Shown here: piece after piece, positions 1-64,000 of the stretch
Layout of the letters: each line of letters starts with the position of its first letter
Position numbering within the stretch: position 1 is the first letter of the stretch
Sequence record: PX880099.1
Reading direction: 5' to 3' (one strand)
DNA: 64,000 nt
From: a phage
Program-made: the position numbers and the translations under genes
Notes under the pieces: model-generated
Seen by the model: the letters and a program-made list of their open reading frames with translations, nothing else
What the model was told of the DNA's origin: nothing
The model's database searches: none

Positions 1-1167
1 ACGATCATATTGGATATAAACTCGCTCCTCGGTTACTTGCACGTCTACCACATTTTTAAATGTGTAGGTCTGTTGCGTAGTGTAGAGGACACGAACGACA
101 CTCTTCTTACCTACCGGAGGCTTCTTACGAGGCTTACGGTAACGTGGTTTAGGGTTGTTAGTTGGAAGCCAACCAACAATATCCCGATCATATCCAACAT
201 GACCCCAAGTGAAATGCGTAGCCGATCCACTATCCGTAGTTCCGTCACGAAAGAGAACTTCTACGTGACCACCACAAGGGCGGTGTCCACCATTATTATA
301 GTTGTATTTTGCCGTGCGCGGGAGAATGAAGTATTCTTTAATCGCCCACTCTTCCAGATTGTCGATATTCCAAGTGAATACTGTTCCCTTAGCAACATCT
401 GTTTGACCATTGTTGAAGCGAACCTGCACGAAATCTTCCGAAGGCATAACACCTGTGTTCGGCAGATATTCAAATGCAGTATCTTCCGCTACAAACTGTT
501 CTTCCTCTTGCTCCTCAATACTTGGCACAGGCGCAGCTTCATCGTATTTCGCAGCAAACATATTTTTAAATTCTTGAGCCGTGACTTCTACAAGGCCGCG
601 ATCACCAGTAGCAGCAGAGTGTGGGCGTGGTAAATCCCCAACTTCAATATGCATTGCATCTAAGCCTGCTTGACGATCAAAGAAGATAACCTTGCGGAAT
701 TGTTTATCTTTATATTGTGGCAGTTCATACATACTTGGATCGATTGTCTTCAAACGTTCAGCATCTTCTGGCTTCCAGAAGCTTTTACCTGTTGCAAATC
801 TAAAGTCTACCAGTAGTTTAACAACATCTCCTAATGATAAACTATCTGCATCTACGAAAACGTCTTCGATTCCCAATAACCCTGATTTCTTAAGAATCAA
901 ATCTAACATGTAACCTCCTGTGGTTTGTTCTGCGTCTGGATAACGATCAACACTGGTGCTGGTTACACCGTTTATTTCACCAGTGGAGGCATTGTAGGAA
1001 ATATATGGGAAGGTCATATCGTTCATTGCAAAATCACCTGAACAGGTTGGATCATCTTCTCCCTCCCAGCCATACACCTTCACAATACCTTCACACAATT
1101 TGTCATACACACCAGCGCGACGTGCTGCTTCAGCAACTTCCTGTTTACGGGCAAATTTATTAATCAT
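1..1167 (-). CDS. hypothetical protein, N-terminal 389 codons (gene continues beyond window start)
   Basis: Reverse-strand frame open from ATG at 1165-1167 (AGGAGG upstream) to the window edge, translated by hand without a stop; absent from ORF track because no in-window stop. Confidence 0.55.
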   Translation of the reverse strand, partial: MINKFARKQEVAEAARRAGVYDKLCEGIVKVYGWEGEDDPTCSGDFAMNDMTFPYISYNASTGEINGVTSTSVDRYPDAEQTTGGYMLDLILKKSGLLGIEDVFVDADSLSLGDVVKLLVDFRFATGKSFWKPEDAERLKTIDPSMYELPQYKDKQFRKVIFFDRQAGLDAMHIEVGDLPRPHSAATGDRGLVEVTAQEFKNMFAAKYDEAAPVPSIEEQEEEQFVAEDTAFEYLPNTGVMPSEDFVQVRFNNGQTDVAKGTVFTWNIDNLEEWAIKEYFILPRTAKYNYNNGGHRPCGGHVEVLFRDGTTDSGSATHFTWGHVGYDRDIVGWLPTNNPKPRYRKPRKKPPVGKKSVVRVLYTTQQTYTFKNVVDVQVTEERVYIQYDR

Positions 1168-1717
1168 GATTCCTCCTGTTAATTGCCATAGATGCACGAG
1201 GTTCGGCTATGGCTGTTGCATAAATATATGGATGACCTTGTGGGGACAATCTTGTTCCGAATGACCCTAATTCTAAACCATTCATGTCTTCCACGTCAAG
1301 CCCTATTTCTGTTTCTACAATTCTTGTTTGGACTTTGTAGTAGGTCCAGAAGAAGTATCGCATTTCTTCGGCATACTCTTTCACTTCACCAAAGCTGGGA
1401 TAGAACTCAATCAACTCCAGCTTCAAGAAGATGTTGAAGTGAGAATCATCCAACACTTCCTCTGTGCGGTAACATGGTGTCAGGGCCATGTAGGGATGAC
1501 CAGCGATAAACTCGTAGCCATCCTTTTCCATTTGCAAGAATGATTGCTCGGCACTGGCAACATAAAACTTCCCATTAGGATGCCCCAAAGGAGCATCTTC
1601 TTTGCCAGGTGGCAGTGTGAATGCCAAAATATCTGCATCCACTAAATAAGGAACATCTAACATTTCAGCAAAGCGTCCATAACTCTGGATGGCTTCGGCA
1701 ATCACACCTGTGTTCAT
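1160..1717 (-). CDS. class II aminoacyl-tRNA-synthetase-like catalytic-core protein (function unknown)
   Basis: 185 aa; motif-2-like CYRTEE...ELIEF and motif-3-like GLELGSFGTRL; SD before ATG; start overlaps upstream stop. Confidence 0.4.
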   Translation of the reverse strand: MNTGVIAEAIQSYGRFAEMLDVPYLVDADILAFTLPPGKEDAPLGHPNGKFYVASAEQSFLQMEKDGYEFIAGHPYMALTPCYRTEEVLDDSHFNIFLKLELIEFYPSFGEVKEYAEEMRYFFWTYYKVQTRIVETEIGLDVEDMNGLELGSFGTRLSPQGHPYIYATAIAEPRASMAINRRNHD

Positions 1718-1965
1718 GACCTTCCTCCTGTGCGGAAAGCGCGTTTAGTAATGTTGGACATAATGATTAAATCTTGTAAAGTCATATCTGGGAACTGTTG
1801 TTCTAAAACTCCCTCGACAGCCCCTATAATATCTGACAATTCAACAAGTTGCATTATTTTGCAATCCTGCTCAACAGCATCAAAAAGTTCTTCTACTTCC
1901 TCTTTAATCTTTTCTATGCTGCCATAAGGTTGTTTCTTAATGTCTGTTATGTGATACCCTGCCAT
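1714..1965 (-). CDS. small protein, possibly MazG-like NTP pyrophosphohydrolase fold
   Basis: 83 aa, EEVEELFDAVEQD...LSDIIG pattern; SD before ATG. Confidence 0.3.
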   Translation of the reverse strand: MAGYHITDIKKQPYGSIEKIKEEVEELFDAVEQDCKIMQLVELSDIIGAVEGVLEQQFPDMTLQDLIIMSNITKRAFRTGGRS

Positions 1966-3558
1966 TTAACGATCCTCTCTGATTTGATTAATCTTACGAG
2001 CAAGGGCAGCTATAAGCTTATCTTCTTCAGATACAGGAGCCGTGCTCTTACCTAAACGATGCATGTCTAAAATCTCTTGAACAGTTCGGTTCCATTGCAG
2101 ACATTTAATACAACGTGTATGTGCAACATACAGAAGATTTCGTTCTGATTCTTCAAGACCTACCCACTCACCCTTCTTATCGTAATTAGAAGGGAAGTCA
2201 TTTGCAACAATAACCTGATCCCATTCCAAACCTTTTGATTTGTGGGCTGTAGTTAAAGTAACTTTAGCCGTTGGAGAGTTACGGTGCATACGTAAAGTGT
2301 ATGCAATATTATTAGCTTTACCAGAAACAACAATGTTTAAAAGTCGTTTTGCATCAGGATCTGATTCTGCACACTCTACAAATTCTTCCCAAGAAGTGTA
2401 AGGTAGAACTGTCTCATGCTTAACTTTGTCCAAATCACCTCTACGTAAAGCATTAACACTATCAACCATAGAAATGAAATCTTTGGTATCTACGTTAATA
2501 ATAATCTCTTCTCCGTTAGCGATTCGGTCCATAGCTTCGAGCAACAGGGTCAAATTCTTACGGAAAATAATGGTGTAAGGTTTACTATAATCTACCACAT
2601 CAGAATGAAAACTTCCAGTGACAGTATCATAACCTTTCCCTACCAGCGGATGCTTCAGAGGTGAGCGATCAGAAAGGATCGCATTAGCAATGTCCGCAAC
2701 TTTAGGACCAAAGCGAAAACAAGCTGTCAGAGGCAACTCAACCCCATATGTAGCCGTTTGCTTCATCATGTTCTGGCTTCCACGGAACTGATAAATACTC
2801 TGAAACTCATCACCCACAACAACAATACGTTTAGCCGATTTAGCATTGCGAAGGATAGACAGGAATGCAGGGTTAACATCCTGGAATTCATCTCCAAAAA
2901 TAATATCGTATCCTAAATCTTCTTTACTCAATTCAAAGAGTTTCACATAGGTGTCATGAGTCATAATGGTTTCTGATTTAGGATCAATACGCTCACGCCA
3001 AAGTTGCTTCGCATATTTAACAACTTCGTTAATAAGTTTTTGTTCGTTGATGTTCTTACGTTTAAGATCTGACATATGCACTTTAGGAAAATGTTTATGT
3101 CCAATATGTTCATCGTCAGAAAACTCGTATTTAGCTAAAGTTTGTTTTACCATTAACCCGATCATTGCACGAGTCAGTAGCACTTTACCATTCTTATCAA
3201 TCAAGTTCTGAATCTTGAATTTTTTGGCAATCTCACTACCAGTTCCAGCTACGTTAACATATTGACCTTCTGGACGAGACAATTTGTGTCGAAGGTTTTG
3301 TGGAAGACGCTGGTAACAGATTGAATGTAGCGTTCGGCACATAACATTAGGCGGCATTTTACGTCGAGCTTCCTCTGCCATACTTTTGTTAAACGCCAAG
3401 TATAGAATACTATCATTTGTGCCATTAGCCAACATATACAGCGTTGACGTTTTACCTGATCCAGATTTAGCTTGAATTGTAACGAAACGATTTTCTTGAT
3501 ACCCACTTTCAATAGCGTATTGTTCGTCGGTAGGTGTAAAACTCAATTGTGTAGACAC
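1966..3558 (-). CDS. UvrD/Rep-family SF1 DNA helicase
   Basis: 530 aa; Walker A AKSGSGKT, DEFQD box, VGDEFQSIYQFRGS, KSKGLEWDQV, VAHTRC; GTG start with strong SD. Confidence 0.85.
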   Translation of the reverse strand: MSTQLSFTPTDEQYAIESGYQENRFVTIQAKSGSGKTSTLYMLANGTNDSILYLAFNKSMAEEARRKMPPNVMCRTLHSICYQRLPQNLRHKLSRPEGQYVNVAGTGSEIAKKFKIQNLIDKNGKVLLTRAMIGLMVKQTLAKYEFSDDEHIGHKHFPKVHMSDLKRKNINEQKLINEVVKYAKQLWRERIDPKSETIMTHDTYVKLFELSKEDLGYDIIFGDEFQDVNPAFLSILRNAKSAKRIVVVGDEFQSIYQFRGSQNMMKQTATYGVELPLTACFRFGPKVADIANAILSDRSPLKHPLVGKGYDTVTGSFHSDVVDYSKPYTIIFRKNLTLLLEAMDRIANGEEIIINVDTKDFISMVDSVNALRRGDLDKVKHETVLPYTSWEEFVECAESDPDAKRLLNIVVSGKANNIAYTLRMHRNSPTAKVTLTTAHKSKGLEWDQVIVANDFPSNYDKKGEWVGLEESERNLLYVAHTRCIKCLQWNRTVQEILDMHRLGKSTAPVSEEDKLIAALARKINQIREDR

Positions 3559-3572
3559 GTATTTCTCCTCTC

Positions 3573-4082
3573 TTAATAAAAACTCTTGACAATCCTCATC
3601 ATTTCCTTAGCTCTGCTGGCATAAGGTTCTTTTAGATTAGGTGGCAAATGTGCATTAATGTATCCCATTTGTTTTTCCCATGTCCACTTATCTTTAAATC
3701 TTGGCATGGTATCTCCTGCTAAACTGTTTTCTTTTCGTGTTTGAATAATCCAATTACATGGAAAATGCACACCACCTTTACGGAAGGGAATATAATGTCC
3801 CAATGTGAATGCCTTATTGTTCTTTAAACGTCCAGCTAAATTAAGATTAACAATAAGACTACGAAACACATAGTATTGATAAAGATTGTCAACAGTATAT
3901 ACAGAGTAGTATGCTCTAAGTGCATTATCTCTACTAAGATTACCAACATCCAAACTGCACCAGTTTAAATTACTTGGATCATAGTTGTGATTATCAATCC
4001 ATTCTTCTCTTTCCTCAAATTCTGCATTAACAGCAGATTGCCCTGCTGTAGATACAAAAAGAGAATTTGCATCAAAGAACAT
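3573..4082 (-). CDS. hypothetical protein
   Basis: 169 aa ORF, SD AAGGAGGGAG before ATG. Confidence 0.55.
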   Translation of the reverse strand: MFFDANSLFVSTAGQSAVNAEFEEREEWIDNHNYDPSNLNWCSLDVGNLSRDNALRAYYSVYTVDNLYQYYVFRSLIVNLNLAGRLKNNKAFTLGHYIPFRKGGVHFPCNWIIQTRKENSLAGDTMPRFKDKWTWEKQMGYINAHLPPNLKEPYASRAKEMMRIVKSFY

Positions 4083-4092
4083 ACTCCCTCCT

Positions 4093-4446
4093 TTAGTTTA
4101 CATCGTTTAGAGCATTACCAATCTTTAAGATAATAACATCGTTAAGGGCTTCTTCTCCATTAAGGCCAGAGAAAGCAGGAGTAACGAAAGTTACCATATA
4201 ATAATGGTCTTCTTGTAGGATTGCGATAACGCCGTCTAGTTTAACATCTCCTGTGAAACGAAAAACTTTCAACTTTTGTTCTAAAGGAAGATCTCCTTCA
4301 ACATTTAAAACCATATCTCCAACACCAAACTTTTCTGCCCCGATGTAGATGTAAGCTTGGTCCTCTTTTTTATGATAATACAGTGTTGCTTGTTTGTCTT
4401 GTAGTGTTGTGATACCAAACACATCTACATCAATAATATTTTTCAA
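4093..4446 (-). CDS. hypothetical protein (probable TTG start)
   Basis: Track ORF 4093-4503 overlaps upstream gene by 61 nt; GGAGGAG followed by TTG at 4444-4446 gives a TTGA-coupled start. Confidence 0.4.
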   Translation of the reverse strand: MKNIIDVDVFGITTLQDKQATLYYHKKEDQAYIYIGAEKFGVGDMVLNVEGDLPLEQKLKVFRFTGDVKLDGVIAILQEDHYYMVTFVTPAFSGLNGEEALNDVIILKIGNALNDVN

Positions 4447-4811
4447 AAATTCTCCTCCCAAATCCAATAATTGTCTACATAAGTAGGATGCCTTTTGTCC
4501 CACTCTTTTCTAGCCCAAGCCACGGCTGCTATCAATACATCTCCATGACAAGGTTGAGGGGAGCAGAAGCAAACTAAATCTTTCCCTTCTAGCTCTAATA
4601 AATCTTCAAGAGTGATCTTACCACAACGAATTTGCTCCCACAACCACTCTTTATACCTTTGTATAGTTGATCCTCGTGGTTCATCATCTTTTAACTTAAA
4701 AGGGTTTGCAAACTTGGAGGCTTTTAGTCCCATATGTGGCATTGCTCTACCAATATAAACAGCACCTTCTGGGATTGTTTTGCCTAAATGGTAAAAGTTT
4801 AATACCTTCAT
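4443..4811 (-). CDS. DUF4326-family protein
   Basis: 122 aa; VYIGR...ANPF...CFCSPQPCHGDVL pattern typical of DUF4326. Confidence 0.65.
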   Translation of the reverse strand: MKVLNFYHLGKTIPEGAVYIGRAMPHMGLKASKFANPFKLKDDEPRGSTIQRYKEWLWEQIRCGKITLEDLLELEGKDLVCFCSPQPCHGDVLIAAVAWARKEWDKRHPTYVDNYWIWEENF

Positions 4812-4812
4812 A

Positions 4813-5175
4813 TTAACCTAAACACATACGTGCGATCAGACCTTGAATTAGTTTATCTGCTTCTTCTCGATCATAGTCGGTATCTTCTATACCACCATCT
4901 TCGTCACGATAAACTTTACCTTCCAGGTACCCAGCATCGATCAAACCAATAATCAAATCGAACTGCCAACAAGAATTACCGAAAGGACGTTTTCCACTGA
5001 AACTGTCTTCTTCTTCCCAAAGTGTAGAGAGCAGTCGTCTGAAATATTCACGCACAGTAACAGTGCCAAGATCATCGTCTTCAAAAACAACATCTAAAGC
5101 ATCTGGTTCAGCTTTATCTACAACAGGCACATAACGTTGACCATTAATAACAACATCTACAATCGTTTCTCTCAT
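4813..5175 (-). CDS. hypothetical protein
   Basis: 120 aa ORF, SD GAAGGAGG before ATG. Confidence 0.55.
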   Translation of the reverse strand: MRETIVDVVINGQRYVPVVDKAEPDALDVVFEDDDLGTVTVREYFRRLLSTLWEEEDSFSGKRPFGNSCWQFDLIIGLIDAGYLEGKVYRDEDGGIEDTDYDREEADKLIQGLIARMCLG

Positions 5176-5531
5176 TTTTCCTCCTTCTTGTATTCTAAGA
5201 ACATGTCAACTTCATAAGCTGCCCGTTCATTAAATTTACTAGGATCTACTAAAATAAAAAGTTGTTTATTTATATCTTGAAACTCTTTTACTACAATGTA
5301 AAGGTGTTTCTTACAAGAGAAGCCTGTTGCTTGATAAGCATCGCCCCAATCATCCACACCTTTTAATGTTTCTACATACTTACATTTTATTTTATCTTTA
5401 CCGTCTTGGTAAAGTGCTTCACCTCCGAACCATGTGAAGAATTTAGTGCGATCTGCCCCAACCTTAAAGCCGTCACGAGCAAAAACACCAGTAGAGGCTA
5501 ATAACAGCAAGGCAAACAGCACTTTTCTCAT
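5172..5531 (-). CDS. secreted protein with N-terminal signal peptide
   Basis: MRKVLFALLLLASTGVFA signal-like N-terminus; ATG at 5529-5531 with GAGGAG SD (track start is an upstream GTG). Confidence 0.55.
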   Translation of the reverse strand: MRKVLFALLLLASTGVFARDGFKVGADRTKFFTWFGGEALYQDGKDKIKCKYVETLKGVDDWGDAYQATGFSCKKHLYIVVKEFQDINKQLFILVDPSKFNERAAYEVDMFLEYKKEEK

Positions 5532-5839
5532 CACATCTCCTCGTCGGACTTCAAGGCTTTAGAGAATACTACATTAAACATTTCACCGCAACCATTATTA
5601 ACATAATACATGATGTAATTATCATCTTCGTCTACAGGCGCACGATACTCCAATTCATAACTATACAGATTAGAATTACTTGTGCAACCTTGTGGATACC
5701 AAAAGTAAAGTTCACCACAAGATTCTACCCATTTAAGACCAGTCCGATCTTCAAACACCAATGTAGAAGGGTTTTCTGAATCTTTCACAGCTTCTTCATA
5801 CTGTTGATGTACCATAACTGCTAATGATAATGTACTCAT
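5531..5839 (-). CDS. hypothetical protein
   Basis: ORF with GGAGG SD; start re-picked to ATG (MSTLSL). Confidence 0.5.
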   Translation of the reverse strand: MSTLSLAVMVHQQYEEAVKDSENPSTLVFEDRTGLKWVESCGELYFWYPQGCTSNSNLYSYELEYRAPVDEDDNYIMYYVNNGCGEMFNVVFSKALKSDEEM

Positions 5840-6012
5840 CACGCCTCCAAATAGTGTTTACAAATGACAAAACGCCATGTTTGTTTATAATAGTCTCTTT
5901 TTTCAAGAGCCTCTTTGTAAGAGGGTATACGTTGCGACAGAAGCATCCATTCACAATCTGCACCCATTCTTCCATAAAGCGCGTAACGGATGTTACTTTG
6001 TTTATCTCCCAT
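5839..6012 (-). CDS. small hypothetical protein (57 aa)
   Basis: Hand-translated ORF MGDKQSNIRYALYGRMGADCEW..., AAGGAGG SD; below track length cutoff. Confidence 0.4.
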   Translation of the reverse strand: MGDKQSNIRYALYGRMGADCEWMLLSQRIPSYKEALEKRDYYKQTWRFVICKHYLEA

Positions 6013-6055
6013 AAATGCCTCCTTAATCTTGTTTACAAGTATACCCTCTAATTAG

Positions 6056-6253
6056 TTACACTTTTTCCCAAGTACCAAAAGCACAGGAAGGGTAGATTCC
6101 AACTTGAGGGTTTCCGTTATCATCTTTGAAAGTAAAACTGTTGTTGTCTTTATCAAGAACTGTAGAATAAATCTTACCAACAGTAACGCAGTTGGAAGCT
6201 TGACCCAGTTCAGTAAGAGTAAGACATTTCATTTTCTGTTTCTTTGTAGCCAT
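6056..6253 (-). CDS. hypothetical protein
   Basis: 65 aa ORF, SD AAGGAGAC before ATG. Confidence 0.5.
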   Translation of the reverse strand: MATKKQKMKCLTLTELGQASNCVTVGKIYSTVLDKDNNSFTFKDDNGNPQVGIYPSCAFGTWEKV

Positions 6254-6335
6254 TTATAAAGTCTCCTTAGTAAGTGAATCTTTATTCTCCACAAAGAGCT
6301 TTGCACATGTCAAGTAACTCTTTGTGAGATTAATC

Positions 6336-6605
6336 TTAATGATTGATGATGTTGATGACGATCTTAGTTTCAACCTTAGCCCAACAGGAATCTGCTTCAT
6401 TAAAACGACTATTTGCAATGTATTCTCCTGCACGAGAACCTGTTAAGCAAACTGCACCTGTATCTGTAGCTAAGTAGTAGTCCCGTTCTTGTTCATTTAC
6501 TTCTGAGTTGTAGTAATAGAAAACAGACATAGGTTCAATTTCAGATAAACGGTATAACTTTGGAACAGGGGATTTCTCGATAAACTCAACAGAAGTTTTA
6601 CTCAT
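6336..6605 (-). CDS. hypothetical protein
   Basis: 89 aa ORF, SD AGGAGAA. Confidence 0.5.
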   Translation of the reverse strand: MSKTSVEFIEKSPVPKLYRLSEIEPMSVFYYYNSEVNEQERDYYLATDTGAVCLTGSRAGEYIANSRFNEADSCWAKVETKIVINIINH

Positions 6606-6799
6606 TTGTTTTCTCCTAGATCTAAACTAATTAAGAAGTCACGAAGGATGATCATTTGTTCTGTAGACAATGATAATACACCTTCTCCATAAATATCACC
6701 AGACCATTCAGCAGTTAGATCTAGTGTACCAGTACCAGGAAACCAATCAATAGTGATCTGATTACCATTAGAGTCAGGTAGTATTTCACTGACTAACAT
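6602..6799 (-). CDS. hypothetical protein
   Basis: Start re-picked to internal ATG (MLVSEIL) which has a strong SD AATAGGAGAG; track start lacks SD. Confidence 0.45.
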   Translation of the reverse strand: MLVSEILPDSNGNQITIDWFPGTGTLDLTAEWSGDIYGEGVLSLSTEQMIILRDFLISLDLGENK

Positions 6800-6915
6800 A
6801 ACACACTCTCCTATTATTGTTCTTGATCTTACGATCATCTACCGATAAGAACAAGTACTTAAATCTCTGTTCTTCGAACATCTAACGATAGAGATTAATC
6901 TATTACATAATCTAT

Positions 6916-6972
6916 ACTCGCTATCGCTCGACCCTTCGGGGTTAGGGTAGCATATTTTTTGAAAAAAGTCAA
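6916..6972. repeat. conserved 57-bp element, copy 1 (ACTCGCTATCGCTCG - hairpin - TAGGGTAGCATATTTTTTGAAAAAAGTCAA)
   Basis: About 88 percent identical to 43085-43141; internal hairpin ACCC-TTCG-GGGT differs in sequence but not position from copy 2. Confidence 0.6.
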
Positions 6973-7292
6973 CACTTATTTTTGGTAAGTAGATAAATCA
7001 ATTGTTCACCTGCTTCTGGTGCATATAGTGCTTTAGTATCGAAGTCAAAGAAGTGAGTGACTCCTGTTACTTTGGATGCCTGAATAGATAATCGTGCAAG
7101 CTTAAGCAGATTATCCATTTCTGCAATCTTTGCACGAAACACTGCACGTGTAGCGTCAAAAGCTGCATGTGGCATGTATTTACGATTTAGACTACTACGT
7201 TTAAATTTACGATAATCTGCAATGATCTTGTTACGTTCTTTGTTCAAGTGCTTTACCAGTGCAGTGTATACATGTGGTTCTTTGTTAGCCAT
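6969..7292 (-). CDS. hypothetical basic protein
   Basis: Start re-picked to ATG (MANKEPH) preceded by GAGGAG. Confidence 0.5.
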   Translation of the reverse strand: MANKEPHVYTALVKHLNKERNKIIADYRKFKRSSLNRKYMPHAAFDATRAVFRAKIAEMDNLLKLARLSIQASKVTGVTHFFDFDTKALYAPEAGEQLIYLLTKNKC

Positions 7293-7497
7293 TGTTAATC
7301 TCCTCTTCATATGTTGGTAGTGCATGGTATGCGATCACAGGTGCCAAGTCAAAATAAAAATGACCATTGATAACAGCTATCGTGCCATTGCGTGTTTTGT
7401 TAACTTCACAAAATCCCTTCTTGCCGTTTGCCATGATTACAAGCCACTCTCCGATAGGAACATCCTCGGTACCAGATACTTTAATCCATCCACTCAC
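7285..7497 (-). CDS. hypothetical protein (GTG start)
   Basis: 70 aa ORF, AGGGGAAG SD before GTG. Confidence 0.45.
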   Translation of the reverse strand: MSGWIKVSGTEDVPIGEWLVIMANGKKGFCEVNKTRNGTIAVINGHFYFDLAPVIAYHALPTYEEEINNG

Positions 7498-7751
7498 TTT
7501 ACTTCCCCTTTGTAATCGGACACTATACCAGGTCTTACTTTTGCCTTAAGATGTTTCAACTCTACCATAGGAGTTGCCACTTGTATAGGGCTAACTTCAA
7601 CCTTGTAGATAGTATATTCATAAGTCGCATATTTACCGATGGAATGCAAATACTTAATTGCGTGTTCAGGGGAATCTGCTTCAACATACCCTAAATCTTT
7701 CGTAGTACGACCTTCGGTATCGCCTTCAGTGGTTACGTGATAAAGTGTCAT
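7494..7751 (-). CDS. hypothetical protein
   Basis: 85 aa ORF, SD GAAGGAGG. Confidence 0.5.
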   Translation of the reverse strand: MTLYHVTTEGDTEGRTTKDLGYVEADSPEHAIKYLHSIGKYATYEYTIYKVEVSPIQVATPMVELKHLKAKVRPGIVSDYKGEVK

Positions 7752-8071
7752 AAAACCTCCTTCTGGTTGGCTGCTTCAATCATAACGTTAAGAGTCTCCA
7801 TACCGCTTTCAACTGCTTGAGCAATCTCTTGGAACACTGTTTTCTTAAAGATGTATAAAGATCCTGCCTGTAAGCGTTGCACACAGCATAAGAGGGTTTG
7901 GTGATCCATAACAAAGTCTCCATAAGCACAATCAATTTTCCCTGTGATTGGGTTGTCTCGTGAGCGAGGATCGTATTCTAATGTGATATGCGTTACACCA
8001 GGTAAAGTAACAAACTGACAACGGATGTTGACACGTGGTGCAATTGACACGCTAAACAAACTGTTTGACAT
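7748..8071 (-). CDS. hypothetical protein
   Basis: 107 aa ORF, SD GAGGAGG. Confidence 0.5.
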   Translation of the reverse strand: MSNSLFSVSIAPRVNIRCQFVTLPGVTHITLEYDPRSRDNPITGKIDCAYGDFVMDHQTLLCCVQRLQAGSLYIFKKTVFQEIAQAVESGMETLNVMIEAANQKEVL

Positions 8072-8218
8072 TTAAACCTCCTCGTAGTAAGGCAAAGTTT
8101 TGATCAGCTGTTCTGAAGTGCCATTCTCTGTCCATGTAACCCCGTTGTCAAGAGAAACATACCCTTTCTTATCGATAAATTTACGGAGACAACCAGTGAA
8201 CTTGTTTTTGTAGATCAT
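8072..8218 (-). CDS. small hypothetical protein (48 aa)
   Basis: Hand-translated MIYKNKFTGCLRKF..., fills the gap between flanking genes, ATGA overlap. Confidence 0.4.
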   Translation of the reverse strand: MIYKNKFTGCLRKFIDKKGYVSLDNGVTWTENGTSEQLIKTLPYYEEV

Positions 8219-8649
8219 TTCTTCTTTCCTTTCTTTAATTTGTTGTGACCTTTACCCTTATAAAGCTTGTGATTACGAGCAGATGGGTTATTTTGGTTCT
8301 CCAGTCGGCTAACAGGTGTATTCCAAAGATTTCCTGCTACAAAAGATGCTGCCACAAGTTCTTCCAGGTATACAAAATCCAAAGCAGGTATCTTTGTTTC
8401 CCTCATCTTGCGTTCTACATTAGACAACACGCCTTCTTCCTTACTGTCTTCTTTTTCAATTACAGACCAACCCTCTTCCTGCCAAGCTTCCCCTCTGAAC
8501 CAAGTTTCCATGTTATAACCTTGTTCGTCGAGAATAACACCATCTCGCATCTCAAACCATTCACCACCGCAAAAATAACTGTGCTCAACACGTCTACCTT
8601 CCTTCATTGCTTCTTTAGCTTCGGTCCAAGTCAGTTTGATGTTTTGCAT
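8215..8649 (-). CDS. DUF2829-like protein (possible Tad2-type signal-sequestering anti-defence protein) with basic C-terminal tail
   Basis: N-terminal WTEAKEAMKEGRRV...GEW and later EEGWSVIE resemble DUF2829; first gene after the promoter at 8680-8707. Confidence 0.45.
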   Translation of the reverse strand: MQNIKLTWTEAKEAMKEGRRVEHSYFCGGEWFEMRDGVILDEQGYNMETWFRGEAWQEEGWSVIEKEDSKEEGVLSNVERKMRETKIPALDFVYLEELVAASFVAGNLWNTPVSRLENQNNPSARNHKLYKGKGHNKLKKGKKK

Positions 8650-8679
8650 TTGTTTTCTCCTCTTGTTTTGTATGAGTTG

Positions 8680-8707
8680 ATCTTAACAGGACTAAAAAGC
8701 ATGTCAA
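8680..8707 (-). promoter_or_regulatory. sigma70-type promoter for the minus-strand operon (TTGACA-16-TAAGAT)
   Basis: Reverse complement reads TTGACATGCTTTTTAGTCCTGTTAAGAT, same architecture as the PeSL promoters. Confidence 0.45.
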
Positions 8708-8763
8708 TACTTGATCTGAAATTATTTTCAGGTATCATATATGAACATTAACAAGAGAGGTAG

Positions 8764-9057
8764 ATGATGAACATTACTTTAGCAACTAAGAATATTTCTG
8801 AGACAATTAACGGTTTTGGTGTCATTGTAGCCTTACACGGTAACAACGAGAAATGGTTGGCTTCTTTTGAAGAGGATCGTCAGCACAACATTATTTTAGA
8901 TGCTCCTATAAAAGTTATGCATATCGTTGGTGAAAGCAAAGTGCTCACTTCCTCCCGTTCAAAAGAACAAATTACAAATGAATTAGTAAAACTGCTTGAC
9001 AATGTTCTTAACATGTTTGATAATGCACCCATCGATACAAAACGTGTCTTAATGTGA
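8764..9057 (+). CDS. hypothetical protein
   Basis: 97 aa ORF, SD AGAGAGG. Confidence 0.5.
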   Translation: MMNITLATKNISETINGFGVIVALHGNNEKWLASFEEDRQHNIILDAPIKVMHIVGESKVLTSSRSKEQITNELVKLLDNVLNMFDNAPIDTKRVLM

Positions 9058-9069
9058 GAGGAGAACCAA

Positions 9070-9357
9070 ATGTATTATTCACAAAATGAAGTAGCAAACA
9101 TTAAACTGGCAGTTGGCGATCTTATTGTGTCACCTAACTACCATTGGGATAACACAGACTTGGTTGAAGTAGTAACTCATGTTGGGTTTGAGGGTGTTGT
9201 GCTCTACACCCTGGGTGGAGGTGTTGTTGGGGAAATGGAACGTTATACAACGACCAAGAAACTGGTAAGTTCTTATCGTATGTTCTTGCATCAAGGCTCA
9301 GAAGAGTATGCAACCTTCTTGTTGAAATTGGACGCAGATCGGGAGAAGGCACGATGA
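9070..9357 (+). CDS. hypothetical protein
   Basis: 95 aa ORF, SD GAGAGGAG. Confidence 0.5.
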   Translation: MYYSQNEVANIKLAVGDLIVSPNYHWDNTDLVEVVTHVGFEGVVLYTLGGGVVGEMERYTTTKKLVSSYRMFLHQGSEEYATFLLKLDADREKAR

Positions 9358-9710
9358 AAATTGTACACGATGAAATTCAAATAGAAGAAAGTGACCTGAT
9401 GGATTTGGATGCAGCTTTGGGGAAGGTAATCTATGCAGGAATTAAAGCCTTCCGTGAGAAGGCAAACAATAGCACGTTTGTCATGATCCCCACTAAACTG
9501 ATGCGTGTTTTGTATCCAAATAGAAGTGCGCCGTATACAGATGAAGAAGAGGAGACAGGTAGAAGAGAGTGGTTAAATATTTTAGAAAAGATGGAGAATG
9601 CTTTTATTGATAGTGGTAATCCAGAAATCGTGTATACTGAAGATCAAAGGAAGGCACGGTTAGAGGGCCGTCTTTTATTCGCTAGTTATTTTGATAATCT
9701 TTGGAGCTAA
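9354..9710 (+). CDS. hypothetical protein
   Basis: 118 aa ORF, ATGA overlap with upstream stop. Confidence 0.5.
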   Translation: MKIVHDEIQIEESDLMDLDAALGKVIYAGIKAFREKANNSTFVMIPTKLMRVLYPNRSAPYTDEEEETGRREWLNILEKMENAFIDSGNPEIVYTEDQRKARLEGRLLFASYFDNLWS

Positions 9711-9712
9711 AT

Positions 9713-9889
9713 ATGTCTGAATTCTTCACAATGGCTTTCTTAGGGATCTATCTGATTATTAGTGCTGTTGGCTTAATCATGTCTCTAATAGAGGAAATGG
9801 GAATTAAGTGGAATTGTGCATTCGGTATAGCTCTTATGCTCACTCCGGTTTGGATCTACATCTGCAAAGCAGTTGAACTCATTGGTTAA
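9713..9889 (+). CDS. small membrane protein
   Basis: Hydrophobic MSEFFTMAFLGIYLIISAVGLIM...; start re-picked to ATG after GGAG. Confidence 0.45.
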   Translation: MSEFFTMAFLGIYLIISAVGLIMSLIEEMGIKWNCAFGIALMLTPVWIYICKAVELIG

Positions 9890-9899
9890 TGGAGGTAAT

Positions 9900-10238
9900 A
9901 TGTTTAGTAAAGAAATGAGAGAGGTGATCGCTACTCTGGTAGTAGATCATGGTGTTGAAGTTGAGCGTCACGTTTGGAAAGATGAGCCTCCTTTCTTTGA
10001 TTTGGCATCACGGGCTAAAAGTCACATGTATCTCCTTGAAGATGATAAGGATTTTATTCTGCGTATGCGTTATGATCGAGAGTTTAGAATTCCTCTTGAC
10101 ACAGATCCTGATGATGTAGTATTGTGGTTGGCAGAGCATTTCGCATTTAACGCTCTACATGGAAGAAGTTTTGGTAATGAACGTTGGGATACCATTTGTC
10201 GTAAACATAATATTGAACCAGAATACGGGAGTATGTAA
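9900..10238 (+). CDS. hypothetical protein
   Basis: Start re-picked to ATG (MFSKEM) after AATGGAGG. Confidence 0.5.
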   Translation: MFSKEMREVIATLVVDHGVEVERHVWKDEPPFFDLASRAKSHMYLLEDDKDFILRMRYDREFRIPLDTDPDDVVLWLAEHFAFNALHGRSFGNERWDTICRKHNIEPEYGSM

Positions 10239-10489
10239 TGTTAAGTATCAAACCTAAAATGATTACTGAAGATCAAAAAGATTACATTTATAAATGTGGT
10301 CGGGTGTGGAAAGAATACACTAAAGGTAATGAAGTTATTGTAGTTACGGAACATGCTATTTCTTTATCAGATCTTTTTGGTGATTATTTGCAAGTCATTA
10401 AAATTGGTATTGACAGAGGTTTGGTGCAGGTGTTAACATTATCCCAAGTTGAAGCAGAACACTTAGACAAAATCATTGTCGAGTTCTAA
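10238..10489 (+). CDS. hypothetical protein
   Basis: 83 aa ORF, TAATG overlap. Confidence 0.5.
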   Translation: MLSIKPKMITEDQKDYIYKCGRVWKEYTKGNEVIVVTEHAISLSDLFGDYLQVIKIGIDRGLVQVLTLSQVEAEHLDKIIVEF

Positions 10490-10502
10490 GAGGAGAAAGA
10501 AT

Positions 10503-10667
10503 ATGATCTCTTTAGAATCAATAGCTTTTAAGAAGGGGTATACCGCAGGGTTCAAGTTTGGTATGTTTAATAAAGTAAATCCATATTGTCCAATGACACA
10601 CAAAAAGGAATTCGAAGAATGGGAAGATGGATTTTCTAAAGGCTATCAGGCAAAAGGTTGGTTGTAA
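10503..10667 (+). CDS. small hypothetical protein
   Basis: Start re-picked to ATG (MISLES) after AGAGGAGAAAG. Confidence 0.45.
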   Translation: MISLESIAFKKGYTAGFKFGMFNKVNPYCPMTHKKEFEEWEDGFSKGYQAKGWL

Positions 10668-10676
10668 GGAGAGAAT

Positions 10677-10841
10677 ATGATTTTAAACTTCATCATCAAC
10701 TTGTGTTTGACATTGGGGTTACTCTGTGCAATAGTATCCCCTTTGGTTGGTGAATATTGTTCTGAACTGGCGATGTTTATAGTTCTTGGTGCGGCTATTG
10801 CTAATATGTTTGTCGCTGCGATTTGTATGTTGTGGGAATAG
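10677..10841 (+). CDS. small hydrophobic membrane protein (54 aa)
   Basis: Hand-translated MILNFIINLCLTLGLLCAIV..., SD AAGGAGAG. Confidence 0.4.
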   Translation: MILNFIINLCLTLGLLCAIVSPLVGEYCSELAMFIVLGAAIANMFVAAICMLWE

Positions 10842-10852
10842 GAGGGAAGTTT

Positions 10853-11209
10853 ATGAAAAAACTAATCTTAGCCACATTGCTGGCTACCGTAAGCTTCACC
10901 ACTTACGCTCAAAAATTTGTAGCAGTTAAAACAGATATTGGTAAAGATGTTGTGATCACAGGCAACAAGTTTTACTATACACCTGGGAATGGTGTTCTAG
11001 AAGAGTGTAAAGATGTTGAGGCATATACGGGAAAAGAAGATAACACGGAACGTCCTTTTTATTCGATTATAGCTACTTGCAAAAATGAAATAGTAGCTAT
11101 TAAACAATACAAAGATGCCCCTGGAGGAGAATACTTATTAGTCAAGAATATTAAGAGTGAAAAAACTGCAAAGTTTACAGTAATTATTTTAAAAGGAGAA
11201 ACGTTCTAA
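10853..11209 (+). CDS. secreted protein with signal peptide
   Basis: MKKLILATLLATVSFTTYA signal-like N-terminus; SD GGAGGGAAG. Confidence 0.55.
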   Translation: MKKLILATLLATVSFTTYAQKFVAVKTDIGKDVVITGNKFYYTPGNGVLEECKDVEAYTGKEDNTERPFYSIIATCKNEIVAIKQYKDAPGGEYLLVKNIKSEKTAKFTVIILKGETF

Positions 11210-12348
11210 TGAAATACACTATTTTTGGAGATGTAGCTGTTGTAAATAAGGAATATGGCGTTGAAGCTAATAAACTTCCTGCTGGAGTTTGGGTTGTCAA
11301 CTGCGATCCGCACGGTAACTACTCTTTAGTGCGTGGTGAAAGTTTCTCTCTTCCGAACACTCTTTATGGGGAAACTAAAGATCGCGCCGCACATGTTATT
11401 AAAACATTTGCTCGTCGTAGTAAAGAAGGTAAAAATACTGGGGTGTTACTGACAGGGACAAAAGGCAGTGGTAAGACGATGTTAGCTAAACTTATTAGCA
11501 TGTCTCTAATGTCCACAGAAGGTTTAGGTATTCCAACCATTTTGGTTACACAGCCTTACACAGATGCTGGCTTCTTAGAATTTATGAGTAAAATTACAGA
11601 TCGTGCTGTTGTTTTATTTGACGAATTTGATAAAGTGTACGCTAAGAAAGAAGATCAGGAAGCACTGTTGACCTTGTTGGATGGAACAGGAAGTGGGAAT
11701 AAACTTTACATCCTCACTAAAAATAGTGGTTATATCTCGGAATATTTTGTAAACCGTCCTAGTCGTATCTACTACAGTTTCAATTACGATAAACTGTCTA
11801 GTGAAACTATGTTAGATTACTTGGATAAGAACTTGGTAAATAAAAAGCACGTAGATAACTTCCAACGTTTATGGGATGTTAGCACAGAGTTGTCTTTCGA
11901 TGTTATTCAAGGCATTGTAGAAGAATTGAATTTCTATCCAAAAATGACTTTTAAAGAATGTCTTGAAATGATGGGTATTTCTTTAGGGAACGATGCTAAA
12001 TGGAATGTGGCTTCTATCGTAGCTAATGGCAAAACCTTGAAGGTGAATTGGATCAATAACTGGCACGACTTCACCCCTACTAAGTTTTTGTCGGGCGCTT
12101 GTTCCCTGAACATCTATCTACAAAGTTTGAAAGATGATGAAGTGGAAGCAATGGAAACCAACAGTTATGTTATCCTGGATGAAGATGGTGATCCACATAT
12201 TGATCTATGTGCAACGGCTGATGGTCTAACTTGTGATCTGATTGAAGGTGGTAAGATTCTGGTTATGAGCACTACACCAGGAAACACTTTGCGAGTGGTG
12301 CTGGAGCCTGTAACACAACGTTCCACTACACTTGGTAGCGTGTTCTAA
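11209..12348 (+). CDS. AAA-type ATPase
   Basis: 379 aa; Walker A GTKGSGKT, Walker B VVLFDEFDK. Confidence 0.6.
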   Translation: MKYTIFGDVAVVNKEYGVEANKLPAGVWVVNCDPHGNYSLVRGESFSLPNTLYGETKDRAAHVIKTFARRSKEGKNTGVLLTGTKGSGKTMLAKLISMSLMSTEGLGIPTILVTQPYTDAGFLEFMSKITDRAVVLFDEFDKVYAKKEDQEALLTLLDGTGSGNKLYILTKNSGYISEYFVNRPSRIYYSFNYDKLSSETMLDYLDKNLVNKKHVDNFQRLWDVSTELSFDVIQGIVEELNFYPKMTFKECLEMMGISLGNDAKWNVASIVANGKTLKVNWINNWHDFTPTKFLSGACSLNIYLQSLKDDEVEAMETNSYVILDEDGDPHIDLCATADGLTCDLIEGGKILVMSTTPGNTLRVVLEPVTQRSTTLGSVF

Positions 12349-12353
12349 TAAAG

Positions 12354-12378
12354 ATGCCCCGCAAGGGGCATTTGTTAT
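12354..12378 (+). terminator. rho-independent terminator-like hairpin
   Basis: ATGCCCC-GCAA-GGGGCAT followed by TTGTTAT. Confidence 0.5.
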
Positions 12379-12438
12379 GGAGGGATTTTAGTTATTCTTT
12401 TGTTGTAGGCTCGCACTAATAGCTAAAGGGGGGGAGGT

Positions 12439-13899
12439 GTGCCAAAAATAGTCACTTGGGAACAATATAAAACAGATATAAAACAAGCTTATCAAGGTAA
12501 GTCTTGGACTGTTGTAGATTATATTGAGCCGTGGAACGGCAATAAAACTAAACTTAGATGCATCTGTGCTCTGCATGGAGAATGGAAAACAACAAGCATA
12601 AATACCGCTAAACTAGGGAGGGGTTGTCCAGAATGCGGTAGGGAGATTATAAGTAAAGCAGTATCTATAAACAAATCAAAAACCTGGGAGCAATATAAAG
12701 AAGAAGTGCAAACCACTTACAATCAGGCAGGTAAGTTTTGGACTGTTACAGGATGGCACGGAGAATGGAAAGGATGGAATACTAAACTGGTTTGTTGTTG
12801 TGCTTTACATGGGGAGTGGAGGTCTACTTCTATATCTTCTGCGAAAAACGGGAGTGGATGCAGGAAGTGTATGGGAGAAGCAAACAGAGAAAGAACATCG
12901 ATTGCATGGGAGCAATATAAAGAAGAAGTAGAAGAAGCTTATAAAGAAAAACCCTGGATTGTTAGAGGCTATGTGGAACCGTGGAACGGTTCCCGCACTA
13001 AGTTGATTTGTGAGTGTAAGGTTCATGGTCAATGGTGCACTACCACTGTAAACAGTGCTAAACAAGGGACTGGATGCTACAGTTGTCAAAGAGAAATGAC
13101 GAAACAAAGGAATACAATGGAGGATAAACAACATGTTGAAGATTTTATAAAAGCTTGTCCTGATAATGTAGAGCGTAAATATTATCGTAGCGATAGAGTA
13201 GATAGATTAGGTCGTCAGGTTTACTGGATTGTAGAATGTCCTATATGTGCAGAGGATGATTATTGTAAAGAAGGCTTATGCGATAATAAATTTGAGATGA
13301 AGATGAGTCATTTGAAAAGGGGTGGCCTTCCTTGCCGTTGTTCTAAATATTATCATTACACTCCTGAACAATGGGCCTACCGTATGACCAAAGCTTGCCA
13401 GGAACGAGGGGATCAATTTATAGGATTCATTGATAAGGTAAGCAATAACAGCAAGTTTAAATATCTATGTAGGGAGCATGGAGAGCAAACGATCACACCT
13501 ACCGATTATCTCAATGGGAAAGGTTGTCCAGGCTGTAAGAACAGAAATATGCAAGAATTTTACATCAATATTATTCTTGATGAGTACGGAGAAGACACGG
13601 GAGCTTACAAGTTGGGGATTGCAAAGGACAGTGATATCAGGATCAAAGGGCAGAATGCAAACAACAATTACTCTATGCGCCGTATAGCATTGTTCGATCT
13701 GCCGTCCTACCAAGCTTGCAGGGCGTTAGAGAGTAAGCTAAAGTCTAAGACTGATCAGATTCTACCGTCTATTGGCTGTGTAGAACGCTTGCACATGAAA
13801 GATGGTCATAGTGAAACCTTCCTGCGCGAGGATTTGGCTATCGTCTTAAGTGCTATCAACCAAGCAGGTGGAATAATGAGAGAGGAGGAAACATGTTAG
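12439..13899 (+). CDS. cysteine-rich protein with three tandem about 70-aa modules, probable zinc-binding (GTG start)
   Basis: Module WEQYK...EPWNG..TKL.C.C..HGEW.T......G.GC..C repeated three times, then a Cys-rich C-terminal half. Confidence 0.55.
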   Translation: MPKIVTWEQYKTDIKQAYQGKSWTVVDYIEPWNGNKTKLRCICALHGEWKTTSINTAKLGRGCPECGREIISKAVSINKSKTWEQYKEEVQTTYNQAGKFWTVTGWHGEWKGWNTKLVCCCALHGEWRSTSISSAKNGSGCRKCMGEANRERTSIAWEQYKEEVEEAYKEKPWIVRGYVEPWNGSRTKLICECKVHGQWCTTTVNSAKQGTGCYSCQREMTKQRNTMEDKQHVEDFIKACPDNVERKYYRSDRVDRLGRQVYWIVECPICAEDDYCKEGLCDNKFEMKMSHLKRGGLPCRCSKYYHYTPEQWAYRMTKACQERGDQFIGFIDKVSNNSKFKYLCREHGEQTITPTDYLNGKGCPGCKNRNMQEFYINIILDEYGEDTGAYKLGIAKDSDIRIKGQNANNNYSMRRIALFDLPSYQACRALESKLKSKTDQILPSIGCVERLHMKDGHSETFLREDLAIVLSAINQAGGIMREEETC

Positions 13900-14258
13900 T
13901 TGACGTTCAAATTATGCGCAACGAAAGAATGGACTTCTTTGAAGCAGTAGAGAAACATCTGATCAGATGGGACTATGAATTTGTTCCTGCTGGATGTGGA
14001 CCAGTAGAGCATTTAGCGGAAGACGACGATGTATACATGATCATTCGTCAAGTGTACCAGACAGACCAGTGTGAAGAAACTCCCGAACTGATTTTGTTTG
14101 AGTGTAAAGATCTTGCAAAATATTTTGACTATGGCGGAAAAGAGGGTCATAATCTCTCCAGATACAATAAACGTCTACTTATCTTAGACTACATGCGGAA
14201 CAACAAACACAAACTCATCGACGCAGACGCAGTTTATGGCTACTGGTGGATGGACTAA
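13893..14258 (+). CDS. hypothetical protein
   Basis: 121 aa ORF, SD GAGAGGAGG. Confidence 0.5.
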   Translation: MLVDVQIMRNERMDFFEAVEKHLIRWDYEFVPAGCGPVEHLAEDDDVYMIIRQVYQTDQCEETPELILFECKDLAKYFDYGGKEGHNLSRYNKRLLILDYMRNNKHKLIDADAVYGYWWMD

Positions 14259-14271
14259 CAAAGGAGAAACT

Positions 14272-14451
14272 ATGGCACGTTTAGCAGATCATGAAATCTT
14301 TAAACCTATTCTGAACCACTATGATGAACTTAAAGCAGTGTTGGATTGTTATAGAGAGGATGAAGAACGTTTGGAAGTCAATCTTAAGATAGTTCTGATG
14401 AAAGCTTTTCAAGACGGGCAAGCTAAAGTTTTAGAAGGCATGAAAAAATGA
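14272..14451 (+). CDS. small hypothetical protein
   Basis: Start re-picked to ATG (MARLADHE) after AAAGGAGAA. Confidence 0.45.
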   Translation: MARLADHEIFKPILNHYDELKAVLDCYREDEERLEVNLKIVLMKAFQDGQAKVLEGMKK

Positions 14452-14990
14452 GAATAACTGATGAATATGTATTCTTCTTTTCACATAAAGATGTGTTTAG
14501 TAATTGGTATATTGCACCCTTTACAGAAACTGAACCAGGTTACAATGAGACTTTCTGTTGTGTTGAGCAATATATGATGTGGCGTAAGGCTTTGCTGTTC
14601 AAGGATCATGCGATTGCAGCAGCTATCCTTGATCACTCAACTATACGTGACAACGAGAGGAAACAAGCATACTACAAACGTATGGGTCGAGCGGTATCTG
14701 GTTTTAATAATGATATGTGGGAAGAGAACCGTGAGCGTATTGTTATGCGAGGCTTATGCTTGAAATATGTACAGAATCCAGATTTGTATGCAGACTTACA
14801 CCTTTACCAATACAAAACGTTTGTTGAAGCAAATCCTTACGATAAGGTTTACGGTATTGGAATGGGAATGTATGAACCAGGGGTGCTAAACCCTGCTACC
14901 TGGAAAGGGCAGAATCTTTTAGGCAAATATCATAATAAACTGATCGAAATACTTTTCCCAGACAAAATACCGCAAAGACGATATTTGTGA
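14448..14990 (+). CDS. NADAR-domain (YbiA/DUF1768-like) protein, candidate ADP-ribose-processing enzyme
   Basis: 180 aa; FFFSHKDVFSNWYIAPF, CVEQYMMWRKALLF, W..NRERIVMRGLCLKY.QNPDL, GIGMG...W.GQNLLGK match the NADAR pattern. Confidence 0.7.
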   Translation: MRITDEYVFFFSHKDVFSNWYIAPFTETEPGYNETFCCVEQYMMWRKALLFKDHAIAAAILDHSTIRDNERKQAYYKRMGRAVSGFNNDMWEENRERIVMRGLCLKYVQNPDLYADLHLYQYKTFVEANPYDKVYGIGMGMYEPGVLNPATWKGQNLLGKYHNKLIEILFPDKIPQRRYL

Positions 14991-15233
14991 TATTTTAACT
15001 TTTTTCATTTTTAGAACAAAGGTGTCACTTTGTAGCACAGAAATAAGGCTCCTACAGCACCGTAGAGAGCCTGTTATTTTGTCCTATACAAACCCTTGTC
15101 TTTTTCAGTTTGCATCACTAGGATTCGATCTGAGTGGGTTCCTGAAGGTTTACCAATAAGATTAAAGGTTATATCAAATTCCCACTATCTTTTATCTCAA
15201 AAATCCCTCAAATTATTTAAACTTTTTAAGAAT

Positions 15234-15418
15234 TTACAAAAGTGAAAGTTGAAAACCAAAATTTAAAGTTTAGGAAAATTATCTTAAAATGTTAGATACA
15301 AAACAAAACTCAAAAGTCAAGGAAAATTTTAAAAATTTTGCGCGCCCACAGTATTTAAAGTTTTTTTGCTTTTACAAAAATGAAAGTACAAAAGCAAAAT
15401 TTAAAGTTTACAAAAATT
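15234..15418. repeat. pair of about 48-bp direct repeats (15234-15280 and 15371-15418) in an AT-rich non-coding region
   Basis: TTTACAAAAGTGAAAGTTGAAAACCAAAATTTAAAGTTTAGGAAAATT vs TTTACAAAAATGAAAGTACAAAAGCAAAATTTAAAGTTTACAAAAATT. Confidence 0.6.
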
Positions 15419-15433
15419 TTTATGCAGGTGAAA

Positions 15434-15548
15434 ATGAGAAGAGTTCTCATATGGAAATGCAAATGATAATGATTCGCATTTAAGTTTATAAATGAGATTG
15501 ATTCTTATTTAATAAGGTAAATGACAATCATTCTCATTTAGAGAATGA
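15434..15548. promoter_or_regulatory. cluster of palindromic hairpin or operator-like sites built on ATGAGAA/TTCTCAT and AATGAnAAT..ATTCTCAT (Fur-box-like)
   Basis: ATGAGAA-GAG-TTCTCAT (15434-15450), AAATGC-N15-GCATTT (15455-15481), TCATTCTC-ATTTA-GAGAATGA (15528-15548). Confidence 0.45.
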
Positions 15549-15761
15549 CGCGCAGGGGCGGTGTTTGTCTCGCGCTCCCGTGTCCACTCGCCATGTAATA
15601 AGAATAACAGATCCAGCCAGGAAAGCAAGCGATTATTTTATCTTTACATTTCTTTACAAATATATAGCACCCAGCCTACCGGCGATCAACCTTCCAACCA
15701 GTGCCCCCTGGTATGTTAGCCCCGCCTTTACGCCGTGGGGTGGCGCTTCCTCTTCTGTATG
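15541..15761 (-). ncRNA. candidate structured non-coding transcript from a GC-rich island
   Basis: Strong minus-strand promoter at 15768-15796, then about 220 nt of GC-rich sequence with several short stems and no ORF of 60 aa or more on that strand. Confidence 0.25.
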
Positions 15762-15767
15762 TAAAAC

Positions 15768-15796
15768 AGTATAAGCCCGATCCCTGGGCTTGTCAA
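15768..15796 (-). promoter_or_regulatory. sigma70-type promoter on minus strand (TTGACA-17-TATACT)
   Basis: Reverse complement reads TTGACAAGCCCAGGGATCGGGCTTATACT. Confidence 0.5.
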
Positions 15797-15798
15797 GA

Positions 15799-16065
15799 TT
15801 ATTTTTTGTTTTCTTGCCAGGATAGGACACCTAACCAAAAATACATATCGCCCCGCGCCCCTGGTGGTATCTTGCTTTCCCCGCCGCCACTGCAAGCCCA
15901 TAGATAACCATTTGCGAACGTATCAAAATGATCTATCTCTTCCACCTTATGATCGCCCAGGTTGAGAACGGTTTCAACCTTTAAGCCCGTTGCGCTTGCT
16001 ACCTGGTGCACCGTGCCGCCTTGCCAGCCCAATGAGTGCATAAGGTGTAATGTAGTATTTGTCAT
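15799..16065 (-). CDS. hypothetical protein (GC-rich, compositionally atypical)
   Basis: 88 aa ORF with upstream minus-strand TTGCTA-17-TATTAT promoter and a GCGCC..GGCGC hairpin in the leader. Confidence 0.35.
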   Translation of the reverse strand: MTNTTLHLMHSLGWQGGTVHQVASATGLKVETVLNLGDHKVEEIDHFDTFANGYLWACSGGGESKIPPGARGDMYFWLGVLSWQENKK

Positions 16066-16173
16066 GATATCGCCCTTTCTTTGTTGTGCGCCCTGGTTGG
16101 CGCGGTAGAAAGATAATAGCCCTTTTCTTTATATATAGCAAGCAAAAAGAAAATAAAAAAGATTGAAAAATGG

Positions 16174-16230
16174 TTGACGTTAACCAGGCGGCGGCGTAGT
16201 ATTCATCTTGTAGGGCGGCAATGGTGCCGC
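16174..16230 (+). promoter_or_regulatory. PeSL-like cassette 1: early promoter plus GC hairpin
   Basis: TTGACG-N17-TAGTAT, then GCGGCA-ATGG-TGCCGC. Confidence 0.6.
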
Positions 16231-16251
16231 TCACTATTTGGAGTTAAGATC

Positions 16252-16449
16252 ATGGCAACATTGCACATTGTGGCGAAAGCTGGACAAATCAACGTAGTGG
16301 TAAACGGTTTTACTGAGTTCAGTCACCCCCAGGATGATCATGAAACGGTTTTATCTTTCATTGATTCCCTGTTAGAAATGGGAGTCATTACAGAAGACCA
16401 GCACGCTACAAAATGCAAGCGCGTTAATCAAATTGTAGGAATAGAATAA
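16252..16449 (+). CDS. small early protein
   Basis: 65 aa; start at ATG (MATLHIV); track extension is read-through of the hairpin. Confidence 0.5.
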   Translation: MATLHIVAKAGQINVVVNGFTEFSHPQDDHETVLSFIDSLLEMGVITEDQHATKCKRVNQIVGIE

Positions 16450-16455
16450 AAAGTA

Positions 16456-16515
16456 TTGACAACAAACAACAACCTGATAAGATGTATCACATAGGGCGGC
16501 GGAATGGTCCACCGC
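16456..16515 (+). promoter_or_regulatory. PeSL-like cassette 2
   Basis: TTGACA-16-TAAGAT, hairpin GCGGCGG-AATGGT-CCACCGC, conserved leader CACAACAGAAGAGAGATTATCA. Confidence 0.65.
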
Positions 16516-16540
16516 TCACAACAGAAGAGAGATTATCATC

Positions 16541-16813
16541 ATGGCATCATATAGCGCAACAATGATCGTAGCTGGCACCACTGGTAAACCTATGCGCGGT
16601 GGCGGATCTTTCGCTAATATCAATATTGACGGGCGTTTATCCCTGGACGCAGCGATCACCGTGGCGCGGGAAACATTTAAGAAAGAATGTAAATTCAATA
16701 AACAAGATTATCTCGGTTTTGCTATTGAAAAAACCGCGCGCTTTGTTGATTATAAAAGCCCGAAAATGGTTGACACTACATTAAAAGCGCAAGATGTAGC
16801 GTTTTTGCTTTAA
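16541..16813 (+). CDS. small early protein
   Basis: 90 aa ORF behind PeSL leader. Confidence 0.55.
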   Translation: MASYSATMIVAGTTGKPMRGGGSFANINIDGRLSLDAAITVARETFKKECKFNKQDYLGFAIEKTARFVDYKSPKMVDTTLKAQDVAFLL

Positions 16814-16816
16814 GGC

Positions 16817-16871
16817 TTGACATTAACGAATAATTTGTTAATATGTTACATAAAGCGGGAATAGTTCCCGC
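16817..16871 (+). promoter_or_regulatory. PeSL-like cassette 3
   Basis: TTGACA-16-TAATAT, hairpin GCGGGAA-TAG-TTCCCGC. Confidence 0.65.
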
Positions 16872-16889
16872 TATTTGTAAGGTGGTAGA

Positions 16890-17147
16890 ATGTTTTACAT
16901 CAAATTAAAAGGTCACGTGATCGCGTTCAAAGATAACGCTTTTTACAGATTAGCAAAATATGCGTTAATACATCCCCACTATGTTTATATAAGGGGGCGT
17001 GATGAAATAAATATCTTTGATCAAACAACATGCGAGAACATCGAGATCCGCAAGGTTGGCGTACGTGATTATCGTACATCTTTCTACCCTTGCAAGGATT
17101 CAGCAAGTCTTTTTAAAGTATGCCAATTGTTGAAAAAAGGTGGTTAA
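16890..17147 (+). CDS. small early protein
   Basis: 85 aa ORF. Confidence 0.5.
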   Translation: MFYIKLKGHVIAFKDNAFYRLAKYALIHPHYVYIRGRDEINIFDQTTCENIEIRKVGVRDYRTSFYPCKDSASLFKVCQLLKKGG

Positions 17148-17148
17148 T

Positions 17149-17706
17149 ATGGGCCGCGAATATGTGATCCAGTCTTGGGTAAAACATGAAGCAGATGATC
17201 CGCGCATCATTCCCGATCATCTTATCGATGAATCCACGGGATATAGTGGTGAGCAAATAGGTAACAGATTAGCACGTAGTAACGGCAACGTAAAAGCGCG
17301 TTATGTGCGCCCTGGCTGGCTGGCAAATGGTAACGCTGATTTATCCAGTGCGGAAGATGCGAGCGACGGCGCGAAAGATAATCCTTTGTACAAAGTTGAT
17401 CCAGCTTTTCGTGTCCTGGATGAATACCCCAGCAAGATAGCGGCGCTCGATCAGGCCCTGGAAAGTAAGCGCATCACCTGGACCGCTTACAACATGGCAA
17501 AAAACGTACTTGATGGTAAATTGATTCAAGCTGAAAGAAAATTAGCCAAAATTGCAGCCATAGCCCAGGAGGAAGACGAGGAGACAACGGAAGAGGAAGA
17601 GTACGAAGAGATCCCGCCGTTGTTGTGTGTTGATGCTTTTCCTGATTATCAGCCGACAGAGGAAGAAAAAAGGATCGCACTAGAAAACTTTGAAAATAGT
17701 CTTTGA
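17149..17706 (+). CDS. hypothetical protein with acidic C-terminal tail
   Basis: 185 aa; ATG after AAAGGTGG. Confidence 0.5.
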   Translation: MGREYVIQSWVKHEADDPRIIPDHLIDESTGYSGEQIGNRLARSNGNVKARYVRPGWLANGNADLSSAEDASDGAKDNPLYKVDPAFRVLDEYPSKIAALDQALESKRITWTAYNMAKNVLDGKLIQAERKLAKIAAIAQEEDEETTEEEEYEEIPPLLCVDAFPDYQPTEEEKRIALENFENSL

Positions 17707-17760
17707 CATATCGCCGCCACTGGCATAATATTTACCACGTAGGGCGGCAATGGTGCCGCT
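17704..17760 (+). promoter_or_regulatory. PeSL-like cassette 4
   Basis: TTGACA-17-TAATAT, hairpin GCGGCA-ATGG-TGCCGC. Confidence 0.65.
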
Positions 17761-17788
17761 CATAGTGAAATTATGCAAGAGGCTTACA

Positions 17789-17884
17789 ATGATTAATAAA
17801 GAAAATAGCTTGACGGTTGGAACGATTAACGCTATCATTCTAGCCGTTCCATTTTGGGTTGTAGTAGCGGCTATTATTTTCTAA
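17789..17884 (+). CDS. hydrophobic micro-protein (31 aa)
   Basis: Hand-translated MINKENSLTVGTINAIILAVPFWVVVAAIIF between two PeSLs. Confidence 0.3.
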   Translation: MINKENSLTVGTINAIILAVPFWVVVAAIIF

Positions 17885-17892
17885 AAATATTC

Positions 17893-17953
17893 TTGACAAC
17901 GTTTTTTAATCTGATAAGATGTATCACGTAGGGCGGCGGAATACTTCCCCGCC
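17893..17953 (+). promoter_or_regulatory. PeSL-like cassette 5
   Basis: TTGACA-16-TAAGAT, hairpin GGCGG(C)GGAA-TAC-TTCCCCGCC. Confidence 0.65.
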
Positions 17954-17974
17954 AAAACAAAAAAGGGTAACACA

Positions 17975-18337
17975 ATGAGCAAGCAAATCAATACTATCAT
18001 GTTTAATCTGGTATCTTTCCGCGATGATATGAAAAATTTACCACGTGAAACGGTTGATATTCATGTTTCAGCTTATCGCGCCCTTATTGACATGTTACCG
18101 CTAAAACGTGATCAACATGCCGCTAATATGATGCTTAATGCTATGCTTAAAAAGATGATTCAAACGGATCTTACTCTGGCGTATGAGTATCAAGGGCGCT
18201 TATATGCGACTTACAACAAAGCGGTACCTGGTCTGGGAAGTACCGAAGAGTTGCACGGCTTAAACCTGGATCAAAACACTTGGGATAGTATGCGCCGCGT
18301 TATGGTATGGGCCGAAAGCGGTAAAATTTACGAATAA
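17975..18337 (+). CDS. small early protein
   Basis: 120 aa ORF. Confidence 0.55.
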   Translation: MSKQINTIMFNLVSFRDDMKNLPRETVDIHVSAYRALIDMLPLKRDQHAANMMLNAMLKKMIQTDLTLAYEYQGRLYATYNKAVPGLGSTEELHGLNLDQNTWDSMRRVMVWAESGKIYE

Positions 18338-18343
18338 AAACGG

Positions 18344-18400
18344 TTGACACTGTTTAAACTTCTGGTATAGTTTATCACGTAGGGCGGCAATGGTGCCGCC
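18344..18400 (+). promoter_or_regulatory. PeSL-like cassette 6
   Basis: TTGACA-16-TATAGT, hairpin GGCGGCA-ATGG-TGCCGCC. Confidence 0.65.
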
Positions 18401-18420
18401 AACAATAAAAGGTTAACATC

Positions 18421-18600
18421 ATGGCTATCATTGCAAAAACTGAGATTATAGGTTTAGATTCGATCCTCCTGGCTTATGAGGAAACTTTAAAAATGTATGT
18501 AGTGACCTATGGTGATTATGTGCGTGAATACGAATACATTGATCTTGCTTTCGAATGTTACATTCGCCAGGTCAATAAAGCCTATAATGATTATCGTTAA
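18421..18600 (+). CDS. small early protein (59 aa)
   Basis: Hand-translated MAIIAKTEIIGLDS...; conserved ATGGCTATC start. Confidence 0.45.
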   Translation: MAIIAKTEIIGLDSILLAYEETLKMYVVTYGDYVREYEYIDLAFECYIRQVNKAYNDYR

Positions 18601-18619
18601 AAGTTTTAGTCTTATACTA

Positions 18620-18671
18620 TTGACAATGAGTGATAGTATAAGCATAATAACTTTTATCGGGAATACTTCCC
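18620..18671 (+). promoter_or_regulatory. PeSL-like cassette 7 (shortened hairpin)
   Basis: TTGACA-17-CATAAT, hairpin GGGAA-TAC-TTCCC. Confidence 0.5.
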
Positions 18672-18697
18672 ACTAACCAAAAAGAGAGAGTGACACC

Positions 18698-19063
18698 ATG
18701 GCTATTAATATCAATGTTTCCGCTTATGCTACCCTGGCTAACACGGCTAAAATTGAATTATCCAGCATTGAGGCGGTGCATATTAGCGCCCGTCGCTGGT
18801 TTCAACAGTCCTACGGTAACACATATTTTTCTTTAATGGTTGACGTTGAGATCGGCGGTAAACTGATCGAGGTGGTTAACGTTCCGTTTCAATATGGCTA
18901 TGGTGATCATTTTGATACCGTCGCCCTGGAAGAATTTAGCAAGGTTATCAACCTTGAGGGCAAGGAATTTTCACGCGGCGCGTATCTTTCCCGTTTTTGC
19001 CGTGACAATGGGATCACTGTATACAGTCATGCAAGCGATGTAAAACGTAAAAAAGATTTATAA
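18698..19063 (+). CDS. small early protein
   Basis: 121 aa ORF, MAIN start. Confidence 0.55.
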   Translation: MAININVSAYATLANTAKIELSSIEAVHISARRWFQQSYGNTYFSLMVDVEIGGKLIEVVNVPFQYGYGDHFDTVALEEFSKVINLEGKEFSRGAYLSRFCRDNGITVYSHASDVKRKKDL

Positions 19064-19069
19064 AAAGCA

Positions 19070-19128
19070 TTGACAGCACGAATAAAAAGAGTAAACTGTA
19101 TTACATAGAGAGCGGGAATAGTTCCCGC
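19070..19128 (+). promoter_or_regulatory. PeSL-like cassette 8
   Basis: TTGACA-16-TAAACT, hairpin GCGGGAA-TAG-TTCCCGC. Confidence 0.65.
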
Positions 19129-19152
19129 CTCATTCAAAGAGAGATTATCATC

Positions 19153-19392
19153 ATGGCTATTACTAAAACTTACAACGGTCACAAAAACAAAACTCACTGG
19201 AATGTAAGCCTTTGGATTAATAACGACGAATCATTATATCGGTTGGCGAAAGAATTTATCGCCGCTAATACTAATCGTAATGATGCTGCCCGTGATATGA
19301 TGTTATTCCTGGAACAAACTGGACAAGATAAAACTCCAGACGGTTTCAAGTATAGCACTACAGCGATCCGCGCCGCGATGGTTGGAATGTAA
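19153..19392 (+). CDS. small early protein
   Basis: 79 aa ORF, MAIT start. Confidence 0.55.
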   Translation: MAITKTYNGHKNKTHWNVSLWINNDESLYRLAKEFIAANTNRNDAARDMMLFLEQTGQDKTPDGFKYSTTAIRAAMVGM

Positions 19393-19401
19393 TAAAAACA
19401 G

Positions 19402-19461
19402 TTGACAACGTTTAAAATTAGTGTAAGATGTATCACATAGGGCGGGAAGTGGTTTCCCGCC
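19402..19461 (+). promoter_or_regulatory. PeSL-like cassette 9
   Basis: TTGACA-16-TAAGAT, hairpin GGCGGGAA-GTGGT-TTCCCGCC. Confidence 0.65.
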
Positions 19462-19483
19462 AACAACAGAGAGATTAAAGATT

Positions 19484-19711
19484 ATGGCTATCAATATTGT
19501 TCGCGTATCCGGCACCGTTGGCACTTCCCAGGTTATTGCAGTTGTAACAAACAAAAAGATTAATGATGTATGTGAGATCTTGAATAAGTGGGCTATTGCT
19601 AATTTTGGGGAATATGCAAGCGTCGAGTACATCGAATCCTACCAGGTGCCAACCATCAGCCTGACCGATCTCAACGTTGATCGCCTGTTATGCCTGGATG
19701 AATTAATCTGA
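19484..19711 (+). CDS. small early protein
   Basis: 75 aa ORF, MAIN start. Confidence 0.55.
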   Translation: MAINIVRVSGTVGTSQVIAVVTNKKINDVCEILNKWAIANFGEYASVEYIESYQVPTISLTDLNVDRLLCLDELI

Positions 19712-19720
19712 AAAAGATTG

Positions 19721-19776
19721 TTGACACGGGAAAGAAAAAGAGTAAACTGTATTACGTAGGGCGGCAATAGTGCCGC
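19721..19776 (+). promoter_or_regulatory. PeSL-like cassette 10
   Basis: TTGACA-16-TAAACT, hairpin GCGGCA-ATAG-TGCCGC. Confidence 0.65.
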
Positions 19777-19801
19777 TCACAACAGAAGAGAGATTATCAC
19801 G

Positions 19802-20014
19802 ATGGCTAATATCCGCACACTGTTAAAAAATGCAAGTCAAGTTTTATTTTCTGATCACGATCATTTTAATAAAGATATTACAGGCGTGAAGAATATCAAA
19901 GATGTAAAAAGTGTTATGGGTATATATTGCAATGTTAAACGTGTTGGAACGTTCGGTGATAAAGTATTGTACCAATCAGGTGATTACAATTTTACTTTGA
20001 CGATTATTTCATAA
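19802..20014 (+). CDS. small early protein
   Basis: 70 aa ORF. Confidence 0.55.
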   Translation: MANIRTLLKNASQVLFSDHDHFNKDITGVKNIKDVKSVMGIYCNVKRVGTFGDKVLYQSGDYNFTLTIIS

Positions 20015-20019
20015 AACGC

Positions 20020-20081
20020 TTGCAATACTGCAAAAATAAAGTAAACTGTATTACATCAAGGCGGCGGAATGGTCCACCGCC
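20020..20081 (+). promoter_or_regulatory. PeSL-like cassette 11
   Basis: TTGCAA-16-TAAACT, hairpin GGCGGCGGA-ATGG-TCCACCGCC. Confidence 0.6.
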
Positions 20082-20105
20082 TAACAAAGAGAAGAGGAAA
20101 ATATT

Positions 20106-20273
20106 ATGATCACTTTCGCTACCCGTGAAGCCGCTCGCAACGTTGCACGTAAAGTTAACGCCGCCAACCTGGGCGCTACGCTTAAAGCCCCTGTAAAAGA
20201 TGAATCAGGAAAATGGATCTTCCCTGGTCTACGTCATGCTGACAAGTTAGGTACTTTAAGCCTTAAAAAATAA
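20106..20273 (+). CDS. small early protein (55 aa)
   Basis: Hand-translated MITFATREAARNVARKVNAANLG...; shares its first 16 nt with the gene at 20526. Confidence 0.45.
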   Translation: MITFATREAARNVARKVNAANLGATLKAPVKDESGKWIFPGLRHADKLGTLSLKK

Positions 20274-20276
20274 TCG

Positions 20277-20313
20277 TTGACTTTTCGTTATAGCGCCTTA
20301 TAATGGGCGCTAT
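20277..20313 (+). promoter_or_regulatory. promoter with palindrome overlapping the -10 (operator-like)
   Basis: TTGACT-16-TATAAT; inverted repeat ATAGCGCC-N8-GGCGCTAT spans the -10. Confidence 0.45.
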
Positions 20314-20350
20314 AGAGAAGAGAAACCAGTCACAACAGAGAGAAAATATC

Positions 20351-20512
20351 ATGACCAATAAAGAAAAAGCCATCATTAAAGCACATTATCCACATCTAAC
20401 ATTACGTTTTAAAGCCGATGGATCTGTTATGGCCTCCAGTGGGCGCGGGTATGCTTACGGTTTACTTTACACCGCACAACAAGCGCAAGATCATTTAAAC
20501 GCAGTAAAATAA
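20351..20512 (+). CDS. small early protein (53 aa)
   Basis: ATG (MTNKEKAII) after AGAGAGA; track start is upstream read-through. Confidence 0.45.
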   Translation: MTNKEKAIIKAHYPHLTLRFKADGSVMASSGRGYAYGLLYTAQQAQDHLNAVK

Positions 20513-20525
20513 CAAGGAAACCATT

Positions 20526-20747
20526 ATGATCACTTTCGCTATTGTCGCCGTTGTTGCTGGTCAAGTTTACGTAAATGAGACATTTACTACAGAAGACAAG
20601 GCAGCAGGAGATATAACCGCCGTTTACAATGAGTGCAAGGCAGTAGAAAGGATGTTAGCGCCTTGTATGCTAATGAGTGAACGCCAGGACGGAATAACAG
20701 TATTTACTAACATTGGAACAGGGTACCAAATGGTAGTAACAAAATAA
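20526..20747 (+). CDS. small early protein
   Basis: 73 aa ORF, hydrophobic N-terminus MITFAIVAVVAG. Confidence 0.5.
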   Translation: MITFAIVAVVAGQVYVNETFTTEDKAAGDITAVYNECKAVERMLAPCMLMSERQDGITVFTNIGTGYQMVVTK

Positions 20748-20750
20748 AGC

Positions 20751-20807
20751 TTGACACCGATTTAATTTTTAGTAAACTGTTACAGGTAGGGCGGGAATAG
20801 TTCCCGC
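20751..20807 (+). promoter_or_regulatory. PeSL-like cassette 13
   Basis: TTGACA-16-TAAACT, hairpin GCGGGAA-TAG-TTCCCGC. Confidence 0.65.
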
Positions 20808-20826
20808 TCAAAAAGAGAGAAAGACC

Positions 20827-21180
20827 ATGAAAGCACAAAATGCAATTAAAGAGTACATCCTTGCCGCTATCGATTTTAATGATTACGGTATTACAACCGA
20901 AAAAGAGAAGATCGCGGAATTGATGCGCCGTTTTAATTCCGAGTACTGGTACCCTGATAACCAATCACGTTTTAATTATAGTATTGTTAAAGCACTTGCA
21001 TCATGGTTACAAGGTTTGCCATCAGATATCAATATCGCTTTCGAATATTGGGAAATTGATCGCTTGTTAACATCCTGGGGATACATTAAAGAGAATAGCA
21101 GCGATGATAAAATCCAACGAGAAAGGGAAAATTATTGGCTTTATATTGCAGGCGTGATCCTTGCTTGCTCTTATGAATGA
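20827..21180 (+). CDS. small early protein
   Basis: 117 aa ORF. Confidence 0.55.
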   Translation: MKAQNAIKEYILAAIDFNDYGITTEKEKIAELMRRFNSEYWYPDNQSRFNYSIVKALASWLQGLPSDINIAFEYWEIDRLLTSWGYIKENSSDDKIQRERENYWLYIAGVILACSYE

Positions 21181-21186
21181 TAAACC

Positions 21187-21240
21187 TTGACAATTTTACA
21201 AAACAGTTTAAATTAACAATATAGCGGCAATGGTGCCGCT
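21187..21240 (+). promoter_or_regulatory. PeSL-like cassette 14
   Basis: TTGACA-16-TAAATT, hairpin AGCGGCA-ATGG-TGCCGCT. Confidence 0.6.
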
Positions 21241-21259
21241 CATATGAAGAGGAAACAAA

Positions 21260-21406
21260 ATGAATACATCTAATCGCGCAGAAAAAATTCAATCTTCCAA
21301 GATCCGCAAAGCCTGGAACGAGGAAGTGATCCGCAAAGGCGACAAGCGTAATAAAACAAAGCGCGGGAAGAGTGACAAATATAATTGGATGGATTTAGAG
21401 GATTAA
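21260..21406 (+). CDS. small basic protein (48 aa)
   Basis: Hand-translated MNTSNRAEKIQSSKIRKAWN... Confidence 0.4.
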   Translation: MNTSNRAEKIQSSKIRKAWNEEVIRKGDKRNKTKRGKSDKYNWMDLED

Positions 21407-21414
21407 CATAACAA

Positions 21415-21440
21415 GGGCGCATCAAGCGCCCTTTCTTTTT
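21415..21440 (+). terminator. rho-independent terminator
   Basis: GGGCGC-ATCAA-GCGCCC followed by TTTCTTTTT. Confidence 0.65.
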
Positions 21441-21461
21441 ACATGTAGAGGATAAACAAAA

Positions 21462-21647
21462 ATGACTTTAAACGAGCTTAAAACAGCCTACAACGCAACA
21501 TTAAAAATAGCCGTGCGTTACCGTGATGCGTATGGTTTTATCGCGCAGGGCGTGATCCTGGGCTTTTCTGACGATGGTTTGATCTATGTTGATGCACATC
21601 ACAACAAGGTTAAACCTGAAAACGTCATTAGCATAAAATATCTTTAA
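21462..21647 (+). CDS. small early protein
   Basis: 61 aa ORF. Confidence 0.5.
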   Translation: MTLNELKTAYNATLKIAVRYRDAYGFIAQGVILGFSDDGLIYVDAHHNKVKPENVISIKYL

Positions 21648-21653
21648 AAACGG

Positions 21654-21709
21654 TTGACAGCATAACCAAGTATGATAAGATGTATCACATAGGGCGGGAA
21701 TAGTTCCCG
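21654..21709 (+). promoter_or_regulatory. PeSL-like cassette 15
   Basis: TTGACA-16-TAAGAT, hairpin CGGGAA-TAG-TTCCCG. Confidence 0.6.
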
Positions 21710-21732
21710 ACCACATAAAAGAGAAAAACATT

Positions 21733-21945
21733 ATGACCACTATCACAACAAAACAAGAAAAAATTATTACAGACATTGCCGCAGTAGCCGCTATTGCTAT
21801 TATTGGTACCTACTATGACACCGCGCGACCTTCCTCCTTACATGAGATCGCCGCCGTTGCATCAGTTGGCGTACTGTTTTACGTTGGTAAACGCTATTTA
21901 TCACCAATGATTAACAAGCTGACACCGTGGAAAAATAAAGGTTGA
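21733..21945 (+). CDS. small membrane protein
   Basis: 70 aa, hydrophobic core IAAVAAIAIIGTYY...VGVLFYVG. Confidence 0.5.
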   Translation: MTTITTKQEKIITDIAAVAAIAIIGTYYDTARPSSLHEIAAVASVGVLFYVGKRYLSPMINKLTPWKNKG

Positions 21946-21996
21946 TCCTGTTTTATATTGTGTTATAGTTATCGTGTAGGGCGGCAATGGTGCCGC
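21942..21996 (+). promoter_or_regulatory. PeSL-like cassette 16
   Basis: TTGATC-16-TATAGT, hairpin GCGGCA-ATGG-TGCCGC. Confidence 0.6.
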
Positions 21997-22016
21997 GCCC
22001 CTTTGAGGATGCAATC

Positions 22017-22301
22017 ATGCGTAAAGCTAACACCGTGCTAATGTTTTCCCTGATTAATAATGCCGCTTACTTGTCCAACATGACGCAGGAGGGTAACACA
22101 TTAACGGCAACATTCACCAATAAGCTTGACCGAGTGATCATAATCTCACTGAAAACAGTTAGTAAAGGCTTTTACTCGTTAGCTTATCATTGTATCACTG
22201 ACACCGACGAGACAAGCCAGGACTATAGCGCCCCTTTCCCTGAATCAATGGCACGGGAGATCATCGCCGCCGTTGTAAATGATGGTTTGTTTACTGCATA
22301 A
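22017..22301 (+). CDS. small early protein
   Basis: Start at ATG (MRKANTV); track extension is hairpin read-through. Confidence 0.5.
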   Translation: MRKANTVLMFSLINNAAYLSNMTQEGNTLTATFTNKLDRVIIISLKTVSKGFYSLAYHCITDTDETSQDYSAPFPESMAREIIAAVVNDGLFTA

Positions 22302-22318
22302 AATAATTCAGAAAAGGC

Positions 22319-22375
22319 TTGCAATAATTTTCAGACCGTGTATATTTAATTCATAGGGCGGCGGGAATAGTTTCC
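22319..22375 (+). promoter_or_regulatory. PeSL-like cassette 17 (degenerate hairpin)
   Basis: TTGCAA-16-TATATT, weak GGAA..TTCC stem. Confidence 0.4.
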
Positions 22376-22398
22376 TAAGCAAACGAGAGGATTACACG

Positions 22399-22518
22399 AT
22401 GAGCAAGTATACAGTAGAATACACGGTAGAAAATCCGGCAGTATCCGAAGGTAAAAAGATGACATTTGCCATCAGTATAATCGCTTTCGTTATCACTATC
22501 TTATCAATCATCTTATAA
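22399..22518 (+). CDS. hydrophobic micro-protein (39 aa)
   Basis: Hand-translated MSKYTVEYTVENPAVSEGKKMTFAISIIAFVITILSIIL. Confidence 0.35.
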   Translation: MSKYTVEYTVENPAVSEGKKMTFAISIIAFVITILSIIL

Positions 22519-22528
22519 GGTGCGTACT

Positions 22529-22690
22529 ATGAAAACAACAGACATTATCAAAGAGATCGCCCTTGCCGCTGACGTTGAGATCGAGGAAGTGATCGCGCTC
22601 AACCTTACAGAAAACGATCTGCGCAACTATGAAGCGGAAAGCGTGAAAGCAAGCGGCGCGGTCCTGGCATATAATCCGGCTAACAAGTAA
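22529..22690 (+). CDS. small protein (53 aa)
   Basis: Hand-translated MKTTDIIKEIALAADVEIEEV... Confidence 0.4.
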   Translation: MKTTDIIKEIALAADVEIEEVIALNLTENDLRNYEAESVKASGAVLAYNPANK

Positions 22691-22699
22691 GGGGATAAC

Positions 22700-22810
22700 A
22701 TGAATCCAAAAGATATGCAAGCATGGAAAGGGTACGACGATCTAAGCGCCTTGCGCAATAAGTCAAGCCGTAACCTTAGACGGTTGGAAGCAAAGAAAAA
22801 GAAAAAATAG
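22700..22810 (+). CDS. small basic protein (36 aa)
   Basis: Hand-translated MNPKDMQAWKGYDDLSALRNK...KKKKK. Confidence 0.3.
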   Translation: MNPKDMQAWKGYDDLSALRNKSSRNLRRLEAKKKKK

Positions 22811-22811
22811 T

Positions 22812-22867
22812 TTGACAAGTCCGCCTAGTCTGATAATATGTATCTTGTAGGGCGGCAATGGTGCCGC
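22812..22867 (+). promoter_or_regulatory. PeSL-like cassette 18
   Basis: TTGACA-16-TAATAT, hairpin GCGGCA-ATGG-TGCCGC. Confidence 0.65.
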
Positions 22868-22888
22868 TCACAAGAAGAGAGAAAAATC

Positions 22889-23173
22889 ATGAAAATCACA
22901 AAAAGCCTAACTAATTATGCAGCACGTCGCGGATTATGTTTAACCGTTGAAAACTTAGGGAAAGAAGACTTTTTGTGTTTTTGGGAGCTTGAAAATGATT
23001 GCGAGTGGATGTTTTCTTATTCTATCTGCGAAGATCAAAACGGTTGTTTGTTAACCTGGCGCGGTAATATCTATTTACCGGAAGAAATTAAAGAAGAGTT
23101 ACCAGGTACGATCATGACAGAGAGACAGCTTAAGGAAGTGATCAATTTTGTAGGGCAAAACATTAAAAAATAA
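22889..23173 (+). CDS. small early protein
   Basis: Start at ATG (MKITKSL). Confidence 0.5.
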   Translation: MKITKSLTNYAARRGLCLTVENLGKEDFLCFWELENDCEWMFSYSICEDQNGCLLTWRGNIYLPEEIKEELPGTIMTERQLKEVINFVGQNIKK

Positions 23174-23174
23174 T

Positions 23175-23235
23175 TTGACAGTAGGCAAACAACGTAGTAA
23201 AGTTTATTACATAGAGCGGCGGAATGGTCCACCGC
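23175..23235 (+). promoter_or_regulatory. PeSL-like cassette 19
   Basis: TTGACA-17-TAAAGT, hairpin GCGGCGG-AATGGT-CCACCGC. Confidence 0.6.
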
Positions 23236-23258
23236 TCACAACAGAAGAGAAACAAATC

Positions 23259-23429
23259 ATGATCCCGACTATGTTTTATGTATCGCGCAAAGGTCACAAT
23301 ATTTTTTGGTCTGAAGATTTAAATGAAGCTATGACGTTTGCCCGTGATCGTGTTGCTATCGGTGGCGTTAATATCACCGTGACCGATGAAAACGGCATTG
23401 AATACTATAACGGCGATGATGAAGAGTAA
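23259..23429 (+). CDS. small early protein (56 aa)
   Basis: Start at ATG (MIPTMFYV). Confidence 0.45.
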   Translation: MIPTMFYVSRKGHNIFWSEDLNEAMTFARDRVAIGGVNITVTDENGIEYYNGDDEE

Positions 23430-23473
23430 TCAACAAGGCGGGATTAATTCCGCCTATATTAAAGGGTAATACA

Positions 23474-23611
23474 ATGAAAACTTTCAACGCAACAGCCTCG
23501 ACAATTGGTTATATTATTACAGTGCAAGCCGTGGATCTGGTAGCAGCAGCAAACAAGATTAAAAAGATGATCCCGCCAGGTAGTGAATTTTCCGTTTGGG
23601 AAGTAAAATAA
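23474..23611 (+). CDS. small protein (45 aa)
   Basis: Hand-translated MKTFNATASTIGYIITVQAV... Confidence 0.35.
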   Translation: MKTFNATASTIGYIITVQAVDLVAAANKIKKMIPPGSEFSVWEVK

Positions 23612-23614
23612 ACC

Positions 23615-23676
23615 TTGACAATAATTTGTTATCTGGTAAAGTGTATTACGTAGGGCGGGGCAATGGTGCAACGCCC
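23615..23676 (+). promoter_or_regulatory. PeSL-like cassette 20 (variant hairpin)
   Basis: TTGACA-16-TAAAGT, hairpin GGGCG-N13-CGCCC. Confidence 0.5.
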
Positions 23677-23694
23677 ATTAATGAGGGTAGAATC

Positions 23695-23799
23695 ATGTTA
23701 GAGAAAATTTTCACGGTTGTAATAGTGGGCCTGGCGTTATCGGTTGGAGTGGTTGCAACTATGGCTAACATGATCCTATCTTCCCACGGTATCGGTTAA
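23695..23799 (+). CDS. hydrophobic micro-protein (34 aa)
   Basis: MLEKIFTVVIVGLALSVGVVATMANMILSSHGIG. Confidence 0.35.
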   Translation: MLEKIFTVVIVGLALSVGVVATMANMILSSHGIG

Positions 23800-23809
23800 G
23801 GTGAAACAA

Positions 23810-23971
23810 ATGATCACGAACAAAACAGGCAAAACGGAATTTTTACGCGGCTTACAAGTTGGTAAGCCTGAGATCTGGCATTGCACGAAGTCCGCGCATA
23901 ATGAAATGAAAGATTTCACCGCTACTTTACAACGTGTTAAAATATCTATTACGCAGAAAAAGCCTTATTAG
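23810..23971 (+). CDS. small protein (53 aa)
   Basis: Hand-translated MITNKTGKTEFLRGLQVGKP..., SD AAGGTGA. Confidence 0.4.
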   Translation: MITNKTGKTEFLRGLQVGKPEIWHCTKSAHNEMKDFTATLQRVKISITQKKPY

Positions 23972-24020
23972 TAGTAGAAAACGAGATCCCGCAAACCATT
24001 ATTATTGTCGAGCGTACAGC

Positions 24021-24407
24021 ATGAAAACAGAAATCATTAACGAAATCATCAACGGCTATAAAGAAGCCTTTATTTTTGCTGAATCAGCAAGGGATCATGA
24101 AGGTAATTTTATAGATGACATGACTGATTATGATTTTTCAGATCAAGCCCATCAACGGATCGCCCAGGATGTAACAGCCTTTATTAATGCTAATCTTGCC
24201 GCTATCTCTGAGGCAATGAGCGACGGCGCAACAGCCAACCAGATCGGGAATGATTTACATTTTACCCGTAACGGTCACGGCGTAGGATTTTGGGATCGCC
24301 CTGAAATATACACCACTAACACGGCGAACCGCCTAACAAATGCAGCTAAGTTTATGCCGAACGTGTCGGCTTACATTGGTGAAGATAATTTGATTTATAT
24401 TGAATAA
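24021..24407 (+). CDS. hypothetical protein
   Basis: 128 aa from ATG (MKTEIINEI); weak RBS. Confidence 0.45.
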   Translation: MKTEIINEIINGYKEAFIFAESARDHEGNFIDDMTDYDFSDQAHQRIAQDVTAFINANLAAISEAMSDGATANQIGNDLHFTRNGHGVGFWDRPEIYTTNTANRLTNAAKFMPNVSAYIGEDNLIYIE

Positions 24408-24413
24408 AAAGTA

Positions 24414-24470
24414 TTGACACAGATCGCCAGTGTGCTAATATTTACCACGTAGGGCGGCAATGGTGCCGCC
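24414..24470 (+). promoter_or_regulatory. PeSL-like cassette 21
   Basis: TTGACA-16-TAATAT, hairpin GGCGGCA-ATGG-TGCCGCC. Confidence 0.65.
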
Positions 24471-24488
24471 GATAATGAGGAAAATAAA

Positions 24489-24788
24489 ATGGAAACTATC
24501 GCTATTGTTACCGTAGAAAAACTGGTTGTTGGTGATGTGTTCGCGTTAATGGTGCCTAACAGCAGCAAACTGGGCGCTTATGAAGTGATGGACCATAAAA
24601 ATGAATCATTTGGCGACGGTTGCACAATGGCGGTAAAATCCTTAAAGGATGGAATCATCCGCCAGGCTAACTGGCACAAAGGGAATCAAGTCGGTTTAAT
24701 ATCAGCTAATTTCTTGCCAGAAGAGCAAACGTTAGACCAACTATCAGGCGGTAAGACGTTAGCCGAACTACTGGAAACAGCGATCTAA
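24489..24788 (+). CDS. small early protein
   Basis: 99 aa ORF. Confidence 0.55.
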   Translation: METIAIVTVEKLVVGDVFALMVPNSSKLGAYEVMDHKNESFGDGCTMAVKSLKDGIIRQANWHKGNQVGLISANFLPEEQTLDQLSGGKTLAELLETAI

Positions 24789-24796
24789 TCAACAAA

Positions 24797-24812
24797 GGGG
24801 CGGCAACGCCCC
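24797..24812 (+). other. GNRA-loop hairpin (GGGGCG-GCAA-CGCCCC), intergenic
   Basis: Same design as 25079-25094; no T-tract, so RNA stability or processing element rather than a classical terminator. Confidence 0.45.
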
Positions 24813-24832
24813 ACATCAGAAAGGAAAAGATT

Positions 24833-25069
24833 ATGAGTATTGCAACAGTATTAAACGCCGTTAAAACCGCTGAATCATCCGGCTTGCATGTTGAGCTTAT
24901 AGATCAACCAGGTGGCGATCTCCTTGTCCAGGTTTACCCGCCGAAAGTAGGGGATGATTATTATTGGGCTTATTCTGATACGTTCGAACAAGTAGACACG
25001 AAAGCGATCACGGCTTTTATTTTAAAAGCTATTGAAGAAAATAACTTTCATCATAACATCAATCAATAA
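24833..25069 (+). CDS. small early protein
   Basis: 78 aa ORF, SD AAAGGAAAAG. Confidence 0.55.
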   Translation: MSIATVLNAVKTAESSGLHVELIDQPGGDLLVQVYPPKVGDDYYWAYSDTFEQVDTKAITAFILKAIEENNFHHNINQ

Positions 25070-25078
25070 ACCATAAGC

Positions 25079-25094
25079 GGGGCGGTAACGCCCC
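25079..25094 (+). other. GNRA-loop hairpin (GGGGCG-GTAA-CGCCCC), intergenic
   Basis: Paralogous to 24797-24812. Confidence 0.45.
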
Positions 25095-25123
25095 ATTAAA
25101 CGCAATAGGAAGAGGATAGACGC

Positions 25124-25414
25124 ATGAAAAACATGATCGCAGTAGTTGCCCTAGTTGTTGGTATTAACGCGCCTGTACTGGCTAATGAGTTGTCAGAATC
25201 CATCACGCTAACCGATATCAACGCAATAAACCGGATCGGCGTTAATTATCGCCTATGCCTTGCCGCTAAAACTTTCCAGGACGGCACGACAGAATACCAC
25301 GGATTCGAGGGTATCCGCTGCGGTGAGCTTGCACGCGACCTTAAAGAAGATCCAGACCTTGAGGCCATACCGATGACCGTAAACGGTAAAGCTTACGTAA
25401 ACCGCCAACAATGA
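25124..25414 (+). CDS. secreted small protein (signal peptide)
   Basis: MKNMIAVVALVVGINAPVLA signal-like N-terminus. Confidence 0.55.
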   Translation: MKNMIAVVALVVGINAPVLANELSESITLTDINAINRIGVNYRLCLAAKTFQDGTTEYHGFEGIRCGELARDLKEDPDLEAIPMTVNGKAYVNRQQ

Positions 25415-25545
25415 GAAAGGTAATCATCACAATGGGGATCGTAGTAGCAACGCTGGCGCTTATCCCCTTCATGGTTGAACATGTGCTGATCAGTGTTGTC
25501 CTTGTAGTCAGTGACCTATTGGAAACGGTTGGCACCTGGTTTTAA
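25411..25545 (+). CDS. hydrophobic micro-protein (44 aa)
   Basis: Hand-translated MRKVIITMGIVVATLALIPFMVEHVLISVVLVV..., ATGA-coupled. Confidence 0.35.
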   Translation: MRKVIITMGIVVATLALIPFMVEHVLISVVLVVSDLLETVGTWF

Positions 25546-25719
25546 GATAATAAATAGGGCTTGCAATAGTCCTATTTTTTGTTATACTTATTGAACGGGC
25601 GGCACCTGGGAGCAGGTGAAGATAATCACCGGAAGATCCCGCTATATATCGATAGCTAATACCTATCAAACAACAAAACATCAAAGAGATAAACTATCAA
25701 ATCTTTACAATCCTACCTA

Positions 25720-25778
25720 TTGACACCGGATCACGCTTACATTATTATTTATCACGTAGGGCGGGAATGTTTCCCGCC
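25720..25778 (+). promoter_or_regulatory. PeSL-like cassette 22
   Basis: TTGACA-16/17-TATTAT, perfect hairpin GGCGGGAA-TGT-TTCCCGCC. Confidence 0.65.
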
Positions 25779-25796
25779 TGATTTAGGAGTCATATC

Positions 25797-26030
25797 ATGA
25801 TCGAACAAATTAAAAGCACTAAACCAAATGTTAACGGTAATGTTTCTCACTTTATCGGGGATAATGAAAGAGGTACACCGTACGCCGCCGTAACCGTTCA
25901 ACCGAACGGGGATTATTGGTTTACCGTGTACGGATCTTACTCTTTTGGACGTTCGGCACATGATAAGATCTTGCAAGTGGTTAAGCCTACTGGGAAGAAT
26001 ATCACAGCAGAAAAATTTTATAAAAAATAG
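25797..26030 (+). CDS. small early protein
   Basis: 77 aa ORF, SD AGGAG. Confidence 0.55.
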   Translation: MIEQIKSTKPNVNGNVSHFIGDNERGTPYAAVTVQPNGDYWFTVYGSYSFGRSAHDKILQVVKPTGKNITAEKFYKK

Positions 26031-26031
26031 C

Positions 26032-26089
26032 TTGCTTTATATACCCTGTTAACTTATAGTTATTGCGTAGGGCGAGCAATACAGCAAGC
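26032..26089 (+). promoter_or_regulatory. degenerate PeSL-like promoter
   Basis: TTGCTT-17-TATAGT; flanking inverted repeat GCTTGCT...AGCAAGC. Confidence 0.35.
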
Positions 26090-26108
26090 CCACAAAGAGG
26101 AAAATAAA

Positions 26109-26477
26109 ATGAGCAAATCAGCAATTAAAGCACTTGAAAAAGCACAAGAAGTGATCGCAACGTCAACCACTGGCGCAAAGGTTAATCTCGTTTGTTATCT
26201 GACAGATGAAACTATCCGTAAAAATTGGCGTAATGCTGATTTACTGGCTTGCTTATTGATTAATAGTGTCGCTAATGCTTTCCAGTGTGAAACAGCCGAG
26301 AGCCTGGAGGAAAACTTGTTTGATAATATGGATCAAGCCATTGAAACCTATATACAATCAAACCTGGATAGCTGGAACAGTAAAACATGGCCCGACAATT
26401 TACGCGATACAACTGATCAACTGATCCGCCTTGCCCTGATGGTTGAACGCGATAACGTTTACAACAGCACAAAGTAA
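26109..26477 (+). CDS. small early protein
   Basis: 122 aa ORF, SD AAGAGGAAAA. Confidence 0.55.
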   Translation: MSKSAIKALEKAQEVIATSTTGAKVNLVCYLTDETIRKNWRNADLLACLLINSVANAFQCETAESLEENLFDNMDQAIETYIQSNLDSWNSKTWPDNLRDTTDQLIRLALMVERDNVYNSTK

Positions 26478-26487
26478 GATTATACAA

Positions 26488-26507
26488 GGGCGCACTAAGC
26501 GCCCTTT
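26488..26507 (+). terminator. terminator-like hairpin
   Basis: GGGCGC-ACTAA-GCGCCC followed by TTT. Confidence 0.5.
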
Positions 26508-26542
26508 AACGTAAAGAAATGTAAATAATGCGCTATCCCCTA

Positions 26543-26571
26543 TTGACAGGGGATCGGCGTTATATTATATT
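26543..26571 (+). promoter_or_regulatory. sigma70-type promoter with palindrome over the -35
   Basis: TTGACA-17-TATATT; ATCCCCT-ATTGAC-AGGGGAT inverted repeat. Confidence 0.45.
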
Positions 26572-26616
26572 TAACTTACTGGCAGCAAACAACGAAACGA
26601 AACAAAGGACAACATC

Positions 26617-27036
26617 ATGAACATTAAATCAAATAATCCAGCTTACTCCTTCGATAACGCTTTTTGTCACGGTAGCGCCGCCAAAGGCTTCGAAATCGAT
26701 GGTAAATTGGTTATCGTGAACGTTGACGGGGAAGAGGTTGCAGTGTATCCGGTAAACGATGTTAAAAGCCGTTTACAATGCCGCATGGATGTTACCGCAT
26801 ATCAGCTTGATCCGGTCCGTGTAGTTGCCTTGGTGTTAGAGGAAGAGATCAAAGCAATGCATCACAGTAATAAGTTTATTGGTGACGCGCAGGATAATAT
26901 GAACGTTTGCCGCCATAAAGTTAATGAAGCATTGAAAGAATGCGGTTTTAAGGATCTGATGATTAAACGTGATGAAAAATTCCGCTTTCGTAATGACCTG
27001 GCAAACCGGATCTACTCAATCTATGAAGCGTTATAA
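26617..27036 (+). CDS. hypothetical protein
   Basis: 139 aa ORF, SD AAAGGACAA. Confidence 0.55.
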   Translation: MNIKSNNPAYSFDNAFCHGSAAKGFEIDGKLVIVNVDGEEVAVYPVNDVKSRLQCRMDVTAYQLDPVRVVALVLEEEIKAMHHSNKFIGDAQDNMNVCRHKVNEALKECGFKDLMIKRDEKFRFRNDLANRIYSIYEAL

Positions 27037-27051
27037 TTGACAACAAAACAA

Positions 27052-27077
27052 GGGCGCACCAAGCGCCCTTTCTTTTT
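27052..27077 (+). terminator. rho-independent terminator
   Basis: GGGCGC-ACCAA-GCGCCC followed by TTTCTTTTT; closes the PeSL gene cluster. Confidence 0.65.
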
Positions 27078-27283
27078 GCCCGAACAATATTGATAGCTTT
27101 CGCCTATGAAAAACCGACACAGAACAAAACTGAATAAATCGCGGTATCGAGCTAATCAACCAGCAAACGAATAACCATACCTCCCAGGGTTACAGGCTGT
27201 TAGAGAGCCATTTAGAGCGGTTAAAATCGATCAACAACCAACAACAAACCATCAAAAACACCCTTTTACCTCCTTTCTAGTGC

Positions 27284-27302
27284 AATGATAACCATTATCA
27301 TC
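27284..27302. promoter_or_regulatory. near-consensus Fur-box-like site
   Basis: AATGATAACCATTATCATC, 15 of 16 positions match the core of GATAATGATAATCATTATC. Confidence 0.4.
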
Positions 27303-28037
27303 TACCCATGATTATCTATGCAATATAAGCGCATAATTATAATGTTGATAATAGTTCGCAACAACTAACCAACAAACAACATAAAACAATAAGCAAACTA
27401 ATCATAATCAAAGGAATAATAGCAAGATGATTGATAACGACAAACAATCAAACCATGATGAATACTAAGCAAGATAACGATAACACGACAAAACAACCAA
27501 CTAACGAACAATAACAAACGAAACCATTAAAATAATAACTATTAGCAAAATAGTGCATGAATGAAATCATTACAAAACGAATCATTCATAGAGTCATCAT
27601 TAGCACGCTATGCCGGACACATAGCGAGCTAATAATAAGCCAACTACACCCCAACAATCATAACCATCGGTGATGGTTATTTCTTGTTACTGCGTAGCTT
27701 GCAATAATTGCAAGCGTAATGACGCTTACACTTATTGCGCTGGCTTATTATTAGCATTATATGTAATTACCAAGATCATAACATTAGCGCAATAACAATA
27801 ATCATTGTGGTAATTACGTAAGGAAACAATTAGCATGGCAATAATTATGGGGGCAATGGGAGGATGATTATCATCATTCCGATACATTGCACACTATGCA
27901 CATAATAGAATAAAAAGCAATAATTTTGGGGGCGAAATGTTACCGCCACAGGCGGGAATGTTGAGCAAGTTCTCTTAAACGTAAATAAAATCAGAATAAT
28001 CTTGATTTATTTTAGTTTTTATGTTAATAAACGTTTA

Positions 28038-28056
28038 AATAATAATCATTCTCATA
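28038..28056. promoter_or_regulatory. AATGAnAAT..ATTCTCAT motif copy
   Basis: AATAATAATCATTCTCATA. Confidence 0.35.
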
Positions 28057-28215
28057 TAAATAATAGTCTGCTTGTCATGAGCGGGATTAGTTGACAATGT
28101 TCCGTCATATGATGAGGTTGCCAAGCCATTGATAAATAAGTGTTTGTGTGATTTATAATCAGGTGGCCCACCTTGTCGCTATGTTGGCATGAGCCTTGCA
28201 TAAGTCATTGAATAC

Positions 28216-28236
28216 GAATGATAATTATTCTCATTC
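28216..28236. promoter_or_regulatory. palindromic AATGAnAAT..ATTCTCAT motif copy
   Basis: GAATGA-TAATTATTC-TCATTC. Confidence 0.4.
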
Positions 28237-28576
28237 GCATGATATTTGGGAATTGTCGCTGCGTGGACCTGACGGCCCGAAAATTCGCGTTAAGCACTTC
28301 TTACGTATGCACCATGATTTTTGCCATATCATATTGATTCTATTAGATATTCTTGCCATGATTGCCATGAAACAGGGTGTCCCGAAATAATCTCTCCCCG
28401 TAGATATTTTGGGTTACTTTTTATACAAGAGTGGGGTGTCAAAAATAATCGGTATATATGGGATAATTGATAGGAATCCCCTATGATAATTCGATTGTAA
28501 TTCCCTAAGATTGATCGTATGATGTTGGTGATTAATGATTGCCATGAAAGATGGCTAACGATGAGAGGAGATTATC

Positions 28577-28951
28577 ATGCAAGAGAGTAAAAATGTTCCG
28601 TTGAGCAGTGCAACATTGCTTCGCTTCTATAAAGCATGGATTGCCAACTATCCTGCAATGAATCGCACAACGAGTGGCTTATGTGGTTGTCTGGTAGATT
28701 ATGTAGATGATTTTGTTGGTGAGACAACTAGAGAAGAAGATAGAAGATGGCGTGATCATTTGTTGGACCGTTTGAAATATGAAATGAGGAAACAATTTAC
28801 ATGTGCAGGGTTGGACTACAATCTTCCGTTCAATGCAGATTGCATGGATTACCTTTCAGAGTGTATAAACTTGGCGTGTCATACCAACACGTTACGTCTT
28901 CAATGGGTGAAAGACAGAATTGAAGATGCAAATAATGCTTGCATTGAATAA
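28577..28951 (+). CDS. paralog family A member 1
   Basis: FYKAWI...GLCGCL...NLPF...RLQWVKDRI shared with four other genes. Confidence 0.6.
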   Translation: MQESKNVPLSSATLLRFYKAWIANYPAMNRTTSGLCGCLVDYVDDFVGETTREEDRRWRDHLLDRLKYEMRKQFTCAGLDYNLPFNADCMDYLSECINLACHTNTLRLQWVKDRIEDANNACIE

Positions 28952-29000
28952 AGATGTTTGTATAATGGATGACATAACAGATAGCCAATGAGGAGATGAA

Positions 29001-29210
29001 ATGAAGAATTTGAAAACTGTCACAATGTTCTTGACTAATCCTACACGTGTGCAAGCACTGGCTAAAGCCAGCCGTGTAGCTGTAGAATTCCAAAACTTTA
29101 AGCCGTCCGTTGTGACAGGCAGTGAAACGTGTGTTATCGATTTCATTAACGAATACTTCCGAGGGAATCCGGTTGGTCGTTACTTTATTAAGGGTCTGAA
29201 GGATGCATAG
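29001..29210 (+). CDS. hypothetical protein
   Basis: 69 aa ORF, SD GAGGAG. Confidence 0.5.
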   Translation: MKNLKTVTMFLTNPTRVQALAKASRVAVEFQNFKPSVVTGSETCVIDFINEYFRGNPVGRYFIKGLKDA

Positions 29211-29211
29211 C

Positions 29212-29433
29212 ATGAAACGCATGAAAATTCGTATTGAGAATGATGGTGGTTATAAAGGACTTACCCGTGCAAAATTCCCACTTGTGTTGGAAGCTACGGT
29301 GGAATACAGTGGGCTTGCTCATGTGCGATTCTCGAAGATGATGGAAGTGCAGGAATGGTTTTGGGACGAGATAGATGCACGAGAAGGGGAAGATTATGTT
29401 TTCTTTCCTCACGAATATGAAATTGTTTATTAA
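29212..29433 (+). CDS. hypothetical protein
   Basis: ATG (MKRMKIR) after AAGGA. Confidence 0.45.
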   Translation: MKRMKIRIENDGGYKGLTRAKFPLVLEATVEYSGLAHVRFSKMMEVQEWFWDEIDAREGEDYVFFPHEYEIVY

Positions 29434-29445
29434 AGGTTGTATGCA

Positions 29446-29685
29446 ATGATCACACCACAACAAAATGAAGCAGCAATGGATCTTCTTGATAGTTTGTATT
29501 TCGATAATTGGTACTCTGAATGTGAATGGATGAATATGCAAACTCTGAAAGAGAAGACAAAAGCGTTGATTACAGTAGATCAATTTCTTGCAGAGACGGA
29601 AAGAATGAATTATGATATGGCATCTCGCGCACGACGCGTTTCCATTTTCAATAAAATGTTAGCATTATGGGGAGGTAGAAAATGA
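29446..29685 (+). CDS. hypothetical protein
   Basis: ATG (MITPQQN); track start is TTG. Confidence 0.45.
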   Translation: MITPQQNEAAMDLLDSLYFDNWYSECEWMNMQTLKEKTKALITVDQFLAETERMNYDMASRARRVSIFNKMLALWGGRK

Positions 29686-30143
29686 GACAATTCACTATAC
29701 TGGCAGCTTATGTGCAATGTGTTCACGATTATGTTAGTGCTCATACAGGTTTGCTGGAAGTTACCAGTAAAATTGAAGGTAATATGGGTACTGTCTGTGT
29801 GCAACATACTTTATCCAATGTGCCGTTTAAAGTGTTCACTGTTGTAGCTGCCGATTACAATCGTGTAGATGTGCGTTTCTTGGATCATAATTTTCGTAAC
29901 GCACTAGATAATATCGAAGATTATCTTCCCGTGAAACCTTTGTCATTTCCACCAAGTCGTGCAAATAATGTAGTGACAAATCTTAATGAAAGAAATGTGG
30001 CTATGCACAAAAAAGTCCGTCAACTGAAAATGCTGATGGAAATGCAAGAAGAGATTGAAAAAGAACTGAAAGAAGATTTTGGTATGCTTCCAAAAGACGC
30101 TTTGAAATGGTATGATGAACTAGGAGGAGAAAGTTATGAATAA
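29682..30143 (+). CDS. hypothetical protein
   Basis: 153 aa ORF, SD GGGGAGG. Confidence 0.55.
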   Translation: MRQFTILAAYVQCVHDYVSAHTGLLEVTSKIEGNMGTVCVQHTLSNVPFKVFTVVAADYNRVDVRFLDHNFRNALDNIEDYLPVKPLSFPPSRANNVVTNLNERNVAMHKKVRQLKMLMEMQEEIEKELKEDFGMLPKDALKWYDELGGESYE

Positions 30144-30330
30144 AGGAACTACTGTATATTTAGTGACTAAGAACACCCCAGGTTGGAATCAGTGCACAAC
30201 GACTCCATATAAGATTTGTGCAACACTGGAACTAGCACAACGTGCAGAAGCGGAAGTTGATGCTATGCGATACAGCTACGGGGAGATCATTCCTTTCACT
30301 CTGGAACAAGAAGGAGCACATAGTGTTTAA
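30136..30330 (+). CDS. stand-alone copy of the family-B C-terminal module
   Basis: VYLVTK...LELAQRAEAE...YGEIIPF resembles C-termini of the four family-B genes. Confidence 0.5.
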   Translation: MNKGTTVYLVTKNTPGWNQCTTTPYKICATLELAQRAEAEVDAMRYSYGEIIPFTLEQEGAHSV

Positions 30331-30778
30331 GGTAGGGTTTACTTATAAATTCAAAAGCGTTGCTGACCAAGGAGATATGGCAACACATGACAAAGCAAAT
30401 ATTGCTGTTTGCCAAGCGATTGGAAACGAAGTTTTCAAAGTTATGAATACAGATGATAAGTATGGTCATGTTCTTGAGTTTTATATCAATGGTACCCTCT
30501 ATACAGCAGGTGTTACCCCAGGGTTTAATTCGTATACTTATTTGATTGATAACGAAGAATTTAAATATTTTGAAGAAGTAAAGGAGGAAACAATGGGTAA
30601 AGCAGAACCACAATGGCATGTTGTGATCGTAGGATCAGAGTGTGTAGATGTTTGTTCTAGTTTTGAAAAAGCTTCTGAAGTCGCTACAAAAGCTAAGAAG
30701 GACTATCCGTCGAAGACGGTTGAGATTTACGCTCGTGTTGCAGTAGCAAACGCCACAATCACTATTGATAAGGAGTAA
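30323..30778 (+). CDS. paralog family B member 1 (GTG start)
   Basis: N-terminus (M)FKVGFTYKFKS after AAGGAG; conserved C-terminal VEIYARV. Confidence 0.55.
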   Translation: MFKVGFTYKFKSVADQGDMATHDKANIAVCQAIGNEVFKVMNTDDKYGHVLEFYINGTLYTAGVTPGFNSYTYLIDNEEFKYFEEVKEETMGKAEPQWHVVIVGSECVDVCSSFEKASEVATKAKKDYPSKTVEIYARVAVANATITIDKE

Positions 30779-30783
30779 AGCCA

Positions 30784-31242
30784 ATGTTCAAAGAAGGTCA
30801 TGTCTACCGTTTCCAGGATGAGGATTATATGCGACTATATTCTACCTTTGATAACAGTATTGCGGCTATCATTGGAGAGAATTTTTTCGAGGTGTTGAGC
30901 ACTGATGCAAATGGTAATATCTTGTCAATGGTTGTAATAGGTATGAGAGATGGTATTATCACTGCTGGTGATGGGGATCGTTACATAATCAATTCTGCTC
31001 ATATAGATTATTTTGTTGACGGTGGTGTTCGTGGTGGTCGTGGAAAACCCCAAGAAGAACCTGTTGATACGACAAAAGAAGAGTGGTATGTTGTAATGAC
31101 TGATGACACCTGTATTTCTGGATTTGAAAGTTATGAAGAAGCTTTGAAAGAAGCAGCAGAGCATAAAATGGCTAATCCTACAGAAGAGGTTGAAGTTTAT
31201 AAACGTCTGGTTGTTGCTACCATCGGCGTATCTTTTGTTTAA
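30784..31242 (+). CDS. paralog family B member 2
   Basis: MFKEGHVYRFQ...VEVYKRL. Confidence 0.55.
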   Translation: MFKEGHVYRFQDEDYMRLYSTFDNSIAAIIGENFFEVLSTDANGNILSMVVIGMRDGIITAGDGDRYIINSAHIDYFVDGGVRGGRGKPQEEPVDTTKEEWYVVMTDDTCISGFESYEEALKEAAEHKMANPTEEVEVYKRLVVATIGVSFV

Positions 31243-31254
31243 AAGGGGAATGTT

Positions 31255-32040
31255 ATGTTTAAAGTAGGTTTTGTTTATAATTTCAAATCGGAAGATACCA
31301 AAAAGAATTTTGGTAAAGCTAGTATTCGTAACGCTTTCTTTGTAGGTTGCATTCAAGATAGCAAGTTTAAAGTTTTAGATGTTGATTTTCTAGGTTCTGT
31401 GTCAAAGGTGAAGGTATTAGACACAAATAAGATCATCGAAGGTAGTTCTGGGCTTTTTCCTGAAGGCTATAAGCTTGTAAGTTGTATAGATTATAGTCGT
31501 TTTGAAGAACATCCTCCTGAAGATTATGAGGATTCTCCTACAGGAGGTTGTGTCTTTGTAGAAGGTGGTGTCTATAAGTTTGCAAGTGAACAAGATCGTA
31601 AGCTTTTCGCCAATTATATTGACGGCGGACAAACGACAAACAATGTAAACCGAAAAATTTCCGATCTTATTGGAGATGATCCTTTCGTGATCACAAAGAT
31701 GGTTGGACAAGATGTAACAGCAATCCGTAGGCTTGTATGTAATACAAATCATGTAGCAGGTGAAGGTTGGTTCAAAGAAGCTTGTGCACTGCTAATCAAA
31801 AGCGATAACCCTTACTTTAAAAATATTAAAAATGCTGTTGAGCCTAAACAAGAGGAACCCGCAGCGAATTTTAAACACTATGCTATTGTTAAAGGTATGA
31901 ATGTCCAACTGGTGTCACATTCTTACGAAGAGATCGCCACAGAAGCAAAAAAGATGAAGGAAGAATACCCAATTTCTACTGTTGAGATCTATGAGCGTAT
32001 TGGTGTTGTTAGTATTGAGCCTACTGCGGTAATAAAATAA
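31255..32040 (+). CDS. paralog family B member 3 (internally duplicated)
   Basis: MFKVGFVYNFKS...GGVYKFAS...VEIYERI. Confidence 0.55.
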   Translation: MFKVGFVYNFKSEDTKKNFGKASIRNAFFVGCIQDSKFKVLDVDFLGSVSKVKVLDTNKIIEGSSGLFPEGYKLVSCIDYSRFEEHPPEDYEDSPTGGCVFVEGGVYKFASEQDRKLFANYIDGGQTTNNVNRKISDLIGDDPFVITKMVGQDVTAIRRLVCNTNHVAGEGWFKEACALLIKSDNPYFKNIKNAVEPKQEEPAANFKHYAIVKGMNVQLVSHSYEEIATEAKKMKEEYPISTVEIYERIGVVSIEPTAVIK

Positions 32041-32049
32041 GGAGCTATT

Positions 32050-32487
32050 ATGTTCAAAGCTAATGCTGTTTACTGTTTCAAAAGTAAAGCTGCCTGTGAA
32101 GCTTTCTCTGTGATCTCGGATGAAAATTTCAAAATGGCAGCTTTGATTGAAGGGTCTTGTTTCCGCGTCGAAGATGTTAGTGAATCAGGGTCTGTTTGCT
32201 CATTGACTTTATTGGACAGCGGGGATATTATTGAAGCTGGACAGTATCCGTTCAGAAGTTGGGAGATATTGTTAGCTCGCGGAGAGCGTAACTTTTTTAT
32301 GTGTGTGTCTGCGGGGGAAGTTGTGAAAGAAACTAATGATGTTTCTGTTTACAATTCTGAATTTATAAGTTATAGTGAGTATCAACATCTGGAAGGCATT
32401 GTTGGTCACTTGTTATCTCTGATTGACGTTGAATGTGACCTGCCTGAATCATTGAAAGAAGAATTGAAAGCATTAGATCTGTTATAA
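32050..32487 (+). CDS. paralog family B member 4
   Basis: MFKANAVYCFKS... Confidence 0.55.
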   Translation: MFKANAVYCFKSKAACEAFSVISDENFKMAALIEGSCFRVEDVSESGSVCSLTLLDSGDIIEAGQYPFRSWEILLARGERNFFMCVSAGEVVKETNDVSVYNSEFISYSEYQHLEGIVGHLLSLIDVECDLPESLKEELKALDLL

Positions 32488-32514
32488 TGTTTCGCACAAC
32501 GAAAGGAGAATAAG

Positions 32515-32814
32515 ATGAATCTGACCGAACAGTTACGCCGTATTGCAAAAGAAACTTCCTTCAACTTCCCTGTTGAAGAAGTGATCGAGACATGTTTTGC
32601 TGAAGCACGAGCGGGAAACTTTTCAAGGAATTTCACGCCCTCTGATTTTGGTCTGGATAATTCCCCTACCCACCCAGGGGAGATCTACAATCAGGTGAAG
32701 TGGATGGATGAAGCAGTAGCAATTCTTCGTGAGCGTGGGCTTATTGTTTATAAAGAAATGGATCTGAATGGGGCATACGAGTGGATCACTATTGACTGGT
32801 CGGAGGTGAAATAA
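32515..32814 (+). CDS. hypothetical protein
   Basis: 99 aa ORF, SD AAAGGAGAA. Confidence 0.55.
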   Translation: MNLTEQLRRIAKETSFNFPVEEVIETCFAEARAGNFSRNFTPSDFGLDNSPTHPGEIYNQVKWMDEAVAILRERGLIVYKEMDLNGAYEWITIDWSEVK

Positions 32815-33023
32815 TGGTTACTATCACATTGACAGTTACACAAGAGCAAGCAGAAGAATTACGTGATGCAGTAGCATATATGGGGCGCTCTTATTATATG
32901 CCTCATAAATCACAAGATGTTTTTGCTACAGCCGTTGAGAAAGCTTTAAACAAATACCGAGAAACTCATGCCGTTCCTAAAGTATCAGTAGAAGAGTTTG
33001 GCACTTGGCACGAAGTTCACTAA
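32814..33023 (+). CDS. hypothetical protein
   Basis: 69 aa ORF, SD GGAGGTG. Confidence 0.5.
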   Translation: MVTITLTVTQEQAEELRDAVAYMGRSYYMPHKSQDVFATAVEKALNKYRETHAVPKVSVEEFGTWHEVH

Positions 33024-33033
33024 GGAGGTTTCG

Positions 33034-33267
33034 ATGAAAGGTAACAAGATGAAAGTTAATCAGGTACCGAGCGCATACACTCTGTGGCTTGCGCGAGCGT
33101 TAAACCAGACGATCAAAAATCCTAAGAAGCCAATGAAGAGTGGGAAGAAGTTTATGTCTAAGGGCAAAACAACCTTTGGCTTCACTCGTATGTCTGTTAA
33201 GATGAAAAGACTGGGGTATAAGCCAAACTACGCTCGTTACCCTTCCGAATACAACTGGTTTGATTAA
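33034..33267 (+). CDS. small basic protein
   Basis: ATG (MKGNKMKV) after AAGGAGG. Confidence 0.5.
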   Translation: MKGNKMKVNQVPSAYTLWLARALNQTIKNPKKPMKSGKKFMSKGKTTFGFTRMSVKMKRLGYKPNYARYPSEYNWFD

Positions 33268-33282
33268 AGAGGAGAACAAAAC

Positions 33283-33567
33283 ATGAAAACATCTATTCGC
33301 GTGAAACATGATCCAAACAGCAGTTACCCATACGCGTATGTTGAACGTCATGAAGGAGACTATTACACCATAAAACGTAAAGTCCCAACTGATACAGGGT
33401 TTAACTTCGATGTTATCGCACTGGATGATCAAGGTGTTGATAATCTGGTGAACGCATTACTCGCATTGAAGGAAGTACGACATGAAAATCAGACTAAAGG
33501 TAAAGTGGCTTTCGATTCTTGTGATCGTTTAGCCGAAGAGATTGCCGAATGGCGTGACACTAACTAA
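33283..33567 (+). CDS. hypothetical protein
   Basis: 94 aa ORF, SD AAGAGGAGAA. Confidence 0.55.
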   Translation: MKTSIRVKHDPNSSYPYAYVERHEGDYYTIKRKVPTDTGFNFDVIALDDQGVDNLVNALLALKEVRHENQTKGKVAFDSCDRLAEEIAEWRDTN

Positions 33568-33582
33568 AACAGGAGAAAGATT

Positions 33583-33759
33583 ATGGCTACTTTTCAACAA
33601 CTGAAAGATGTTTCACGTTTAGTAAGAAAAATCCGAGAAGCAGACGCTGCTGTGCGAAATGCACTAACGCCAGCAGAGCGTGAAGATCTTGAAGAGGAGG
33701 TGAAAACAGCCGAGAATGCTTTTGCTGCGTATCTTTCAACACTGTATACAGGAGGTTAA
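33583..33759 (+). CDS. small protein (58 aa)
   Basis: Hand-translated MATFQQLKDVSRLVRKIREAD..., SD CAGGAGAAAG. Confidence 0.45.
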   Translation: MATFQQLKDVSRLVRKIREADAAVRNALTPAEREDLEEEVKTAENAFAAYLSTLYTGG

Positions 33760-34074
33760 ATGTCAGAAGAACTTAAAGAATTTTATCAGGCATATCATAA
33801 CTGGCTATTAGCTGGTGCTCCAGATAATAATCCTTTCTGGCATGATAAAGGGTTATGTAGCTGCCTATATCTTTGGTCTGGTGGTTATGATGACCTAAAT
33901 TATGAAATGCAAATGCAATTCCGCGAAGCAGGTTTGTCTGAAGAATACCCGTTTGATGATGGGGATTGGTTTAAATATGATTTTGCACAAAGAAACGGGC
34001 TGCTACATTTGAATGCTGCTCGTATAAAATGGGTAAAAGATCATGTCACACAGGAGGATGTGCAATGCCTATAG
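33760..34074 (+). CDS. paralog family A member 2
   Basis: FYQAYHNWL...GLCSCL...EYPF...RIKWVKDHV. Confidence 0.6.
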   Translation: MSEELKEFYQAYHNWLLAGAPDNNPFWHDKGLCSCLYLWSGGYDDLNYEMQMQFREAGLSEEYPFDDGDWFKYDFAQRNGLLHLNAARIKWVKDHVTQEDVQCL

Positions 34075-34265
34075 TGTTTGTTTTCTTGGCAATTGTTATG
34101 GTGGTTCTTTTCGCTGTATGGCTTTGGGATTTTGACCCAGGAGCCGCGCAGCAAAGAGCTACAGACTTGAAAGAACAATGTATTGTGCTCAAACATGAAC
34201 GAAATGCGGAGAAATTTCTTGACCTGGAGTGTGATCGCCTTGTAAGATACAAGCAAGATAAATAA
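34065..34265 (+). CDS. small membrane protein
   Basis: MPIVFVFLAIVMVVLFAVWLW after CAGGAGG. Confidence 0.45.
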   Translation: MPIVFVFLAIVMVVLFAVWLWDFDPGAAQQRATDLKEQCIVLKHERNAEKFLDLECDRLVRYKQDK

Positions 34266-34279
34266 CCTTGAGGTGCAAA

Positions 34280-34468
34280 ATGGTAATTGAGATTAAACTT
34301 GAATATGCTGGGGCTGTTGCCTTGATCGCACAAATGCTTGGAGCAAAGATTGAAGAAGTGTATATCAACGCCTGGAGCGTAGAGATTGATGTTCCTATGG
34401 ACAACATTGCTAATCGCTTGCTGGTGGCAGAGTGTGAACGCACCAACATAATCTACAAAGGAACATAA
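34280..34468 (+). CDS. small hypothetical protein
   Basis: ATG (MVIEIKL) after GAGGTG. Confidence 0.45.
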   Translation: MVIEIKLEYAGAVALIAQMLGAKIEEVYINAWSVEIDVPMDNIANRLLVAECERTNIIYKGT

Positions 34469-34469
34469 T

Positions 34470-34691
34470 ATGAAAATTAGAGTTTGTGATGTATTGGGTT
34501 ATGTTGGTTTTGAGAATGTTCAGATTCCTTTTGTTGTTGAAGCACATCTTGTTAGTGAGGATATGACAACATTCTTTGTTACGATAGAAGAAATGTCCAA
34601 AGTTGAGGGATGGGAGTGGTTTGAAGAAGATGTTTGGGAAGGTTGTGATTACGTATTTTTCTCTGACGAAGTGAATGTTCTTGCGGAGTAG
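34470..34691 (+). CDS. hypothetical protein
   Basis: 73 aa ORF. Confidence 0.5.
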   Translation: MKIRVCDVLGYVGFENVQIPFVVEAHLVSEDMTTFFVTIEEMSKVEGWEWFEEDVWEGCDYVFFSDEVNVLAE

Positions 34692-34693
34692 GT

Positions 34694-34900
34694 ATGTCTT
34701 GTTTTACAAAAGCAGTCTCCATATGTAAGAAACAGTATGAAAGTGATTACGGAATATTTAATATTCCAGTAGATCATACAGTGTATTGTTCATGTGGTGG
34801 CAGAATGAAGAAAACAGTGATTTATGCGGATAATGGAGATGAACTTGTTCCAGTTATGGTTTGCAAAGCTTGTCATTCTGTTAAAACATTAAAAGCGTAA
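34694..34900 (+). CDS. small zinc-ribbon-like protein
   Basis: CSCGG...CKACH cysteine pairs. Confidence 0.5.
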   Translation: MSCFTKAVSICKKQYESDYGIFNIPVDHTVYCSCGGRMKKTVIYADNGDELVPVMVCKACHSVKTLKA

Positions 34901-34996
34901 GGAGTCGGGACACCCGACGATTGGAGCTAAAAATTTTGCGTACAACCCTTTCCGCCCAACAGGGGGCGCATCGGGTAAACAAAGAGGAGAGTTTAT

Positions 34997-35395
34997 ATGA
35001 AAAAGATTATCGTAGGTTTATTGTTACTCATTGCATCTCTTGGAACAGCGAATGCATCTCAAGTTTATGAGTGTGTATCAGACGTAGTTGTTAAAAATCT
35101 GAAAGGTGAAGTGATTTCTGGTCCTAAGAAAATGGCTTCTGTTGTCATTAATAAAGACAACTCCTTTATCCTTAAAAATTCGGGTGGTGCTTTGATGAGC
35201 GGTATTCTTCAAAACACAGGAGGAAAGAGTAAAGATGGAAGTTCTATGTACGGTTCACAGCAGTTTATTGGCACTACCGAAGTTGTGATGATGCGCACAG
35301 AGTATCGAGATACTTTAGCTTGGTTTGCATTTCTAAAAAATGATAAAACAATAACGAATGTTCTTACTCTAGAAGCTGATTGTACGCAACGATAA
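34997..35395 (+). CDS. secreted protein (signal peptide)
   Basis: MKKIIVGLLLLIASLGTANA. Confidence 0.55.
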   Translation: MKKIIVGLLLLIASLGTANASQVYECVSDVVVKNLKGEVISGPKKMASVVINKDNSFILKNSGGALMSGILQNTGGKSKDGSSMYGSQQFIGTTEVVMMRTEYRDTLAWFAFLKNDKTITNVLTLEADCTQR

Positions 35396-35403
35396 GGGGA
35401 TTT

Positions 35404-35850
35404 ATGACTAAAGTGAGGCATTACGCTGTAAACTGCAACGATGCTTGGCGTTTGTGTCCTGATGATCCGACAGAAGGCACATTTGTAAGATATGAGGATT
35501 ATAAAGAGTTATCGGATGCTGTGATCGCATTGTTAACTGATATCCGTTCACGTTATCCAGGACAAGATTTCACTTGCCCTCACATCAAACTTCTTGCTTG
35601 TCTGGTAGAAGGTGAGAAAGAAGTGGAAGATGGCTTCAAGCGTGTAGAGTATCAAGGTGAAACTTTAGAGGTTCCTGAATTTGTTAATTATATTGCAACA
35701 GATTCGAGTGGCGAGCGTTATGGCTACAGCCATAAGCCAGAGATTCCTGATTGGATTCCCGCTTGGAGATATTCCGTTAGGACCGGAGACTATATCTTCC
35801 TTGGTGTAGGTAGTAGTAAGGATTGGCGTTTCTCTTTGACAGAGGTTTAA
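35404..35850 (+). CDS. hypothetical protein
   Basis: ATG (MTKVRHY) after AAGGGGA. Confidence 0.5.
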   Translation: MTKVRHYAVNCNDAWRLCPDDPTEGTFVRYEDYKELSDAVIALLTDIRSRYPGQDFTCPHIKLLACLVEGEKEVEDGFKRVEYQGETLEVPEFVNYIATDSSGERYGYSHKPEIPDWIPAWRYSVRTGDYIFLGVGSSKDWRFSLTEV

Positions 35851-35854
35851 TAAT

Positions 35855-36118
35855 ATGGAAGAAACATTACCAGCAGCATATCGTTTGAATGATGAGCGTA
35901 TTTGGGAGTGGACCGACGTTTCTTGTTTTTACCCTGAAATAGTTCAGTATTGGCGAGCGAAAGGGTGTGTTGTAGTTATCAACCCTTGTGGACCAGTGGA
36001 TGAAGATTGCTTGTATCTCGATGGAAAGTGGCACAGTTATTGTCGCTGGCCTTTTGAGTGGATGTGTAAAGAAGATCTCCCAGAGGGTTGGGAGTATCCA
36101 AAAGCAAATAGGAGATAA
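35855..36118 (+). CDS. hypothetical Cys/Trp-rich protein
   Basis: 87 aa ORF. Confidence 0.5.
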   Translation: MEETLPAAYRLNDERIWEWTDVSCFYPEIVQYWRAKGCVVVINPCGPVDEDCLYLDGKWHSYCRWPFEWMCKEDLPEGWEYPKANRR

Positions 36119-36119
36119 T

Positions 36120-36482
36120 ATGTCTAAAGATTTTGTTGAAGTGTTTGTCAAAGATGAAGAAACTGGTTTAGGCACGGGTTTCATTTGTGAAGAAACTTTT
36201 AAACGTGAACAAGAAAAAGCTATCCTTATGCGAAACTATGATCATGCACTAGAACAATGGAAAAATGCAGAACAAAAATGCAAAAACCTTTATGCAGAAA
36301 ATAGAAAACTACAAGATCAAATGGAGTTGTTAGCTATCAGTTTACGATCTCTCATTTTGGCTGTAGAAGATGGTTTTAAAAATCCAGATGGTTTTCCTGT
36401 GAGCGATATTGAACATGATTTGTATCTTGCTCGTGGTGCTTACTTTTATGTTAAACAGAAGTCTGTAGAAGGAGAGAAGTGA
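36120..36482 (+). CDS. hypothetical protein, coiled-coil-like
   Basis: ATG (MSKDFVEV) after AGGAGA. Confidence 0.5.
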   Translation: MSKDFVEVFVKDEETGLGTGFICEETFKREQEKAILMRNYDHALEQWKNAEQKCKNLYAENRKLQDQMELLAISLRSLILAVEDGFKNPDGFPVSDIEHDLYLARGAYFYVKQKSVEGEK

Positions 36483-36679
36483 TGGAAGAAAAACTGGAAC
36501 GTATTATCGAGTTAGCCATGTCTATTGGCTACGACGATTGTTTTCTCCAAACTATTGGAGAAACACAGAACGATTACGACTCTTGGGTGAAAGAGTTGGA
36601 AGAACTCAAAACTTCCTTGATTGCTGACTTTGCTGAAGCAGAGGATAAAGCGGATCGTTACAACTATCTGTGTCGATAA
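36479..36679 (+). CDS. hypothetical protein
   Basis: 66 aa ORF, SD GGAGAG. Confidence 0.5.
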   Translation: MMEEKLERIIELAMSIGYDDCFLQTIGETQNDYDSWVKELEELKTSLIADFAEAEDKADRYNYLCR

Positions 36680-36683
36680 ACCT

Positions 36684-36712
36684 TGACATTTCTTTTATGT
36701 ATGGTATACATA
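36684..36712 (+). promoter_or_regulatory. sigma70-type promoter
   Basis: TTGACA with A/T-rich -10 region (TATACA/TACATA) 15-17 bp downstream. Confidence 0.4.
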
Positions 36713-36740
36713 CATTATCAACACAGATAAGGAGAGAAAA

Positions 36741-37085
36741 ATGATTAAACTCTTATGTGCAGAGTCTTCTGTCGAGTTCCTTAAAGAGGGTAAGCAGTAT
36801 CTAGCTTCCCAAGTTATAGATAATCCAGGTTTGTTTTATATTACAGACGAAGAAGGGGATACCCTGTGTATCTCTTTGATTATGGATTGTGGTCGGTTTC
36901 ATGTAATTGAGGATGACACTATTCGTCTCTTTGAGGTTTCCTACACAAAAGACAATGGTCCTGTCCGTAAATATCAAATTCCAGCAAAATCCGCCTTTAA
37001 CGCATGTGTACGATTAGGTCAAATCTACGGGGACGATAAAGATTGTCGTGAAGATGTATTTATCAACGTGATCGAGGTAAAATAA
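36741..37085 (+). CDS. hypothetical protein
   Basis: 114 aa ORF, SD AAGGAGAG. Confidence 0.55.
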   Translation: MIKLLCAESSVEFLKEGKQYLASQVIDNPGLFYITDEEGDTLCISLIMDCGRFHVIEDDTIRLFEVSYTKDNGPVRKYQIPAKSAFNACVRLGQIYGDDKDCREDVFINVIEVK

Positions 37086-37411
37086 TGAAAACAAGTAAAG
37101 ATTTGATGGAGTTTTATAAAATTTATCTAGCATGGATTGATGTTGGTGCTCCTGATGGTAAACCTTTTCGGCGGGATTGTGGTTTGTGTGCCAACTTGTT
37201 CGATTATGTGCACAGAGGTAATTACAACCCCATTATAACAACCTTGTCAGATGAAATGCACGCACAGTTTTACCATAAAGGGTTGAATCAAGGACTCCCT
37301 TTCAATGAGAACTACGATGCATATGTCTTAGAGTCAGATGCAGATGCCTGTCACCTGAACGTGGACAGAATTAATTGGGTAAGAGATCGTATTGCAGAGG
37401 AGGATGAATAA
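37085..37411 (+). CDS. paralog family A member 3
   Basis: FYKIYLAWI...GLCANL...GLPF...RINWVRDRI. Confidence 0.6.
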   Translation: MKTSKDLMEFYKIYLAWIDVGAPDGKPFRRDCGLCANLFDYVHRGNYNPIITTLSDEMHAQFYHKGLNQGLPFNENYDAYVLESDADACHLNVDRINWVRDRIAEEDE

Positions 37412-37638
37412 TGTCGGATTATAACTGGTATGAACTTGAAGCTGTTTGTCAGTTTTATGATTCAATAGTTCTACGTGATCCAATCTGTCAAGAATTGAGT
37501 CGCCGTGCAAGTGCATTGGCAATCCGTGTTAAAATAAATGGTTGGAACCCAGACTTGGAAAAAGAGTTGGAATTTCTCTTAGAAACAACACGTGTCTTCC
37601 ACAAAGTGTTCCCTGAATGGTTTGAGATGGAAGAATGA
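37411..37638 (+). CDS. hypothetical protein
   Basis: 75 aa ORF, SD GAGGAGGA. Confidence 0.5.
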   Translation: MSDYNWYELEAVCQFYDSIVLRDPICQELSRRASALAIRVKINGWNPDLEKELEFLLETTRVFHKVFPEWFEMEE

Positions 37639-37856
37639 TCATGTGGATTGTGCGTCTTAAGTATGATGGCCCTAATCCTTGGGTGAGAACAGTTTGCGGA
37701 TGTGATACTAAAGAGTCAGCAGATAAAGCTGGAAGAATGATAAGTGCCTTTTATAATAGTAAACCTCTTTGTTTAGAAATGTCTGGTGTGGTTTGTATGA
37801 GCATGTTCGAATACTACTCTTATGAGATCAAAGAACACCAAGGAGAATGGAAATAA
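37635..37856 (+). CDS. hypothetical protein
   Basis: 73 aa ORF, ATGA-coupled. Confidence 0.5.
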   Translation: MIMWIVRLKYDGPNPWVRTVCGCDTKESADKAGRMISAFYNSKPLCLEMSGVVCMSMFEYYSYEIKEHQGEWK

Positions 37857-37860
37857 ATCG

Positions 37861-37889
37861 TTGACAGAAGGATCTGTCTTTGTCATAAT
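37861..37889 (+). promoter_or_regulatory. sigma70-type promoter with GACAGA..TCTGTC palindrome
   Basis: TTGACA-17-CATAAT. Confidence 0.45.
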
Positions 37890-37918
37890 CATCTCATCGA
37901 AACAAAGAGGAGAAAATC

Positions 37919-38332
37919 ATGAAAAAGTTTATTTGCACCCGTTCCACTAACAGTGATATCCTTGTAGGTAAGGTTATCAAAGGAGAACTCTTCCATGCAA
38001 ACGGTAAGAAATATATTCTGCTGAAAGATTCTTTCAACGGGGAATATCCGCGCTGCACTTTCTTCAATTACAACACTCCGTTTGCTTTAGAAGGAGATGC
38101 TTGGGAATGGGCTGAACTCAATCCTTGTTGTGAGGAAGAAGAATCTATGTTCTTAGGTTTAAACGTTTACCGTGTAGATTACACCATGTGCGGAGCGGAA
38201 CATTCTGTTCGCGTAGAAGCCGAATCCAAACTACAAGCACCTTTCAAGGCAGGATTGACTTTGGGTCATTGTTTGGCAAACATTGAAGATGTTGTGATCC
38301 AAAGAGTTGTTTTAGAGAAAGAGGCTATTTGA
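37919..38332 (+). CDS. hypothetical protein
   Basis: 137 aa ORF, SD AGAGGAGAAAA. Confidence 0.55.
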   Translation: MKKFICTRSTNSDILVGKVIKGELFHANGKKYILLKDSFNGEYPRCTFFNYNTPFALEGDAWEWAELNPCCEEEESMFLGLNVYRVDYTMCGAEHSVRVEAESKLQAPFKAGLTLGHCLANIEDVVIQRVVLEKEAI

Positions 38333-38384
38333 GAGAAGACGGCACAATATTTAAATATAAAGATTAACCACAAAGGAGATAGAT

Positions 38385-38684
38385 ATGCAAGTTGAAGACC
38401 TGATCAAAATTTTGAATGAAGCCAAAGAGAAAGGTGCTATCAAGGACTGGAAACGTGAAACAAGTGAAGACCTATCTCACTGTTGCCGAGAATTTTACAT
38501 CGAAGGTATTGCTAACGATCATTATACTATTGAATGGTATATTAACTTAATGACTCTTAAACACGGTTCATTTGAGGTTTGGTTTGATGACATTGATGTA
38601 AATGGTTTTCATCCTGGCTATAAAATCGCTATGCAGTTATCTTATCGTAGAGAAGTTGTAGCACATTTGGGTTTACATAACTAA
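38385..38684 (+). CDS. hypothetical protein
   Basis: 99 aa ORF, SD AAAGGAGA. Confidence 0.55.
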   Translation: MQVEDLIKILNEAKEKGAIKDWKRETSEDLSHCCREFYIEGIANDHYTIEWYINLMTLKHGSFEVWFDDIDVNGFHPGYKIAMQLSYRREVVAHLGLHN

Positions 38685-38694
38685 GGAGAAAAGA

Positions 38695-39018
38695 ATGCAA
38701 GCAGTTGTTAACGAAGCTATTATGAACTTATCCTTCTTGTTAGCTGGTTTAGGAGGTGTTCTCATAGGTTTGGCTCTTATCTGGTGTATTCGTCGATTAA
38801 TCGGGTACCGACAAAAAGGTGTTTCATGTTTTGTATCTTACAATTTTACAACTGCTTACAGCAATGAGGTTGGATCTGGTAATGCTCAAGCATTTTTACC
38901 AACATATCCTCCTACGGTGGAAGATATTCGAAACTTGGAAGTAGAACTTATGGGACTAAGTGATAACTATACATCTCTCGTTATTCAAAATATTTTTCGA
39001 CTAAAACAGGAGGCGTGA
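38695..39018 (+). CDS. membrane-anchored hypothetical protein
   Basis: N-terminal hydrophobic LSFLLAGLGGVLIGLALIWCI. Confidence 0.5.
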   Translation: MQAVVNEAIMNLSFLLAGLGGVLIGLALIWCIRRLIGYRQKGVSCFVSYNFTTAYSNEVGSGNAQAFLPTYPPTVEDIRNLEVELMGLSDNYTSLVIQNIFRLKQEA

Positions 39019-39231
39019 ATGAAGGCACATTACCCTCATCCCTTTGATCCTAAAAACAAAGCCGTAATTCTTCGTCAGTGGCAACGGGTTTGTCGTACTA
39101 AATGTCCAATTAATAGCCAACACAATGTGGACAAGGACTATCTTGGGACATTTGTTGAATACACTTACATAGACAAAAACAAGCGTAAACAACATGTCGA
39201 GGAATACTGTTTAAGAGTAGAATGGCTGTAA
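39019..39231 (+). CDS. hypothetical protein
   Basis: 70 aa ORF, SD CAGGAGG. Confidence 0.5.
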   Translation: MKAHYPHPFDPKNKAVILRQWQRVCRTKCPINSQHNVDKDYLGTFVEYTYIDKNKRKQHVEEYCLRVEWL

Positions 39232-39243
39232 ATAATAAATACC

Positions 39244-39272
39244 TTGACAAGTGTTTATTCGTTTTGTAAAGT
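39244..39272 (+). promoter_or_regulatory. sigma70-type promoter upstream of the recombinase gene
   Basis: TTGACA-17-TAAAGT. Confidence 0.45.
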
Positions 39273-39301
39273 GAGAATACAGCAATGGTTTAGGAGTGGT
39301 T

Positions 39302-39973
39302 ATGAAAAAGTTTGTTGTTTACAGTCGTCTTTCTAAACAGAAAAAAGGTGAGGCACAATATGGTATGGAGAGCCAAGAGAATGATATCCGTTACTTCTTA
39401 GACTCTGTGCCTGATGCGGAAGTTATTGGTCAATTTTCTGAATACTATTCTGGTAAGGGCGATTGGAAGCAACGTAAGGAACTGGTTAAAGCGGTTGAAA
39501 TGTGTAAAGCTACCGGAGCAACTTTATTGGTAGCTAAAGTTGACCGCTTGGGTCGTAACAACGCCTCCGTAGCAACTCTTCTGGAGATGATCGATGTTAA
39601 GATAGCCATCATGCCAGACGCAGATAAAATGGTTATACAGCTTCTATCTGTTCTGGCTGAACAAGAAGTTAGAGGTATTGCTGATCGTATTAAAAAGGGT
39701 CTTGCTGTAGCAAAAAGTAAAGGTGTTTTATTAGGTAGTGCTAATCCTAAAACTGCCGCTGCACGTAGAAAAGGAAAAATGGAATACAACTCTGTTAAAG
39801 CAGACGCTTTTGCAGAGACATTCCGTGAACGCTTGGAGATCCTTAGAGATTTAAATACACCTTACAAAACTATTGCTGAAAAATTCAATAGTAAGAAAAT
39901 AGCAACAGCACGTGGTGGTAAATGGGATGCTAAAACTGTTTCTCGTTTGTGTGCCAGACTTAACATTAAATAG
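39302..39973 (+). CDS. serine recombinase (resolvase/invertase family)
   Basis: 223 aa; VVYSRLSKQ catalytic-serine region, LLVAKVDRLGRN, C-terminal HTH-like segment; ATG after AGGAG. Confidence 0.6.
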   Translation: MKKFVVYSRLSKQKKGEAQYGMESQENDIRYFLDSVPDAEVIGQFSEYYSGKGDWKQRKELVKAVEMCKATGATLLVAKVDRLGRNNASVATLLEMIDVKIAIMPDADKMVIQLLSVLAEQEVRGIADRIKKGLAVAKSKGVLLGSANPKTAAARRKGKMEYNSVKADAFAETFRERLEILRDLNTPYKTIAEKFNSKKIATARGGKWDAKTVSRLCARLNIK

Positions 39974-39981
39974 GAGAGGAT

Positions 39982-40392
39982 ATGAAACAAGAAAATGAAT
40001 CTGTAGATCACTTAATCATGCTGTCAACCCTTTTTGCCGGATGGGACGTATTTTTTGAAAATTTGTTCAATTCTGCTACAGATGGTTCCGATTTTATGCG
40101 GCAGTTTAAACGACGAACTGTTGAGGACTATGCTTTCTATTCAGGTCGGATTGAAAAAGGTTACGAAGATACAAATACAACACTCACCATTAAAGTTTTA
40201 GATGTGATGTTTAGTGTTATAGATGCTATCGACGAAAGTCTTCCGATCCTGGACAATTGTAATACGAAAGCCTATGTTTACAAAATAGCCCGTGCTTATG
40301 TGTCTGCAAACAGTTGTCTTCTTTCCACGCAGATTGCCGTGAACAATCTTGCCAACTTGTTCGACGAAGGAGAAACTTTTTATGACAATTGA
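39982..40392 (+). CDS. hypothetical protein
   Basis: 136 aa ORF, SD AGGAGAGGA. Confidence 0.55.
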   Translation: MKQENESVDHLIMLSTLFAGWDVFFENLFNSATDGSDFMRQFKRRTVEDYAFYSGRIEKGYEDTNTTLTIKVLDVMFSVIDAIDESLPILDNCNTKAYVYKIARAYVSANSCLLSTQIAVNNLANLFDEGETFYDN

Positions 40393-40747
40393 TTTGAAGT
40401 GTAAAAGGATTCTTTTAGATTTCTATAATAATTGGTTAGAACACCTCCGTCTCTTTCCAAGAGAAAGTGGTTACGCTGATGTTGGCTTATGCCGAGGTCT
40501 ACGTATGTATATAAGTGATGAATTTCGGGCCGAGCATTCTTTAGCATATTCTGTTTATGGTATGCAATTAGCCAGTTTTGAAAACGCTGGCTTAGATACA
40601 ACTTTCCCATTTAACACAGCAAAATCTTTTGAGCAAGAGTGTAAGGAAAAACGTTGCATGTTTAATGAAAAACGTGTACAGTGGGTTAAGGATCGAGTTA
40701 AACAACTGGAACAAGAGTTGGATTTCTTCTATGATGAGGCAGAATAA
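40382..40747 (+). CDS. paralog family A member 4
   Basis: ATG (MTIDLKC) after GAAGGAGAA; FYNNWL...GLCRGL...TFPF...RVQWVKDRV. Confidence 0.55.
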   Translation: MTIDLKCKRILLDFYNNWLEHLRLFPRESGYADVGLCRGLRMYISDEFRAEHSLAYSVYGMQLASFENAGLDTTFPFNTAKSFEQECKEKRCMFNEKRVQWVKDRVKQLEQELDFFYDEAE

Positions 40748-41019
40748 TGGATAGACAAACCTTAAAAACAATGGCAGATGCCACTAATTCCCCGTACTTT
40801 GAAAAAGTAAGTAAATTGGTAGCTCAAGCCGCAGAGGAAGGATATTATAACATAAACATCCACAACCCAAGTCTTATACTAGAAATGCCAAGTGATAAGA
40901 AGATACAAGAAAGTATCTGTGAAGGTATTGTTAGTTACTGGCGCGAGCGTGGGTGTGGTGCAAACATGGCTTTAGACAGTGCAAACATTGTAAGATATAT
41001 AAATATTTCTTGGGGGTGA
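40747..41019 (+). CDS. hypothetical protein
   Basis: 90 aa ORF. Confidence 0.5.
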   Translation: MDRQTLKTMADATNSPYFEKVSKLVAQAAEEGYYNINIHNPSLILEMPSDKKIQESICEGIVSYWRERGCGANMALDSANIVRYINISWG

Positions 41020-41023
41020 TTTT

Positions 41024-41635
41024 ATGATTCAATGCACTCATATCCAAATTACTTGGAGAGATGAACTTTACCATTTGGGACAATTTACTGTAGGGGAAAC
41101 ATACCCTATCATTAAACATAATCCTAACATCGCAAACTTTGACAGGATGGTTCTTGTTGAGGACGATCTAGGTCAAACTTATTCTTTAGATCTAAAATAT
41201 CCGTTTTCTTACGGCTACGATTGGATCGTTACTTTTGAAGACGTGGAGGAAAATAAAACAATGAACGAAAAAAATTCTTGGTATTATCGTTGTGAACTGC
41301 CGCCAGTAGGTGAAAAGGTTATCTTTGTTCCTGATTTGGAAAGATATTCTTGGGACAGTTCTTATTCTGTTCCTAAAGAAGGCACCGAAGTTGAAGTTAT
41401 TGCACATCGCACAACTTCGCATGGTAACGATGTAGCAGTTGTTTTCTGGGATGATGAAGGCGCTGCTTGTGCAGGTGGCTTTGTTGCAGGTAATTTTGAA
41501 CCCCTGCCAGATCCTTTGAAGGAGGCAATTTTAGGCGTAGCTTCTTTTGGACTCTCTTACACATCTGCACAGGAGATCGTAGAAGGTATTTTAAACGGTA
41601 CCGTTCCAAACGAAATTTTCAAACAGATTAAATAA
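41024..41635 (+). CDS. hypothetical protein
   Basis: 203 aa ORF. Confidence 0.55.
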   Translation: MIQCTHIQITWRDELYHLGQFTVGETYPIIKHNPNIANFDRMVLVEDDLGQTYSLDLKYPFSYGYDWIVTFEDVEENKTMNEKNSWYYRCELPPVGEKVIFVPDLERYSWDSSYSVPKEGTEVEVIAHRTTSHGNDVAVVFWDDEGAACAGGFVAGNFEPLPDPLKEAILGVASFGLSYTSAQEIVEGILNGTVPNEIFKQIK

Positions 41636-41640
41636 CAGTT

Positions 41641-41668
41641 GCACCCCGTTCTTCGGGGTGTTATTGTA
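41641..41668 (+). terminator. terminator-like hairpin
   Basis: GCACCCCG-TTCTT-CGGGGTG followed by TTATTGTAT. Confidence 0.5.
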
Positions 41669-41686
41669 TACGTAAAGGAGGAGATA

Positions 41687-42025
41687 ATGTATTACACTGA
41701 AGACTACATACTGTATAACTTTTTTAAAGGCTGGTTGAAATGGGCTGAACAAGCTCCTGTCGGAGATTGTGTTTTTCCTTGGGATTCTCGTCAAGGTTTG
41801 TGTCGTTGTTTGGAAGATTGGCTTATAACCACAAACTACAACTCAGAAACTAAGAAATCTACATCACAGAGACTAAAAATGTTATTTGAAGAAGATGGTT
41901 TAGATCCGATTTATCCTTTCGGTGAGGAAAGTTTCCACAATGGTCTTTTCCTTGGCACTCAACATTATGATAAAGATCGTGTAGATTGGGTAAAAGAAAA
42001 GGTAGCACAGTATGAATGGGGTTAA
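41687..42025 (+). CDS. paralog family A member 5
   Basis: ATG (MYYTEDY) after AAGGAGGAG; FFKGWL...GLCRCL...IYPF...RVDWVKEKV. Confidence 0.55.
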   Translation: MYYTEDYILYNFFKGWLKWAEQAPVGDCVFPWDSRQGLCRCLEDWLITTNYNSETKKSTSQRLKMLFEEDGLDPIYPFGEESFHNGLFLGTQHYDKDRVDWVKEKVAQYEWG

Positions 42026-42215
42026 GAATTATCACCGCTGGTTAGAAAGCTATCTTAAGAAATGTGAACTTGGTGTTCCAGGTTATACTTACGACACGGA
42101 CGAGATTCTTGATGAAATGGAAGTTTGGTTTAAAGAGCCTCGTGAACTATTGGCAAATATTCTAATGGCTTGGGATGGTACGGCACAAAGCATCGGAGGA
42201 GGTAGAAATGAGTAA
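42012..42215 (+). CDS. hypothetical protein
   Basis: 67 aa ORF. Confidence 0.45.
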   Translation: MNGVKNYHRWLESYLKKCELGVPGYTYDTDEILDEMEVWFKEPRELLANILMAWDGTAQSIGGGRNE

Positions 42216-42342
42216 GAAATTGTTTAATATTCGTGAGAACCGTGATGGATCGTTCTCTGTAGTCAATGAGTTTAACGTTTCGGTTGGGACTTTTATTACT
42301 AAACGTCAAGCAGAACAAGTAAGAGATACTTTAAACAAGTAA
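42208..42342 (+). CDS. small protein (44 aa)
   Basis: Hand-translated MSKKLFNIRENRDGSFSVVNEF..., SD GGAGGAGG. Confidence 0.4.
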   Translation: MSKKLFNIRENRDGSFSVVNEFNVSVGTFITKRQAEQVRDTLNK

Positions 42343-42359
42343 GTTTTTAAGGGGGACTT

Positions 42360-42779
42360 ATGTTAGGTAACATCAAAGCTTTTTTCAAACGTATTGTTGA
42401 AGGAAGTCCAACAGAAGGTGCATTAGGAAGATCTCTAACAGGAGAACCCCTTGCCATAATTTCTATCAGTCGGCATGGTGGATATTCCATTCGACAAACA
42501 CCTTTAGGTATAGAAGGTAGTATGCTTTCTTGGACAATATCTCAAGTTGGTGATAACAGACTTGCAGCTATAGCGTTACTTCGTGGGGAGTATGACTATT
42601 GTTTATCAGCATCTTGTAAAAAGCACCTCATAGAGCACATTAGAGACAGAGTAGAAAGAGAAGGCGGATACTTCTTCGAAACTAAGAGAAACGAACAAGG
42701 AACTCTTGACTTCACTAAGGTTTACTGGGACAATCATACTCGTCAAACTGTTGAACAACTTCTGGAGGAAAGATGTTAA
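42360..42779 (+). CDS. hypothetical protein
   Basis: 139 aa ORF, SD AAGGGGGA. Confidence 0.55.
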   Translation: MLGNIKAFFKRIVEGSPTEGALGRSLTGEPLAIISISRHGGYSIRQTPLGIEGSMLSWTISQVGDNRLAAIALLRGEYDYCLSASCKKHLIEHIRDRVEREGGYFFETKRNEQGTLDFTKVYWDNHTRQTVEQLLEERC

Positions 42780-42982
42780 AAGCTTTTGCTGTATACTCTA
42801 CTGTAGGATTCTTTTATTGGATTATAGTTATTGTCGGATGTTGGTTAGGTTCTTGTGTTGTGATGGGAGAATGGTTAACATACAATGTATTCGAATGGGA
42901 TGTAGTTTGTAGATCATTACTTGTTATATGGACTGCTATTGTTTGTTGGATAACTGTTAGTCTAACATTAGATCTATATTGA
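42773..42982 (+). CDS. small membrane protein
   Basis: Hydrophobic FAVYSTVGFFYWIIVIVGCWLGSCVVMG. Confidence 0.5.
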   Translation: MLKAFAVYSTVGFFYWIIVIVGCWLGSCVVMGEWLTYNVFEWDVVCRSLLVIWTAIVCWITVSLTLDLY

Positions 42983-43084
42983 TTAATAGATGGTAGATAG
43001 ATGATCATAGTTTATCTACCTTCACTTACGTTTCATACCTCACTATCGTGAGTAACATGAAACATTATTATATAGAAATCTACT

Positions 43085-43141
43085 ACTCGCTATCGCTCGT
43101 AAACATATGTTTAGGGTACCATACTTTTTTGAAAAAGTCAA
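43085..43141. repeat. conserved 57-bp element, copy 2
   Basis: ACTCGCTATCGCTCG - AAACAT/ATGTTT hairpin - TAGGGTACCATACTTTTTTGAAAAAGTCAA; matches 6916-6972. Confidence 0.6.
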
Positions 43142-43275
43142 TGGTGACTCACCTATCAATTATCTGTTTAAGATAAGTCTTACCTATCAATCTAACTCTT
43201 AACTAGTATTGCACCTATAGTAAGACTATTCCTATAGTTATTAACCCTCTTCTTCTGTAGAATGTAATTAGATCC

Positions 43276-43304
43276 TTGACAAACTCACAAAACTTGTGTT
43301 ACAT
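43276..43304 (+). promoter_or_regulatory. sigma70-type promoter
   Basis: TTGACA-17-TTACAT. Confidence 0.4.
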
Positions 43305-43342
43305 TGTGTCTCACAGGTGAATAATACCGAACAGGAGGAAGA

Positions 43343-43558
43343 ATGAGTTCCAATTTTCTATACAAAGCAAAAGATTCACGAGATGGAGAGAACCATTGGT
43401 GGTTGATCACAGAAGATGGTGTTATCATCCTACCGTGGGACGGAGAGACGAAAGTTCAAATATTAGAGAAAGTAAAAGGTGTTAGTTTTAATGTTAGTCA
43501 TGACATAACAACTTTCAAAGCTTTTGCTGTGAATCCTAGTCTTGTTGCTGAATGGTAA
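43343..43558 (+). CDS. hypothetical protein
   Basis: 71 aa ORF, SD CAGGAGGAAG. Confidence 0.55.
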   Translation: MSSNFLYKAKDSRDGENHWWLITEDGVIILPWDGETKVQILEKVKGVSFNVSHDITTFKAFAVNPSLVAEW

Positions 43559-43571
43559 TCCAGGAGAAAAT

Positions 43572-43790
43572 ATGACTAAAATGTATGCAGCCGTTGATAA
43601 GCTGGATGGGTCTGATTCTGTTTTTATTTTGAATAAAATGGGTGTCTTAGTTTATGCCCGAACTTCTCAAAACATAGAACACCAAGTGGAAGCAGCACAA
43701 ATTTTAGAGCAAATAACCCCTCCATACCTATACTCAAATGTTGAGCGTTTTAACGATGCACTTGGTTTGACGTTAATAGCGGAATGGTAA
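43572..43790 (+). CDS. hypothetical protein
   Basis: ATG (MTKMYAAV) after CAGGAGAAAA. Confidence 0.5.
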   Translation: MTKMYAAVDKLDGSDSVFILNKMGVLVYARTSQNIEHQVEAAQILEQITPPYLYSNVERFNDALGLTLIAEW

Positions 43791-43792
43791 TA

Positions 43793-43978
43793 ATGGCGAA
43801 AATGTTGGAAATTGATAATGTCGTAACAATCAACTTTACGTCCATACCTTGCCCCTATTGTGGTGGTGCAGGATATGTTATGGCGGATGTAGGTCAAATT
43901 TACGAGTGTAACCCGTGCAAAACCACAGGCTATATCGAAATAGAATCAGAGGAGAAACACTATGAGCCAAAACGCTAA
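43793..43978 (+). CDS. small zinc-ribbon-like protein
   Basis: CPYCGG...CNPCK. Confidence 0.5.
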   Translation: MAKMLEIDNVVTINFTSIPCPYCGGAGYVMADVGQIYECNPCKTTGYIEIESEEKHYEPKR

Positions 43979-44411
43979 AGAAAAAGAAGTAATCACGGTA
44001 ATCCGTCAGATGGAAGGTGCCGAAAACAACGCTTTTGTTACTAAGATTCTTCTTAATATCTTTGAAGATATTATTTTAAACAATCCTGGTCATAAAGATT
44101 ATCAGTATGATGTTATGATGGGTGCTTTGCTTGAGATTAACAAAAACACTTTTGCTGAATATGAGCAACACATGCTTTTACCAGAGGAAGATCAGGATTA
44201 TTTGTTATCTGGTGCTTTAAGTGCACAAGAAAATTTCTACCACGTTCTTAATATGGCTTATGCAGATGAACTTGCTGTTTCCCTTGAAGAGCGTATTCAA
44301 ATGGTTCGTGATGTGATGAATGAACAAATCCAAGAAGTTGAAGACTTGGTAGCAGAACCTTTAGCAGAAATTCGTGCAGCTATTGAAAAACAAAAAGGAA
44401 CTCAATCATGA
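43962..44411 (+). CDS. hypothetical protein
   Basis: 149 aa ORF, SD AGAGGAGAAA. Confidence 0.55.
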   Translation: MSQNAKEKEVITVIRQMEGAENNAFVTKILLNIFEDIILNNPGHKDYQYDVMMGALLEINKNTFAEYEQHMLLPEEDQDYLLSGALSAQENFYHVLNMAYADELAVSLEERIQMVRDVMNEQIQEVEDLVAEPLAEIRAAIEKQKGTQS

Positions 44412-44575
44412 TGCAAGTAGGTGATGTGGTTTGCCTTAAAGGTGCAAACAAACAAATGACAGTAATAGAAAGTTATGGTGAATCTTGTAAAGTAACTTGG
44501 TTCGATGAAAACGGGGAATTGCAACACGCCATATTCGATCAAAAAGCTTTGAGGAAGGTTGAAGAAAAAGAATGA
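44408..44575 (+). CDS. YodC/DUF2158-like small protein (55 aa)
   Basis: Hand-translated MMQVGDVVCLKGANKQMTVIESYGE... Confidence 0.45.
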   Translation: MMQVGDVVCLKGANKQMTVIESYGESCKVTWFDENGELQHAIFDQKALRKVEEKE

Positions 44576-44835
44576 GCCATCCGTCAATATTTTTCTGTTT
44601 TGTAGATCTTGAAAACGAGTCTTTAATCGTTGATAGTGAGGGTTACTTCACTTATTGGGAATCCGAGCACGAAACTATAAGTGTAGTGAAAGAAATTATG
44701 CAAACCAATCCAAGCCTACCAGCGCATAAGTACGGTATTGCAAAAGTGTTTGTTACTAAAACAGAGTACACAAAAGAGCGAAGCACTTTGTACCATAATA
44801 TTGAAGTGATTCACTATTTCAAAGATGTTATTTAG
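44572..44835 (+). CDS. hypothetical protein
   Basis: 87 aa ORF, ATGA-coupled. Confidence 0.5.
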   Translation: MSHPSIFFCFVDLENESLIVDSEGYFTYWESEHETISVVKEIMQTNPSLPAHKYGIAKVFVTKTEYTKERSTLYHNIEVIHYFKDVI

Positions 44836-44843
44836 GAGGTTAT

Positions 44844-45452
44844 ATGGAAGAGAAGATTTGGGATGGTAAAGATCCTTTAGAAGTTGGACACGTAGCGCGT
44901 GTCAAAAAATCTACTACGGGTCCTGGTTTTTCTGGTTTGTATCATATACCAGAAGAAGGTCAGCACGTTACAATTTTGGCTCGTGACAAACAAAACGGAG
45001 CAACGCCTGTGTGGATTGTTCGTTGGTATGACAAAGATCTTAACATTTGCTTGTCACCTATTATGGCTCATTTGCTGGAAGCCCCTTGCTCTGAAGAAGC
45101 TCTCATTTTTGTTTCTGCTTTTCAGAAAGCCACAGGTTTAACATTAGATGCAAAAGATGTGCAAAAAGCACTTGACATTATTGAGGAAGACAACGATACT
45201 ACATCTAACGACGAACTGGTTGAAGTTACAATATTATCTTCAGCAGATATCCGAGAGATTGAGAATTGTGATTTTCCAATCACATTTAAAATGTCGCAGA
45301 AAGACGTGCAGTCATCTGGAAGTTGTTTTGGCATACCTCGTTGGTTTTTTGATTCTATCAAAAATTCTACTACAGAGGGATCAGACTATGATCAAGATGA
45401 CATGCTTTGGTTCTTAAAAAACCGAGAGATTGTTCTCTCACCACTTAAGTAA
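44844..45452 (+). CDS. hypothetical protein
   Basis: 202 aa ORF, SD TAGGAGGTT. Confidence 0.55.
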   Translation: MEEKIWDGKDPLEVGHVARVKKSTTGPGFSGLYHIPEEGQHVTILARDKQNGATPVWIVRWYDKDLNICLSPIMAHLLEAPCSEEALIFVSAFQKATGLTLDAKDVQKALDIIEEDNDTTSNDELVEVTILSSADIREIENCDFPITFKMSQKDVQSSGSCFGIPRWFFDSIKNSTTEGSDYDQDDMLWFLKNREIVLSPLK

Positions 45453-45461
45453 GGAGAAATA

Positions 45462-45563
45462 ATGGTTTCATTTATCGTAGGTGTAGTTGTAGGCTATCTT
45501 ATTAACAAATATCAAGACGTTATCACGGCAAAAGTAAAAGACATTTTAGACTCATCTAAATAA
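45462..45563 (+). CDS. micro-protein (33 aa) with hydrophobic N-terminus
   Basis: Hand-translated MVSFIVGVVVGYLINKYQDVITAKVKDILDSSK, SD AAGGAGAAA. Confidence 0.35.
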   Translation: MVSFIVGVVVGYLINKYQDVITAKVKDILDSSK

Positions 45564-45572
45564 TCTATCAAA

Positions 45573-45600
45573 GCTGCATCTTCAATAGGTGCAGCCTTTT
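45573..45600 (+). terminator. rho-independent terminator
   Basis: GCTGCA-N11-TGCAGC followed by CTTTT. Confidence 0.5.
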
Positions 45601-45615
45601 AAAAGGAGATATGGC

Positions 45616-45789
45616 ATGACTAAACGCACTGATTTTAAATGTATGCATTGTGGGAAATCTTTTGGGGATCATCAAGCTCGCACATTCAACTGTCCACGTA
45701 AAGGTCGCGGAAATTTTAAAGGTTTTAATCCCGCACATGTTTATTCTCCAGATTACGATAAGCCAGAAGAAGAAAAATTTGTTATTTAA
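45616..45789 (+). CDS. small zinc-finger-like protein
   Basis: ATG (MTKRTDF) after AAAAGGAGA; CMHCGKSF...H...CPRKG. Confidence 0.45.
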   Translation: MTKRTDFKCMHCGKSFGDHQARTFNCPRKGRGNFKGFNPAHVYSPDYDKPEEEKFVI

Positions 45790-45801
45790 TAAGGAGGTCA
45801 T

Positions 45802-46083
45802 ATGGAACTCGTTCAAGAATTGTATAATGCTTTAGGAGCAAAAGGAAAAGATTGGCCCGAACATGCGCTTATTGCTATAAGAGACTCCGATGGTGAGATT
45901 AAGTTTTCAAGCGTAAGTAAAGAGCACATCGTAGAAACAAAACTGGGTATTTACATGCGTGGAACTTATTGCTTATTCAACACCAGAATGGTAGAAGCCC
46001 CTGTTATCGAGGATGGAACAAAAGGTTGCCCCACAATCGTAACAAAATCTGAATATGAGAAGTTTTTCTACGCTAAGGCTTGA
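45802..46083 (+). CDS. hypothetical protein
   Basis: 93 aa ORF, SD AAGGAGGT. Confidence 0.55.
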   Translation: MELVQELYNALGAKGKDWPEHALIAIRDSDGEIKFSSVSKEHIVETKLGIYMRGTYCLFNTRMVEAPVIEDGTKGCPTIVTKSEYEKFFYAKA

Positions 46084-46127
46084 CACAGAAACAATACTAT
46101 AGGATAGTGATCCTATCGTAGCAATAG

Positions 46128-46150
46128 AACCCGCTTCGGCGGGTTTTTTC
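46128..46150 (+). terminator. strong rho-independent terminator
   Basis: AACCCGC-TTCG-GCGGGTT followed by TTTTT; same hairpin recurs at 50869-50890 on the other strand. Confidence 0.7.
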
Positions 46151-46174
46151 ATATCTGTAGCAATAGGAGGTCGT

Positions 46175-46405
46175 GTGTTAAATAAAATCGAAGAAGGTTG
46201 TATGGCATTTTTGGTAGATAACCCGTTTCCCTTTATGGTTAAGGTCCATGTAGGAGAGTATTTAGGTTATGACGAATGGGATTGTAGTATCAATAGTGAA
46301 ATGCACCACTACCAACCAACAATACTTAAGACGGATCAAATGGCGCGTATTACAGTAGAGGATGAATTGATCATTGAGTTATACGAGAGAGCACTACACA
46401 AGTAA
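46175..46405 (+). CDS. hypothetical protein (GTG start)
   Basis: 76 aa ORF, AGGAGG before GTG. Confidence 0.45.
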   Translation: MLNKIEEGCMAFLVDNPFPFMVKVHVGEYLGYDEWDCSINSEMHHYQPTILKTDQMARITVEDELIIELYERALHK

Positions 46406-46450
46406 GCTAGAACCCACCTAAATCGAACAGAGACGCTCTAAAATAGAAAA

Positions 46451-46479
46451 GGCACCCACTTGGGTGCCTTTGTTTTATT
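46451..46479 (+). terminator. terminator at the convergence of plus and minus blocks
   Basis: GGCACCC-ACTT-GGGTGCC followed by TTTGTTTTATT. Confidence 0.6.
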
Positions 46480-46747
46480 CTTCGTTAGATTGCGTCTCAG
46501 ACGCGTTAAATTCGGTTTCAGTACAACTTGCTAGGTAACTTATATTTTGCATCACTACGACTACAGGTGTTTGAAGTTTATCTTCTAGCCCCGCAGCCAC
46601 TTGAGCCAAGGCATTATCAATATTTGATTTCCTAACGCCTGTTCCATGTCCTGTTGCCAAGTAAAGATTACCTTCCCCTTTTTGTGTAGCATTAGCAAAG
46701 TAGTAAACGTAATGTGCAAGGTAGTAATCACGGATTTCTTCAGTCAT
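46475..46747 (-). CDS. hypothetical protein
   Basis: 90 aa ORF, SD AGGAG. Confidence 0.5.
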   Translation of the reverse strand: MTEEIRDYYLAHYVYYFANATQKGEGNLYLATGHGTGVRKSNIDNALAQVAAGLEDKLQTPVVVVMQNISYLASCTETEFNASETQSNEE

Positions 46748-46758
46748 TTTATTCTCCT

Positions 46759-46781
46759 AATAAGAAAGGGGCCGAAGCCCC
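46759..46781 (-). terminator. terminator-like hairpin GGGGC-CGAA-GCCCC
   Basis: On the minus strand followed by TTTCTTATT; identical stem-loop recurs at 58868-58886. Confidence 0.5.
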
Positions 46782-46790
46782 TTGAGTGGT

Positions 46791-47606
46791 TTATTTGTTT
46801 AAGTGGTCTTCGACCATTTTAATGAAACCTTCATTGCTGAAGGCTGTTGCAGCTTTTTCTCGGTAAACAAAAACTCCACGATCTTCATAGAGAAGTGTTT
46901 CTTCGTAATTAACTCCAGGGTTAACTACAACCATTTTTGTACCCATACTAAGCGCAGGGAATAATTCCCAATTAAAATTGATAACTTGGTTTGAACATCC
47001 TACTACTACAACCAAATCTTGCATGGTCAAAGTATCGAACAAGTGAGCCATATCTGCATACAAAGGTGCAGCCTCACCAAAAAATACAACATTAGGCTTC
47101 ACCCAGTTATAATCATCTATGTTTATACTATTGTAACCAATATCTACCAGTGTTTTGTAATCTCCAGGATGCATACGGTAAACTACTTCAGGAAGATATC
47201 CGTGCACGTGAATAACAGAATCTCTGTCTACACCTGCTCGCTCTAATAGATCATCAACGTTTGTCGTCAAGTTTACTACTTGGTTAGGATATTCCTTAAA
47301 CCACTTTGCTATTTGAATATGTGCAGCATTAGGTTGTACATCTTTAAGCTCAACACGTCTTTTGTTATAAAATTCGTGTGTTTTGGCATACAAATCCATA
47401 CCGTTCTCGTCTACACCACCGACCACTGGAAGATCTGGAGATGTTCTAACACGATAACCTGCTTGGAAAGCTCCAATATCGCAGACCTCTTCTAAATCAT
47501 ATTCTTCCCATAAGGCACGACCACTATCGGTGTCTGTTCGGAATGTTCTAATCCCACTATCTGCACTTAAACCTGCACCGCTTACAAAAATCACTCGTCT
47601 TGGCAT
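46791..47606 (-). CDS. Sir2-family (sirtuin-like) NAD-dependent enzyme lacking an obvious zinc ribbon
   Basis: 271 aa; FVSGAGLSADSGIRTFR, TTNVDDL, VIHVHG, VVFFGE, VVVVGCS. Confidence 0.7.
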   Translation of the reverse strand: MPRRVIFVSGAGLSADSGIRTFRTDTDSGRALWEEYDLEEVCDIGAFQAGYRVRTSPDLPVVGGVDENGMDLYAKTHEFYNKRRVELKDVQPNAAHIQIAKWFKEYPNQVVNLTTNVDDLLERAGVDRDSVIHVHGYLPEVVYRMHPGDYKTLVDIGYNSINIDDYNWVKPNVVFFGEAAPLYADMAHLFDTLTMQDLVVVVGCSNQVINFNWELFPALSMGTKMVVVNPGVNYEETLLYEDRGVFVYREKAATAFSNEGFIKMVEDHLNK

Positions 47607-48082
47607 TCTTCCTCCTCATAATCATCATAATCTTCGTCATCCAAATCGTACACTTCGTCTTGAGAATAACTCACTTCAAAGTAAATATCAAACTCCGCAA
47701 ACAAACGTAGAATGTTGGACATGCTATAATAATTATCGTAGGCAGATTCAGCTTCATAGTAAACATAAAGCAAATGGTTAGCCTTATCATCTTCCAAATA
47801 TTTCCCGTCTGCATACGCATAGTCTGCATATGCTTTACCTGCATCTTCCACAAGAGAACGATCAAGCAGAGTAGGAAATGGTTTCTCTTTTTCTTTTAGT
47901 TTGCTCACCAACCAGTGTGCAATATCATGCCAATCTGCATCCTCTCCGCTGAAGCAGCTTGCGATTTCGCCAAACTTGGCATCTCCTAAGTCTCCGCTAA
48001 TAGTGATCATGGTTGAACTATTGTAACCACAAGTTTCGCAATTTGAACAACTGTTGTGCACATGAATTTCTACTTGAAACAT
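47591..48082 (-). CDS. hypothetical protein with Cys-rich N-terminus and acidic C-terminal tail
   Basis: 163 aa ORF, SD AGGAGGGAAT. Confidence 0.5.
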   Translation of the reverse strand: MFQVEIHVHNSCSNCETCGYNSSTMITISGDLGDAKFGEIASCFSGEDADWHDIAHWLVSKLKEKEKPFPTLLDRSLVEDAGKAYADYAYADGKYLEDDKANHLLYVYYEAESAYDNYYSMSNILRLFAEFDIYFEVSYSQDEVYDLDDEDYDDYEEEECQDE

Positions 48083-48140
48083 ATTCCCTCCTATAAAAGA
48101 AAAGCCCCCTGAAACAGGAGGCTTTGTTCAGATATCGGCA

Positions 48141-48794
48141 CTATACCAGACTTTCAAGGTATTTGTCAAGGGCTTCTTGATCACCTTGACAAACATAGCA
48201 ACGGAAGTCTTGAGCCGAAGGTTGTTTATTTTCATCCCAGTCCCAATAAACATTACCCTTATAACGTGAACCAGGAAACTCAAAAGAGGCTGTATGTGTA
48301 ATGTATCCTGGGCCACCAGTGAAATCACAGAATGAGAATTGGGGGTATGCCGCCTTTACTGCCTCAATAAACCAAGCTTTACGATCTAAAGCTTCATTGA
48401 TGCTATACGCATGTCTCTCCATTTCTTCCCACGTTTTCCAGACACTTCTTTCATCAGGAGAAAAGACAAGCCATTCTGGAAGGTAGAGAGTGTCATAGTA
48501 ATCATCATATTCGATCTCGGAGGCGCACGAGGCTGACTCCTCCAGTCTTGAGTAATCAAAAGCAGAATATACCCACCAACCATCTTCCAGTAAGGCTTTG
48601 ATAGGGACGAAGCCTTTATCAGCATATTGATCGAATTGTTTGACACGGTGGCTTGTGCAGTCTTCAAACTCACATTCTAAACGATATGACCCTTTTCGAC
48701 GAGCCTCAAGACCGTGTGTACTGAAAATAACAACACTTCCTTCACCATCATTACGATCTACTTGATAAGCAACTACTGGTTTTGAATTTGACAT
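48141..48794 (-). CDS. hypothetical protein
   Basis: 217 aa ORF, SD AAGGAGAAA. Confidence 0.55.
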   Translation of the reverse strand: MSNSKPVVAYQVDRNDGEGSVVIFSTHGLEARRKGSYRLECEFEDCTSHRVKQFDQYADKGFVPIKALLEDGWWVYSAFDYSRLEESASCASEIEYDDYYDTLYLPEWLVFSPDERSVWKTWEEMERHAYSINEALDRKAWFIEAVKAAYPQFSFCDFTGGPGYITHTASFEFPGSRYKGNVYWDWDENKQPSAQDFRCYVCQGDQEALDKYLESLV

Positions 48795-49477
48795 TATTTC
48801 TCCTTATCTAGAAGATTATTAGACAAAAACACTGCACGGGCAAAACCACGTGCTGTTAGTGATCTAAGTTGTTTTGTTTTTGCACTAGCTCCACCTAAGC
48901 TTTTCCAACCCCAGAAGCAGCCTATATGATCTACTGGTTTCTTCACTGGTTGAACAAAACCATTGCCGTGCCAAATACAAGTTTTCTTTGTATACCCATC
49001 ACGGGTAGGCATTTTAGGATGAAAGCTTCCTTCCTCTTCAAACAAATACCCACCATACTCATAAGGATCAAAGTAAAAATCGGGTTTACGCCATAAGGTT
49101 GAAAGTTTACCTACTGGGTTCTCAATCATCCAAGGAACATTATATTTGTTACCCAAAGCTTCCACTACACGAATATTAGCTAAAGCTTCATCTAATTCCT
49201 CTGTGCTACGTTCGTGTTTGCTACCACTACCTGCTAACATAGTGCAAGGTGGAAATCCAAAAATAATATCGGGTTTAGGTATCCCATAATCTTCAGGGTT
49301 GAATGTAGAATCTATCCAGGCATTCACATAGGTTATGTTTGGGTGCTCCATCCTAACCTCGTATTTACCGTGATCCCCTTCATCAGCGTTTACACAAAAA
49401 CACTTGTGACCTGCTTCGGCATAACGTAACACCATGATCCCAGATCCGTCAAACATAGACAAAACTGTTTTACTCAT
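48794..49477 (-). CDS. compact DNA (cytosine-5)-methyltransferase-like protein
   Basis: 227 aa from ATG (MSKTVL) after GGAGGGG; motif I LSMFDGSG, motif IV FGFPPC, ENPVG. Confidence 0.55.
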   Translation of the reverse strand: MSKTVLSMFDGSGIMVLRYAEAGHKCFCVNADEGDHGKYEVRMEHPNITYVNAWIDSTFNPEDYGIPKPDIIFGFPPCTMLAGSGSKHERSTEELDEALANIRVVEALGNKYNVPWMIENPVGKLSTLWRKPDFYFDPYEYGGYLFEEEGSFHPKMPTRDGYTKKTCIWHGNGFVQPVKKPVDHIGCFWGWKSLGGASAKTKQLRSLTARGFARAVFLSNNLLDKEK

Positions 49478-49865
49478 TACCCCTCCATTCAAGACAAGCC
49501 ATAACTTTACGCCAATCACTTTCTGTAAGAAAAATCTCGTTTGCTTTCTTCCACAAATCTAAATCGTGAAGGGTTGGAATACGATATGTTAGTTCACAGA
49601 ATCTATGCTCTTCTTCTGTAATATAACCAAAATGCAGAGCCACATCGTGAAACCAACACCAACCATGCATCTCTCGAACAACATGGTCATGTTGAGACAT
49701 TGTTTTATGCCGTAAACCTAACCAACAAGGAACGGATACTTTAGTAGTCTTTAATCTGTGATCAACAGTATTAGAGTATTCAATAATAGCTGTCAGTTTC
49801 AATCGTGCTTTTTCTAAATCCTCATGCGTCACTTTGAAATAACTTTCTGAAAGATATCCACACAT
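49470..49865 (-). CDS. hypothetical protein
   Basis: ATG (MCGYLSE) after GAAGGAGG; track start is TTG. Confidence 0.5.
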   Translation of the reverse strand: MCGYLSESYFKVTHEDLEKARLKLTAIIEYSNTVDHRLKTTKVSVPCWLGLRHKTMSQHDHVVREMHGWCWFHDVALHFGYITEEEHRFCELTYRIPTLHDLDLWKKANEIFLTESDWRKVMACLEWRGNE

Positions 49866-49866
49866 A

Positions 49867-50808
49867 TTAATAACCTCCTTCAAAAGGCTTTACTACATGT
49901 TGATTAGCTTTAAAACGTTCAACATAGTCGTTTTCACCCATGTTTTCATATAGTTTAGTAACAACATAAAAGTTTTCCCAAGCATATTCCCTAAACCAAC
50001 CACTAGTGATGGATGTGCAGACTTTAGATAAAGCCATTATAAAACTTTGCTTAGGGGTTGGACCTCCGATCTCTTCACCGAAAGGAATTTGTGAACGTTC
50101 CAAAGCCAAAACACACGCTTCTTCATAAACACCTAACAGGCGCACATGTTTTGGTTGAGCAAAAAACTTTTCTTTGCTGGTCATAACTTCACTTCCATCT
50201 TTCATATAAGATTTATATGCTGGAGCATCCATTACCGCGATTGCTTCATGGATAGAATCATGATCATAAACATACGGAACCTCATCACCTTTAAAGAAGT
50301 CTTTACTTTTTACGTTTAAGTTTGGATGAGAGTAAGTGTATGTTTCTTTCTCACGCAACTCATAAATACTCTTAAGATTTTCTGGGATCTTTGCGCCCAG
50401 TGATCGCATGAAATGAATATCTTTCATAGTTTTAAAGAAGTGAGGACTATCCTTTTTAAAACGATGACTCATTTTAAGAAGGTAGAGCACATCTAAAGGA
50501 GCAACAACGTGTCCAGCGTAAGTTCGACGAATATCATCAGAGTCTTCACAATAACTAATCAAAGCTTCTGTGCTATCTCCTTGAGAAGCAATATCGTATT
50601 CCAAATGTGCACCAGCTATCATTTTGACATGGCCTTTGTTCCCTTTACGTTCTACAAGTTCAACAAACTCATCTTGAGAGAACATTTTTGATAATTCTTC
50701 CCACTCTTGTTCTGTACACAGGTAATCTAGATCTACACAAGGGCGATACAAGTCTTTTCCCATGTCCATAGCATGAATTTGTAATGCACGGCTACCAATT
50801 AACACCAT
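49867..50808 (-). CDS. hypothetical protein, fold unassigned
   Basis: 313 aa ORF, SD GAGGAGAAA; N-terminal IGSRAL...DLD loosely reminiscent of a nucleotidyltransferase motif. Confidence 0.5.
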   Translation of the reverse strand: MVLIGSRALQIHAMDMGKDLYRPCVDLDYLCTEQEWEELSKMFSQDEFVELVERKGNKGHVKMIAGAHLEYDIASQGDSTEALISYCEDSDDIRRTYAGHVVAPLDVLYLLKMSHRFKKDSPHFFKTMKDIHFMRSLGAKIPENLKSIYELREKETYTYSHPNLNVKSKDFFKGDEVPYVYDHDSIHEAIAVMDAPAYKSYMKDGSEVMTSKEKFFAQPKHVRLLGVYEEACVLALERSQIPFGEEIGGPTPKQSFIMALSKVCTSITSGWFREYAWENFYVVTKLYENMGENDYVERFKANQHVVKPFEGGY

Positions 50809-50838
50809 AATATTTCTCCTCTATTGGTTGATAGGTTA

Positions 50839-50868
50839 AGTTTATCAAGCTTCCAGATTCCTGTCAAT
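50839..50868 (-). promoter_or_regulatory. sigma70-type promoter (TTGACA-17/18-TAAACT) on minus strand
   Basis: Reverse complement TTGACAGGAATCTGGAAGCTTGATAAACT just downstream of the terminator. Confidence 0.45.
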
Positions 50869-50890
50869 AAAAAACCCGCCGAAGCGGGTT
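50869..50890 (-). terminator. rho-independent terminator (ACCCGC-TTCG-GCGGGT plus T-run)
   Basis: Same sequence as the plus-strand terminator at 46128-46150. Confidence 0.65.
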
Positions 50891-50898
50891 ATTATTTA

Positions 50899-51171
50899 CT
50901 AACACATTGAGGAAGAAGAGATCCAAACACCTCTTGTGGTTAAACCATTTTCATCCAACTCTACACCATAATCTTCACAAATGAAATCAATATAGTGATC
51001 TGCGGCTGGCGTTCCTGTAGGGTAATAAGTTTCTCCGTTACCGTAGTCACCTATCCAAGCTTGTTCCTGGAACTGTTCACAAAGTTCTTCAATTTCCTTA
51101 CGAAACTTTCTTTGTGCTTGTTCCATCTCTTTAACTTTCTTTTTTATCAGCAGTTCGCCTTCAGATTCCAC
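50899..51171 (-). CDS. paralog family C member 1, small acidic protein (GTG start)
   Basis: C-terminus GVWISSSSMC shared with two neighbours. Confidence 0.5.
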   Translation of the reverse strand: MESEGELLIKKKVKEMEQAQRKFRKEIEELCEQFQEQAWIGDYGNGETYYPTGTPAADHYIDFICEDYGVELDENGLTTRGVWISSSSMC

Positions 51172-51180
51172 AATCTCTCC

Positions 51181-51399
51181 TTAACAGCTACTACTGTGCC
51201 AAACGCCTTGAGAATTAACGACGAAACCATCATCACCTTCACCATAACAAGAAGAGGATTGCCAATCTTCAAAACAGATTGCGTCATTTTCTAAACTAAG
51301 ACCAAAACCAGCATCTTCAGCTTCTTTTGTAAGTTCGTCCACTAAAGCCATAATAGCTTGGGCTTTTTCAGTTAATTCTTCAACATTACGATCACTCAT
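51181..51399 (-). CDS. paralog family C member 2, small acidic protein
   Basis: ATG (MSDRNVEE) after GGAGGAG; C-terminus GVWHSSSC. Confidence 0.5.
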   Translation of the reverse strand: MSDRNVEELTEKAQAIMALVDELTKEAEDAGFGLSLENDAICFEDWQSSSCYGEGDDGFVVNSQGVWHSSSC

Positions 51400-51674
51400 T
51401 AGTATTTCTCCTCCGGTTGGAAAACTGAACGACAAGCCCACATACTAGCTTCTTTTAAATGTTTAATAGCACAACGGATTTGATCAATACGTTCGTATGC
51501 AAGATCTAATTCTTTTTCTGTGCCGTCAAAAGACCCATGATATGCTTCACAATACTCTTCCTCTAAAGCTTTGAAGATTAAACCTAAACGCTCTTCTGCA
51601 TCTTTAATAGCGTTAACCTTGCCAATCTTATCGTCAGTATGCGCCTTATAACCTTTGATATCTTCGATTCCCAC
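51399..51674 (-). CDS. hypothetical protein (GTG start)
   Basis: GTG after TAGGAGG; track start is TTG. Confidence 0.4.
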   Translation of the reverse strand: MGIEDIKGYKAHTDDKIGKVNAIKDAEERLGLIFKALEEEYCEAYHGSFDGTEKELDLAYERIDQIRCAIKHLKEASMWACRSVFQPEEKY

Positions 51675-51685
51675 TTTACCTCCTA

Positions 51686-51883
51686 TTAACAACTTAAAGA
51701 AGATGGATGCCAATTTGTTCCAGTATTCTCATTTTCATCTTCTGGATCATAATAACCACCCATCCCATATTCAGGGGAGAAACGGAAACCTTTACCAGTC
51801 TCATCTGCTAACTGCTCTGCTTCCGCTAAAGCCTCATAAGCTGCTTTTACGGCTTCTTCTACTGTTTTAAACTTGGTCGTCAT
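51686..51883 (-). CDS. paralog family C member 3, small acidic protein
   Basis: C-terminus NWHPSSLSC; SD GGAGAGGAG. Confidence 0.5.
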   Translation of the reverse strand: MTTKFKTVEEAVKAAYEALAEAEQLADETGKGFRFSPEYGMGGYYDPEDENENTGTNWHPSSLSC

Positions 51884-52157
51884 AAAATTTCTCCTCTCCT
51901 AAAGACATGTTGACATGAAATGCACGATATGTAAATTCGTTGTCCGTTGTGTTTGAATAAAACTCAAATTGAACAACACCGTCTTGAGAAGACAGATACA
52001 TGCCAATTTGAACTGTTCCTTCTGGTACCAGGTAAGCATACTCTGGACGTAGTGTTACATTGTAAAAATAAAGTTCCCCAACACCCATTTCATCCCAAGC
52101 TTCCCAAGCGGTAACGAAGTTACTTTCAAAACTTGTTACTGATCCGAACTCTGCCAT
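51867..52157 (-). CDS. hypothetical protein
   Basis: 96 aa ORF, SD GAGGAGG. Confidence 0.5.
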   Translation of the reverse strand: MAEFGSVTSFESNFVTAWEAWDEMGVGELYFYNVTLRPEYAYLVPEGTVQIGMYLSSQDGVVQFEFYSNTTDNEFTYRAFHVNMSLGEEKFYDDQV

Positions 52158-52648
52158 AAAACCTCCTCAATCTTGTAGTTTGACTCCATCTCCAACACAT
52201 TTCCACGAACGTCTCTCCGAAGAAAGGCATAAGCTTTATTAGGTATTGTAGACTCATATTTAACCATATCTGGCACAGCAAAAGATACTACTACTCCTGC
52301 TGGGCTTCTGTCAAGAGCCTTATTAATATTTCTAAGGATATCGTTAGCCAAGATTTCTGCCAATTCTCCAAGAACAGTTTCGGTTATATCTTTATATCCC
52401 ATTAAGTATTTGTTGATATCTTTCATCTCTGTATTGTTCAGAGTATAGTCCAAAGGATAGAAATTCAAAGCGGAGTCACTTTTATGTGTCCACATGAAAT
52501 GCACCCGATCCGAGCAGAATCGTAACCCTCTGTGAAGAATATCTTCTACAACAGGGAGAATTTCTTTTGTCACATCATTAACCATGTTGTAATCTAAGAT
52601 TTCTGCCAAGTTTGTTCTTTGTTCACCACGTTTACGTTTAGGAATCAC
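52136..52648 (-). CDS. hypothetical protein (GTG start)
   Basis: 170 aa ORF. Confidence 0.45.
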   Translation of the reverse strand: MIPKRKRGEQRTNLAEILDYNMVNDVTKEILPVVEDILHRGLRFCSDRVHFMWTHKSDSALNFYPLDYTLNNTEMKDINKYLMGYKDITETVLGELAEILANDILRNINKALDRSPAGVVVSFAVPDMVKYESTIPNKAYAFLRRDVRGNVLEMESNYKIEEVLWQSSDQ

Positions 52649-53219
52649 TTGTTATTGCCCTCATTACCAAAGGTCGTAGAAAATCGTAAATCTCTTGTTT
52701 TGTTTTCCCACGAATGTTTAAACAAGGAACATTATTGGCTTTAGCTATCTTCCAAGCCGTAGCTGTTCCACCTTTTGCATCTCCATGTTTATCAGTATTA
52801 GCACAAGCCAACAAGAAACATGATGGAGCAGGATTCTCCAAATCTCTACCTAACACTTGATGCACATTACGTTGGTGCAATTTTCTAGCACCCTGCTTAA
52901 GCTTTTCATAGGCTGGGTGAACATCTTTGATCCATTGCACAGAGATAGCATAGTTCATTGTATCTGGTTTTGCAAGAACAATAACATCCCCTGGAATCTG
53001 ATTACCTTTGAAATTTTCCCAAGGAACATAAATCTCCTTGTTAGTAGGATTTTCAGACTCTTGGACACCTGTTTCAAAAGCAGAATCACTACCCTCTGCC
53101 TTCCCAGACCTTAATTTAAACCCAAGGTTTGAAAGCCATTTCCCTATGCCTACCATCAAAGCCCACTCTTCTTCGGATATGTCTCTACTTCCAACTCCCG
53201 TATAGAACAGTTCTGCCAT
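52638..53219 (-). CDS. DprA/SLOG-like Rossmann-fold protein
   Basis: ATG (MAELFYTGVGSR) after GAGGTG; TGVGSRDIS and LRSGKAEGSDSAFETG resemble the DprA nucleotide-binding core. Confidence 0.4.
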   Translation of the reverse strand: MAELFYTGVGSRDISEEEWALMVGIGKWLSNLGFKLRSGKAEGSDSAFETGVQESENPTNKEIYVPWENFKGNQIPGDVIVLAKPDTMNYAISVQWIKDVHPAYEKLKQGARKLHQRNVHQVLGRDLENPAPSCFLLACANTDKHGDAKGGTATAWKIAKANNVPCLNIRGKTKQEIYDFLRPLVMRAITSDS

Positions 53220-53226
53220 AATCACC

Positions 53227-53535
53227 TCAACAAGTAATTTCAAAAGGTGTATAGGGTTCCGTATTTCTCATGATCCAAGGACTGCTAGGATTGCTCGGAT
53301 CATAAGGACCGAAAGGTTTTATGGTAGGTTGTGTTTCTTTCTTCTGAATCTCTTCAAAAATACGACGAAGTTCAGAATATTCTTGATCCACCATAAGATT
53401 CGGTGCATCTGATTCTACAGCTTGCAGGTTATTTTCCTTAAAAACAACCTCACGAACAAGATTAACATCCTCTGTTTCTAAGATAACTTCTTTACGGATA
53501 TTACCTACACTTTGAATAATTGTAATCTTATACAT
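53227..53535 (-). CDS. hypothetical protein
   Basis: 102 aa ORF, SD GAGGAGG. Confidence 0.5.
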   Translation of the reverse strand: MYKITIIQSVGNIRKEVILETEDVNLVREVVFKENNLQAVESDAPNLMVDQEYSELRRIFEEIQKKETQPTIKPFGPYDPSNPSSPWIMRNTEPYTPFEITC

Positions 53536-54278
53536 TAATCCTCCTCAAGAGTTGAATAAAATTGAAGACCACCGTCCATATCGAAATAAGCAAATGTTAA
53601 GTTATTATTGAACACAGATCCAGTATCCATATAAACACGATTCGCATTGATAATAGGTGTTTTTACATAAGAGTGTCCATGAAACACATAATCCACACCC
53701 ATCACAACAGGAAGTTTCATTCCCTCTTTAGCACAGTCTACCATGTCTCTGTCCCACATAAGTGCTTCAGCAAAACGGTTTTCCTGTGTTTTTGTCATCT
53801 TCAAAATGTATTCTGGAATATCTGTTACAGGGAGATATTCCAAAGAAGATGGATACCCACCATGAATAAACGCAAGTTTCATGCCTCTGTAGTTAACAAT
53901 GAGAACAACAGGTAAATCTTCTGTCATCATTGCTAAGGCTGTAGCTCCTTCTTCACCACATTCTTCAAGGACCGTATATCCTCCATTTTGATACCAACAC
54001 TCGAAGTAGCTACGATCTCCTTCCAGCATACCTTTAATCATCATATCTTCATGATTTCCACGAACAGCGTAGCGATTGTGTTTACGAGTAAATTCTAAAA
54101 CACAACGAAAGTTTTGCTTTCCACGGTCAGTAAGATCTCCTAAAGATACAACTACATCTGTATCTCGGATACCTAACTTTGCCTTTCCTTTTTCATACAA
54201 ATTATAACAACCGTGTAGATCTCCAATTATAAAAAGATCTTGATCGCTTTTAACAGTAATTTCTCTGTGTATGATCAC
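53535..54278 (-). CDS. Ser/Thr protein phosphatase (calcineurin-like metallophosphoesterase)
   Basis: GDLHG, GDLTDRG, GNHE motifs; GTG start after GAGGAGGA. Confidence 0.8.
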   Translation of the reverse strand: MIIHREITVKSDQDLFIIGDLHGCYNLYEKGKAKLGIRDTDVVVSLGDLTDRGKQNFRCVLEFTRKHNRYAVRGNHEDMMIKGMLEGDRSYFECWYQNGGYTVLEECGEEGATALAMMTEDLPVVLIVNYRGMKLAFIHGGYPSSLEYLPVTDIPEYILKMTKTQENRFAEALMWDRDMVDCAKEGMKLPVVMGVDYVFHGHSYVKTPIINANRVYMDTGSVFNNNLTFAYFDMDGGLQFYSTLEED

Positions 54279-54604
54279 TTATCCTCCTCAAAATCTAAGA
54301 AAATAAAAATATTTACCTTTCCTTCAATCTCTTGTTCTAAAACAAGATCGGCAAATTCTGCATAAGCTTTCTCTTCAACTTTTTCAATATGTTCTGCGGC
54401 ATCTTTAAAAGGTGTATCCCCATCCACCTTTACTAATAAGAAAAGAGATCGCATTTCGACGCTTTTACTGTTACGAGGAAGGAAATCTACAGCTTCAACA
54501 ATTCTCCAACCCAAATAGCCAGGGGTTTTATGAATCTCCCCTAAATACTTTTCTAAGATTTTACGACCCTCGTCGATAAGGGCTTGTTCTGTAGTAATTT
54601 CCAT
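54275..54604 (-). CDS. hypothetical protein
   Basis: 109 aa ORF, SD GAGGAGGAAGG. Confidence 0.5.
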   Translation of the reverse strand: MEITTEQALIDEGRKILEKYLGEIHKTPGYLGWRIVEAVDFLPRNSKSVEMRSLFLLVKVDGDTPFKDAAEHIEKVEEKAYAEFADLVLEQEIEGKVNIFIFLDFEEDK

Positions 54605-54614
54605 TCCTTCCTCC

Positions 54615-55205
54615 TCAAATTATTAACGAAACCGCATGACTAAATCTTGGTTCAGATATAACCTCTGCTACAGTCACATATGTATCGTGCAGCCAAAAAG
54701 ATTCTACTCTACAAACACAAATACCGTTGATAATGAAATCTACACAGGATTTATTATTTTCGCACACCTGTTGACTATAAACAACCCCTAAAGAGTCATA
54801 AAGTGATCTCACTGTTGCTATCATTTCATCTGTTTCGTCTTCCTGTGAAACAAAGAAAACGAATACAGACAAGTTATTAGCGAAAGTATTGCTATTCTCT
54901 ACTTCAACCGACTTACAAGGTAAAAAGGAGTAATATTTACCGCTAGGTATCAATTTCGCCTCAACCTGGTTAAGTATGCTTTGAGATGGTTTTGTTACAT
55001 AAAAAAGATTTTCTGTTGGGTTTTCAACATTACTCCTTACTATGCAACGAGTGGGGTTCGAAGGATCAAAAACATGATCGAAATCGACACACACAGGTAA
55101 GTTAACAACTTTAAACTTTTTGCTAAGAATGCTTACTGCTGTAAAAATCAAACCAGCATTTATTTTGCCAGTGAAAGTTGAACGCATAACTACTCCTCGG
55201 ATCAT
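54615..55205 (-). CDS. hypothetical protein
   Basis: 196 aa ORF, ATGA-coupled. Confidence 0.5.
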   Translation of the reverse strand: MIRGVVMRSTFTGKINAGLIFTAVSILSKKFKVVNLPVCVDFDHVFDPSNPTRCIVRSNVENPTENLFYVTKPSQSILNQVEAKLIPSGKYYSFLPCKSVEVENSNTFANNLSVFVFFVSQEDETDEMIATVRSLYDSLGVVYSQQVCENNKSCVDFIINGICVCRVESFWLHDTYVTVAEVISEPRFSHAVSLII

Positions 55206-55396
55206 TCTACCAAAGAGAATTCCGCCTCTTCCAGGTAGATTACAGACCTTGTTGCATGATATTTAACGCTCCAGAAATTACCTTCGCGCCGTAAAAGTAT
55301 CTCATTCACATCAAGATTGCTTAGAAAAACCATATAACTTAAAGCTTGTTGACGCGTTGAGAATTGTTTCTCTAAAAGTTCTTCTCCGCTCTGCAT
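55202..55396 (-). CDS. hypothetical protein
   Basis: 64 aa ORF, SD AAGGAGGG. Confidence 0.5.
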   Translation of the reverse strand: MQSGEELLEKQFSTRQQALSYMVFLSNLDVNEILLRREGNFWSVKYHATRSVIYLEEAEFSLVE

Positions 55397-55407
55397 AATC
55401 CCTCCTT

Positions 55408-55434
55408 AAAATACTCCCTCCGAAAAGGGAGTAT
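55408..55434 (-). terminator. terminator-like hairpin
   Basis: ATACTCCC-N8-GGGAGTAT; followed on minus strand by ATTTTAAGG. Confidence 0.4.
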
Positions 55435-55441
55435 AAGTATA

Positions 55442-55645
55442 TCACGTAGTTGTTATGTTGTCTTCTTGGATACTAGAATCCACTTCTGCAAACATATCTT
55501 CTGCACTGTAATTATTTCCAGTCCAGCGTGATAAAAGGACAGCACCAATCTCTTTTGCATGAGATTCGGACTCCGCATAAACGTTAGTCCCAGTGTCACC
55601 TTTTTTCTTTTCATGTGCATAAATGCAGTAATAATTGTAAGCCAT
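55442..55645 (-). CDS. hypothetical protein
   Basis: 67 aa ORF. Confidence 0.5.
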   Translation of the reverse strand: MAYNYYCIYAHEKKKGDTGTNVYAESESHAKEIGAVLLSRWTGNNYSAEDMFAEVDSSIQEDNITTT

Positions 55646-55881
55646 TAGTCTTCCCAGTCATTGTCCTCGGTAGAGTGAACCAAAGCTCGCACGATACCAC
55701 CGTAATCTACTGCCTGATTTGCAGCATGTTCGGCATAAACTTCAATGGCTTTTTTGAAGAAAAGAGCAGTAGCTGCTTCAATATTATCCATTTCGCCATC
55801 TACATCAGTAGAAAGTGAAAGGTTGAGGCTTTCATCTACTTCATCAAAATCAATAGCCACTGTCATAATTAGTTTACCCAT
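55645..55881 (-). CDS. hypothetical acidic protein
   Basis: 78 aa ORF, SD AAGGAGTG. Confidence 0.5.
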   Translation of the reverse strand: MGKLIMTVAIDFDEVDESLNLSLSTDVDGEMDNIEAATALFFKKAIEVYAEHAANQAVDYGGIVRALVHSTEDNDWED

Positions 55882-55893
55882 AGTTCACACTCC

Positions 55894-56403
55894 TTAAACA
55901 AAATAAAATGGTTGAGAGAGGCCCAAACGATTCTTTGGGTCGTATACATACCAAGCGTATGCTGTCTTATCTGTTCCACCTGCAACAAACGAAGGCCGTT
56001 CTGAAAGGACTATAAGGTTCGTTGGTGGATTCTTTTGATGGAACTCTCGTCGTTTCTTTGACTCCAAGAAGCCCAACCGAAGAAGATAAATACAAACATC
56101 CGCCTCTTTTAAGCTCTTTTCCAAGAACTCCATTGCTAACTTGAATGGAGGATTTGTGATTATAATGTCGGGACGATTTTCCCATTCATGACTAAAATAA
56201 TCTTTACCTTCTTCAAGTTCACAATATTCTGAACCTTCAGGAAAATGGCGATAAATCGCTTCAGCTTCACCTCTACAAGGTTCTGCAAAAACCCAACCTT
56301 CTTCCTTTAGATTTTTGAAATCTATAACACTAAACAAACTATTGATTGCTTTTTGCGGTGTCGGATAATAATCGCTCGTTGGGCGATCATAATCTAATGC
56401 CAT
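55894..56403 (-). CDS. small SAM-dependent methyltransferase-like protein with NPPF motif (candidate N6-adenine or N4-cytosine DNA MTase)
   Basis: 169 aa; IIITNPPF catalytic-type motif; SD AGAGGAGA. Confidence 0.45.
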   Translation of the reverse strand: MALDYDRPTSDYYPTPQKAINSLFSVIDFKNLKEEGWVFAEPCRGEAEAIYRHFPEGSEYCELEEGKDYFSHEWENRPDIIITNPPFKLAMEFLEKSLKEADVCIYLLRLGFLESKKRREFHQKNPPTNLIVLSERPSFVAGGTDKTAYAWYVYDPKNRLGLSQPFYFV

Positions 56404-56821
56404 CTAAAATCTCCTCTTTTGTAATATTATCCAACTCTTTAAAGGATGAAATCTCATTTAATAATCCTATTTGATCAGCCTCTAGAGGATAAGTGTTTTT
56501 ATCTGTTTTTCTAGACAGAATATCTTCAACAAACTTATCAATAGCCAAAGAAGAATCATAAAATTTTAAAAGTTGGTAATCCATAGGAGATATTTTGTCA
56601 TCTCTTAGAAATATTTCTAACATGTTTTCAGGAGTATCGTGGTTTAGTTTATGTTCACCAAAAATATTAACTTCGTAAACATCTTTGCCAAACCAACGTT
56701 TTTTCTTTTCAACAGTATAGGTTTTTGCCACCAGACCATCTAAACAGTTTCTTGCCCTCTTACATGTTTGACGGTAAGAGTGGATAGCGCCTTCAACAAA
56801 CTTAGCAGGAACTTGTAACAT
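56387..56821 (-). CDS. hypothetical protein
   Basis: 144 aa ORF, SD TAGGAGA. Confidence 0.5.
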   Translation of the reverse strand: MLQVPAKFVEGAIHSYRQTCKRARNCLDGLVAKTYTVEKKKRWFGKDVYEVNIFGEHKLNHDTPENMLEIFLRDDKISPMDYQLLKFYDSSLAIDKFVEDILSRKTDKNTYPLEADQIGLLNEISSFKELDNITKEEILDGIRL

Positions 56822-56837
56822 TATTAATCTCCTATGT

Positions 56838-56861
56838 TTAAGAAATGCCCCCGAAGGGGCA
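56838..56861 (-). terminator. terminator hairpin GCCCC-TTCG-GGGGC (minus strand)
   Basis: Followed on minus strand by TTTCTTAAA. Confidence 0.5.
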
Positions 56862-56866
56862 GTTTG

Positions 56867-57559
56867 TTAAATAGCGGTTCCTTCGAAATCCGCCACATTT
56901 ACGAGATTAATATTTTCAGATTTAGAAGTCAAGTTGTTTTCTGCAACAGATTTTTCTTCAGTATCCGCCTCGTTACCTGCCACGTTACGAGGTTCTTCTT
57001 CACCGTAGGGATTACCGAATTTCAAAAGATTGATTAATTCTTCTTTGGAGAAGTTTTCTAAATCATCGTCTGTTAATTCAATAATCTCGTCTTGTTCTTC
57101 AATAAATGTTTCACCACCAGAAAAAGCATCTCGCTTTTTAGCTACTTCCATAGCCTGTTCTGGTGTTGCCCCTGCATCAAGAGCAGCTAAAGCAAAGTCT
57201 GACCCACTCCCCACTGCATAATATTCTTCATCAATCGGATATGCACGTGTTGGGTTGTTACCTTCGTGCAGGAAAATACGTCCGTCTGGATGAACAACAA
57301 GTGCAATAAACTCTTCATCTTCTTTGTCTGGATCAGAATGAATCATCAAACCAGGGACAGCATCGCGTGCTGCTTCGCACTGTAGATTTTGTTCAAACCA
57401 TTGAAAGAAAGAAAGCACGGAGGTCAGACGACCAGCACCACCTACAAGGTAATCTCCAATTTTTCGGACCTTTTTGAAATTAATAGAATCTACACGTCCA
57501 CCAAAAGTTACCTTACCATCACTCAAAATCTTATTTTTGGTTGCAATAATTGTCGTCAC
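56867..57559 (-). CDS. HslV/proteasome-beta-like Ntn hydrolase with acidic C-terminal extension
   Basis: N-terminus M-TTIIATKNKI (Thr right after initiator), KVRKIG, GGAGR, VGSGSDFALAA pattern; GTG start after GAGGAGG. Confidence 0.55.
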   Translation of the reverse strand: MTTIIATKNKILSDGKVTFGGRVDSINFKKVRKIGDYLVGGAGRLTSVLSFFQWFEQNLQCEAARDAVPGLMIHSDPDKEDEEFIALVVHPDGRIFLHEGNNPTRAYPIDEEYYAVGSGSDFALAALDAGATPEQAMEVAKKRDAFSGGETFIEEQDEIIELTDDDLENFSKEELINLLKFGNPYGEEEPRNVAGNEADTEEKSVAENNLTSKSENINLVNVADFEGTAI

Positions 57560-58059
57560 TATTCTTCCTCCTCTGTTAATGTTTTAAGAACCGCTTTCCC
57601 GCCATTCACATATTTGCAGATGTATTCTATCGCACGTAGTGTCTCTTTGTCAACAAAAATTTGATCAGACGTTGCGAGCGGGTTATTAAGAAGATCACTG
57701 CAATCACGAACAAGCAGTGCTTTCTTATTAAACAAATTACTTAAGAACAGTAACTTCGCCTCTTCTTCTGTTATATGCAGAAGGCTAGGATCGGAGCCAG
57801 CTATTCCTATTATACAATCAAACAAGCTTTCTTTACTATCAGAAAGTTCTTGAAAATGGTTTAAAAGCCAATCTTCTCCTAGACACCAACATTTAAACAT
57901 TTCCAGTTTATCTCGGAGGGTCATATTCTCTAAAGTAAGAGCAATCTCTTTTTCAATATGGTTTACACAAATTTGACGAAATTCGTTAGGTTTTACGAGT
58001 CCCGTTTGATAGCACTCATCTATACCGCTTCTTCCGATAGCTATTGTTGCTACACCCAT
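57559..58059 (-). CDS. hypothetical protein
   Basis: ATG (MGVATIA) after AAGGAGG; track start is TTG. Confidence 0.5.
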   Translation of the reverse strand: MGVATIAIGRSGIDECYQTGLVKPNEFRQICVNHIEKEIALTLENMTLRDKLEMFKCWCLGEDWLLNHFQELSDSKESLFDCIIGIAGSDPSLLHITEEEAKLLFLSNLFNKKALLVRDCSDLLNNPLATSDQIFVDKETLRAIEYICKYVNGGKAVLKTLTEEEE

Positions 58060-58094
58060 CAATCCTCCTTATAAATGGCTTCCCTGCCATGTTA

Positions 58095-58853
58095 TTAAAT
58101 AAACACTTCAGTAATCAGTTTAGACAAACGTCCACGTTTATTATCGTCCGTTGTCAGTTCAACGTATCCAATAAAATCTACAATTGGCTCACGAACACCT
58201 TCTTCATTTTCTGGATACAAAAGTTCCAAAATTTGATGCAGACCATTGCTACGTTTTTTAATTGCATATGTCTGGCGAACATCGCCTAATACAATAACAT
58301 GCGTATTAATACCTGCACGTTCAATAAGAAGTTTAAGTGTTTCTGTTGACATAAGTTGTGCTTCGTCAATAATGACGATTGTATTATCCAGGGTAGCCCC
58401 CAACAAATAGTTAGGAATATTCAATTCGATCTTACCTGATCCAATATCGTTTTCCAATTTGTTGGCTGTCATGAATTGCTGGAAAATACGTTTTGTAGAT
58501 TCATAGTGTGCTGCTAGTTTATCTGTTTTATCCCCAGACAAGAAACCAATCTGGTCATCTCCGACTTCAGTAGGGTTCTTAATAAAAAGTAGTTTACGGA
58601 AGTCTCCTGAACGAAGCATCTGCAAAGCTTTCCATAAAGCAACAGAGGTTTTACCAGTCCCTGCCGGAGCATTTACAACAGTCAGATCATTCCAAATCAT
58701 ACTTTGAACAATCTTATTTTGGTCCCCTTCAGGCATAAATTCATCTAAACGGTAATCGTCATTACCTACCGCTTTTGCTGCATAACGGCTTTCAATCTTT
58801 GCTGAATTAGCCAGTTTCTGCCGTTGTGTTTTAGCTGCGGTTTTATTTCCCAT
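58095..58853 (-). CDS. phoH: PhoH-like ATPase
   Basis: APAGTGKTSVAL Walker A, IVIIDEAQLMS Walker B; ATG (MGNKTAA) after AAGGAG; track N-terminal extension overlaps a terminator hairpin. Confidence 0.8.
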   Translation of the reverse strand: MGNKTAAKTQRQKLANSAKIESRYAAKAVGNDDYRLDEFMPEGDQNKIVQSMIWNDLTVVNAPAGTGKTSVALWKALQMLRSGDFRKLLFIKNPTEVGDDQIGFLSGDKTDKLAAHYESTKRIFQQFMTANKLENDIGSGKIELNIPNYLLGATLDNTIVIIDEAQLMSTETLKLLIERAGINTHVIVLGDVRQTYAIKKRSNGLHQILELLYPENEEGVREPIVDFIGYVELTTDDNKRGRLSKLITEVFI

Positions 58854-58867
58854 AGTAGCACTCCTTT

Positions 58868-58886
58868 TAGAAGGGGCCGAAGCCCC
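58868..58886 (-). terminator. hairpin GGGGC-CGAA-GCCCC downstream of lysozyme gene
   Basis: Identical stem-loop to 46759-46781. Confidence 0.45.
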
Positions 58887-58890
58887 TTTA

Positions 58891-59391
58891 TTAGTTGTAA
58901 GCATCTAAAGTTCCAGAAGTCAGAACTTTAATTACTCGTTCAGCACGGTTTGGCGTCTGGCTATACCATCGGCTTTTACGCATGTTTTTACCTGCTTGAG
59001 TATAATATGCATTGCTGATTAAAGTCAAGCTATTTTGAAACCCTTCAGCACCTTTTAACCCCAACTGGAAAACCATGTTGATTATTCCCAATTTACGAGT
59101 ATCACTAACCTTATCATAGATTGGTGATAAGATAGTACTGTTTTTTATGTCTCTCTTCACTTTTGCAACATCGTCAGCAAAGATTTGACGGGCTTCTTTT
59201 TCTGTGATAACTCCATTAGTCTTACGACCAAGAAGATTATCTAAGATTTGAATAGCCTTTGCTTTATCTTTTATTTTAGTCAGAAGGTGTCCTATGCCGA
59301 CTGTCCAATAACCAAGATGGTCTTGATAAACAGTAAGCTTCAGTCCTTCATCGACTCGTAGCATATCAAACTCATCTACTACTTTAGCCAT
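58891..59391 (-). CDS. T4-type lysozyme (endolysin, GH24-like)
   Basis: LRVDEGLKLTVYQDHLGYWTVGIGHLLTK, INMVFQLG, KSRWYSQTPNRAERV closely parallel T4 lysozyme. Confidence 0.85.
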   Translation of the reverse strand: MAKVVDEFDMLRVDEGLKLTVYQDHLGYWTVGIGHLLTKIKDKAKAIQILDNLLGRKTNGVITEKEARQIFADDVAKVKRDIKNSTILSPIYDKVSDTRKLGIINMVFQLGLKGAEGFQNSLTLISNAYYTQAGKNMRKSRWYSQTPNRAERVIKVLTSGTLDAYN

Positions 59392-59398
59392 TTACTTC

Positions 59399-59548
59399 CT
59401 ATTCGTCGTCTCCTACTCCGTGATCCAACTCGTTAAACAACAGATGTTCTGGAGAAGTTTCACGTTTTGGTTTCGTTTTCTTTATGTTGGACTTCAGCTC
59501 ATTTGCCAAAGCACGAGAAAAGATCTTACGTTTCTGTTTACTTTTCAT
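59399..59548 (-). CDS. small basic protein (49 aa)
   Basis: Hand-translated MKSKQKRKIFSRALANELKS..., SD GGAGTAA. Confidence 0.4.
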   Translation of the reverse strand: MKSKQKRKIFSRALANELKSNIKKTKPKRETSPEHLLFNELDHGVGDDE

Positions 59549-59553
59549 AATTG

Positions 59554-59814
59554 TTACTCCGCAATTTGAGCCATGAGATCACGCAGTTCGGTAAAACCGC
59601 CTACGTATGTTACCTCCCCGTTCACTTCAGACAGAATTTGTGGAAATGTGCGTGGAGGAACTCCGGTAAGATCAACAACTGTTTTAGTCATTGATTCTAA
59701 ATCATAGTCTTGGTCAAGACTTAAATATTCAAACTGTTTATTGCGCATAGTCAATAGTTGTTTTGACATTTCACAAAATTGACAGTTAGGTTTACCAAAA
59801 ATTACAAATTCCAT
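59554..59814 (-). CDS. nrdC: glutaredoxin-like protein (NrdC-type)
   Basis: 86 aa; CQFC active-site CxxC, GGF..LR C-terminal region. Confidence 0.7.
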   Translation of the reverse strand: MEFVIFGKPNCQFCEMSKQLLTMRNKQFEYLSLDQDYDLESMTKTVVDLTGVPPRTFPQILSEVNGEVTYVGGFTELRDLMAQIAE

Positions 59815-60656
59815 TACCTCTCCTTATTAAGTAATACTGCTAAAGACTGTTCAATACCTTTATTTAAATCTGATTTTGTAAGATAGTGACTGGTTACTAG
59901 TTGTGACTTCACCGGACGTGCTGCTGGAGCATTATAGGTTGAAGCTGATACCGCCGATATCTTAACAGGTTCTGGCATCTGTGTCAAGATCTTTTCCGCA
60001 AACTCCGCCCAAGAAATAAGATGGCTTCCTGCAAAATGGTAAGTCTTAACAGACCTTGACCAACCTGTTTTTAATACTTCAAAAATAGCTTCTGCTAAAT
60101 CTGGAGCATATGTTGGACAAGAGAACTGATCAGCAACAATAATAAAATCACGTTGTCCATCATTATAGCGAGACAACATGGTTTTTAGAAAGTTATTTCC
60201 AAATTCGCTATATACCGAGGCTGTTCGAATAATATATGCATTTGGGTTAACTCCTCGCACCATTTTTTCACCAAGTTCTTTCGTATACCCATAATTGTTT
60301 ATTGGGTTAGGTGTAGTATCTTCAAAAATAGGATGAGAATAATTAAAAATATAGTCTGTGGAAATATGCACAAAATCAATTTTAAGTTTGCTGCACACTG
60401 CCGCAATATTTGCAGGGCCATAAGCATTAACAGCCAAAGCAGTAGCAAAATCTTGTTCGGCTTTATCTACAGCCGTATAAGCGGCGCAATTAATAACACC
60501 ATCTACATAATCTTCAATAATAGCGTTTCGCACAGCTTCAAAATTTGTAATATCTACACGTTCTTTAGGATAAATTAAAGATACATTTGCAGGGGCAACT
60601 TTACGTAAAGCTTGTCCCAGTTGTCCATTACCACCCAATACCAAATATGTTAGCAT
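59814..60656 (-). CDS. rmlD: dTDP-4-dehydrorhamnose reductase
   Basis: LVLGGNGQLG Rossmann N-terminus, overall RfbD/RmlD pattern; last gene of the four-gene operon. Confidence 0.85.
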   Translation of the reverse strand: MLTYLVLGGNGQLGQALRKVAPANVSLIYPKERVDITNFEAVRNAIIEDYVDGVINCAAYTAVDKAEQDFATALAVNAYGPANIAAVCSKLKIDFVHISTDYIFNYSHPIFEDTTPNPINNYGYTKELGEKMVRGVNPNAYIIRTASVYSEFGNNFLKTMLSRYNDGQRDFIIVADQFSCPTYAPDLAEAIFEVLKTGWSRSVKTYHFAGSHLISWAEFAEKILTQMPEPVKISAVSASTYNAPAARPVKSQLVTSHYLTKSDLNKGIEQSLAVLLNKER

Positions 60657-61216
60657 ACACCCTCGCTACGTAACTGTTGAAAAGATTTAGCCATTGCATC
60701 TTTTGTTGATAGGATAGGTTTAAAACCTTCATCAAAAATCATATCGAAGCCCCAATCGATCCCTATATCAGGATCATCCCAACGTAAACTTTGTTCACTA
60801 GAAGGGTCGTATGGAGTTGTGCATTTGTATTCAAAGATAGCATCCATACTCAAAACTATAAAACCATGTGCCAAACCAGGTGGAAGCCAAAACTGCGTAT
60901 GGTGTCGTGCACGAAGAACAACACCGTCCCAAGCACCGTAAGTAGGACTATCTTTACGTAAGTCTACAGCGAAATCCAATACTTCACCACTTACACAACG
61001 AACAAGCTTACCTTGCGGATTATTTGTTTGAAAGTGCATTCCTCGCAAAACACCGAAGTTTGATTTAGACATGTTATCTTGAACGAAAGTTTGTCTACCA
61101 ATAATATCTTCGTATTTTTGTTCATTATATGTTTCTAAAAAGAAACCACGGTCATCTTTATAAACGTCTGGTTTGATAATTACCGCACCTTCAATTTTTG
61201 TTTTTTCTACTTTCAT
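60650..61216 (-). CDS. rmlC: dTDP-4-dehydrorhamnose 3,5-epimerase
   Basis: ATG ([10 protein letters not shown]) after GGAGGGAAA; [24 protein letters not shown] cupin motifs. Confidence 0.85.
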
Positions 61217-62091
61217 TTTCCCTCCGCTAATTTGAGTAGGTATTGCCCGTACTCTGTTTTCTTCAGTGAGTTTCCATGATAGACCAAAGTCTCTAAAGAA
61301 ATCCACCCTTTTTTGAAAGCAATTTCTTCCAGGCACGCAATCTTCAATCCTTGACAGTTCTCAATAGTCTGCACGAATTGACCAGCTTCCATCAGACTGG
61401 CGTGTGTTCCTGTGTCAAGCCAAGTAAATCCTCGTCCGAGAACTTCTACTTGTAACTTCCTGTCTTCGAGGTAGCTGCGATTGATATCGGTGATCTCCAG
61501 TTCTCCACGCGCGGAAGGGGTTACTTCTAATGCACGTTGAATAACAGAGTTATCATAGAAATACAAACCTGTGACAGCATAATCTGATTTAGGATTTTCA
61601 GGTTTCTCTTCAATAGAAATAACTTGACGATTACTCCCAAATTCAACCACACCGAATCGTTCAGGATCTTTCACCAAACACCCGAAGATACAAGCTCCGC
61701 CCCAAACATCTACCATCTCACTAGCGTTAATCAGTAGTTTACCAAAGCTTTGTCCGAAGAACAGGTTGTCACCTAAAATAAGAGCAACAGAGTCTTCTCC
61801 GATAAAATCTTTACCGATGATGAAAGCGTCCGCAAGACCTCGTGGCTCGGATTGGATTGCGTAAGTGAGTTTTATCCCAAACATAGACCCATCTCCAAGA
61901 AGATGCTCAAAGTCTTCCTGATCGCCTGGTGTGGTGATGATTAAGATATCCTTAATGTCAGCCAACATCAATACCGATAAAGGGTAGTAGATCATGGGTT
62001 TGTCATACACAGGGAGCAATTGCTTGCTCACACTGCGTGTTACCGGATGAAGGCGGGTTCCACTTCCTCCCGCCAAAATAATACCTTTCAT
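61213..62091 (-). CDS. rmlA: glucose-1-phosphate thymidylyltransferase
   Basis: [18 protein letters not shown]...LGDN, full-length RmlA pattern. Confidence 0.9.
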
Positions 62092-62099
62092 AACCCTCC

Positions 62100-63092
62100 T
62101 TAAATCTTCTCACTCCACCATTGAGGGTTGTTTAAGTACCATTCAATCGTTGAGTAGAGATCTTGTTCAAATGTAGAGTTTGCACTCCAACCCAGTTCAG
62201 ACTCTATTTTAGAAGGATTGATTTCATAACGCAAGTCATGTCCTTTACGATCTTCAACAAAAGTTATCAAGTTGGAAGAAGGGTAGGTTCCTGCTTCTGG
62301 ATGTACAGCATCCATGTAGTCACAAACCATATAGATGATCTCCATATTGGTTTTGGGATTACGTGTTCCAACATTATACGTTTGACCTGGTTCTCCACCT
62401 GTTGCCACTTGAAGAATAGCTCGCGCATGATCCTCAACAAAAAGCCAGTCTCGCACCTGATCGCCTTTACCATACACCGGAATCTCTTTATTCGTCAAGA
62501 TACTTGTGATGATTTTTGGGATCAGCTTTTCTGGATGTTGATAAGGTCCAAAGTTATTGGAGCAGTTGGTTATCACAACAGGTAAACCGTAGGTACGGTA
62601 CCAAGCTTTCACAAGATGGTCAGATGCTGCCTTAGACGCACTGTACGGGCTTGAAGGGGCATAAGCTGTCTCTTCGGTAAAGGGAACGCCAGAGTCTGCC
62701 ATATCGCCGTACACTTCGTCTGTGGAGACGTGTACGAACATCTTCAGTTTATTTTTTGGGAGGAGCCTTGCAGCTTCCAATAAATTGTATGTGCCAATAA
62801 TATTGGAGTCGATGAAAACTCGTGGATTCTTGATAGAATTATCCACATGACTCTCTGCCGCTAAGTGAATGATGAAATCGGGATTGCACTCTACTACTAA
62901 ACTTTTGACCTGGGTTTCGTTTGCCAAATCTGTTATGCTTAGTTTAACGTGAGTGATATCGCCTACATTCTCAATATCTGCTGCATAGCCCATCTTATCA
63001 ACGACAAAAACTTCGTTATTGGGATCTTGACAAAGAGAGCGCACCACGGCACTCCCAATAAAACCAAGACCACCTGTTACCAGATAGCGCAT
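62100..63092 (-). CDS. rmlB: dTDP-glucose 4,6-dehydratase
   Basis: [22 protein letters not shown] catalytic triad region. Confidence 0.9.
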
Positions 63093-63101
63093 CAGTTCTC
63101 C

Positions 63102-63428
63102 TTACCAGACATGTTGAGAAATAATAGTTTCCGTTTTAATGTTATATTTTTCAAGTAGCTTTGCATAGGCTTCTTTTGCATTCTCATTCAATTGCTCAAG
63201 ATCTACAGCTATGCTTCCTTCTCCGCCTTCTAAATCAAGGCCATATATGCAATAAGACTCATCCGCATCGTAGAAAGGAGAGATGCGGCTTAAGTCAAGA
63301 CCTTCTTGTAAGAACCAGTTAAAATCTCCGTCAAATTCTTCTTCAATTCTAGGATCTTCTCCTACAGCCTCTTCCCACTTATTAAAAGGTGCACCCTGTA
63401 ACATACGCCATTCGATATCAATACCCAT
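63102..63428 (-). CDS. hypothetical acidic protein
   Basis: 108 aa ORF. Confidence 0.5.
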   Translation of the reverse strand: MGIDIEWRMLQGAPFNKWEEAVGEDPRIEEEFDGDFNWFLQEGLDLSRISPFYDADESYCIYGLDLEGGEGSIAVDLEQLNENAKEAYAKLLEKYNIKTETIISQHVW

Positions 63429-63582
63429 TTTTCATCTCCTCCTCTTCTTGAGCAGCTTTAATAATTGCTTCATAAATATCGTAAGCAATGCCTCCACAAC
63501 ATCTAGCTTCGAAAGCTATTGCTTCTGCAATGTGATCTGTTAATTCTCGTGGAATGCGAACATACTCTTTTTCACTCTCCAT
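63418..63582 (-). CDS. small protein (54 aa)
   Basis: Hand-translated MESEKEYVRIPRELTDHIAEAIAFEARCCGG..., SD GGAGG. Confidence 0.4.
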   Translation of the reverse strand: MESEKEYVRIPRELTDHIAEAIAFEARCCGGIAYDIYEAIIKAAQEEEEMKNGY

Positions 63583-63724
63583 CTTCTACCTCCAACCCTT
63601 CTTTTTCAAAGACTACTACTCGTCCCTCACCATGACAATTCAGGCAAGGAAATGTTACCATAATTTCCACTTCCATCTGTCCCGTCCCACCGCACACAGG
63701 ACAAAAAATAAGTTTTTCAGCCAC
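63572..63724 (-). CDS. small zinc-ribbon-like protein (50 aa, GTG start)
   Basis: Hand-translated (M)AEKLIFCPVCGGTGQMEVEIMVTFPCLNCHGEG..., AAGGAGG before GTG. Confidence 0.35.
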   Translation of the reverse strand: MAEKLIFCPVCGGTGQMEVEIMVTFPCLNCHGEGRVVVFEKEGLEVEDGE

Positions 63725-63933
63725 TATTCCTCCTTAATTATTTCAAATTTGGCAACACCATTTACAATAATATGACCACAAGACATAACTCCTAGCCAAG
63801 GATCGCCGTTTTTCTTCAGGCGTTTACCGAATACATCACAAAAACCATTCTTCATTTCAGAGGCTTCATAAGAAGCCCCTTTATCAAAAACGTCTTTGAA
63901 TGTGTCAATTATACCAACACATTTCAAAATCAT
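63724..63933 (-). CDS. hypothetical protein
   Basis: 69 aa ORF. Confidence 0.5.
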   Translation of the reverse strand: MILKCVGIIDTFKDVFDKGASYEASEMKNGFCDVFGKRLKKNGDPWLGVMSCGHIIVNGVAKFEIIKEE

Positions 63934-64000
63934 TCGAAGTCAAGCTCCTCATCATCAGAGAGATCTTTGTTAGCTGAATTCAATTTGTAGTTAGTTAACT
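63930..64000 (-). CDS. 3' end of a gene that starts beyond the window end
   Basis: Reverse-strand frame open from the window edge to a stop at 63930-63932 (...DDEELDFE*). Confidence 0.3.
   Translation of the reverse strand, partial: LTNYKLNSANKDLSDDEELDFE

Follow-up and report, generated by a model that had tools for sequence, protein, structure and literature searches.

One end of the genome of this phage, a phAPEC8/ESCO13-like myovirus of E. coli (Phapecoctavirus) with a genome of about 150 kb, consists of closely packed small genes lying between non-coding regions which share a palindromic motif. What kind of region is this, and what are the palindromes at its borders? In the 64,000-nucleotide stretch analysed here (the window), a sequence-only reading had described the block as a compositionally distinct PeSL island with regulatory boundaries of its own; its observations hold in part, with corrections, and its interpretation is partly supported. 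The block lies at the right physical end of a linear genome with terminal repeats, and we consider it probable that it is an immediate-early module for host takeover. It is a PeSL-like hyperplastic early region, in type an ordinary fast-evolving one, which is set apart by binding-site sequences for Fur, the iron regulator of the host, at its borders (Table 1).

Table 1. Features of the block and its borders (window coordinates)
Feature	Position	Strand	Details
AT-rich non-coding tract	14991–15431		28% GC over 14991–15540
72-nt direct repeats (two)	15209–15280, 15347–15418		138 bp apart
Left Fur-box array	15432–15540		four 21-bp palindromes starting at 15432, 15461, 15490, 15519; exact 29-bp spacing; overlapping site, shifted 6 bp, at 15455
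Deeply conserved non-coding element	15541–15798	-	~250 bp
88-aa gene	15799–16065	-	phrog_19316 (unknown function); conserved in an rV5-like phage
Promoter-hairpin cassettes (19)	16174–25785	+	aligned copies, each preceding a gene
Cassette -35 starts, 1–10	16174, 16456, 16817, 17703, 17893, 18344, 19070, 19402, 19721, 20751	+	
Cassette -35 starts, 11–19	21187, 21654, 21942, 22319, 22812, 23175, 23615, 24414, 25720	+	
Consensus promoters without this hairpin	17810, 18620, 20277, 26543	+	at 20277 a hairpin spans the -10
Small ORFan gene array	16252–27036	+	35 plausible genes, 31–185 aa; host-shifted codon usage
Genes with TM-like segment (examples)	17789–17884, 22399–22518, 23695–23799, 25432–25545	+	
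Strong intrinsic terminator	21413–21433	+	AAGGGCGC-loop-GCGCCCTT, then T-run; subdivides block
Bidirectional intrinsic terminator	27050–27070	+	closes gene block
Right non-coding region	27037–28576		1.54 kb; holds Fur boxes and terminal repeat
A-rich CAACAA-type repeats	27242, 27370, 27498		every 128 bp
Fur box	27283–27303		CAATGATAACCATTATCATCT, exact 7-1-7 core
24-nt inverted repeat	27619–27642 / 27741–27764		
Equivalent of 329-bp direct terminal repeat	27964–28292		physical genome ends; mapped from Schickermooser
Fur boxes within terminal repeat	27988, 28037, 28216		

Composition and gene content

The expectation that the block is richer in GC than its flanks was borne out by sliding windows. 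Positions 15541–27080 have 41.7% GC, against 38.6% in the flanks on both sides, and rank first among all 525 windows of 11.5 kb. The difference is modest in bulk and strong at the codon level: GC3 is 0.415 in the block and 0.313 in the flanks (Mann-Whitney p=3e-10), with GC2 unchanged, and among arginine codons CGC accounts for 45% in the block versus 7% in the flanks and AGA for 5% versus 21%. RSCU values correlate with those of E. coli at 0.52 in the block, compared with -0.04 in the flanks. Codon usage has moved toward that of the host and away from the codons of the phage-encoded tRNAs, which include Arg-UCU, Gly-UCC and Pro-UGG and none of which is encoded within the window. We propose that the host-like synonymous codons would suit early translation because it precedes the availability of the phage tRNAs; the shift could instead reflect incomplete amelioration of recently acquired genes.

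The products of the 35 plausible genes have a median length of about 70 aa. The earlier size range of 31–140 aa describes the set well, one gene of 185 aa excepted, while the "many hydrophobic micro-proteins" reduce to some, a TM-like hydrophobic segment being present in about six of the 35. Ten proteins (nine of the about 35 from the block, and the 88-aa minus-strand product) yielded no Pfam family and only PHROG matches of unknown function. The two terminators, at 21413 and 27050, are near-identical twins.

Promoter-hairpin cassettes and plasticity

Each cassette consists, in order, of an A-rich tract, TTGACA-16/17-TAnnnT, about 9 nt, a GC hairpin, a Shine-Dalgarno sequence and ATG. The 19 copies are 60–90 bp of near-identical sequence in a single orientation, and the cassette is absent elsewhere in the window and in the remaining ~87 kb, scanned in a 99%-identical genome. 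The hairpin begins about 2–5 nt past the predicted transcription start and has a mean dG of -14.1 kcal/mol; owing to G-U pairs, 16 of the 19 copies are more stable as plus-strand RNA than as the complementary strand (p=0.006). The loop AAT(G/A)GT is conserved, and pairing is kept with different stems in phiWec179, PVP-SE1, Mydo and W70.

Early timing and RNA 5' ends are deduced here from promoter geometry. Each tiny ORFan gene or small gene group has a cassette to itself, whose A-rich tract and near-consensus sigma-70 promoter would allow unmodified host RNA polymerase to fire once the DNA enters the cell. The hairpin at the predicted mRNA 5' end, which is followed by a strong Shine-Dalgarno sequence, most likely guards against 5'-end-dependent decay and may attenuate read-through as well. 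A role as terminator is doubtful because the hairpins lack a U-tract.

The proposal of a hyperplastic accessory region is supported by comparison with close relatives. Among records that are 94–99% identical, between 58 and 99% of the block is covered, and eight relatives show whole gene-plus-cassette units inserted, deleted or replaced, with overlaps of 7–35 bp at the junctions. Distinct breakpoints lie mostly outside gene interiors (26 of 34), though interiors account for 68% of the region (p=1.5e-7). In two subfamilies, Stephanstirmvirinae and Vequintavirinae, the block is found at one and the same position, adjoining the same conserved element. We propose that the near-identical cassettes would act as homology patches in PeSL-type modular shuffling, and therefore that recombination adds, deletes and swaps gene-plus-cassette units.

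PeSLs, or promoter-early stem-loops, were described for hyperplastic regions of RB49/phi1, T4/PST and KVP40/nt-1 (Arbiol et al. 2010, PMC2839356; Comeau et al. 2014, PMC4122927). They likewise place an AT-rich tract, a sigma-70-like early promoter, a GC-rich stem-loop and a Shine-Dalgarno sequence between genes, are concentrated beside small ORFans, and contain the indel junctions between close relatives. The label is apt as an analogy, since the PeSL family is defined in T4-like phages whereas the present design occurs in Stephanstirmvirinae and, unchanged, in Vequintavirinae; here, moreover, the hairpin is fixed downstream of the -10 in the transcribed leader, it lacks a U-tract, its loop is conserved and all copies lie in one terminal block. 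For the sister subfamily, a short-ORF region dense in sigma-70 promoters was called "likely early" in Certrevirus CB7, CR3, CR8 and CR9 (Buttimer et al. 2020, PMC7344957), and the rV5 map shows a "non-coding" box (PMC3606486). This is the homologous genome region, with a UP-like A-tract and consensus promoter repeated before short ORFs. In the passages of those papers considered here, neither the hairpin in the leader nor the shift in codon use is mentioned, and the same holds for Fur boxes and the conserved non-coding element.

Fur boxes at the two borders

The block had been described as bracketed by long non-coding regions. On the left this applies to 14991–15540, while 15541–16173 (47% GC) contains the conserved element and the minus-strand 88-aa gene. 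The element carries a minus-strand sigma-70-like promoter, TTGACA(15796)-17-TATACT(15768), with a hairpin within the spacer, and downstream of it a core of about 95 nt in which more than 60 bases are invariant across Stephanstirmvirinae and Vequintavirinae. It matched no Rfam family, and a coding reading is ruled out by indels of 4–6 nt in a variable loop. The right flank is non-coding, as described, is 92–98% conserved in Phapecoctavirus, and contains in addition the physical genome end. In the Schickermooser record the initial and the final 329 bp are identical (published as 328 bp, PMC6563267) and provide the mapping in Table 1, and several other records end at window positions ~27963, 28216, 28283 and 28291. 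Hence the block makes up the last ~8.5% of the linear genome.

That one motif family occurs on both sides was confirmed: AATGANAATNATTNTCATT, with up to three mismatches, has 9 matches against 1.6 expected, all at 15433–15538 or 27284–28235, and a weight matrix built from the border sites found nothing scoring comparably in the remaining ~150 kb of the genome. The boxes are 90–100% conserved where neighbouring DNA is ~77% identical, that at 27283 being identical in phiWec179 within a region of only ~77% identity, and the 29-bp spacing of the left array is also kept in CR8, phiTE and Mydo.

In sequence, the border palindrome is a canonical Fur box. Fur boxes have been described as a 19-bp GATAATGATAATCATTATC, as a 7-1-7 TGATAAT-N-ATTATCA and as clusters of overlapping sites (Chen et al. 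2007, PMC2189734). The phage sites differ from the classical 19-mer at 4–5 positions, and two fit the 7-1-7 core with at most one substitution per half-site. Overlapping sites shifted by 6 bp are shared with the Fur regulon, as is AATGAGAAT-N-ATTCTCATT, which is found verbatim ahead of bacterial genes for TonB receptors and iron ABC transporters and of fur and feoB. In 120 bacterial loci with exact copies of the palindrome, the 140 adjoining ORFs included Plug/TonB receptors (10), Fe-binding SBPs (9), FUR (8), ECF sigma factors (8), ZnuA (5), FeoB (4) and FTR1 (2), with none of these among control ORFs of the same loci. In a 26-kb E. coli locus, the phage-derived matrix ranks the three Fur-controlled ent/fep promoter regions top.

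Differences from the Fur regulon concern placement. The predicted sites belong to a virulent phage and are located where its genome ends and where the early block has its inner border; unlike classical Fur operators, they mostly do not overlap a strong promoter, and the conserved 29-bp phasing is unlike typical Fur site clusters. The box at 27283 lies at about +13 to +31 of a minus-strand promoter-like site (27351->27322). Of the suggested regulatory boundaries, what stands is that the sites are real, border-exclusive and conserved; the motif is the Fur box of the host, not an anonymous one of the phage's own, and the right border is also the genome terminus.

Function of the border elements

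It is unlikely that the border elements belong to the replication or packaging machinery of the phage, with the palindromes bound by a phage protein and their Fur likeness incidental. The left border would then be an origin comprising iterons, an AT-rich tract for unwinding and a promoter for the primer, and the right border would carry terminase or end-processing signals. The AT-rich 72-nt repeats and the 28% GC tract do adjoin the phased palindromes, the succession of conserved promoter, invariant GC-rich segment and AT-rich TGTAAAGA repeat is reminiscent of promoter-primed origins, and three boxes lie inside the terminal repeat. However, the palindrome is letter-for-letter the sequence found before Fur-regulon genes in many bacteria, and the phage encodes no Fur homologue. 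It is also common to unrelated T5-like siphoviruses, with no shared DNA-binding protein found, and GC skew at the site gives no sign of an origin-like switch once gene orientation is accounted for.

The occurrence in T5 raises a quite improbable alternative, that the terminal 12.8 kb form a first-step-transfer segment comparable to the first 8% of T5. Entry of the DNA, or its expression, would then halt at the inner array pending synthesis of early proteins, and the palindromes would belong to an injection-stop or checkpoint signal that Fur might read. The family occurs in T5 at 9551, 9586, 9655 and 9690 (19–29 bits), flanking the reported shear point near 9618 within the annotated "injection stop signal" (9140–10149), which has the DRE repeats of Repeat Region 3 in the left terminal repeat (Davison, bioRxiv 10.1101/866236; NC_005859.1), and also in T5-like phage chee24. 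In T5 as in the present phage, a terminal segment of ~8% of the genome, crowded with small genes and strong host-type sigma-70 promoters, is bordered on its inner side by a large conserved non-coding region, and a high-scoring box lies within ~25–330 bp of the terminus. The inner array lies at 8.4–8.5% of genome length from the end, against 7.9% in T5, a likeness which could be coincidence; the near-terminus box of T5 is inside the dmp coding sequence, and the role of the T5 repeats is itself only putative. Unlike in T5, there are no IRC/IRD inverted repeats and no DnaA boxes, paired or single, at either border, a low-sensitivity search found no A1 or A2 homologue, and the terminal repeat is 329 bp rather than ~10 kb. 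Two-step transfer is not known for this phage's group.

Finally, the elevated GC and GC3 and the high turnover of ORFans might suggest a horizontally acquired genomic island with GC from a foreign source, but this is highly improbable given one homogeneous cassette before 19 genes, synteny beside the same element in two subfamilies, a window without tRNA genes, no integrase or mobility domain in the ten scanned proteins (because no Pfam family was found), and a shift confined to synonymous sites, toward host preferences and away from phage-tRNA codons.

The immediate-early host-takeover module that we favour would thus have an inner border formed by the conserved non-coding module with its four phased Fur boxes, and an outer border formed by the non-coding region with the terminal repeat and three to four more. 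From their sequence, the boxes are predicted to be occupied by host Fur-Fe(II). Such occupancy would make some process at the borders of the early segment depend on the iron status of the host or on the supply of Fur; candidates are transcription that crosses the border, the organisation of DNA ends or loops, and Fur titration.

Composition and position of the gene block

The gene block at 16.2–27.0 kb is best described as a terminal module of predicted early genes, built from cassettes resembling promoter-early stem-loops (PeSLs) and tuned to host codons. The sequence-only reading had proposed a distinct block with motif-bearing borders, and this proved to be a real and coherent feature. The phage is a Phapecoctavirus (Stephanstirmvirinae), a phAPEC8/ESCO13-like myovirus with a genome of about 150 kb. 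Region 15541–27080 is 98.9% identical to that of Escherichia phage vB_EcoM-Ro121lw, where all genes are annotated as hypothetical. The left-hand neighbours, on the plus strand, encode an AAA ATPase, an endonuclease and a NADAR-domain protein, the last of which carries the label GTP cyclohydrolase II in one relative; to the right, 1.5 kb of gene-free DNA precedes further small plus-strand genes starting at 28577.

The block holds 35 plausible genes of 31–185 aa (median about 70), all on the plus strand and with good Shine-Dalgarno sequences. They are indeed very short, as first read, but the upper limit of 140 aa given at that stage was too low, and of the many hydrophobic micro-proteins then perceived only about six in 35 carry a transmembrane-like stretch. 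Ten proteins from the approximately 36 genes, nine from the block together with the 88-aa minus-strand protein encoded at its left edge, matched no Pfam family and, in PHROGs, only families of unknown function. In several related records homologues of the approximately 70-aa ORFan at 19802–20014 are labelled phosphoribosylpyrophosphate synthetase (71 aa in anhysbys), almost certainly a propagated misannotation. Over the block, records named as Campylobacter phages (22) or as Acinetobacter phage ABPW7 share 96% identity with E. coli phapecoctaviruses, which suggests mislabelled hosts or coliphage contamination.

Sliding-window analysis bears out the impression that the block is more GC-rich than its flanks: 15541–27080 has 41.7% GC versus 38.6% on each side and ranks first among the 11.5-kb windows of the 64 kb. 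GC3 is 0.415 for the 35 block genes against 0.313 for 55 flanking genes (p = 3e-10), with GC2 equal and GC1 slightly lower in the block; the compositional difference is modest in bulk but sharp at synonymous sites. Codons CGC, ATC, CCG, GGC and TGC are raised, and AGA, GGA, CCT, TCT and ATT are lowered; compared with E. coli genes, relative synonymous codon usage gives a correlation of r = 0.52 for the block and −0.04 for the flanks. The phage tRNA set includes Arg-UCU, Gly-UCC, Pro-UGG, Thr-UGU and Gln-UUG, and the codons avoided by the block, relative to the rest of the genome, are those read by these tRNAs.

The close relative Schickermooser carries a 328-bp terminal repeat (Korf et al. 2019, PMC6563267). 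In its record the first 329 bp equal the last 329 bp and both map to a single site within the right border. By this match, that site is the equivalent of the direct terminal repeat; the window therefore runs across the point where the physical genome ends meet, and the block constitutes the last ~12.8 kb (8.4–8.5%) of the packaged linear genome. Other records also end nearby: Ro121lw at window position 27963, and KKP 3954, WPEC1, ESCO5 and ESCO37 at about 28216–28291.

Coordinates of the block, its borders and the related T5-like sites (window positions unless an accession or locus is given)
Feature	Coordinates	Strand	Remarks
NADAR-domain protein gene	14448–14990	+	PF08719, E = 2e-34; final gene before the left border
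Direct repeats, 72 nt	15209–15280, 15347–15418		AT-rich, 82% identical, 138 bp apart
Weak promoter-like site	15407–15435		overlaps box 1
Left palindrome array (starts)	15432, 15461, 15490, 15519		four 21-bp palindromes
Conserved element	15541–15798	−	about 250 bp
Homologues of the element	L003:1500–1790, L004:1500–1830, L005, L006, L007, L019–L033		collected loci
Sigma-70 promoter	15796–15768	−	TTGACA-17-TATACT
Promoter-hairpin cassettes	16.17–25.8 kb	+	all copies
Variable units	18428–18694, 24816–25079, 25763–26054, 26507–27048		examples
Insertions	24435–24469, 25552		examples
Variant cassette	20277–20320		hairpin spans −10 hexamer
Intrinsic terminators	21413–21433, 25552–25577, 27050–27070		first and third near-identical
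A-rich tract	27230–27520		AT skew up to 0.25
CAACAA-type repeats	27242, 27370, 27498		each 128 bp
Promoter-like site and micro-ORF	27351–27170	−	TTATCA-18-TATATT, 9/12
Right palindromes (starts)	27283, 27988, 28037, 28216		last three within the terminal repeat
Inverted repeat, 24 nt	27619–27642 / 27741–27764		~200–350 bp before the terminal repeat
Nested palindromes	27660–27680, 27700–27716		within the inverted repeat
Equivalent of the terminal repeat	27964–28292		matches both ends of the Schickermooser record
IHF-like match	28122		
T5 palindromes	NC_005859.1: 9551, 9586, 9655, 9690		all within ‘injection stop signal (iss)’ feature 9140–10149
chee24 palindromes	MF431730.1 (L008): 1040–1560		near-end box at 123 of locus L155

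Promoter-hairpin cassettes and turnover of single units

One conserved cassette precedes 19 of the block genes, with the consensus AAAAA..TTGACA-N16/17-TA(A/T)nnT-gTATCAC(G/A)-TAGGGCGG(C/G)AAT(G/A)GT(G/T)CCGC(T/C)CA-..AGAGAGA..-ATG. As expected of PeSLs, the 19 copies provide sigma-70-consensus promoters (TTGACA-16/17-TAnnnT) with an AAAAA tract upstream, and they lie next to ORFans within the hyperplastic region; the rest of the window has none, and neither do the other 87 kb of the near-identical Ro121lw genome.

The stem-loops, also a PeSL hallmark, were folded copy by copy, the MAFFT alignment being out of structural register because of stem-length classes. Mean dG is −14.1 kcal/mol, with 18 of the 19 copies below −10, and in 16 of 19 the plus-strand RNA is stabler than its complement (Wilcoxon p = 0.006). 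G-U pairs account for the bias, which points to the RNA, and not a double-stranded palindrome, as the form in which the hairpin functions. Several stem classes occur in which pairing is preserved through changes on both sides, and PVP-SE1, Mydo and W70, from other genera, share the promoter-then-hairpin layout with unrelated stem sequences.

The −10 hexamer ends about 9 nt before the stem, so that transcription is predicted to start 2–5 nt upstream of the stem and the hairpin would be 5'-terminal. In E. coli mRNA, 5'-terminal stem-loops, for example that of ompA, impede RNase E/RppH-dependent decay and, by analogy, the leader hairpin may act as an mRNA stabiliser. A role as terminator is doubtful because no U-tract follows the cassette hairpins.

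A hairpin downstream of the −10 hexamer is one of five described PeSL subclasses (Arbiol et al. 2010, PMC2839356; Comeau et al. 2014, PMC4122927). In T4-type PeSLs the stem-loop serves as a terminator or attenuator and pairs of cassettes are excised as mini-circles. One variant cassette carries a hairpin, ATAGCGCC..GGCGCTAT, over the −10 hexamer instead of in the leader, the more frequent arrangement among T4-type PeSLs. Real intrinsic terminators number only three in the block. Two of these, one inside the block and one at its end, are near-identical strong terminators (AAGGGCGCAnCAAGCGCCCTT plus a T-run) which could constitute a further repeated unit able to mediate recombination; the phAPEC8 record begins just past the inner one.

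The suggestion that the block is a hyperplastic accessory region was borne out by a synteny comparison. Matches to the block occur in 294 phage records, of which only 11 reach 80% coverage or more, and at 94–99% identity coverage ranges over 58–99%. Pairwise maps for eight relatives revealed single gene-plus-cassette units cleanly gained, lost or replaced. The junctions of these indels and replacements overlap by 7–35 bp, a signature of recombination between repeated cassettes, and those between close relatives fall in cassettes. Only eight of 34 distinct breakpoints lie more than 12 nt inside a gene, versus the 68% of the region that is gene interior (p = 1.5e-7), and most of the eight stem from the most divergent relative. 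This turnover agrees with the PeSL model for T4-like phages (Arbiol et al. 2010, PMC2839356; Comeau et al. 2014, PMC4122927), and in a passage on Certrevirus a promoter-dense region of short ORFs is called ‘likely early’ (PMC7344957). The block is a known kind of region, of hyperplastic early genes shuffled via promoter cassettes, in a new lineage and with a distinct cassette design.

A horizontally acquired genomic island was also considered and is very improbable. ARAGORN detected neither tRNA nor tmRNA in the whole window, the ten proteins scanned against Pfam, of about 36 genes, include no integrase or other mobility domain, and the position of the block is conserved across subfamilies.

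Border elements and the identity of the shared palindrome

The inference that one motif family flanks the block on both sides was sound: AATGANAATNATTNTCATT, at up to three mismatches, yields nine matches against 1.6 expected, all within the two borders. The palindromes of the left array recur at exact 29-bp intervals, a spacing kept in Cronobacter phage CR8, Pectobacterium phage phiTE and Proteus phage Mydo, and when about 175 kb of further sequence, from phages and E. coli, was searched with a matrix built from the eight sites, no match reached 18 bits. In comparison with the relative phiWec179, the boxes are 90–100% conserved whereas the surrounding non-coding DNA is only about 77% identical.

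The palindromes resemble Fur boxes. The best sites have 4–5 mismatches to the 19-bp Fur consensus, two sites match the relaxed form TGAKAAY-N-AYTMTCA with at most one substitution per half-site from the core TGATAAT-N-ATTATCA, and site 27286 is one substitution from this canonical core. Overlapping sites shifted by 6 bp are present, an arrangement described for E. coli Fur clusters (PMC2189734). The resemblance was tested in two ways. When the phage-derived matrix was applied reciprocally to the 26-kb ent-fep locus of E. coli K-12, the best matches were three Fur-controlled divergent promoter regions, fepA-fes, fepD-entS and fepB-entC. Secondly, scanning bacterial genomes for the exact palindrome AATGAGAATNATTCTCATT yielded 120 loci with 140 ORFs starting beside it, and these encode TonB-receptor Plug domains (10), iron-type periplasmic binding proteins (9), FUR-family regulators (8), ECF sigma factors (8), ZnuA/SitA-type proteins (5), FeoB (4) and FTR1 (2). 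None of these was among the top families of 140 control ORFs from elsewhere in the same loci. In bacteria, therefore, the same sequence is an operator of iron-uptake and Fur-regulon genes, and both tests identify the border palindrome, at the level of sequence, as a bona fide Fur operator.

We lean slightly towards Fur actually binding these palindromes. Each specific consequence, whether iron-gated transcription at the borders, titration of Fur by replicating DNA, organisation of ends or loops, or a T5-like entry checkpoint, is considerably less probable than binding itself. A local tblastn search of low sensitivity, using an approximate Fur query sequence, detected no phage-encoded Fur homologue. 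As regards other host factors, neither a DnaA box nor an IHF consensus was found in the left border, and the right border has a single IHF-like match and no DnaA box. The promoter-like sites that overlap box 1 and box 28216 are only weak. A promoter-like site on the minus strand of the right border places the 27283 box at about +13 to +31. After it come a strong Shine-Dalgarno sequence (AAGGAGGT) and a hydrophobic ORF of 24 codons, possibly a Fur-controlled micro-gene or leader.

Beside the left array, 15541–16173 has 47% GC and is not hyperplastic. Alignment with PVP-SE1, CR8, phiTE, Mydo and W70, and then of 25 distinct sequences, revealed more than 60 invariant bases in an element conserved across two phage subfamilies, including the stretch ..CCGGCGATCCACCTTCCAACC..GGTATGTTAGCCCCGCCTTTnCGCCGTGGGGTGGCG... 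The minus-strand sigma-70 promoter is conserved, with the element downstream; its spacer hairpin varies by compensatory changes, and one recombinant metagenomic contig retains the promoter-proximal ~95 nt of the element alone. Some records annotate a CDS at 15565–15774, but homologues differ by 4–6 nt indels, in a variable loop within the otherwise invariant stretch, and the element is therefore not coding. Rfam yielded no match for the whole window at gathering thresholds and only chance-level ones (E 0.4–4.6) for 14900–16300 at permissive E-values. RNAalifold, with 6 and 19 sequences, gave similar energies for both strands and just one clearly compensatory pair (A-U to G-C), so that neither a strand nor a fold is convincingly favoured. 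The element is a candidate small RNA, leader acting on transcription, origin primer or protein-binding DNA site. Directly left of the Fur-box array, the 72-nt repeats lie in a tract of 28% GC, which resembles an unwinding element or a platform for protein binding.

In the right border, three candidate Fur boxes lie inside the terminal repeat, 25–270 bp from the ends, and a fourth 680 bp further in. This border also contains the strand-asymmetric A-rich tract with its CAACAA-type repeats, and an inverted repeat enclosing two palindromes which could be a packaging or end-processing signal.

Likeness to the T5 injection stop region and implications

Distant BLAST matches of the left border occurred, unexpectedly, in T5-like phages. 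T5 and the T5-like phage chee24 carry palindromes of the same family, scoring up to 30 bits with the Phapecoctavirus matrix; they occupy an extensive non-coding stretch at the left terminal repeat's inner end. The T5 copies lie to either side of the shear point reported near 9618 and correspond to the ‘DRE’ repeats, whose role was described as unknown (Davison, bioRxiv 10.1101/866236). A further high-scoring box lies inside dmp, 123–230 bp from the left end (at 230 in T5 and 123 in chee24). Searches of the open-access literature retrieved no account of Fur boxes in phages of the T5-like or V5-like kind. For a site common to unrelated phages, a host factor is the most economical explanation.

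Phapecoctavirus shares with the T5 iss DRE-type palindromes that sit, within conserved non-coding DNA, where a terminal segment ends on its inner side. The analogy is incomplete, however: the T5 iss has paired DnaA boxes and IRC/IRD inverted repeats, whereas neither Phapecoctavirus border has a TTWTNCACA site, and tblastn of T5 pre-early proteins, including A1/A2, against the whole genome, a search of limited sensitivity, gave no match below E = 0.03. We consider it improbable, if worth stating, that two unrelated groups of virulent enterobacterial phages, the T5-like siphoviruses and the V5/phAPEC8-like myoviruses, have host Fur boxes on either side of the terminal ~8% of their linear genomes, the part expressed first. 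The T5 DRE repeats would then be Fur sites, and Fur bound to the incoming DNA would hold up its entry, or close off the early segment, as a checkpoint lifted by early proteins or by the iron status of the cell; V5-like infection would be stepwise as in T5.

With the block, a PeSL-like region is documented in a phage that is not T4-like; its leader hairpin is fixed, and its codon usage splits cleanly from that of the flanks in line with the phage tRNA set. It was unexpected that a virulent phage should carry at least eight high-quality predicted operators for host Fur, confined to the genome ends and to the block's inner border, and that the same palindromes should occur in the T5 injection stop region, which has long lacked an explanation. 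Should Fur bind, this would provide a testable handle on the function of the T5 iss repeats, and it would become testable whether therapeutic phages of the phAPEC8/rV5 type are dependent on iron status for infection, and whether replicating phage DNA titrates Fur to feed iron-dependent ribonucleotide reductases.

Follow-up and report, generated by a model that had tools for sequence, protein, structure and literature searches.

A conserved minus-strand locus in a virulent E. coli phage of the genus Phapecoctavirus (phAPEC8/ESCO13-like) has the features of a non-coding transcription unit, the first product of which, termed RNA1, is on balance probably an early, trans-acting phage small RNA that represents a new family. 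The analysis covered a 64,000-nucleotide stretch of record PX880099.1 (the window) and is based on comparative sequence data. The locus combines a promoter motif, conservation, the absence of a conserved open reading frame (ORF), compensatory base pairing, and a distribution confined to phages; transcription, the RNA ends, action in trans, and a partner are what we infer. Host sigma-70 RNA polymerase would read the unit from a promoter, P1, to produce RNA1 (~88 nt) and, past it, an AU-rich linker, the weaker candidate promoter P2, and RNA2, a hairpin of ~50 nt. Beyond RNA2, transcription would enter an array of Fur-box-like operators and then an AT-rich repeat region. RNA1 is proposed to act in trans early in infection, with its invariant unpaired segments binding a protein or RNA common to these phages or to their enterobacterial hosts. 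The original prediction had placed one candidate GC-rich structured RNA of ~220 nt behind a strong promoter, possibly ended by palindromic hairpins. Comparative analysis supports a structured non-coding RNA, while the single RNA gives way to a composite and the terminator has to be reinterpreted. The features are as follows.

15799 to 16065, minus strand: upstream small ORF (88 aa, phrog_19316), annotated in relatives
15768 to 15796, minus strand: promoter P1, TTGACA (15796-15791), 17-nt spacer, TATACT (15773-15768)
15674 to 15761, minus strand: RNA1, the conserved core, ~88 nt, inferred start at ~15761-15758
15731 to 15745, minus strand: hairpin S1, CGCC (15745-15742) paired with GGCG (15734-15731), loop ACCCCAC
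15720 to 15739, minus strand: probable H-type pseudoknot, S1 loop CCC (15739-15737) paired with GGG (15722-15720)
15694 to 15716, minus strand: bulged hairpin S3, ACAUACCA ... UGGUUGG, with a variable tip
15674 to 15693, minus strand: invariant 3' tail AAGGUnGAUCGCCGGUAG, by conservation among 44 sequences
~15677-15674, minus strand: 3' boundary of RNA1, placed by the end of conservation, the HNH gene insertion in phage Ro1, and the break of the LTH01 record
15641 to 15658, minus strand: two TGTAAAGA direct repeats within the AU-rich linker, close upstream of P2, read from the sequence
15601 to 15628, minus strand: candidate promoter P2, TTGCTT (15628-15623), 16-nt spacer, TATTCT (15606-15601)
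15545 to 15596, minus strand: RNA2, an irregular hairpin, outer helix AUGGCG:CGUCAU, conserved apical loop GAGACAAACACC (15571-15560)
15433 to 15538, no strand assigned: four 19-bp palindromes, consensus AATGAGAATnATTCTCATT, starting at 15433, 15462, 15491, and 15520, exactly 29 bp apart

The near-consensus minus-strand sigma-70 promoter that had been predicted is indeed present. P1 matches the consensus at 11 of 12 positions, is the top site between 14500 and 17000 in a promoter scan, and has the near-consensus hexamers, the 16–18 nt spacing, and the conservation in relatives by which sigma-70 promoters are recognized: its −35 and −10 elements keep their position in all relatives, the most divergent group included. 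Across the whole window, 12 promoter-like sites reach at least 11/12 matches, compared with 3.1 ± 1.7 in composition-preserving shuffles, and within the block of plus-strand genes from 8.2 to 45.5 kb the minus strand has no such site apart from P1. Its spacer forms a hairpin (AAGCCC-AGGGATC-GGGCTT, 15791-15773), and in relatives the spacer remains a GC-rich hairpin of differing sequence. Because this hairpin immediately follows the upstream ORF, whose stop codon adjoins P1, the site probably also ends the transcript of that ORF, with the spacer probably doubling as its terminator or 3' hairpin. The ORF lies outside the RNA but in the same minus-strand islet; homologues occur in W70, KP13-26, alia, and phiTE, and not clearly in Seunavirus or Mydovirus. 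Ownership of the promoter by a small downstream gene would have undermined the prediction, but no gene follows on the minus strand, and RNA1 is therefore not a 5' leader.

Base composition and reading frames agree with a non-coding unit that is less uniform than proposed. In 100-nt windows, the GC content is 0.45–0.56 over 15500-15800 versus 0.20–0.26 over 15150-15550. The GC-rich island thus contrasts as predicted with the AT tract to its left, but it is wider than stated, extends through the minus-strand ORF at 15799-16065, and contains an AT-richer linker at ~15600-15665. What had been taken for a continuous GC-rich RNA is instead a composite of RNA1, AU-rich linker, P2, and RNA2. The predicted lack of a plausible ORF on the promoter strand is confirmed, in that frames vary in length and phase and none is conserved: the frames past P1 are limited to one of 18 codons with an ATG start and one of 39 codons with a TTG start, and a 58-codon frame (15654-15830) begins upstream of P1. 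On the plus strand, a TTG-started frame of 69 codons (15565-15774) is annotated as a hypothetical protein in a single GenBank record, that of the relative Ro121lw. A small protein gene, formed by this frame or by a short minus-strand peptide, is nevertheless barely credible, even though stop-to-stop stretches of 65–81 codons are open on the antisense strand of many relatives. The 69-aa frame is unannotated in most records, has no PHROG match, and by eye lacks a Shine-Dalgarno motif upstream of its TTG. Indels of 1, 2, 4, 5, and 6 nt fall inside it among close relatives, in which 1-2-nt indels in the S3 tip and the linker accompany open frames of different length and phase; homologues differ in their longest started ORF, which can be as short as 15 or as long as 77 codons, and variable columns show no 3-nt periodicity. 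No frame with its start is conserved among homologues across the unit. Frameshifting indels and lack of conservation led us to reject both the 69-aa frame and the short minus-strand frames, and a leaderless peptide from the ATG at the RNA2 start was rejected because about half of the relatives have ATA in its place.

The multiple short stems of the original prediction can be drawn but are not thermodynamically exceptional. For the 217-nt sense RNA, the minimum free energy is at the level of shuffles (z = 0.06), and for the antisense strand it corresponds to z = 1.04 against shuffled sequence. An argument from stability fails at a z of about 0, and the structural case is consequently a comparative one. 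Among 44 distinct RNA1 sequences, the mean column identity is 83% and the 5' end is purine-rich. In the whole structure 90% of cells pair, compared with at most 45% when partners are slid, and the covariation score is reached by none of 500 shuffles. S1 pairs in 97.7% of cells, its pairs being invariant and hence without covariation. The probable pseudoknot has a C-G at pair 25-40 in 36 sequences and an A-U in 6, the other 2 being unpaired there, and a U-G is seen once at pair 23-42. In S3, pair 48-70 is A-U in 30 and G-C in 14 sequences, pair 53-66 is A-U in 23, C-G in 3, G-C in 3, and G-U in 1, and the stem is kept despite differences of 2 to 12 nt in the length of the tip. Covariation in homologous phages, which had been suggested as a check, thus supports the fold at pairs 48-70, 53-66, and 25-40; this signal is carried by three or four pairs, most pairs being invariant and uninformative, and related sequences inflate the counts. 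Compensatory substitutions, as expected of a structured non-coding RNA, are found in RNA1 and not in the outer helix of RNA2.

The 3' tail of RNA1 is probably unpaired. Its CGCCG can instead pair with CGGCG (15735-15731) to the exclusion of S1, an alternative that is 99.1% pairable across the 44 sequences and shows no covariation among them. A helix proposed by RNAalifold, GGCGG:UCGCC, was rejected as it is broken in 9 divergent sequences. Counts of G-U versus A-C in RNA1 do not discriminate between the strands, and strand assignment is based on the promoters and on the G-U pairs of the weak RNA2 helix.

RNA1 is restricted to phages in its distribution. A covariance model of RNA1 scores 100.7 bits at 15671-15760, with 9.4 bits for the next best site in the window. 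In 235 GenBank phage records of distant relatives (Vequintavirinae and other Stephanstirmvirinae), DNA aligns only over 15501-15765 and the flanking genes show no DNA-level alignment; in 99 phage records at 60–80% identity, similarity likewise spans ~15501-15765, from the palindromes to the 5' end of RNA1. Over its first ~90 bases, the non-coding stretch is almost the same in two subfamilies of large enterobacterial phages, and by DNA alignment RNA1 is better conserved between subfamilies than the neighboring protein genes are. RNA1 is single-copy and occurs only in enterobacterial phage genomes of roughly 120–153 kb, including that of the Pectobacterium phage phiTE. Pattern scans, which included 185,579 species genomes, returned phage-sized or fragmentary contigs and, among the species genomes, one 4-kb contig of a metagenome-assembled genome (MAG). 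With a looser DNA pattern, 120 loci were obtained, most of them by chance; among the 79 loci listed and scanned, the covariance model recognized no true homologue and gave one marginal 18.5-bit match at another position. A host-derived or host-mimicking origin was rejected at BLAST sensitivity, the 226-nt unit giving only chance 21-mers (E = 9) against 5,426 complete E. coli genomes.

Two observations suggest that RNA1 is an independent module: the divergent group retains P1 and RNA1 in front of different downstream sequence, and in phage Ro1 an HNH endonuclease gene (~730 nt) is inserted exactly after RNA1. No clear intrinsic terminator was found after either RNA1 or RNA2. The ends of the linear LTH01 record, which breaks at GGTA|G, also coincide with the 3' boundary of RNA1, whereas five close relatives are not linearized there. 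Several records that start nearby had prompted the idea of a genome terminus at this place; it was rejected, since records of the subfamily usually start or end in another non-coding gap (27040-28577) and only LTH01 breaks here.

Past RNA1, the linker contains the two TGTAAAGA repeats, which lie 10 bp apart from start to start and are conserved as TTTGTAAAGAAnTGTAAAGA in most relatives. P2 matches the promoter consensus at just 8 of 12 positions here, which is under the threshold of the promoter scan; its TTG and TAnnnT keep their position in relatives and the spacer varies. Most homologues individually fold to a similar elongated, RNA2-like hairpin, the outer helix of which pairs in 85% of cells versus at most 58% when slid. 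Covariation in this helix does not rise above shuffles and RNAalifold does not recover it, and the alignment hints weakly at RNA2 as a second RNA element.

The palindromic hairpins at 15528-15548, proposed as the terminator, are real and flagged by a terminator scan, but they lack a U-tract and overlap the last of the four palindromes. The scanned hairpin (15527-15549) has 9 pairs, just 3 of them G-C, followed by the tail TGTCATTTAC, and its sequence is half of the conserved palindrome array. Given the missing U-tract and the regular spacing of Fur-box-like operators conserved in relatives, this site is more likely to bind a protein than to terminate transcription. The window contains six sites within 3 mismatches of AATGAGAATnATTCTCATT versus 0.08 expected, those outside the array being at 28038 and 28217, and relatives keep one to four copies of the palindrome. 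The Fur box is a 19-bp iron box, GATAATGATAATCATTATC, alternatively described as a 7-1-7 motif, TGATAATnATTATCA. The palindrome consensus, TGAGAATnATTCTCA, resembles it and is common to phages of Escherichia, Salmonella, Klebsiella, Cronobacter, Pectobacterium, and Erwinia; counted by hand, the 7-1-7 core is matched at 10–13 of 14 positions (10, 12, 10, and 12 for the array palindromes). Clustered Fur sites typically overlap by 3 or 6 bp (PMC2189734), in contrast to the regular 29-bp spacing of the palindromes, which, unlike Fur boxes, lie downstream of P1 and P2 and not over a promoter. In the adjacent AT-rich tract (15160-15550), a 72-nt sequence is directly repeated at a spacing of 138 bp, accompanied by shorter iteron-like repeats and by an A/T palindrome; GC-flanked A/T palindromes such as CCCTAAAAAATTTTTTCGC are found at the same relative place in distant relatives.

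The scan against RNA family models that had been recommended places RNA1 outside the known families. In a 2.5-kb scan against Rfam 15, nothing at E ≤ 10 overlapped 15545-15796, and 8 divergent loci likewise lacked a match at the corresponding place at E ≤ 5; ARAGORN detected no tRNA or tmRNA. In the searchable literature, queried by taxon, theme, and literal sequence strings, we found no description of RNA1 and no transcriptome of this phage or its relatives. An HDV-like ribozyme was rejected by hand, as the would-be P1 segment UAAAGGC of such a ribozyme lacks a complement in the purine-rich 5' end. A likeness to 4.5S signal-recognition-particle RNA (CCAGGUC..GGAAGG) is not conserved in the divergent group, has no Rfam match, and was dropped, as were, by eye, CsrA-binding GGA motifs and Shine-Dalgarno mimicry, the motifs of which are not conserved in the divergent group either.

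Phage small RNAs transcribed from their own promoters include lambda OOP and PreS, P22 sar, P1 c4, P4 CI RNA, and the T4 species 1/2 RNAs. RNA1 would resemble these RNAs in being short, untranslated, promoter-driven, structured, and intergenic in an early or regulatory phage region. PreS is the subject of a preprint (bioRxiv 10.1101/2024.10.31.621285). RNA1 differs from all of these in having no sequence or Rfam relationship to them and no overlapping antisense target, and in belonging to a lineage of virulent ~150-kb myoviruses with conservation across subfamilies. Pseudoknotted phage RNAs are also known from ToxI and the pseudo-ToxI of phiTE, which serve as RNA antitoxin or decoy, ToxI consisting of tandem ~36-nt units beside a toxin gene. 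RNA1 shares with them a pseudoknot, probable in its case, in a phage non-coding RNA, yet it is single-copy and non-repetitive: neither RNA1 nor RNA2 contains tandem repeats of ~34–36 nt, and no toxin family, such as an endoribonuclease toxin, is among the matches of the ORFs flanking the unit.

The main rival to a trans-acting small RNA is an origin-of-replication transcript, with P1 and P2 firing into the AT-rich repeat region to activate or prime DNA replication, which we consider unlikely. Known transcripts of this kind are RNAE of T4 oriE, the R-loops of T4 oriF and oriG, those of the T7 primary origin with its tandem promoters and AT-rich region, and ColE1 RNA II. The unit would resemble them in directing untranslated early transcripts at an AT-rich, repeat-bearing region: tandem promoters aim at the tract of 0.20–0.26 GC with its 72-nt direct repeat, iteron-like repeats, and A/T palindrome, the GC-flanked A/T palindromes recur in distant relatives, the minus strand has no downstream gene, and the G-rich RNA (plus-strand GC skew of −0.25 to −0.35 over 15600-15750) would favor R-loops. 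The arrangement of promoters facing an AT-rich, iteron-bearing region is, however, a matter of geometry only. A primer or activator needs neither the 83–87% sequence conservation nor the compensatory hairpin changes seen here, and these origin-transcript systems are not known to require strong cross-genus conservation of RNA sequence and structure. Unlike origin transcripts, RNA1 persists apart from the AT-rich region or beside a different one, as the endonuclease gene of Ro1 parts it from everything downstream and the divergent group joins it to other sequence. Cumulative GC skew tracks gene orientation, turning at ~8 kb and ~46 kb, with no extremum at 15.5 kb.

Two further readings do without an RNA that acts in trans. 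Conservation might reflect a DNA-level binding or cleavage site without RNA function, used by terminase, a homing endonuclease, a phage regulator, or host factors such as Fur, the promoter hexamers being incidental or serving the neighboring ORF only. We regard this as quite unlikely. The block is contiguous with the four Fur-box-like palindromes and the two TGTAAAGA repeats, which look like protein sites, the Ro1 insertion and the LTH01 record end both fall at the 3' boundary of RNA1, and neither the unremarkable fold energy nor the strand-neutral G-U and A-C counts speak for an RNA; yet compensatory intrastrand pairs at 22- and 14-column separation (48-70 and 53-66) are unexpected for a duplex protein site, the hairpin stem is retained at varying tip length, every lineage retains the −35 and −10 elements, and, beside the five LTH01 relatives that are not linearized here, many Stephanstirmvirinae records start or end in the other gap. 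Highly unlikely, in turn, is a cis-acting nascent-RNA element (an antiterminator, attenuator, or switch) that sets the extent of leftward P1 transcription, antisense to the plus-strand genes. Its model would be the HK022 put RNAs, cis-acting antiterminators downstream of early promoters, each composed of two simple stem-loops and acting on downstream terminators and genes. RNA1 is similar as a structured RNA of ~70–90 nt directly past a strong, early-type sigma-70 promoter with no protein-coding role, its mutually exclusive CGCC:GGCG and CGGCG:CGCCG pairings (each pairable in at least 97% of cells) have the geometry of a two-state RNA, and in Ro1 it amounts to a 5' leader for the endonuclease gene inserted there. 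It differs from put in its pseudoknot and bulged hairpin and in having no downstream genes; in the window and most relatives neither a gene nor a clear terminator follows on the minus strand, covariation is seen in neither alternative helix, and no Rfam riboswitch or leader matches here or in the eight homologous loci at permissive thresholds.

Within the preferred reading of RNA1 as a trans-acting small RNA, we tentatively raise a more specific and doubtful possibility, namely that it founds a new class of phage RNAs that dock a conserved enterobacterial machine or ligand and forms part of a hub for sensing the state of the host. RNA polymerase, the ribosome, RNase E/Hfq, a defense sensor, or a small molecule would be candidates. 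Contact could be made through the invariant tail and the pseudoknot, possibly with a toggle between CGCC:GGCG and CGGCG:CGCCG, and the adjacent Fur-box array could couple read-through of RNA1, or local replication, to iron status. If true, this would be an RNA-based device for takeover or sensing in two subfamilies often proposed as therapeutic candidates: many Vequintavirinae and Stephanstirmvirinae were isolated for therapy or biocontrol of E. coli, Salmonella, Klebsiella, Cronobacter, and plant pathogens, and small genes without annotation make up nearly all of their early regions. With its own promoter, a maintained fold, better conservation than the neighboring proteins, and a position beside apparent sites of a host iron regulator, RNA1 is a concrete candidate for a new phage small-RNA family. 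A curated family would fill a spot that annotation pipelines leave blank or call as a spurious ORF, and the partner of RNA1, once found, could show by what means these phages sense their hosts or take them over. A search of the window for sites complementary to the invariant tail found no exact complement elsewhere and three 2-mismatch matches, marginally above chance (four including the tail's own site versus 1.3 expected, a count of four being reached in 2 of 100 shuffles).

The minus-strand sigma-70-type promoter of the original prediction (P1) lies where it had been placed, with TTGACA at 15796-15791, a 17-nt spacer and TATACT at 15773-15768, matching the consensus at 11/12 positions. Strong sigma-70 promoters are abundant in this phage: the whole window contains 12 sites matching at 11/12 positions or better vs 3.1 ± 1.7 in shuffled sequences, and P1 is the sole minus-strand site of this quality inside a plus-strand gene block. 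The predicted GC contrast was likewise confirmed (0.45-0.56 over 15500-15800 vs 0.20-0.26 over the adjoining 400 nt on the left); the GC-rich zone extends through ORF88, a small minus-strand ORF of 88 aa directly upstream of P1 (15799-16065), and is interrupted by an AT-richer linker at 15600-15665. The P1 spacer is itself a GC-rich hairpin, AAGCCC-AGGGATC-GGGCTT, that begins a few bases past the ORF88 stop codon and is also among the terminator-like sites listed in our scan. Relatives keep the P1 -35 and -10 elements as well as a spacer hairpin, the latter with different sequences (e.g., GGCCCGGCGAAAGCTGGGCT, GGGGCGAAAGCCCC, CCAGGCTTGCGCCTGG). The site is probably both the end of the ORF88 transcript and the start of the next one. 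The following features were distinguished:

ca. 15761-15674, minus strand: RNA1, conserved core of about 88 nt below P1 (mean column identity 83%, 44 distinct sequences)
15658-15641, minus strand: two TGTAAAGA repeats, 10 bp apart, in an AU-rich linker
15628-15601, minus strand: P2, weaker candidate promoter, TTGCTT-16-TATTCT (8/12 matches)
ca. 15596-15545, minus strand: RNA2, candidate hairpin of about 50 nt with a conserved loop, GAGACAAACACC
15433-15538: array of four 19-bp palindromes starting at 15433, 15462, 15491 and 15520, with exact 29-bp spacing
28038-28056 and 28217-28235: two further palindromes in a second non-coding gap, with 12/14 and 13/14 matches to the Fur core

A sensitive BLASTN search with 15500-15830 matched 235 phage records, 99 of them at only 60-80% identity. 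The latter comprise Vequintavirinae (Seunavirus, Certrevirus, Mydovirus, Henunavirus and unclassified members) and other Stephanstirmvirinae, with hosts including Escherichia, Salmonella, Klebsiella, Cronobacter, Pectobacterium, Erwinia, Enterobacter and Serratia. In distant phages, the alignment is limited to about 15501/15520-15765, i.e., from the palindromes to just below the P1 -10 element; the genes flanking this block showed no alignable DNA in the same search, and the aligned interval is nearly always without annotation. Synteny is kept as plus-strand genes, a 0.3-0.9-kb non-coding gap, usually a small minus-strand ORF, and again plus-strand genes; in CR8 and pEa_SNUABM_55, no such ORF is annotated beside the gap. 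Since the small ORF (here ORF88) is homologous among some lineages only, conservation is stronger in the non-coding block than in the neighboring protein. In exact-pattern scans, the RNA core occurred only in phage-sized or fragmentary viral or metagenomic contigs, with one occurrence among 185,579 species genomes, on a 4-kb MAG contig, and 5,426 complete E. coli genomes contained no similarity to the locus. The proposed scan against RNA family models yielded no Rfam match here or at eight homologous loci, and a literature search that included literal sequence strings found no description of the RNA1 element.

Pairing within RNA1 was analyzed on the alignment of 44 sequences, in which the runs ACGGCG, GGCU, UACC, AAGGU and AUCGC are invariant. 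The tested model consists of a 4-bp hairpin (S1), a 3-bp pseudoknot between the S1 loop and a downstream G-run, and a bulged hairpin (S3). With this model, 90.3% of cells pair vs at most 45% when partners are slid by 1-3 columns. The covariation that the original prediction called for in homologous phages supports RNA1, as 0/500 column shuffles equalled the observed alignment in covariation score or in number of double changes. The S1 pairs are invariant and thus uninformative for or against the model; the informative pairs, numbered by alignment column, are 48-70 (A-U in 30 and G-C in 14 of the 44 sequences), 53-66 (A-U 23, C-G 3, G-C 3, G-U 1, with 14 mismatches in longer-tip lineages), 46-72 (G-C 5, G-U 4, A-U 2, the remainder A/G) and the pseudoknot pair 25-40 (C-G 36, A-U 6, two exceptions). 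The switch between G-C and A-U at 48-70 is seen inside otherwise close groups (BIS47 vs the homologous loci L016, L028 and L031) and therefore does not represent one single inherited event. A covariance model built from the alignment scored 100.7 bits at 15671-15760 and at most 9.4 bits in the rest of the window. In predicted folding energy, the sense RNA of 217 nt does not differ from its shuffles (z = 0.06, vs 1.04 for the antisense strand), and the multiple short stems noted originally are by themselves no evidence. A 3'-tail helix proposed by RNAalifold, GGCGG:UCGCC, was rejected since the nine most divergent sequences do not preserve it. Another possible helix, CGGCG:CGCCG, can pair in 99% of cells across all 44 sequences and is mutually exclusive with S1; RNA1 may adopt two states.

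RNA1 also behaves as a separate module. A divergent metagenomic group retains P1, again with a spacer hairpin, together with RNA1; its downstream sequence is different and lacks the TGTAAAGA repeats, the RNA2 loop and the palindromes. In Raoultella phage Ro1 (L029), an HNH-endonuclease ORF of 197 codons (phrog_953, E = 7.6e-79) that carries a Shine-Dalgarno sequence of its own has been inserted exactly past ...GAUCGCUGGUA, occupying +32 to +626 after RNA1 in the RNA sense, and the TGTAAAGA repeats, the RNA2 loop and a palindrome resume ~730 nt later. The linear record of phage LTH01 (PP430345.1) ends at the nucleotide of this insertion (...GATCGCCGGTA / GCTCGCC..., GGTA/G), a cut that is absent from its five close relatives. 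This agreement may be coincidental, or it may reflect a homing site or the end of a DNA molecule; the point does mark the 3' edge of the conserved RNA1 module.

Downstream, the TGTAAAGA direct repeats lie one helical turn apart directly upstream of the P2 -35 element and are shared by most relatives. They resemble a binding site for a phage protein or one of the response-regulator type. Across relatives, the TTG and TAnnnT positions of P2 are constant and the spacer varies. Folded singly, most RNA2 homologues form an elongated hairpin with the conserved loop at its tip, and the outer helix pairs in 85% of cells vs at most 58% when slid. Its covariation is not above shuffles, and the hairpin is absent from the RNAalifold consensus. 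The many G-U pairs (37 cells) imply that the helix could exist in the minus sense only. RNA2 is considered plausible, not established.

The hairpins originally proposed as terminator overlap the last of the four palindromes, whose stems are AU-rich and lack a U-tract; termination is therefore doubtful, and the palindromes may influence read-through as a roadblock or by hairpin formation. One to four copies of the palindrome, with the consensus AATGAGAATnATTCTCATT, are kept in relatives. The Fur 7-1-7 core is TGATAATnATTATCA. By manual count, the four palindromes match it at 10-12/14 positions, and the window holds six Fur-box-like 19-bp palindromes vs 0.08 expected by chance. Clustered Fur sites are discussed in PMC2189734. 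As conservation of the palindromes is not accompanied by conservation of the small ORF and all hosts are Enterobacterales, we infer that the palindromes are more likely bound by a host factor such as Fur than by a phage protein. Speculatively, a multi-copy phage genome with six sites might titrate Fur or sense iron.

To the left of the array, an AT-rich tract (15160-15430, GC 0.20-0.26) carries a 72-nt direct repeat with 138-bp spacing (15209-15280, 15347-15418), shorter iteron-like repeats and an A/T palindrome beside GCGCGCC (15323-15348). Distant relatives have similar GC-flanked AAAAAATTTTTT motifs at the same relative place.

Judged from sequence comparison, RNA1 is a candidate for a previously undescribed, phage-restricted non-coding RNA with real comparative support, and it appears to be embedded in a regulatory hub with Fur-box-like sites. 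The original observation is confirmed, and its interpretation is supported in part and refined. We lean slightly towards a structured small RNA that is made early from its own promoter; it would represent a new family and act in trans via its invariant unpaired segments. As the main alternative, transcripts from P1 and P2 could serve an adjacent replication origin, a reading suggested by the AT-rich tract adjoining the P1/P2 unit, the 138-bp-spaced direct repeats, the A/T palindromes kept in relatives and the G-rich RNA; we regard it as unlikely, as the strong conservation of sequence and structure and the Ro1 insertion do not fit and a skew signal is missing. A purely DNA-level site is improbable, and a cis-acting antiterminator or switch is quite improbable.

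A small protein is hardly credible. In agreement with the original prediction, the minus strand below P1 offers only frames of 18 and 39 codons. A plus-strand frame (15565-15774) is annotated in one relative, lacks a PHROG match, and contains indels of 1, 2, 4, 5 and 6 nt in close relatives, at the S3 tip and the linker A-run. On both strands, homologues differ widely in the length of their longest started ORF, and about half of the lineages have ATA in place of the ATG with which RNA2 starts here. Coding was rejected on these grounds.

Over the 1.2 kb around the locus, identity is 99.9% with Escherichia phages vB_EcoM_3A1_SA_NWU and Ro121lw and 98.5% with ESCO13, placing the source among the ~150-kb myoviruses of the genus Phapecoctavirus (Stephanstirmvirinae). 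Genes in the window lie on the minus strand to ~8.6 kb and again from 46.8 kb, with those at 8.2-45.5 kb on the plus strand; the locus forms a 1.1-kb minus-strand islet (~15100-16140) within the plus-strand block. Directly upstream of the non-coding region, on one side of the islet, a plus-strand gene (14448-14990) encodes a protein with a NADAR domain (Pfam PF08719, E = 1.7e-34). Enzymes of the NADAR type remove ADP-ribose from guanine, and the gene may have an anti-defence role. A 486-aa protein (12439-13899, plus strand) contains three internal repeats of a WEQYK...C.CALHGEW...T...SAK.G.GC..C module that looks like a zinc finger; its homologue in phage alia is annotated as 'endonuclease'. 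On the other side of the islet lies a run of small plus-strand genes with a near-consensus promoter at each, and the early region (16400-26600, plus strand) is dense in near-consensus sigma-70 promoters (at least 10/12 matches), about one per small gene. A plus-strand hairpin, TAGGGCGGC...CCGCTCAC, recurs at 16211-16234, 16492-16519, 19757-19780 and 22848-22871 (4 exact pattern matches vs 0 expected in the window). The copies at 16211 and 16492 lie just 3' of a plus-strand promoter-like site and 5' of a small early gene, and relatives' records annotate such sites as 'promoter then terminator' pairs.

The second large non-coding gap (27040-28577, ~1.5 kb) is without convincing ORFs, and its conservation is limited to Stephanstirmvirinae. 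Many genomes of the subfamily in GenBank have their first or last base within it (e.g., Mt1B1_P17, ESCO37, phi92 and vB_EcoM_01), so that the gap may hold a conventional or physical genome terminus.
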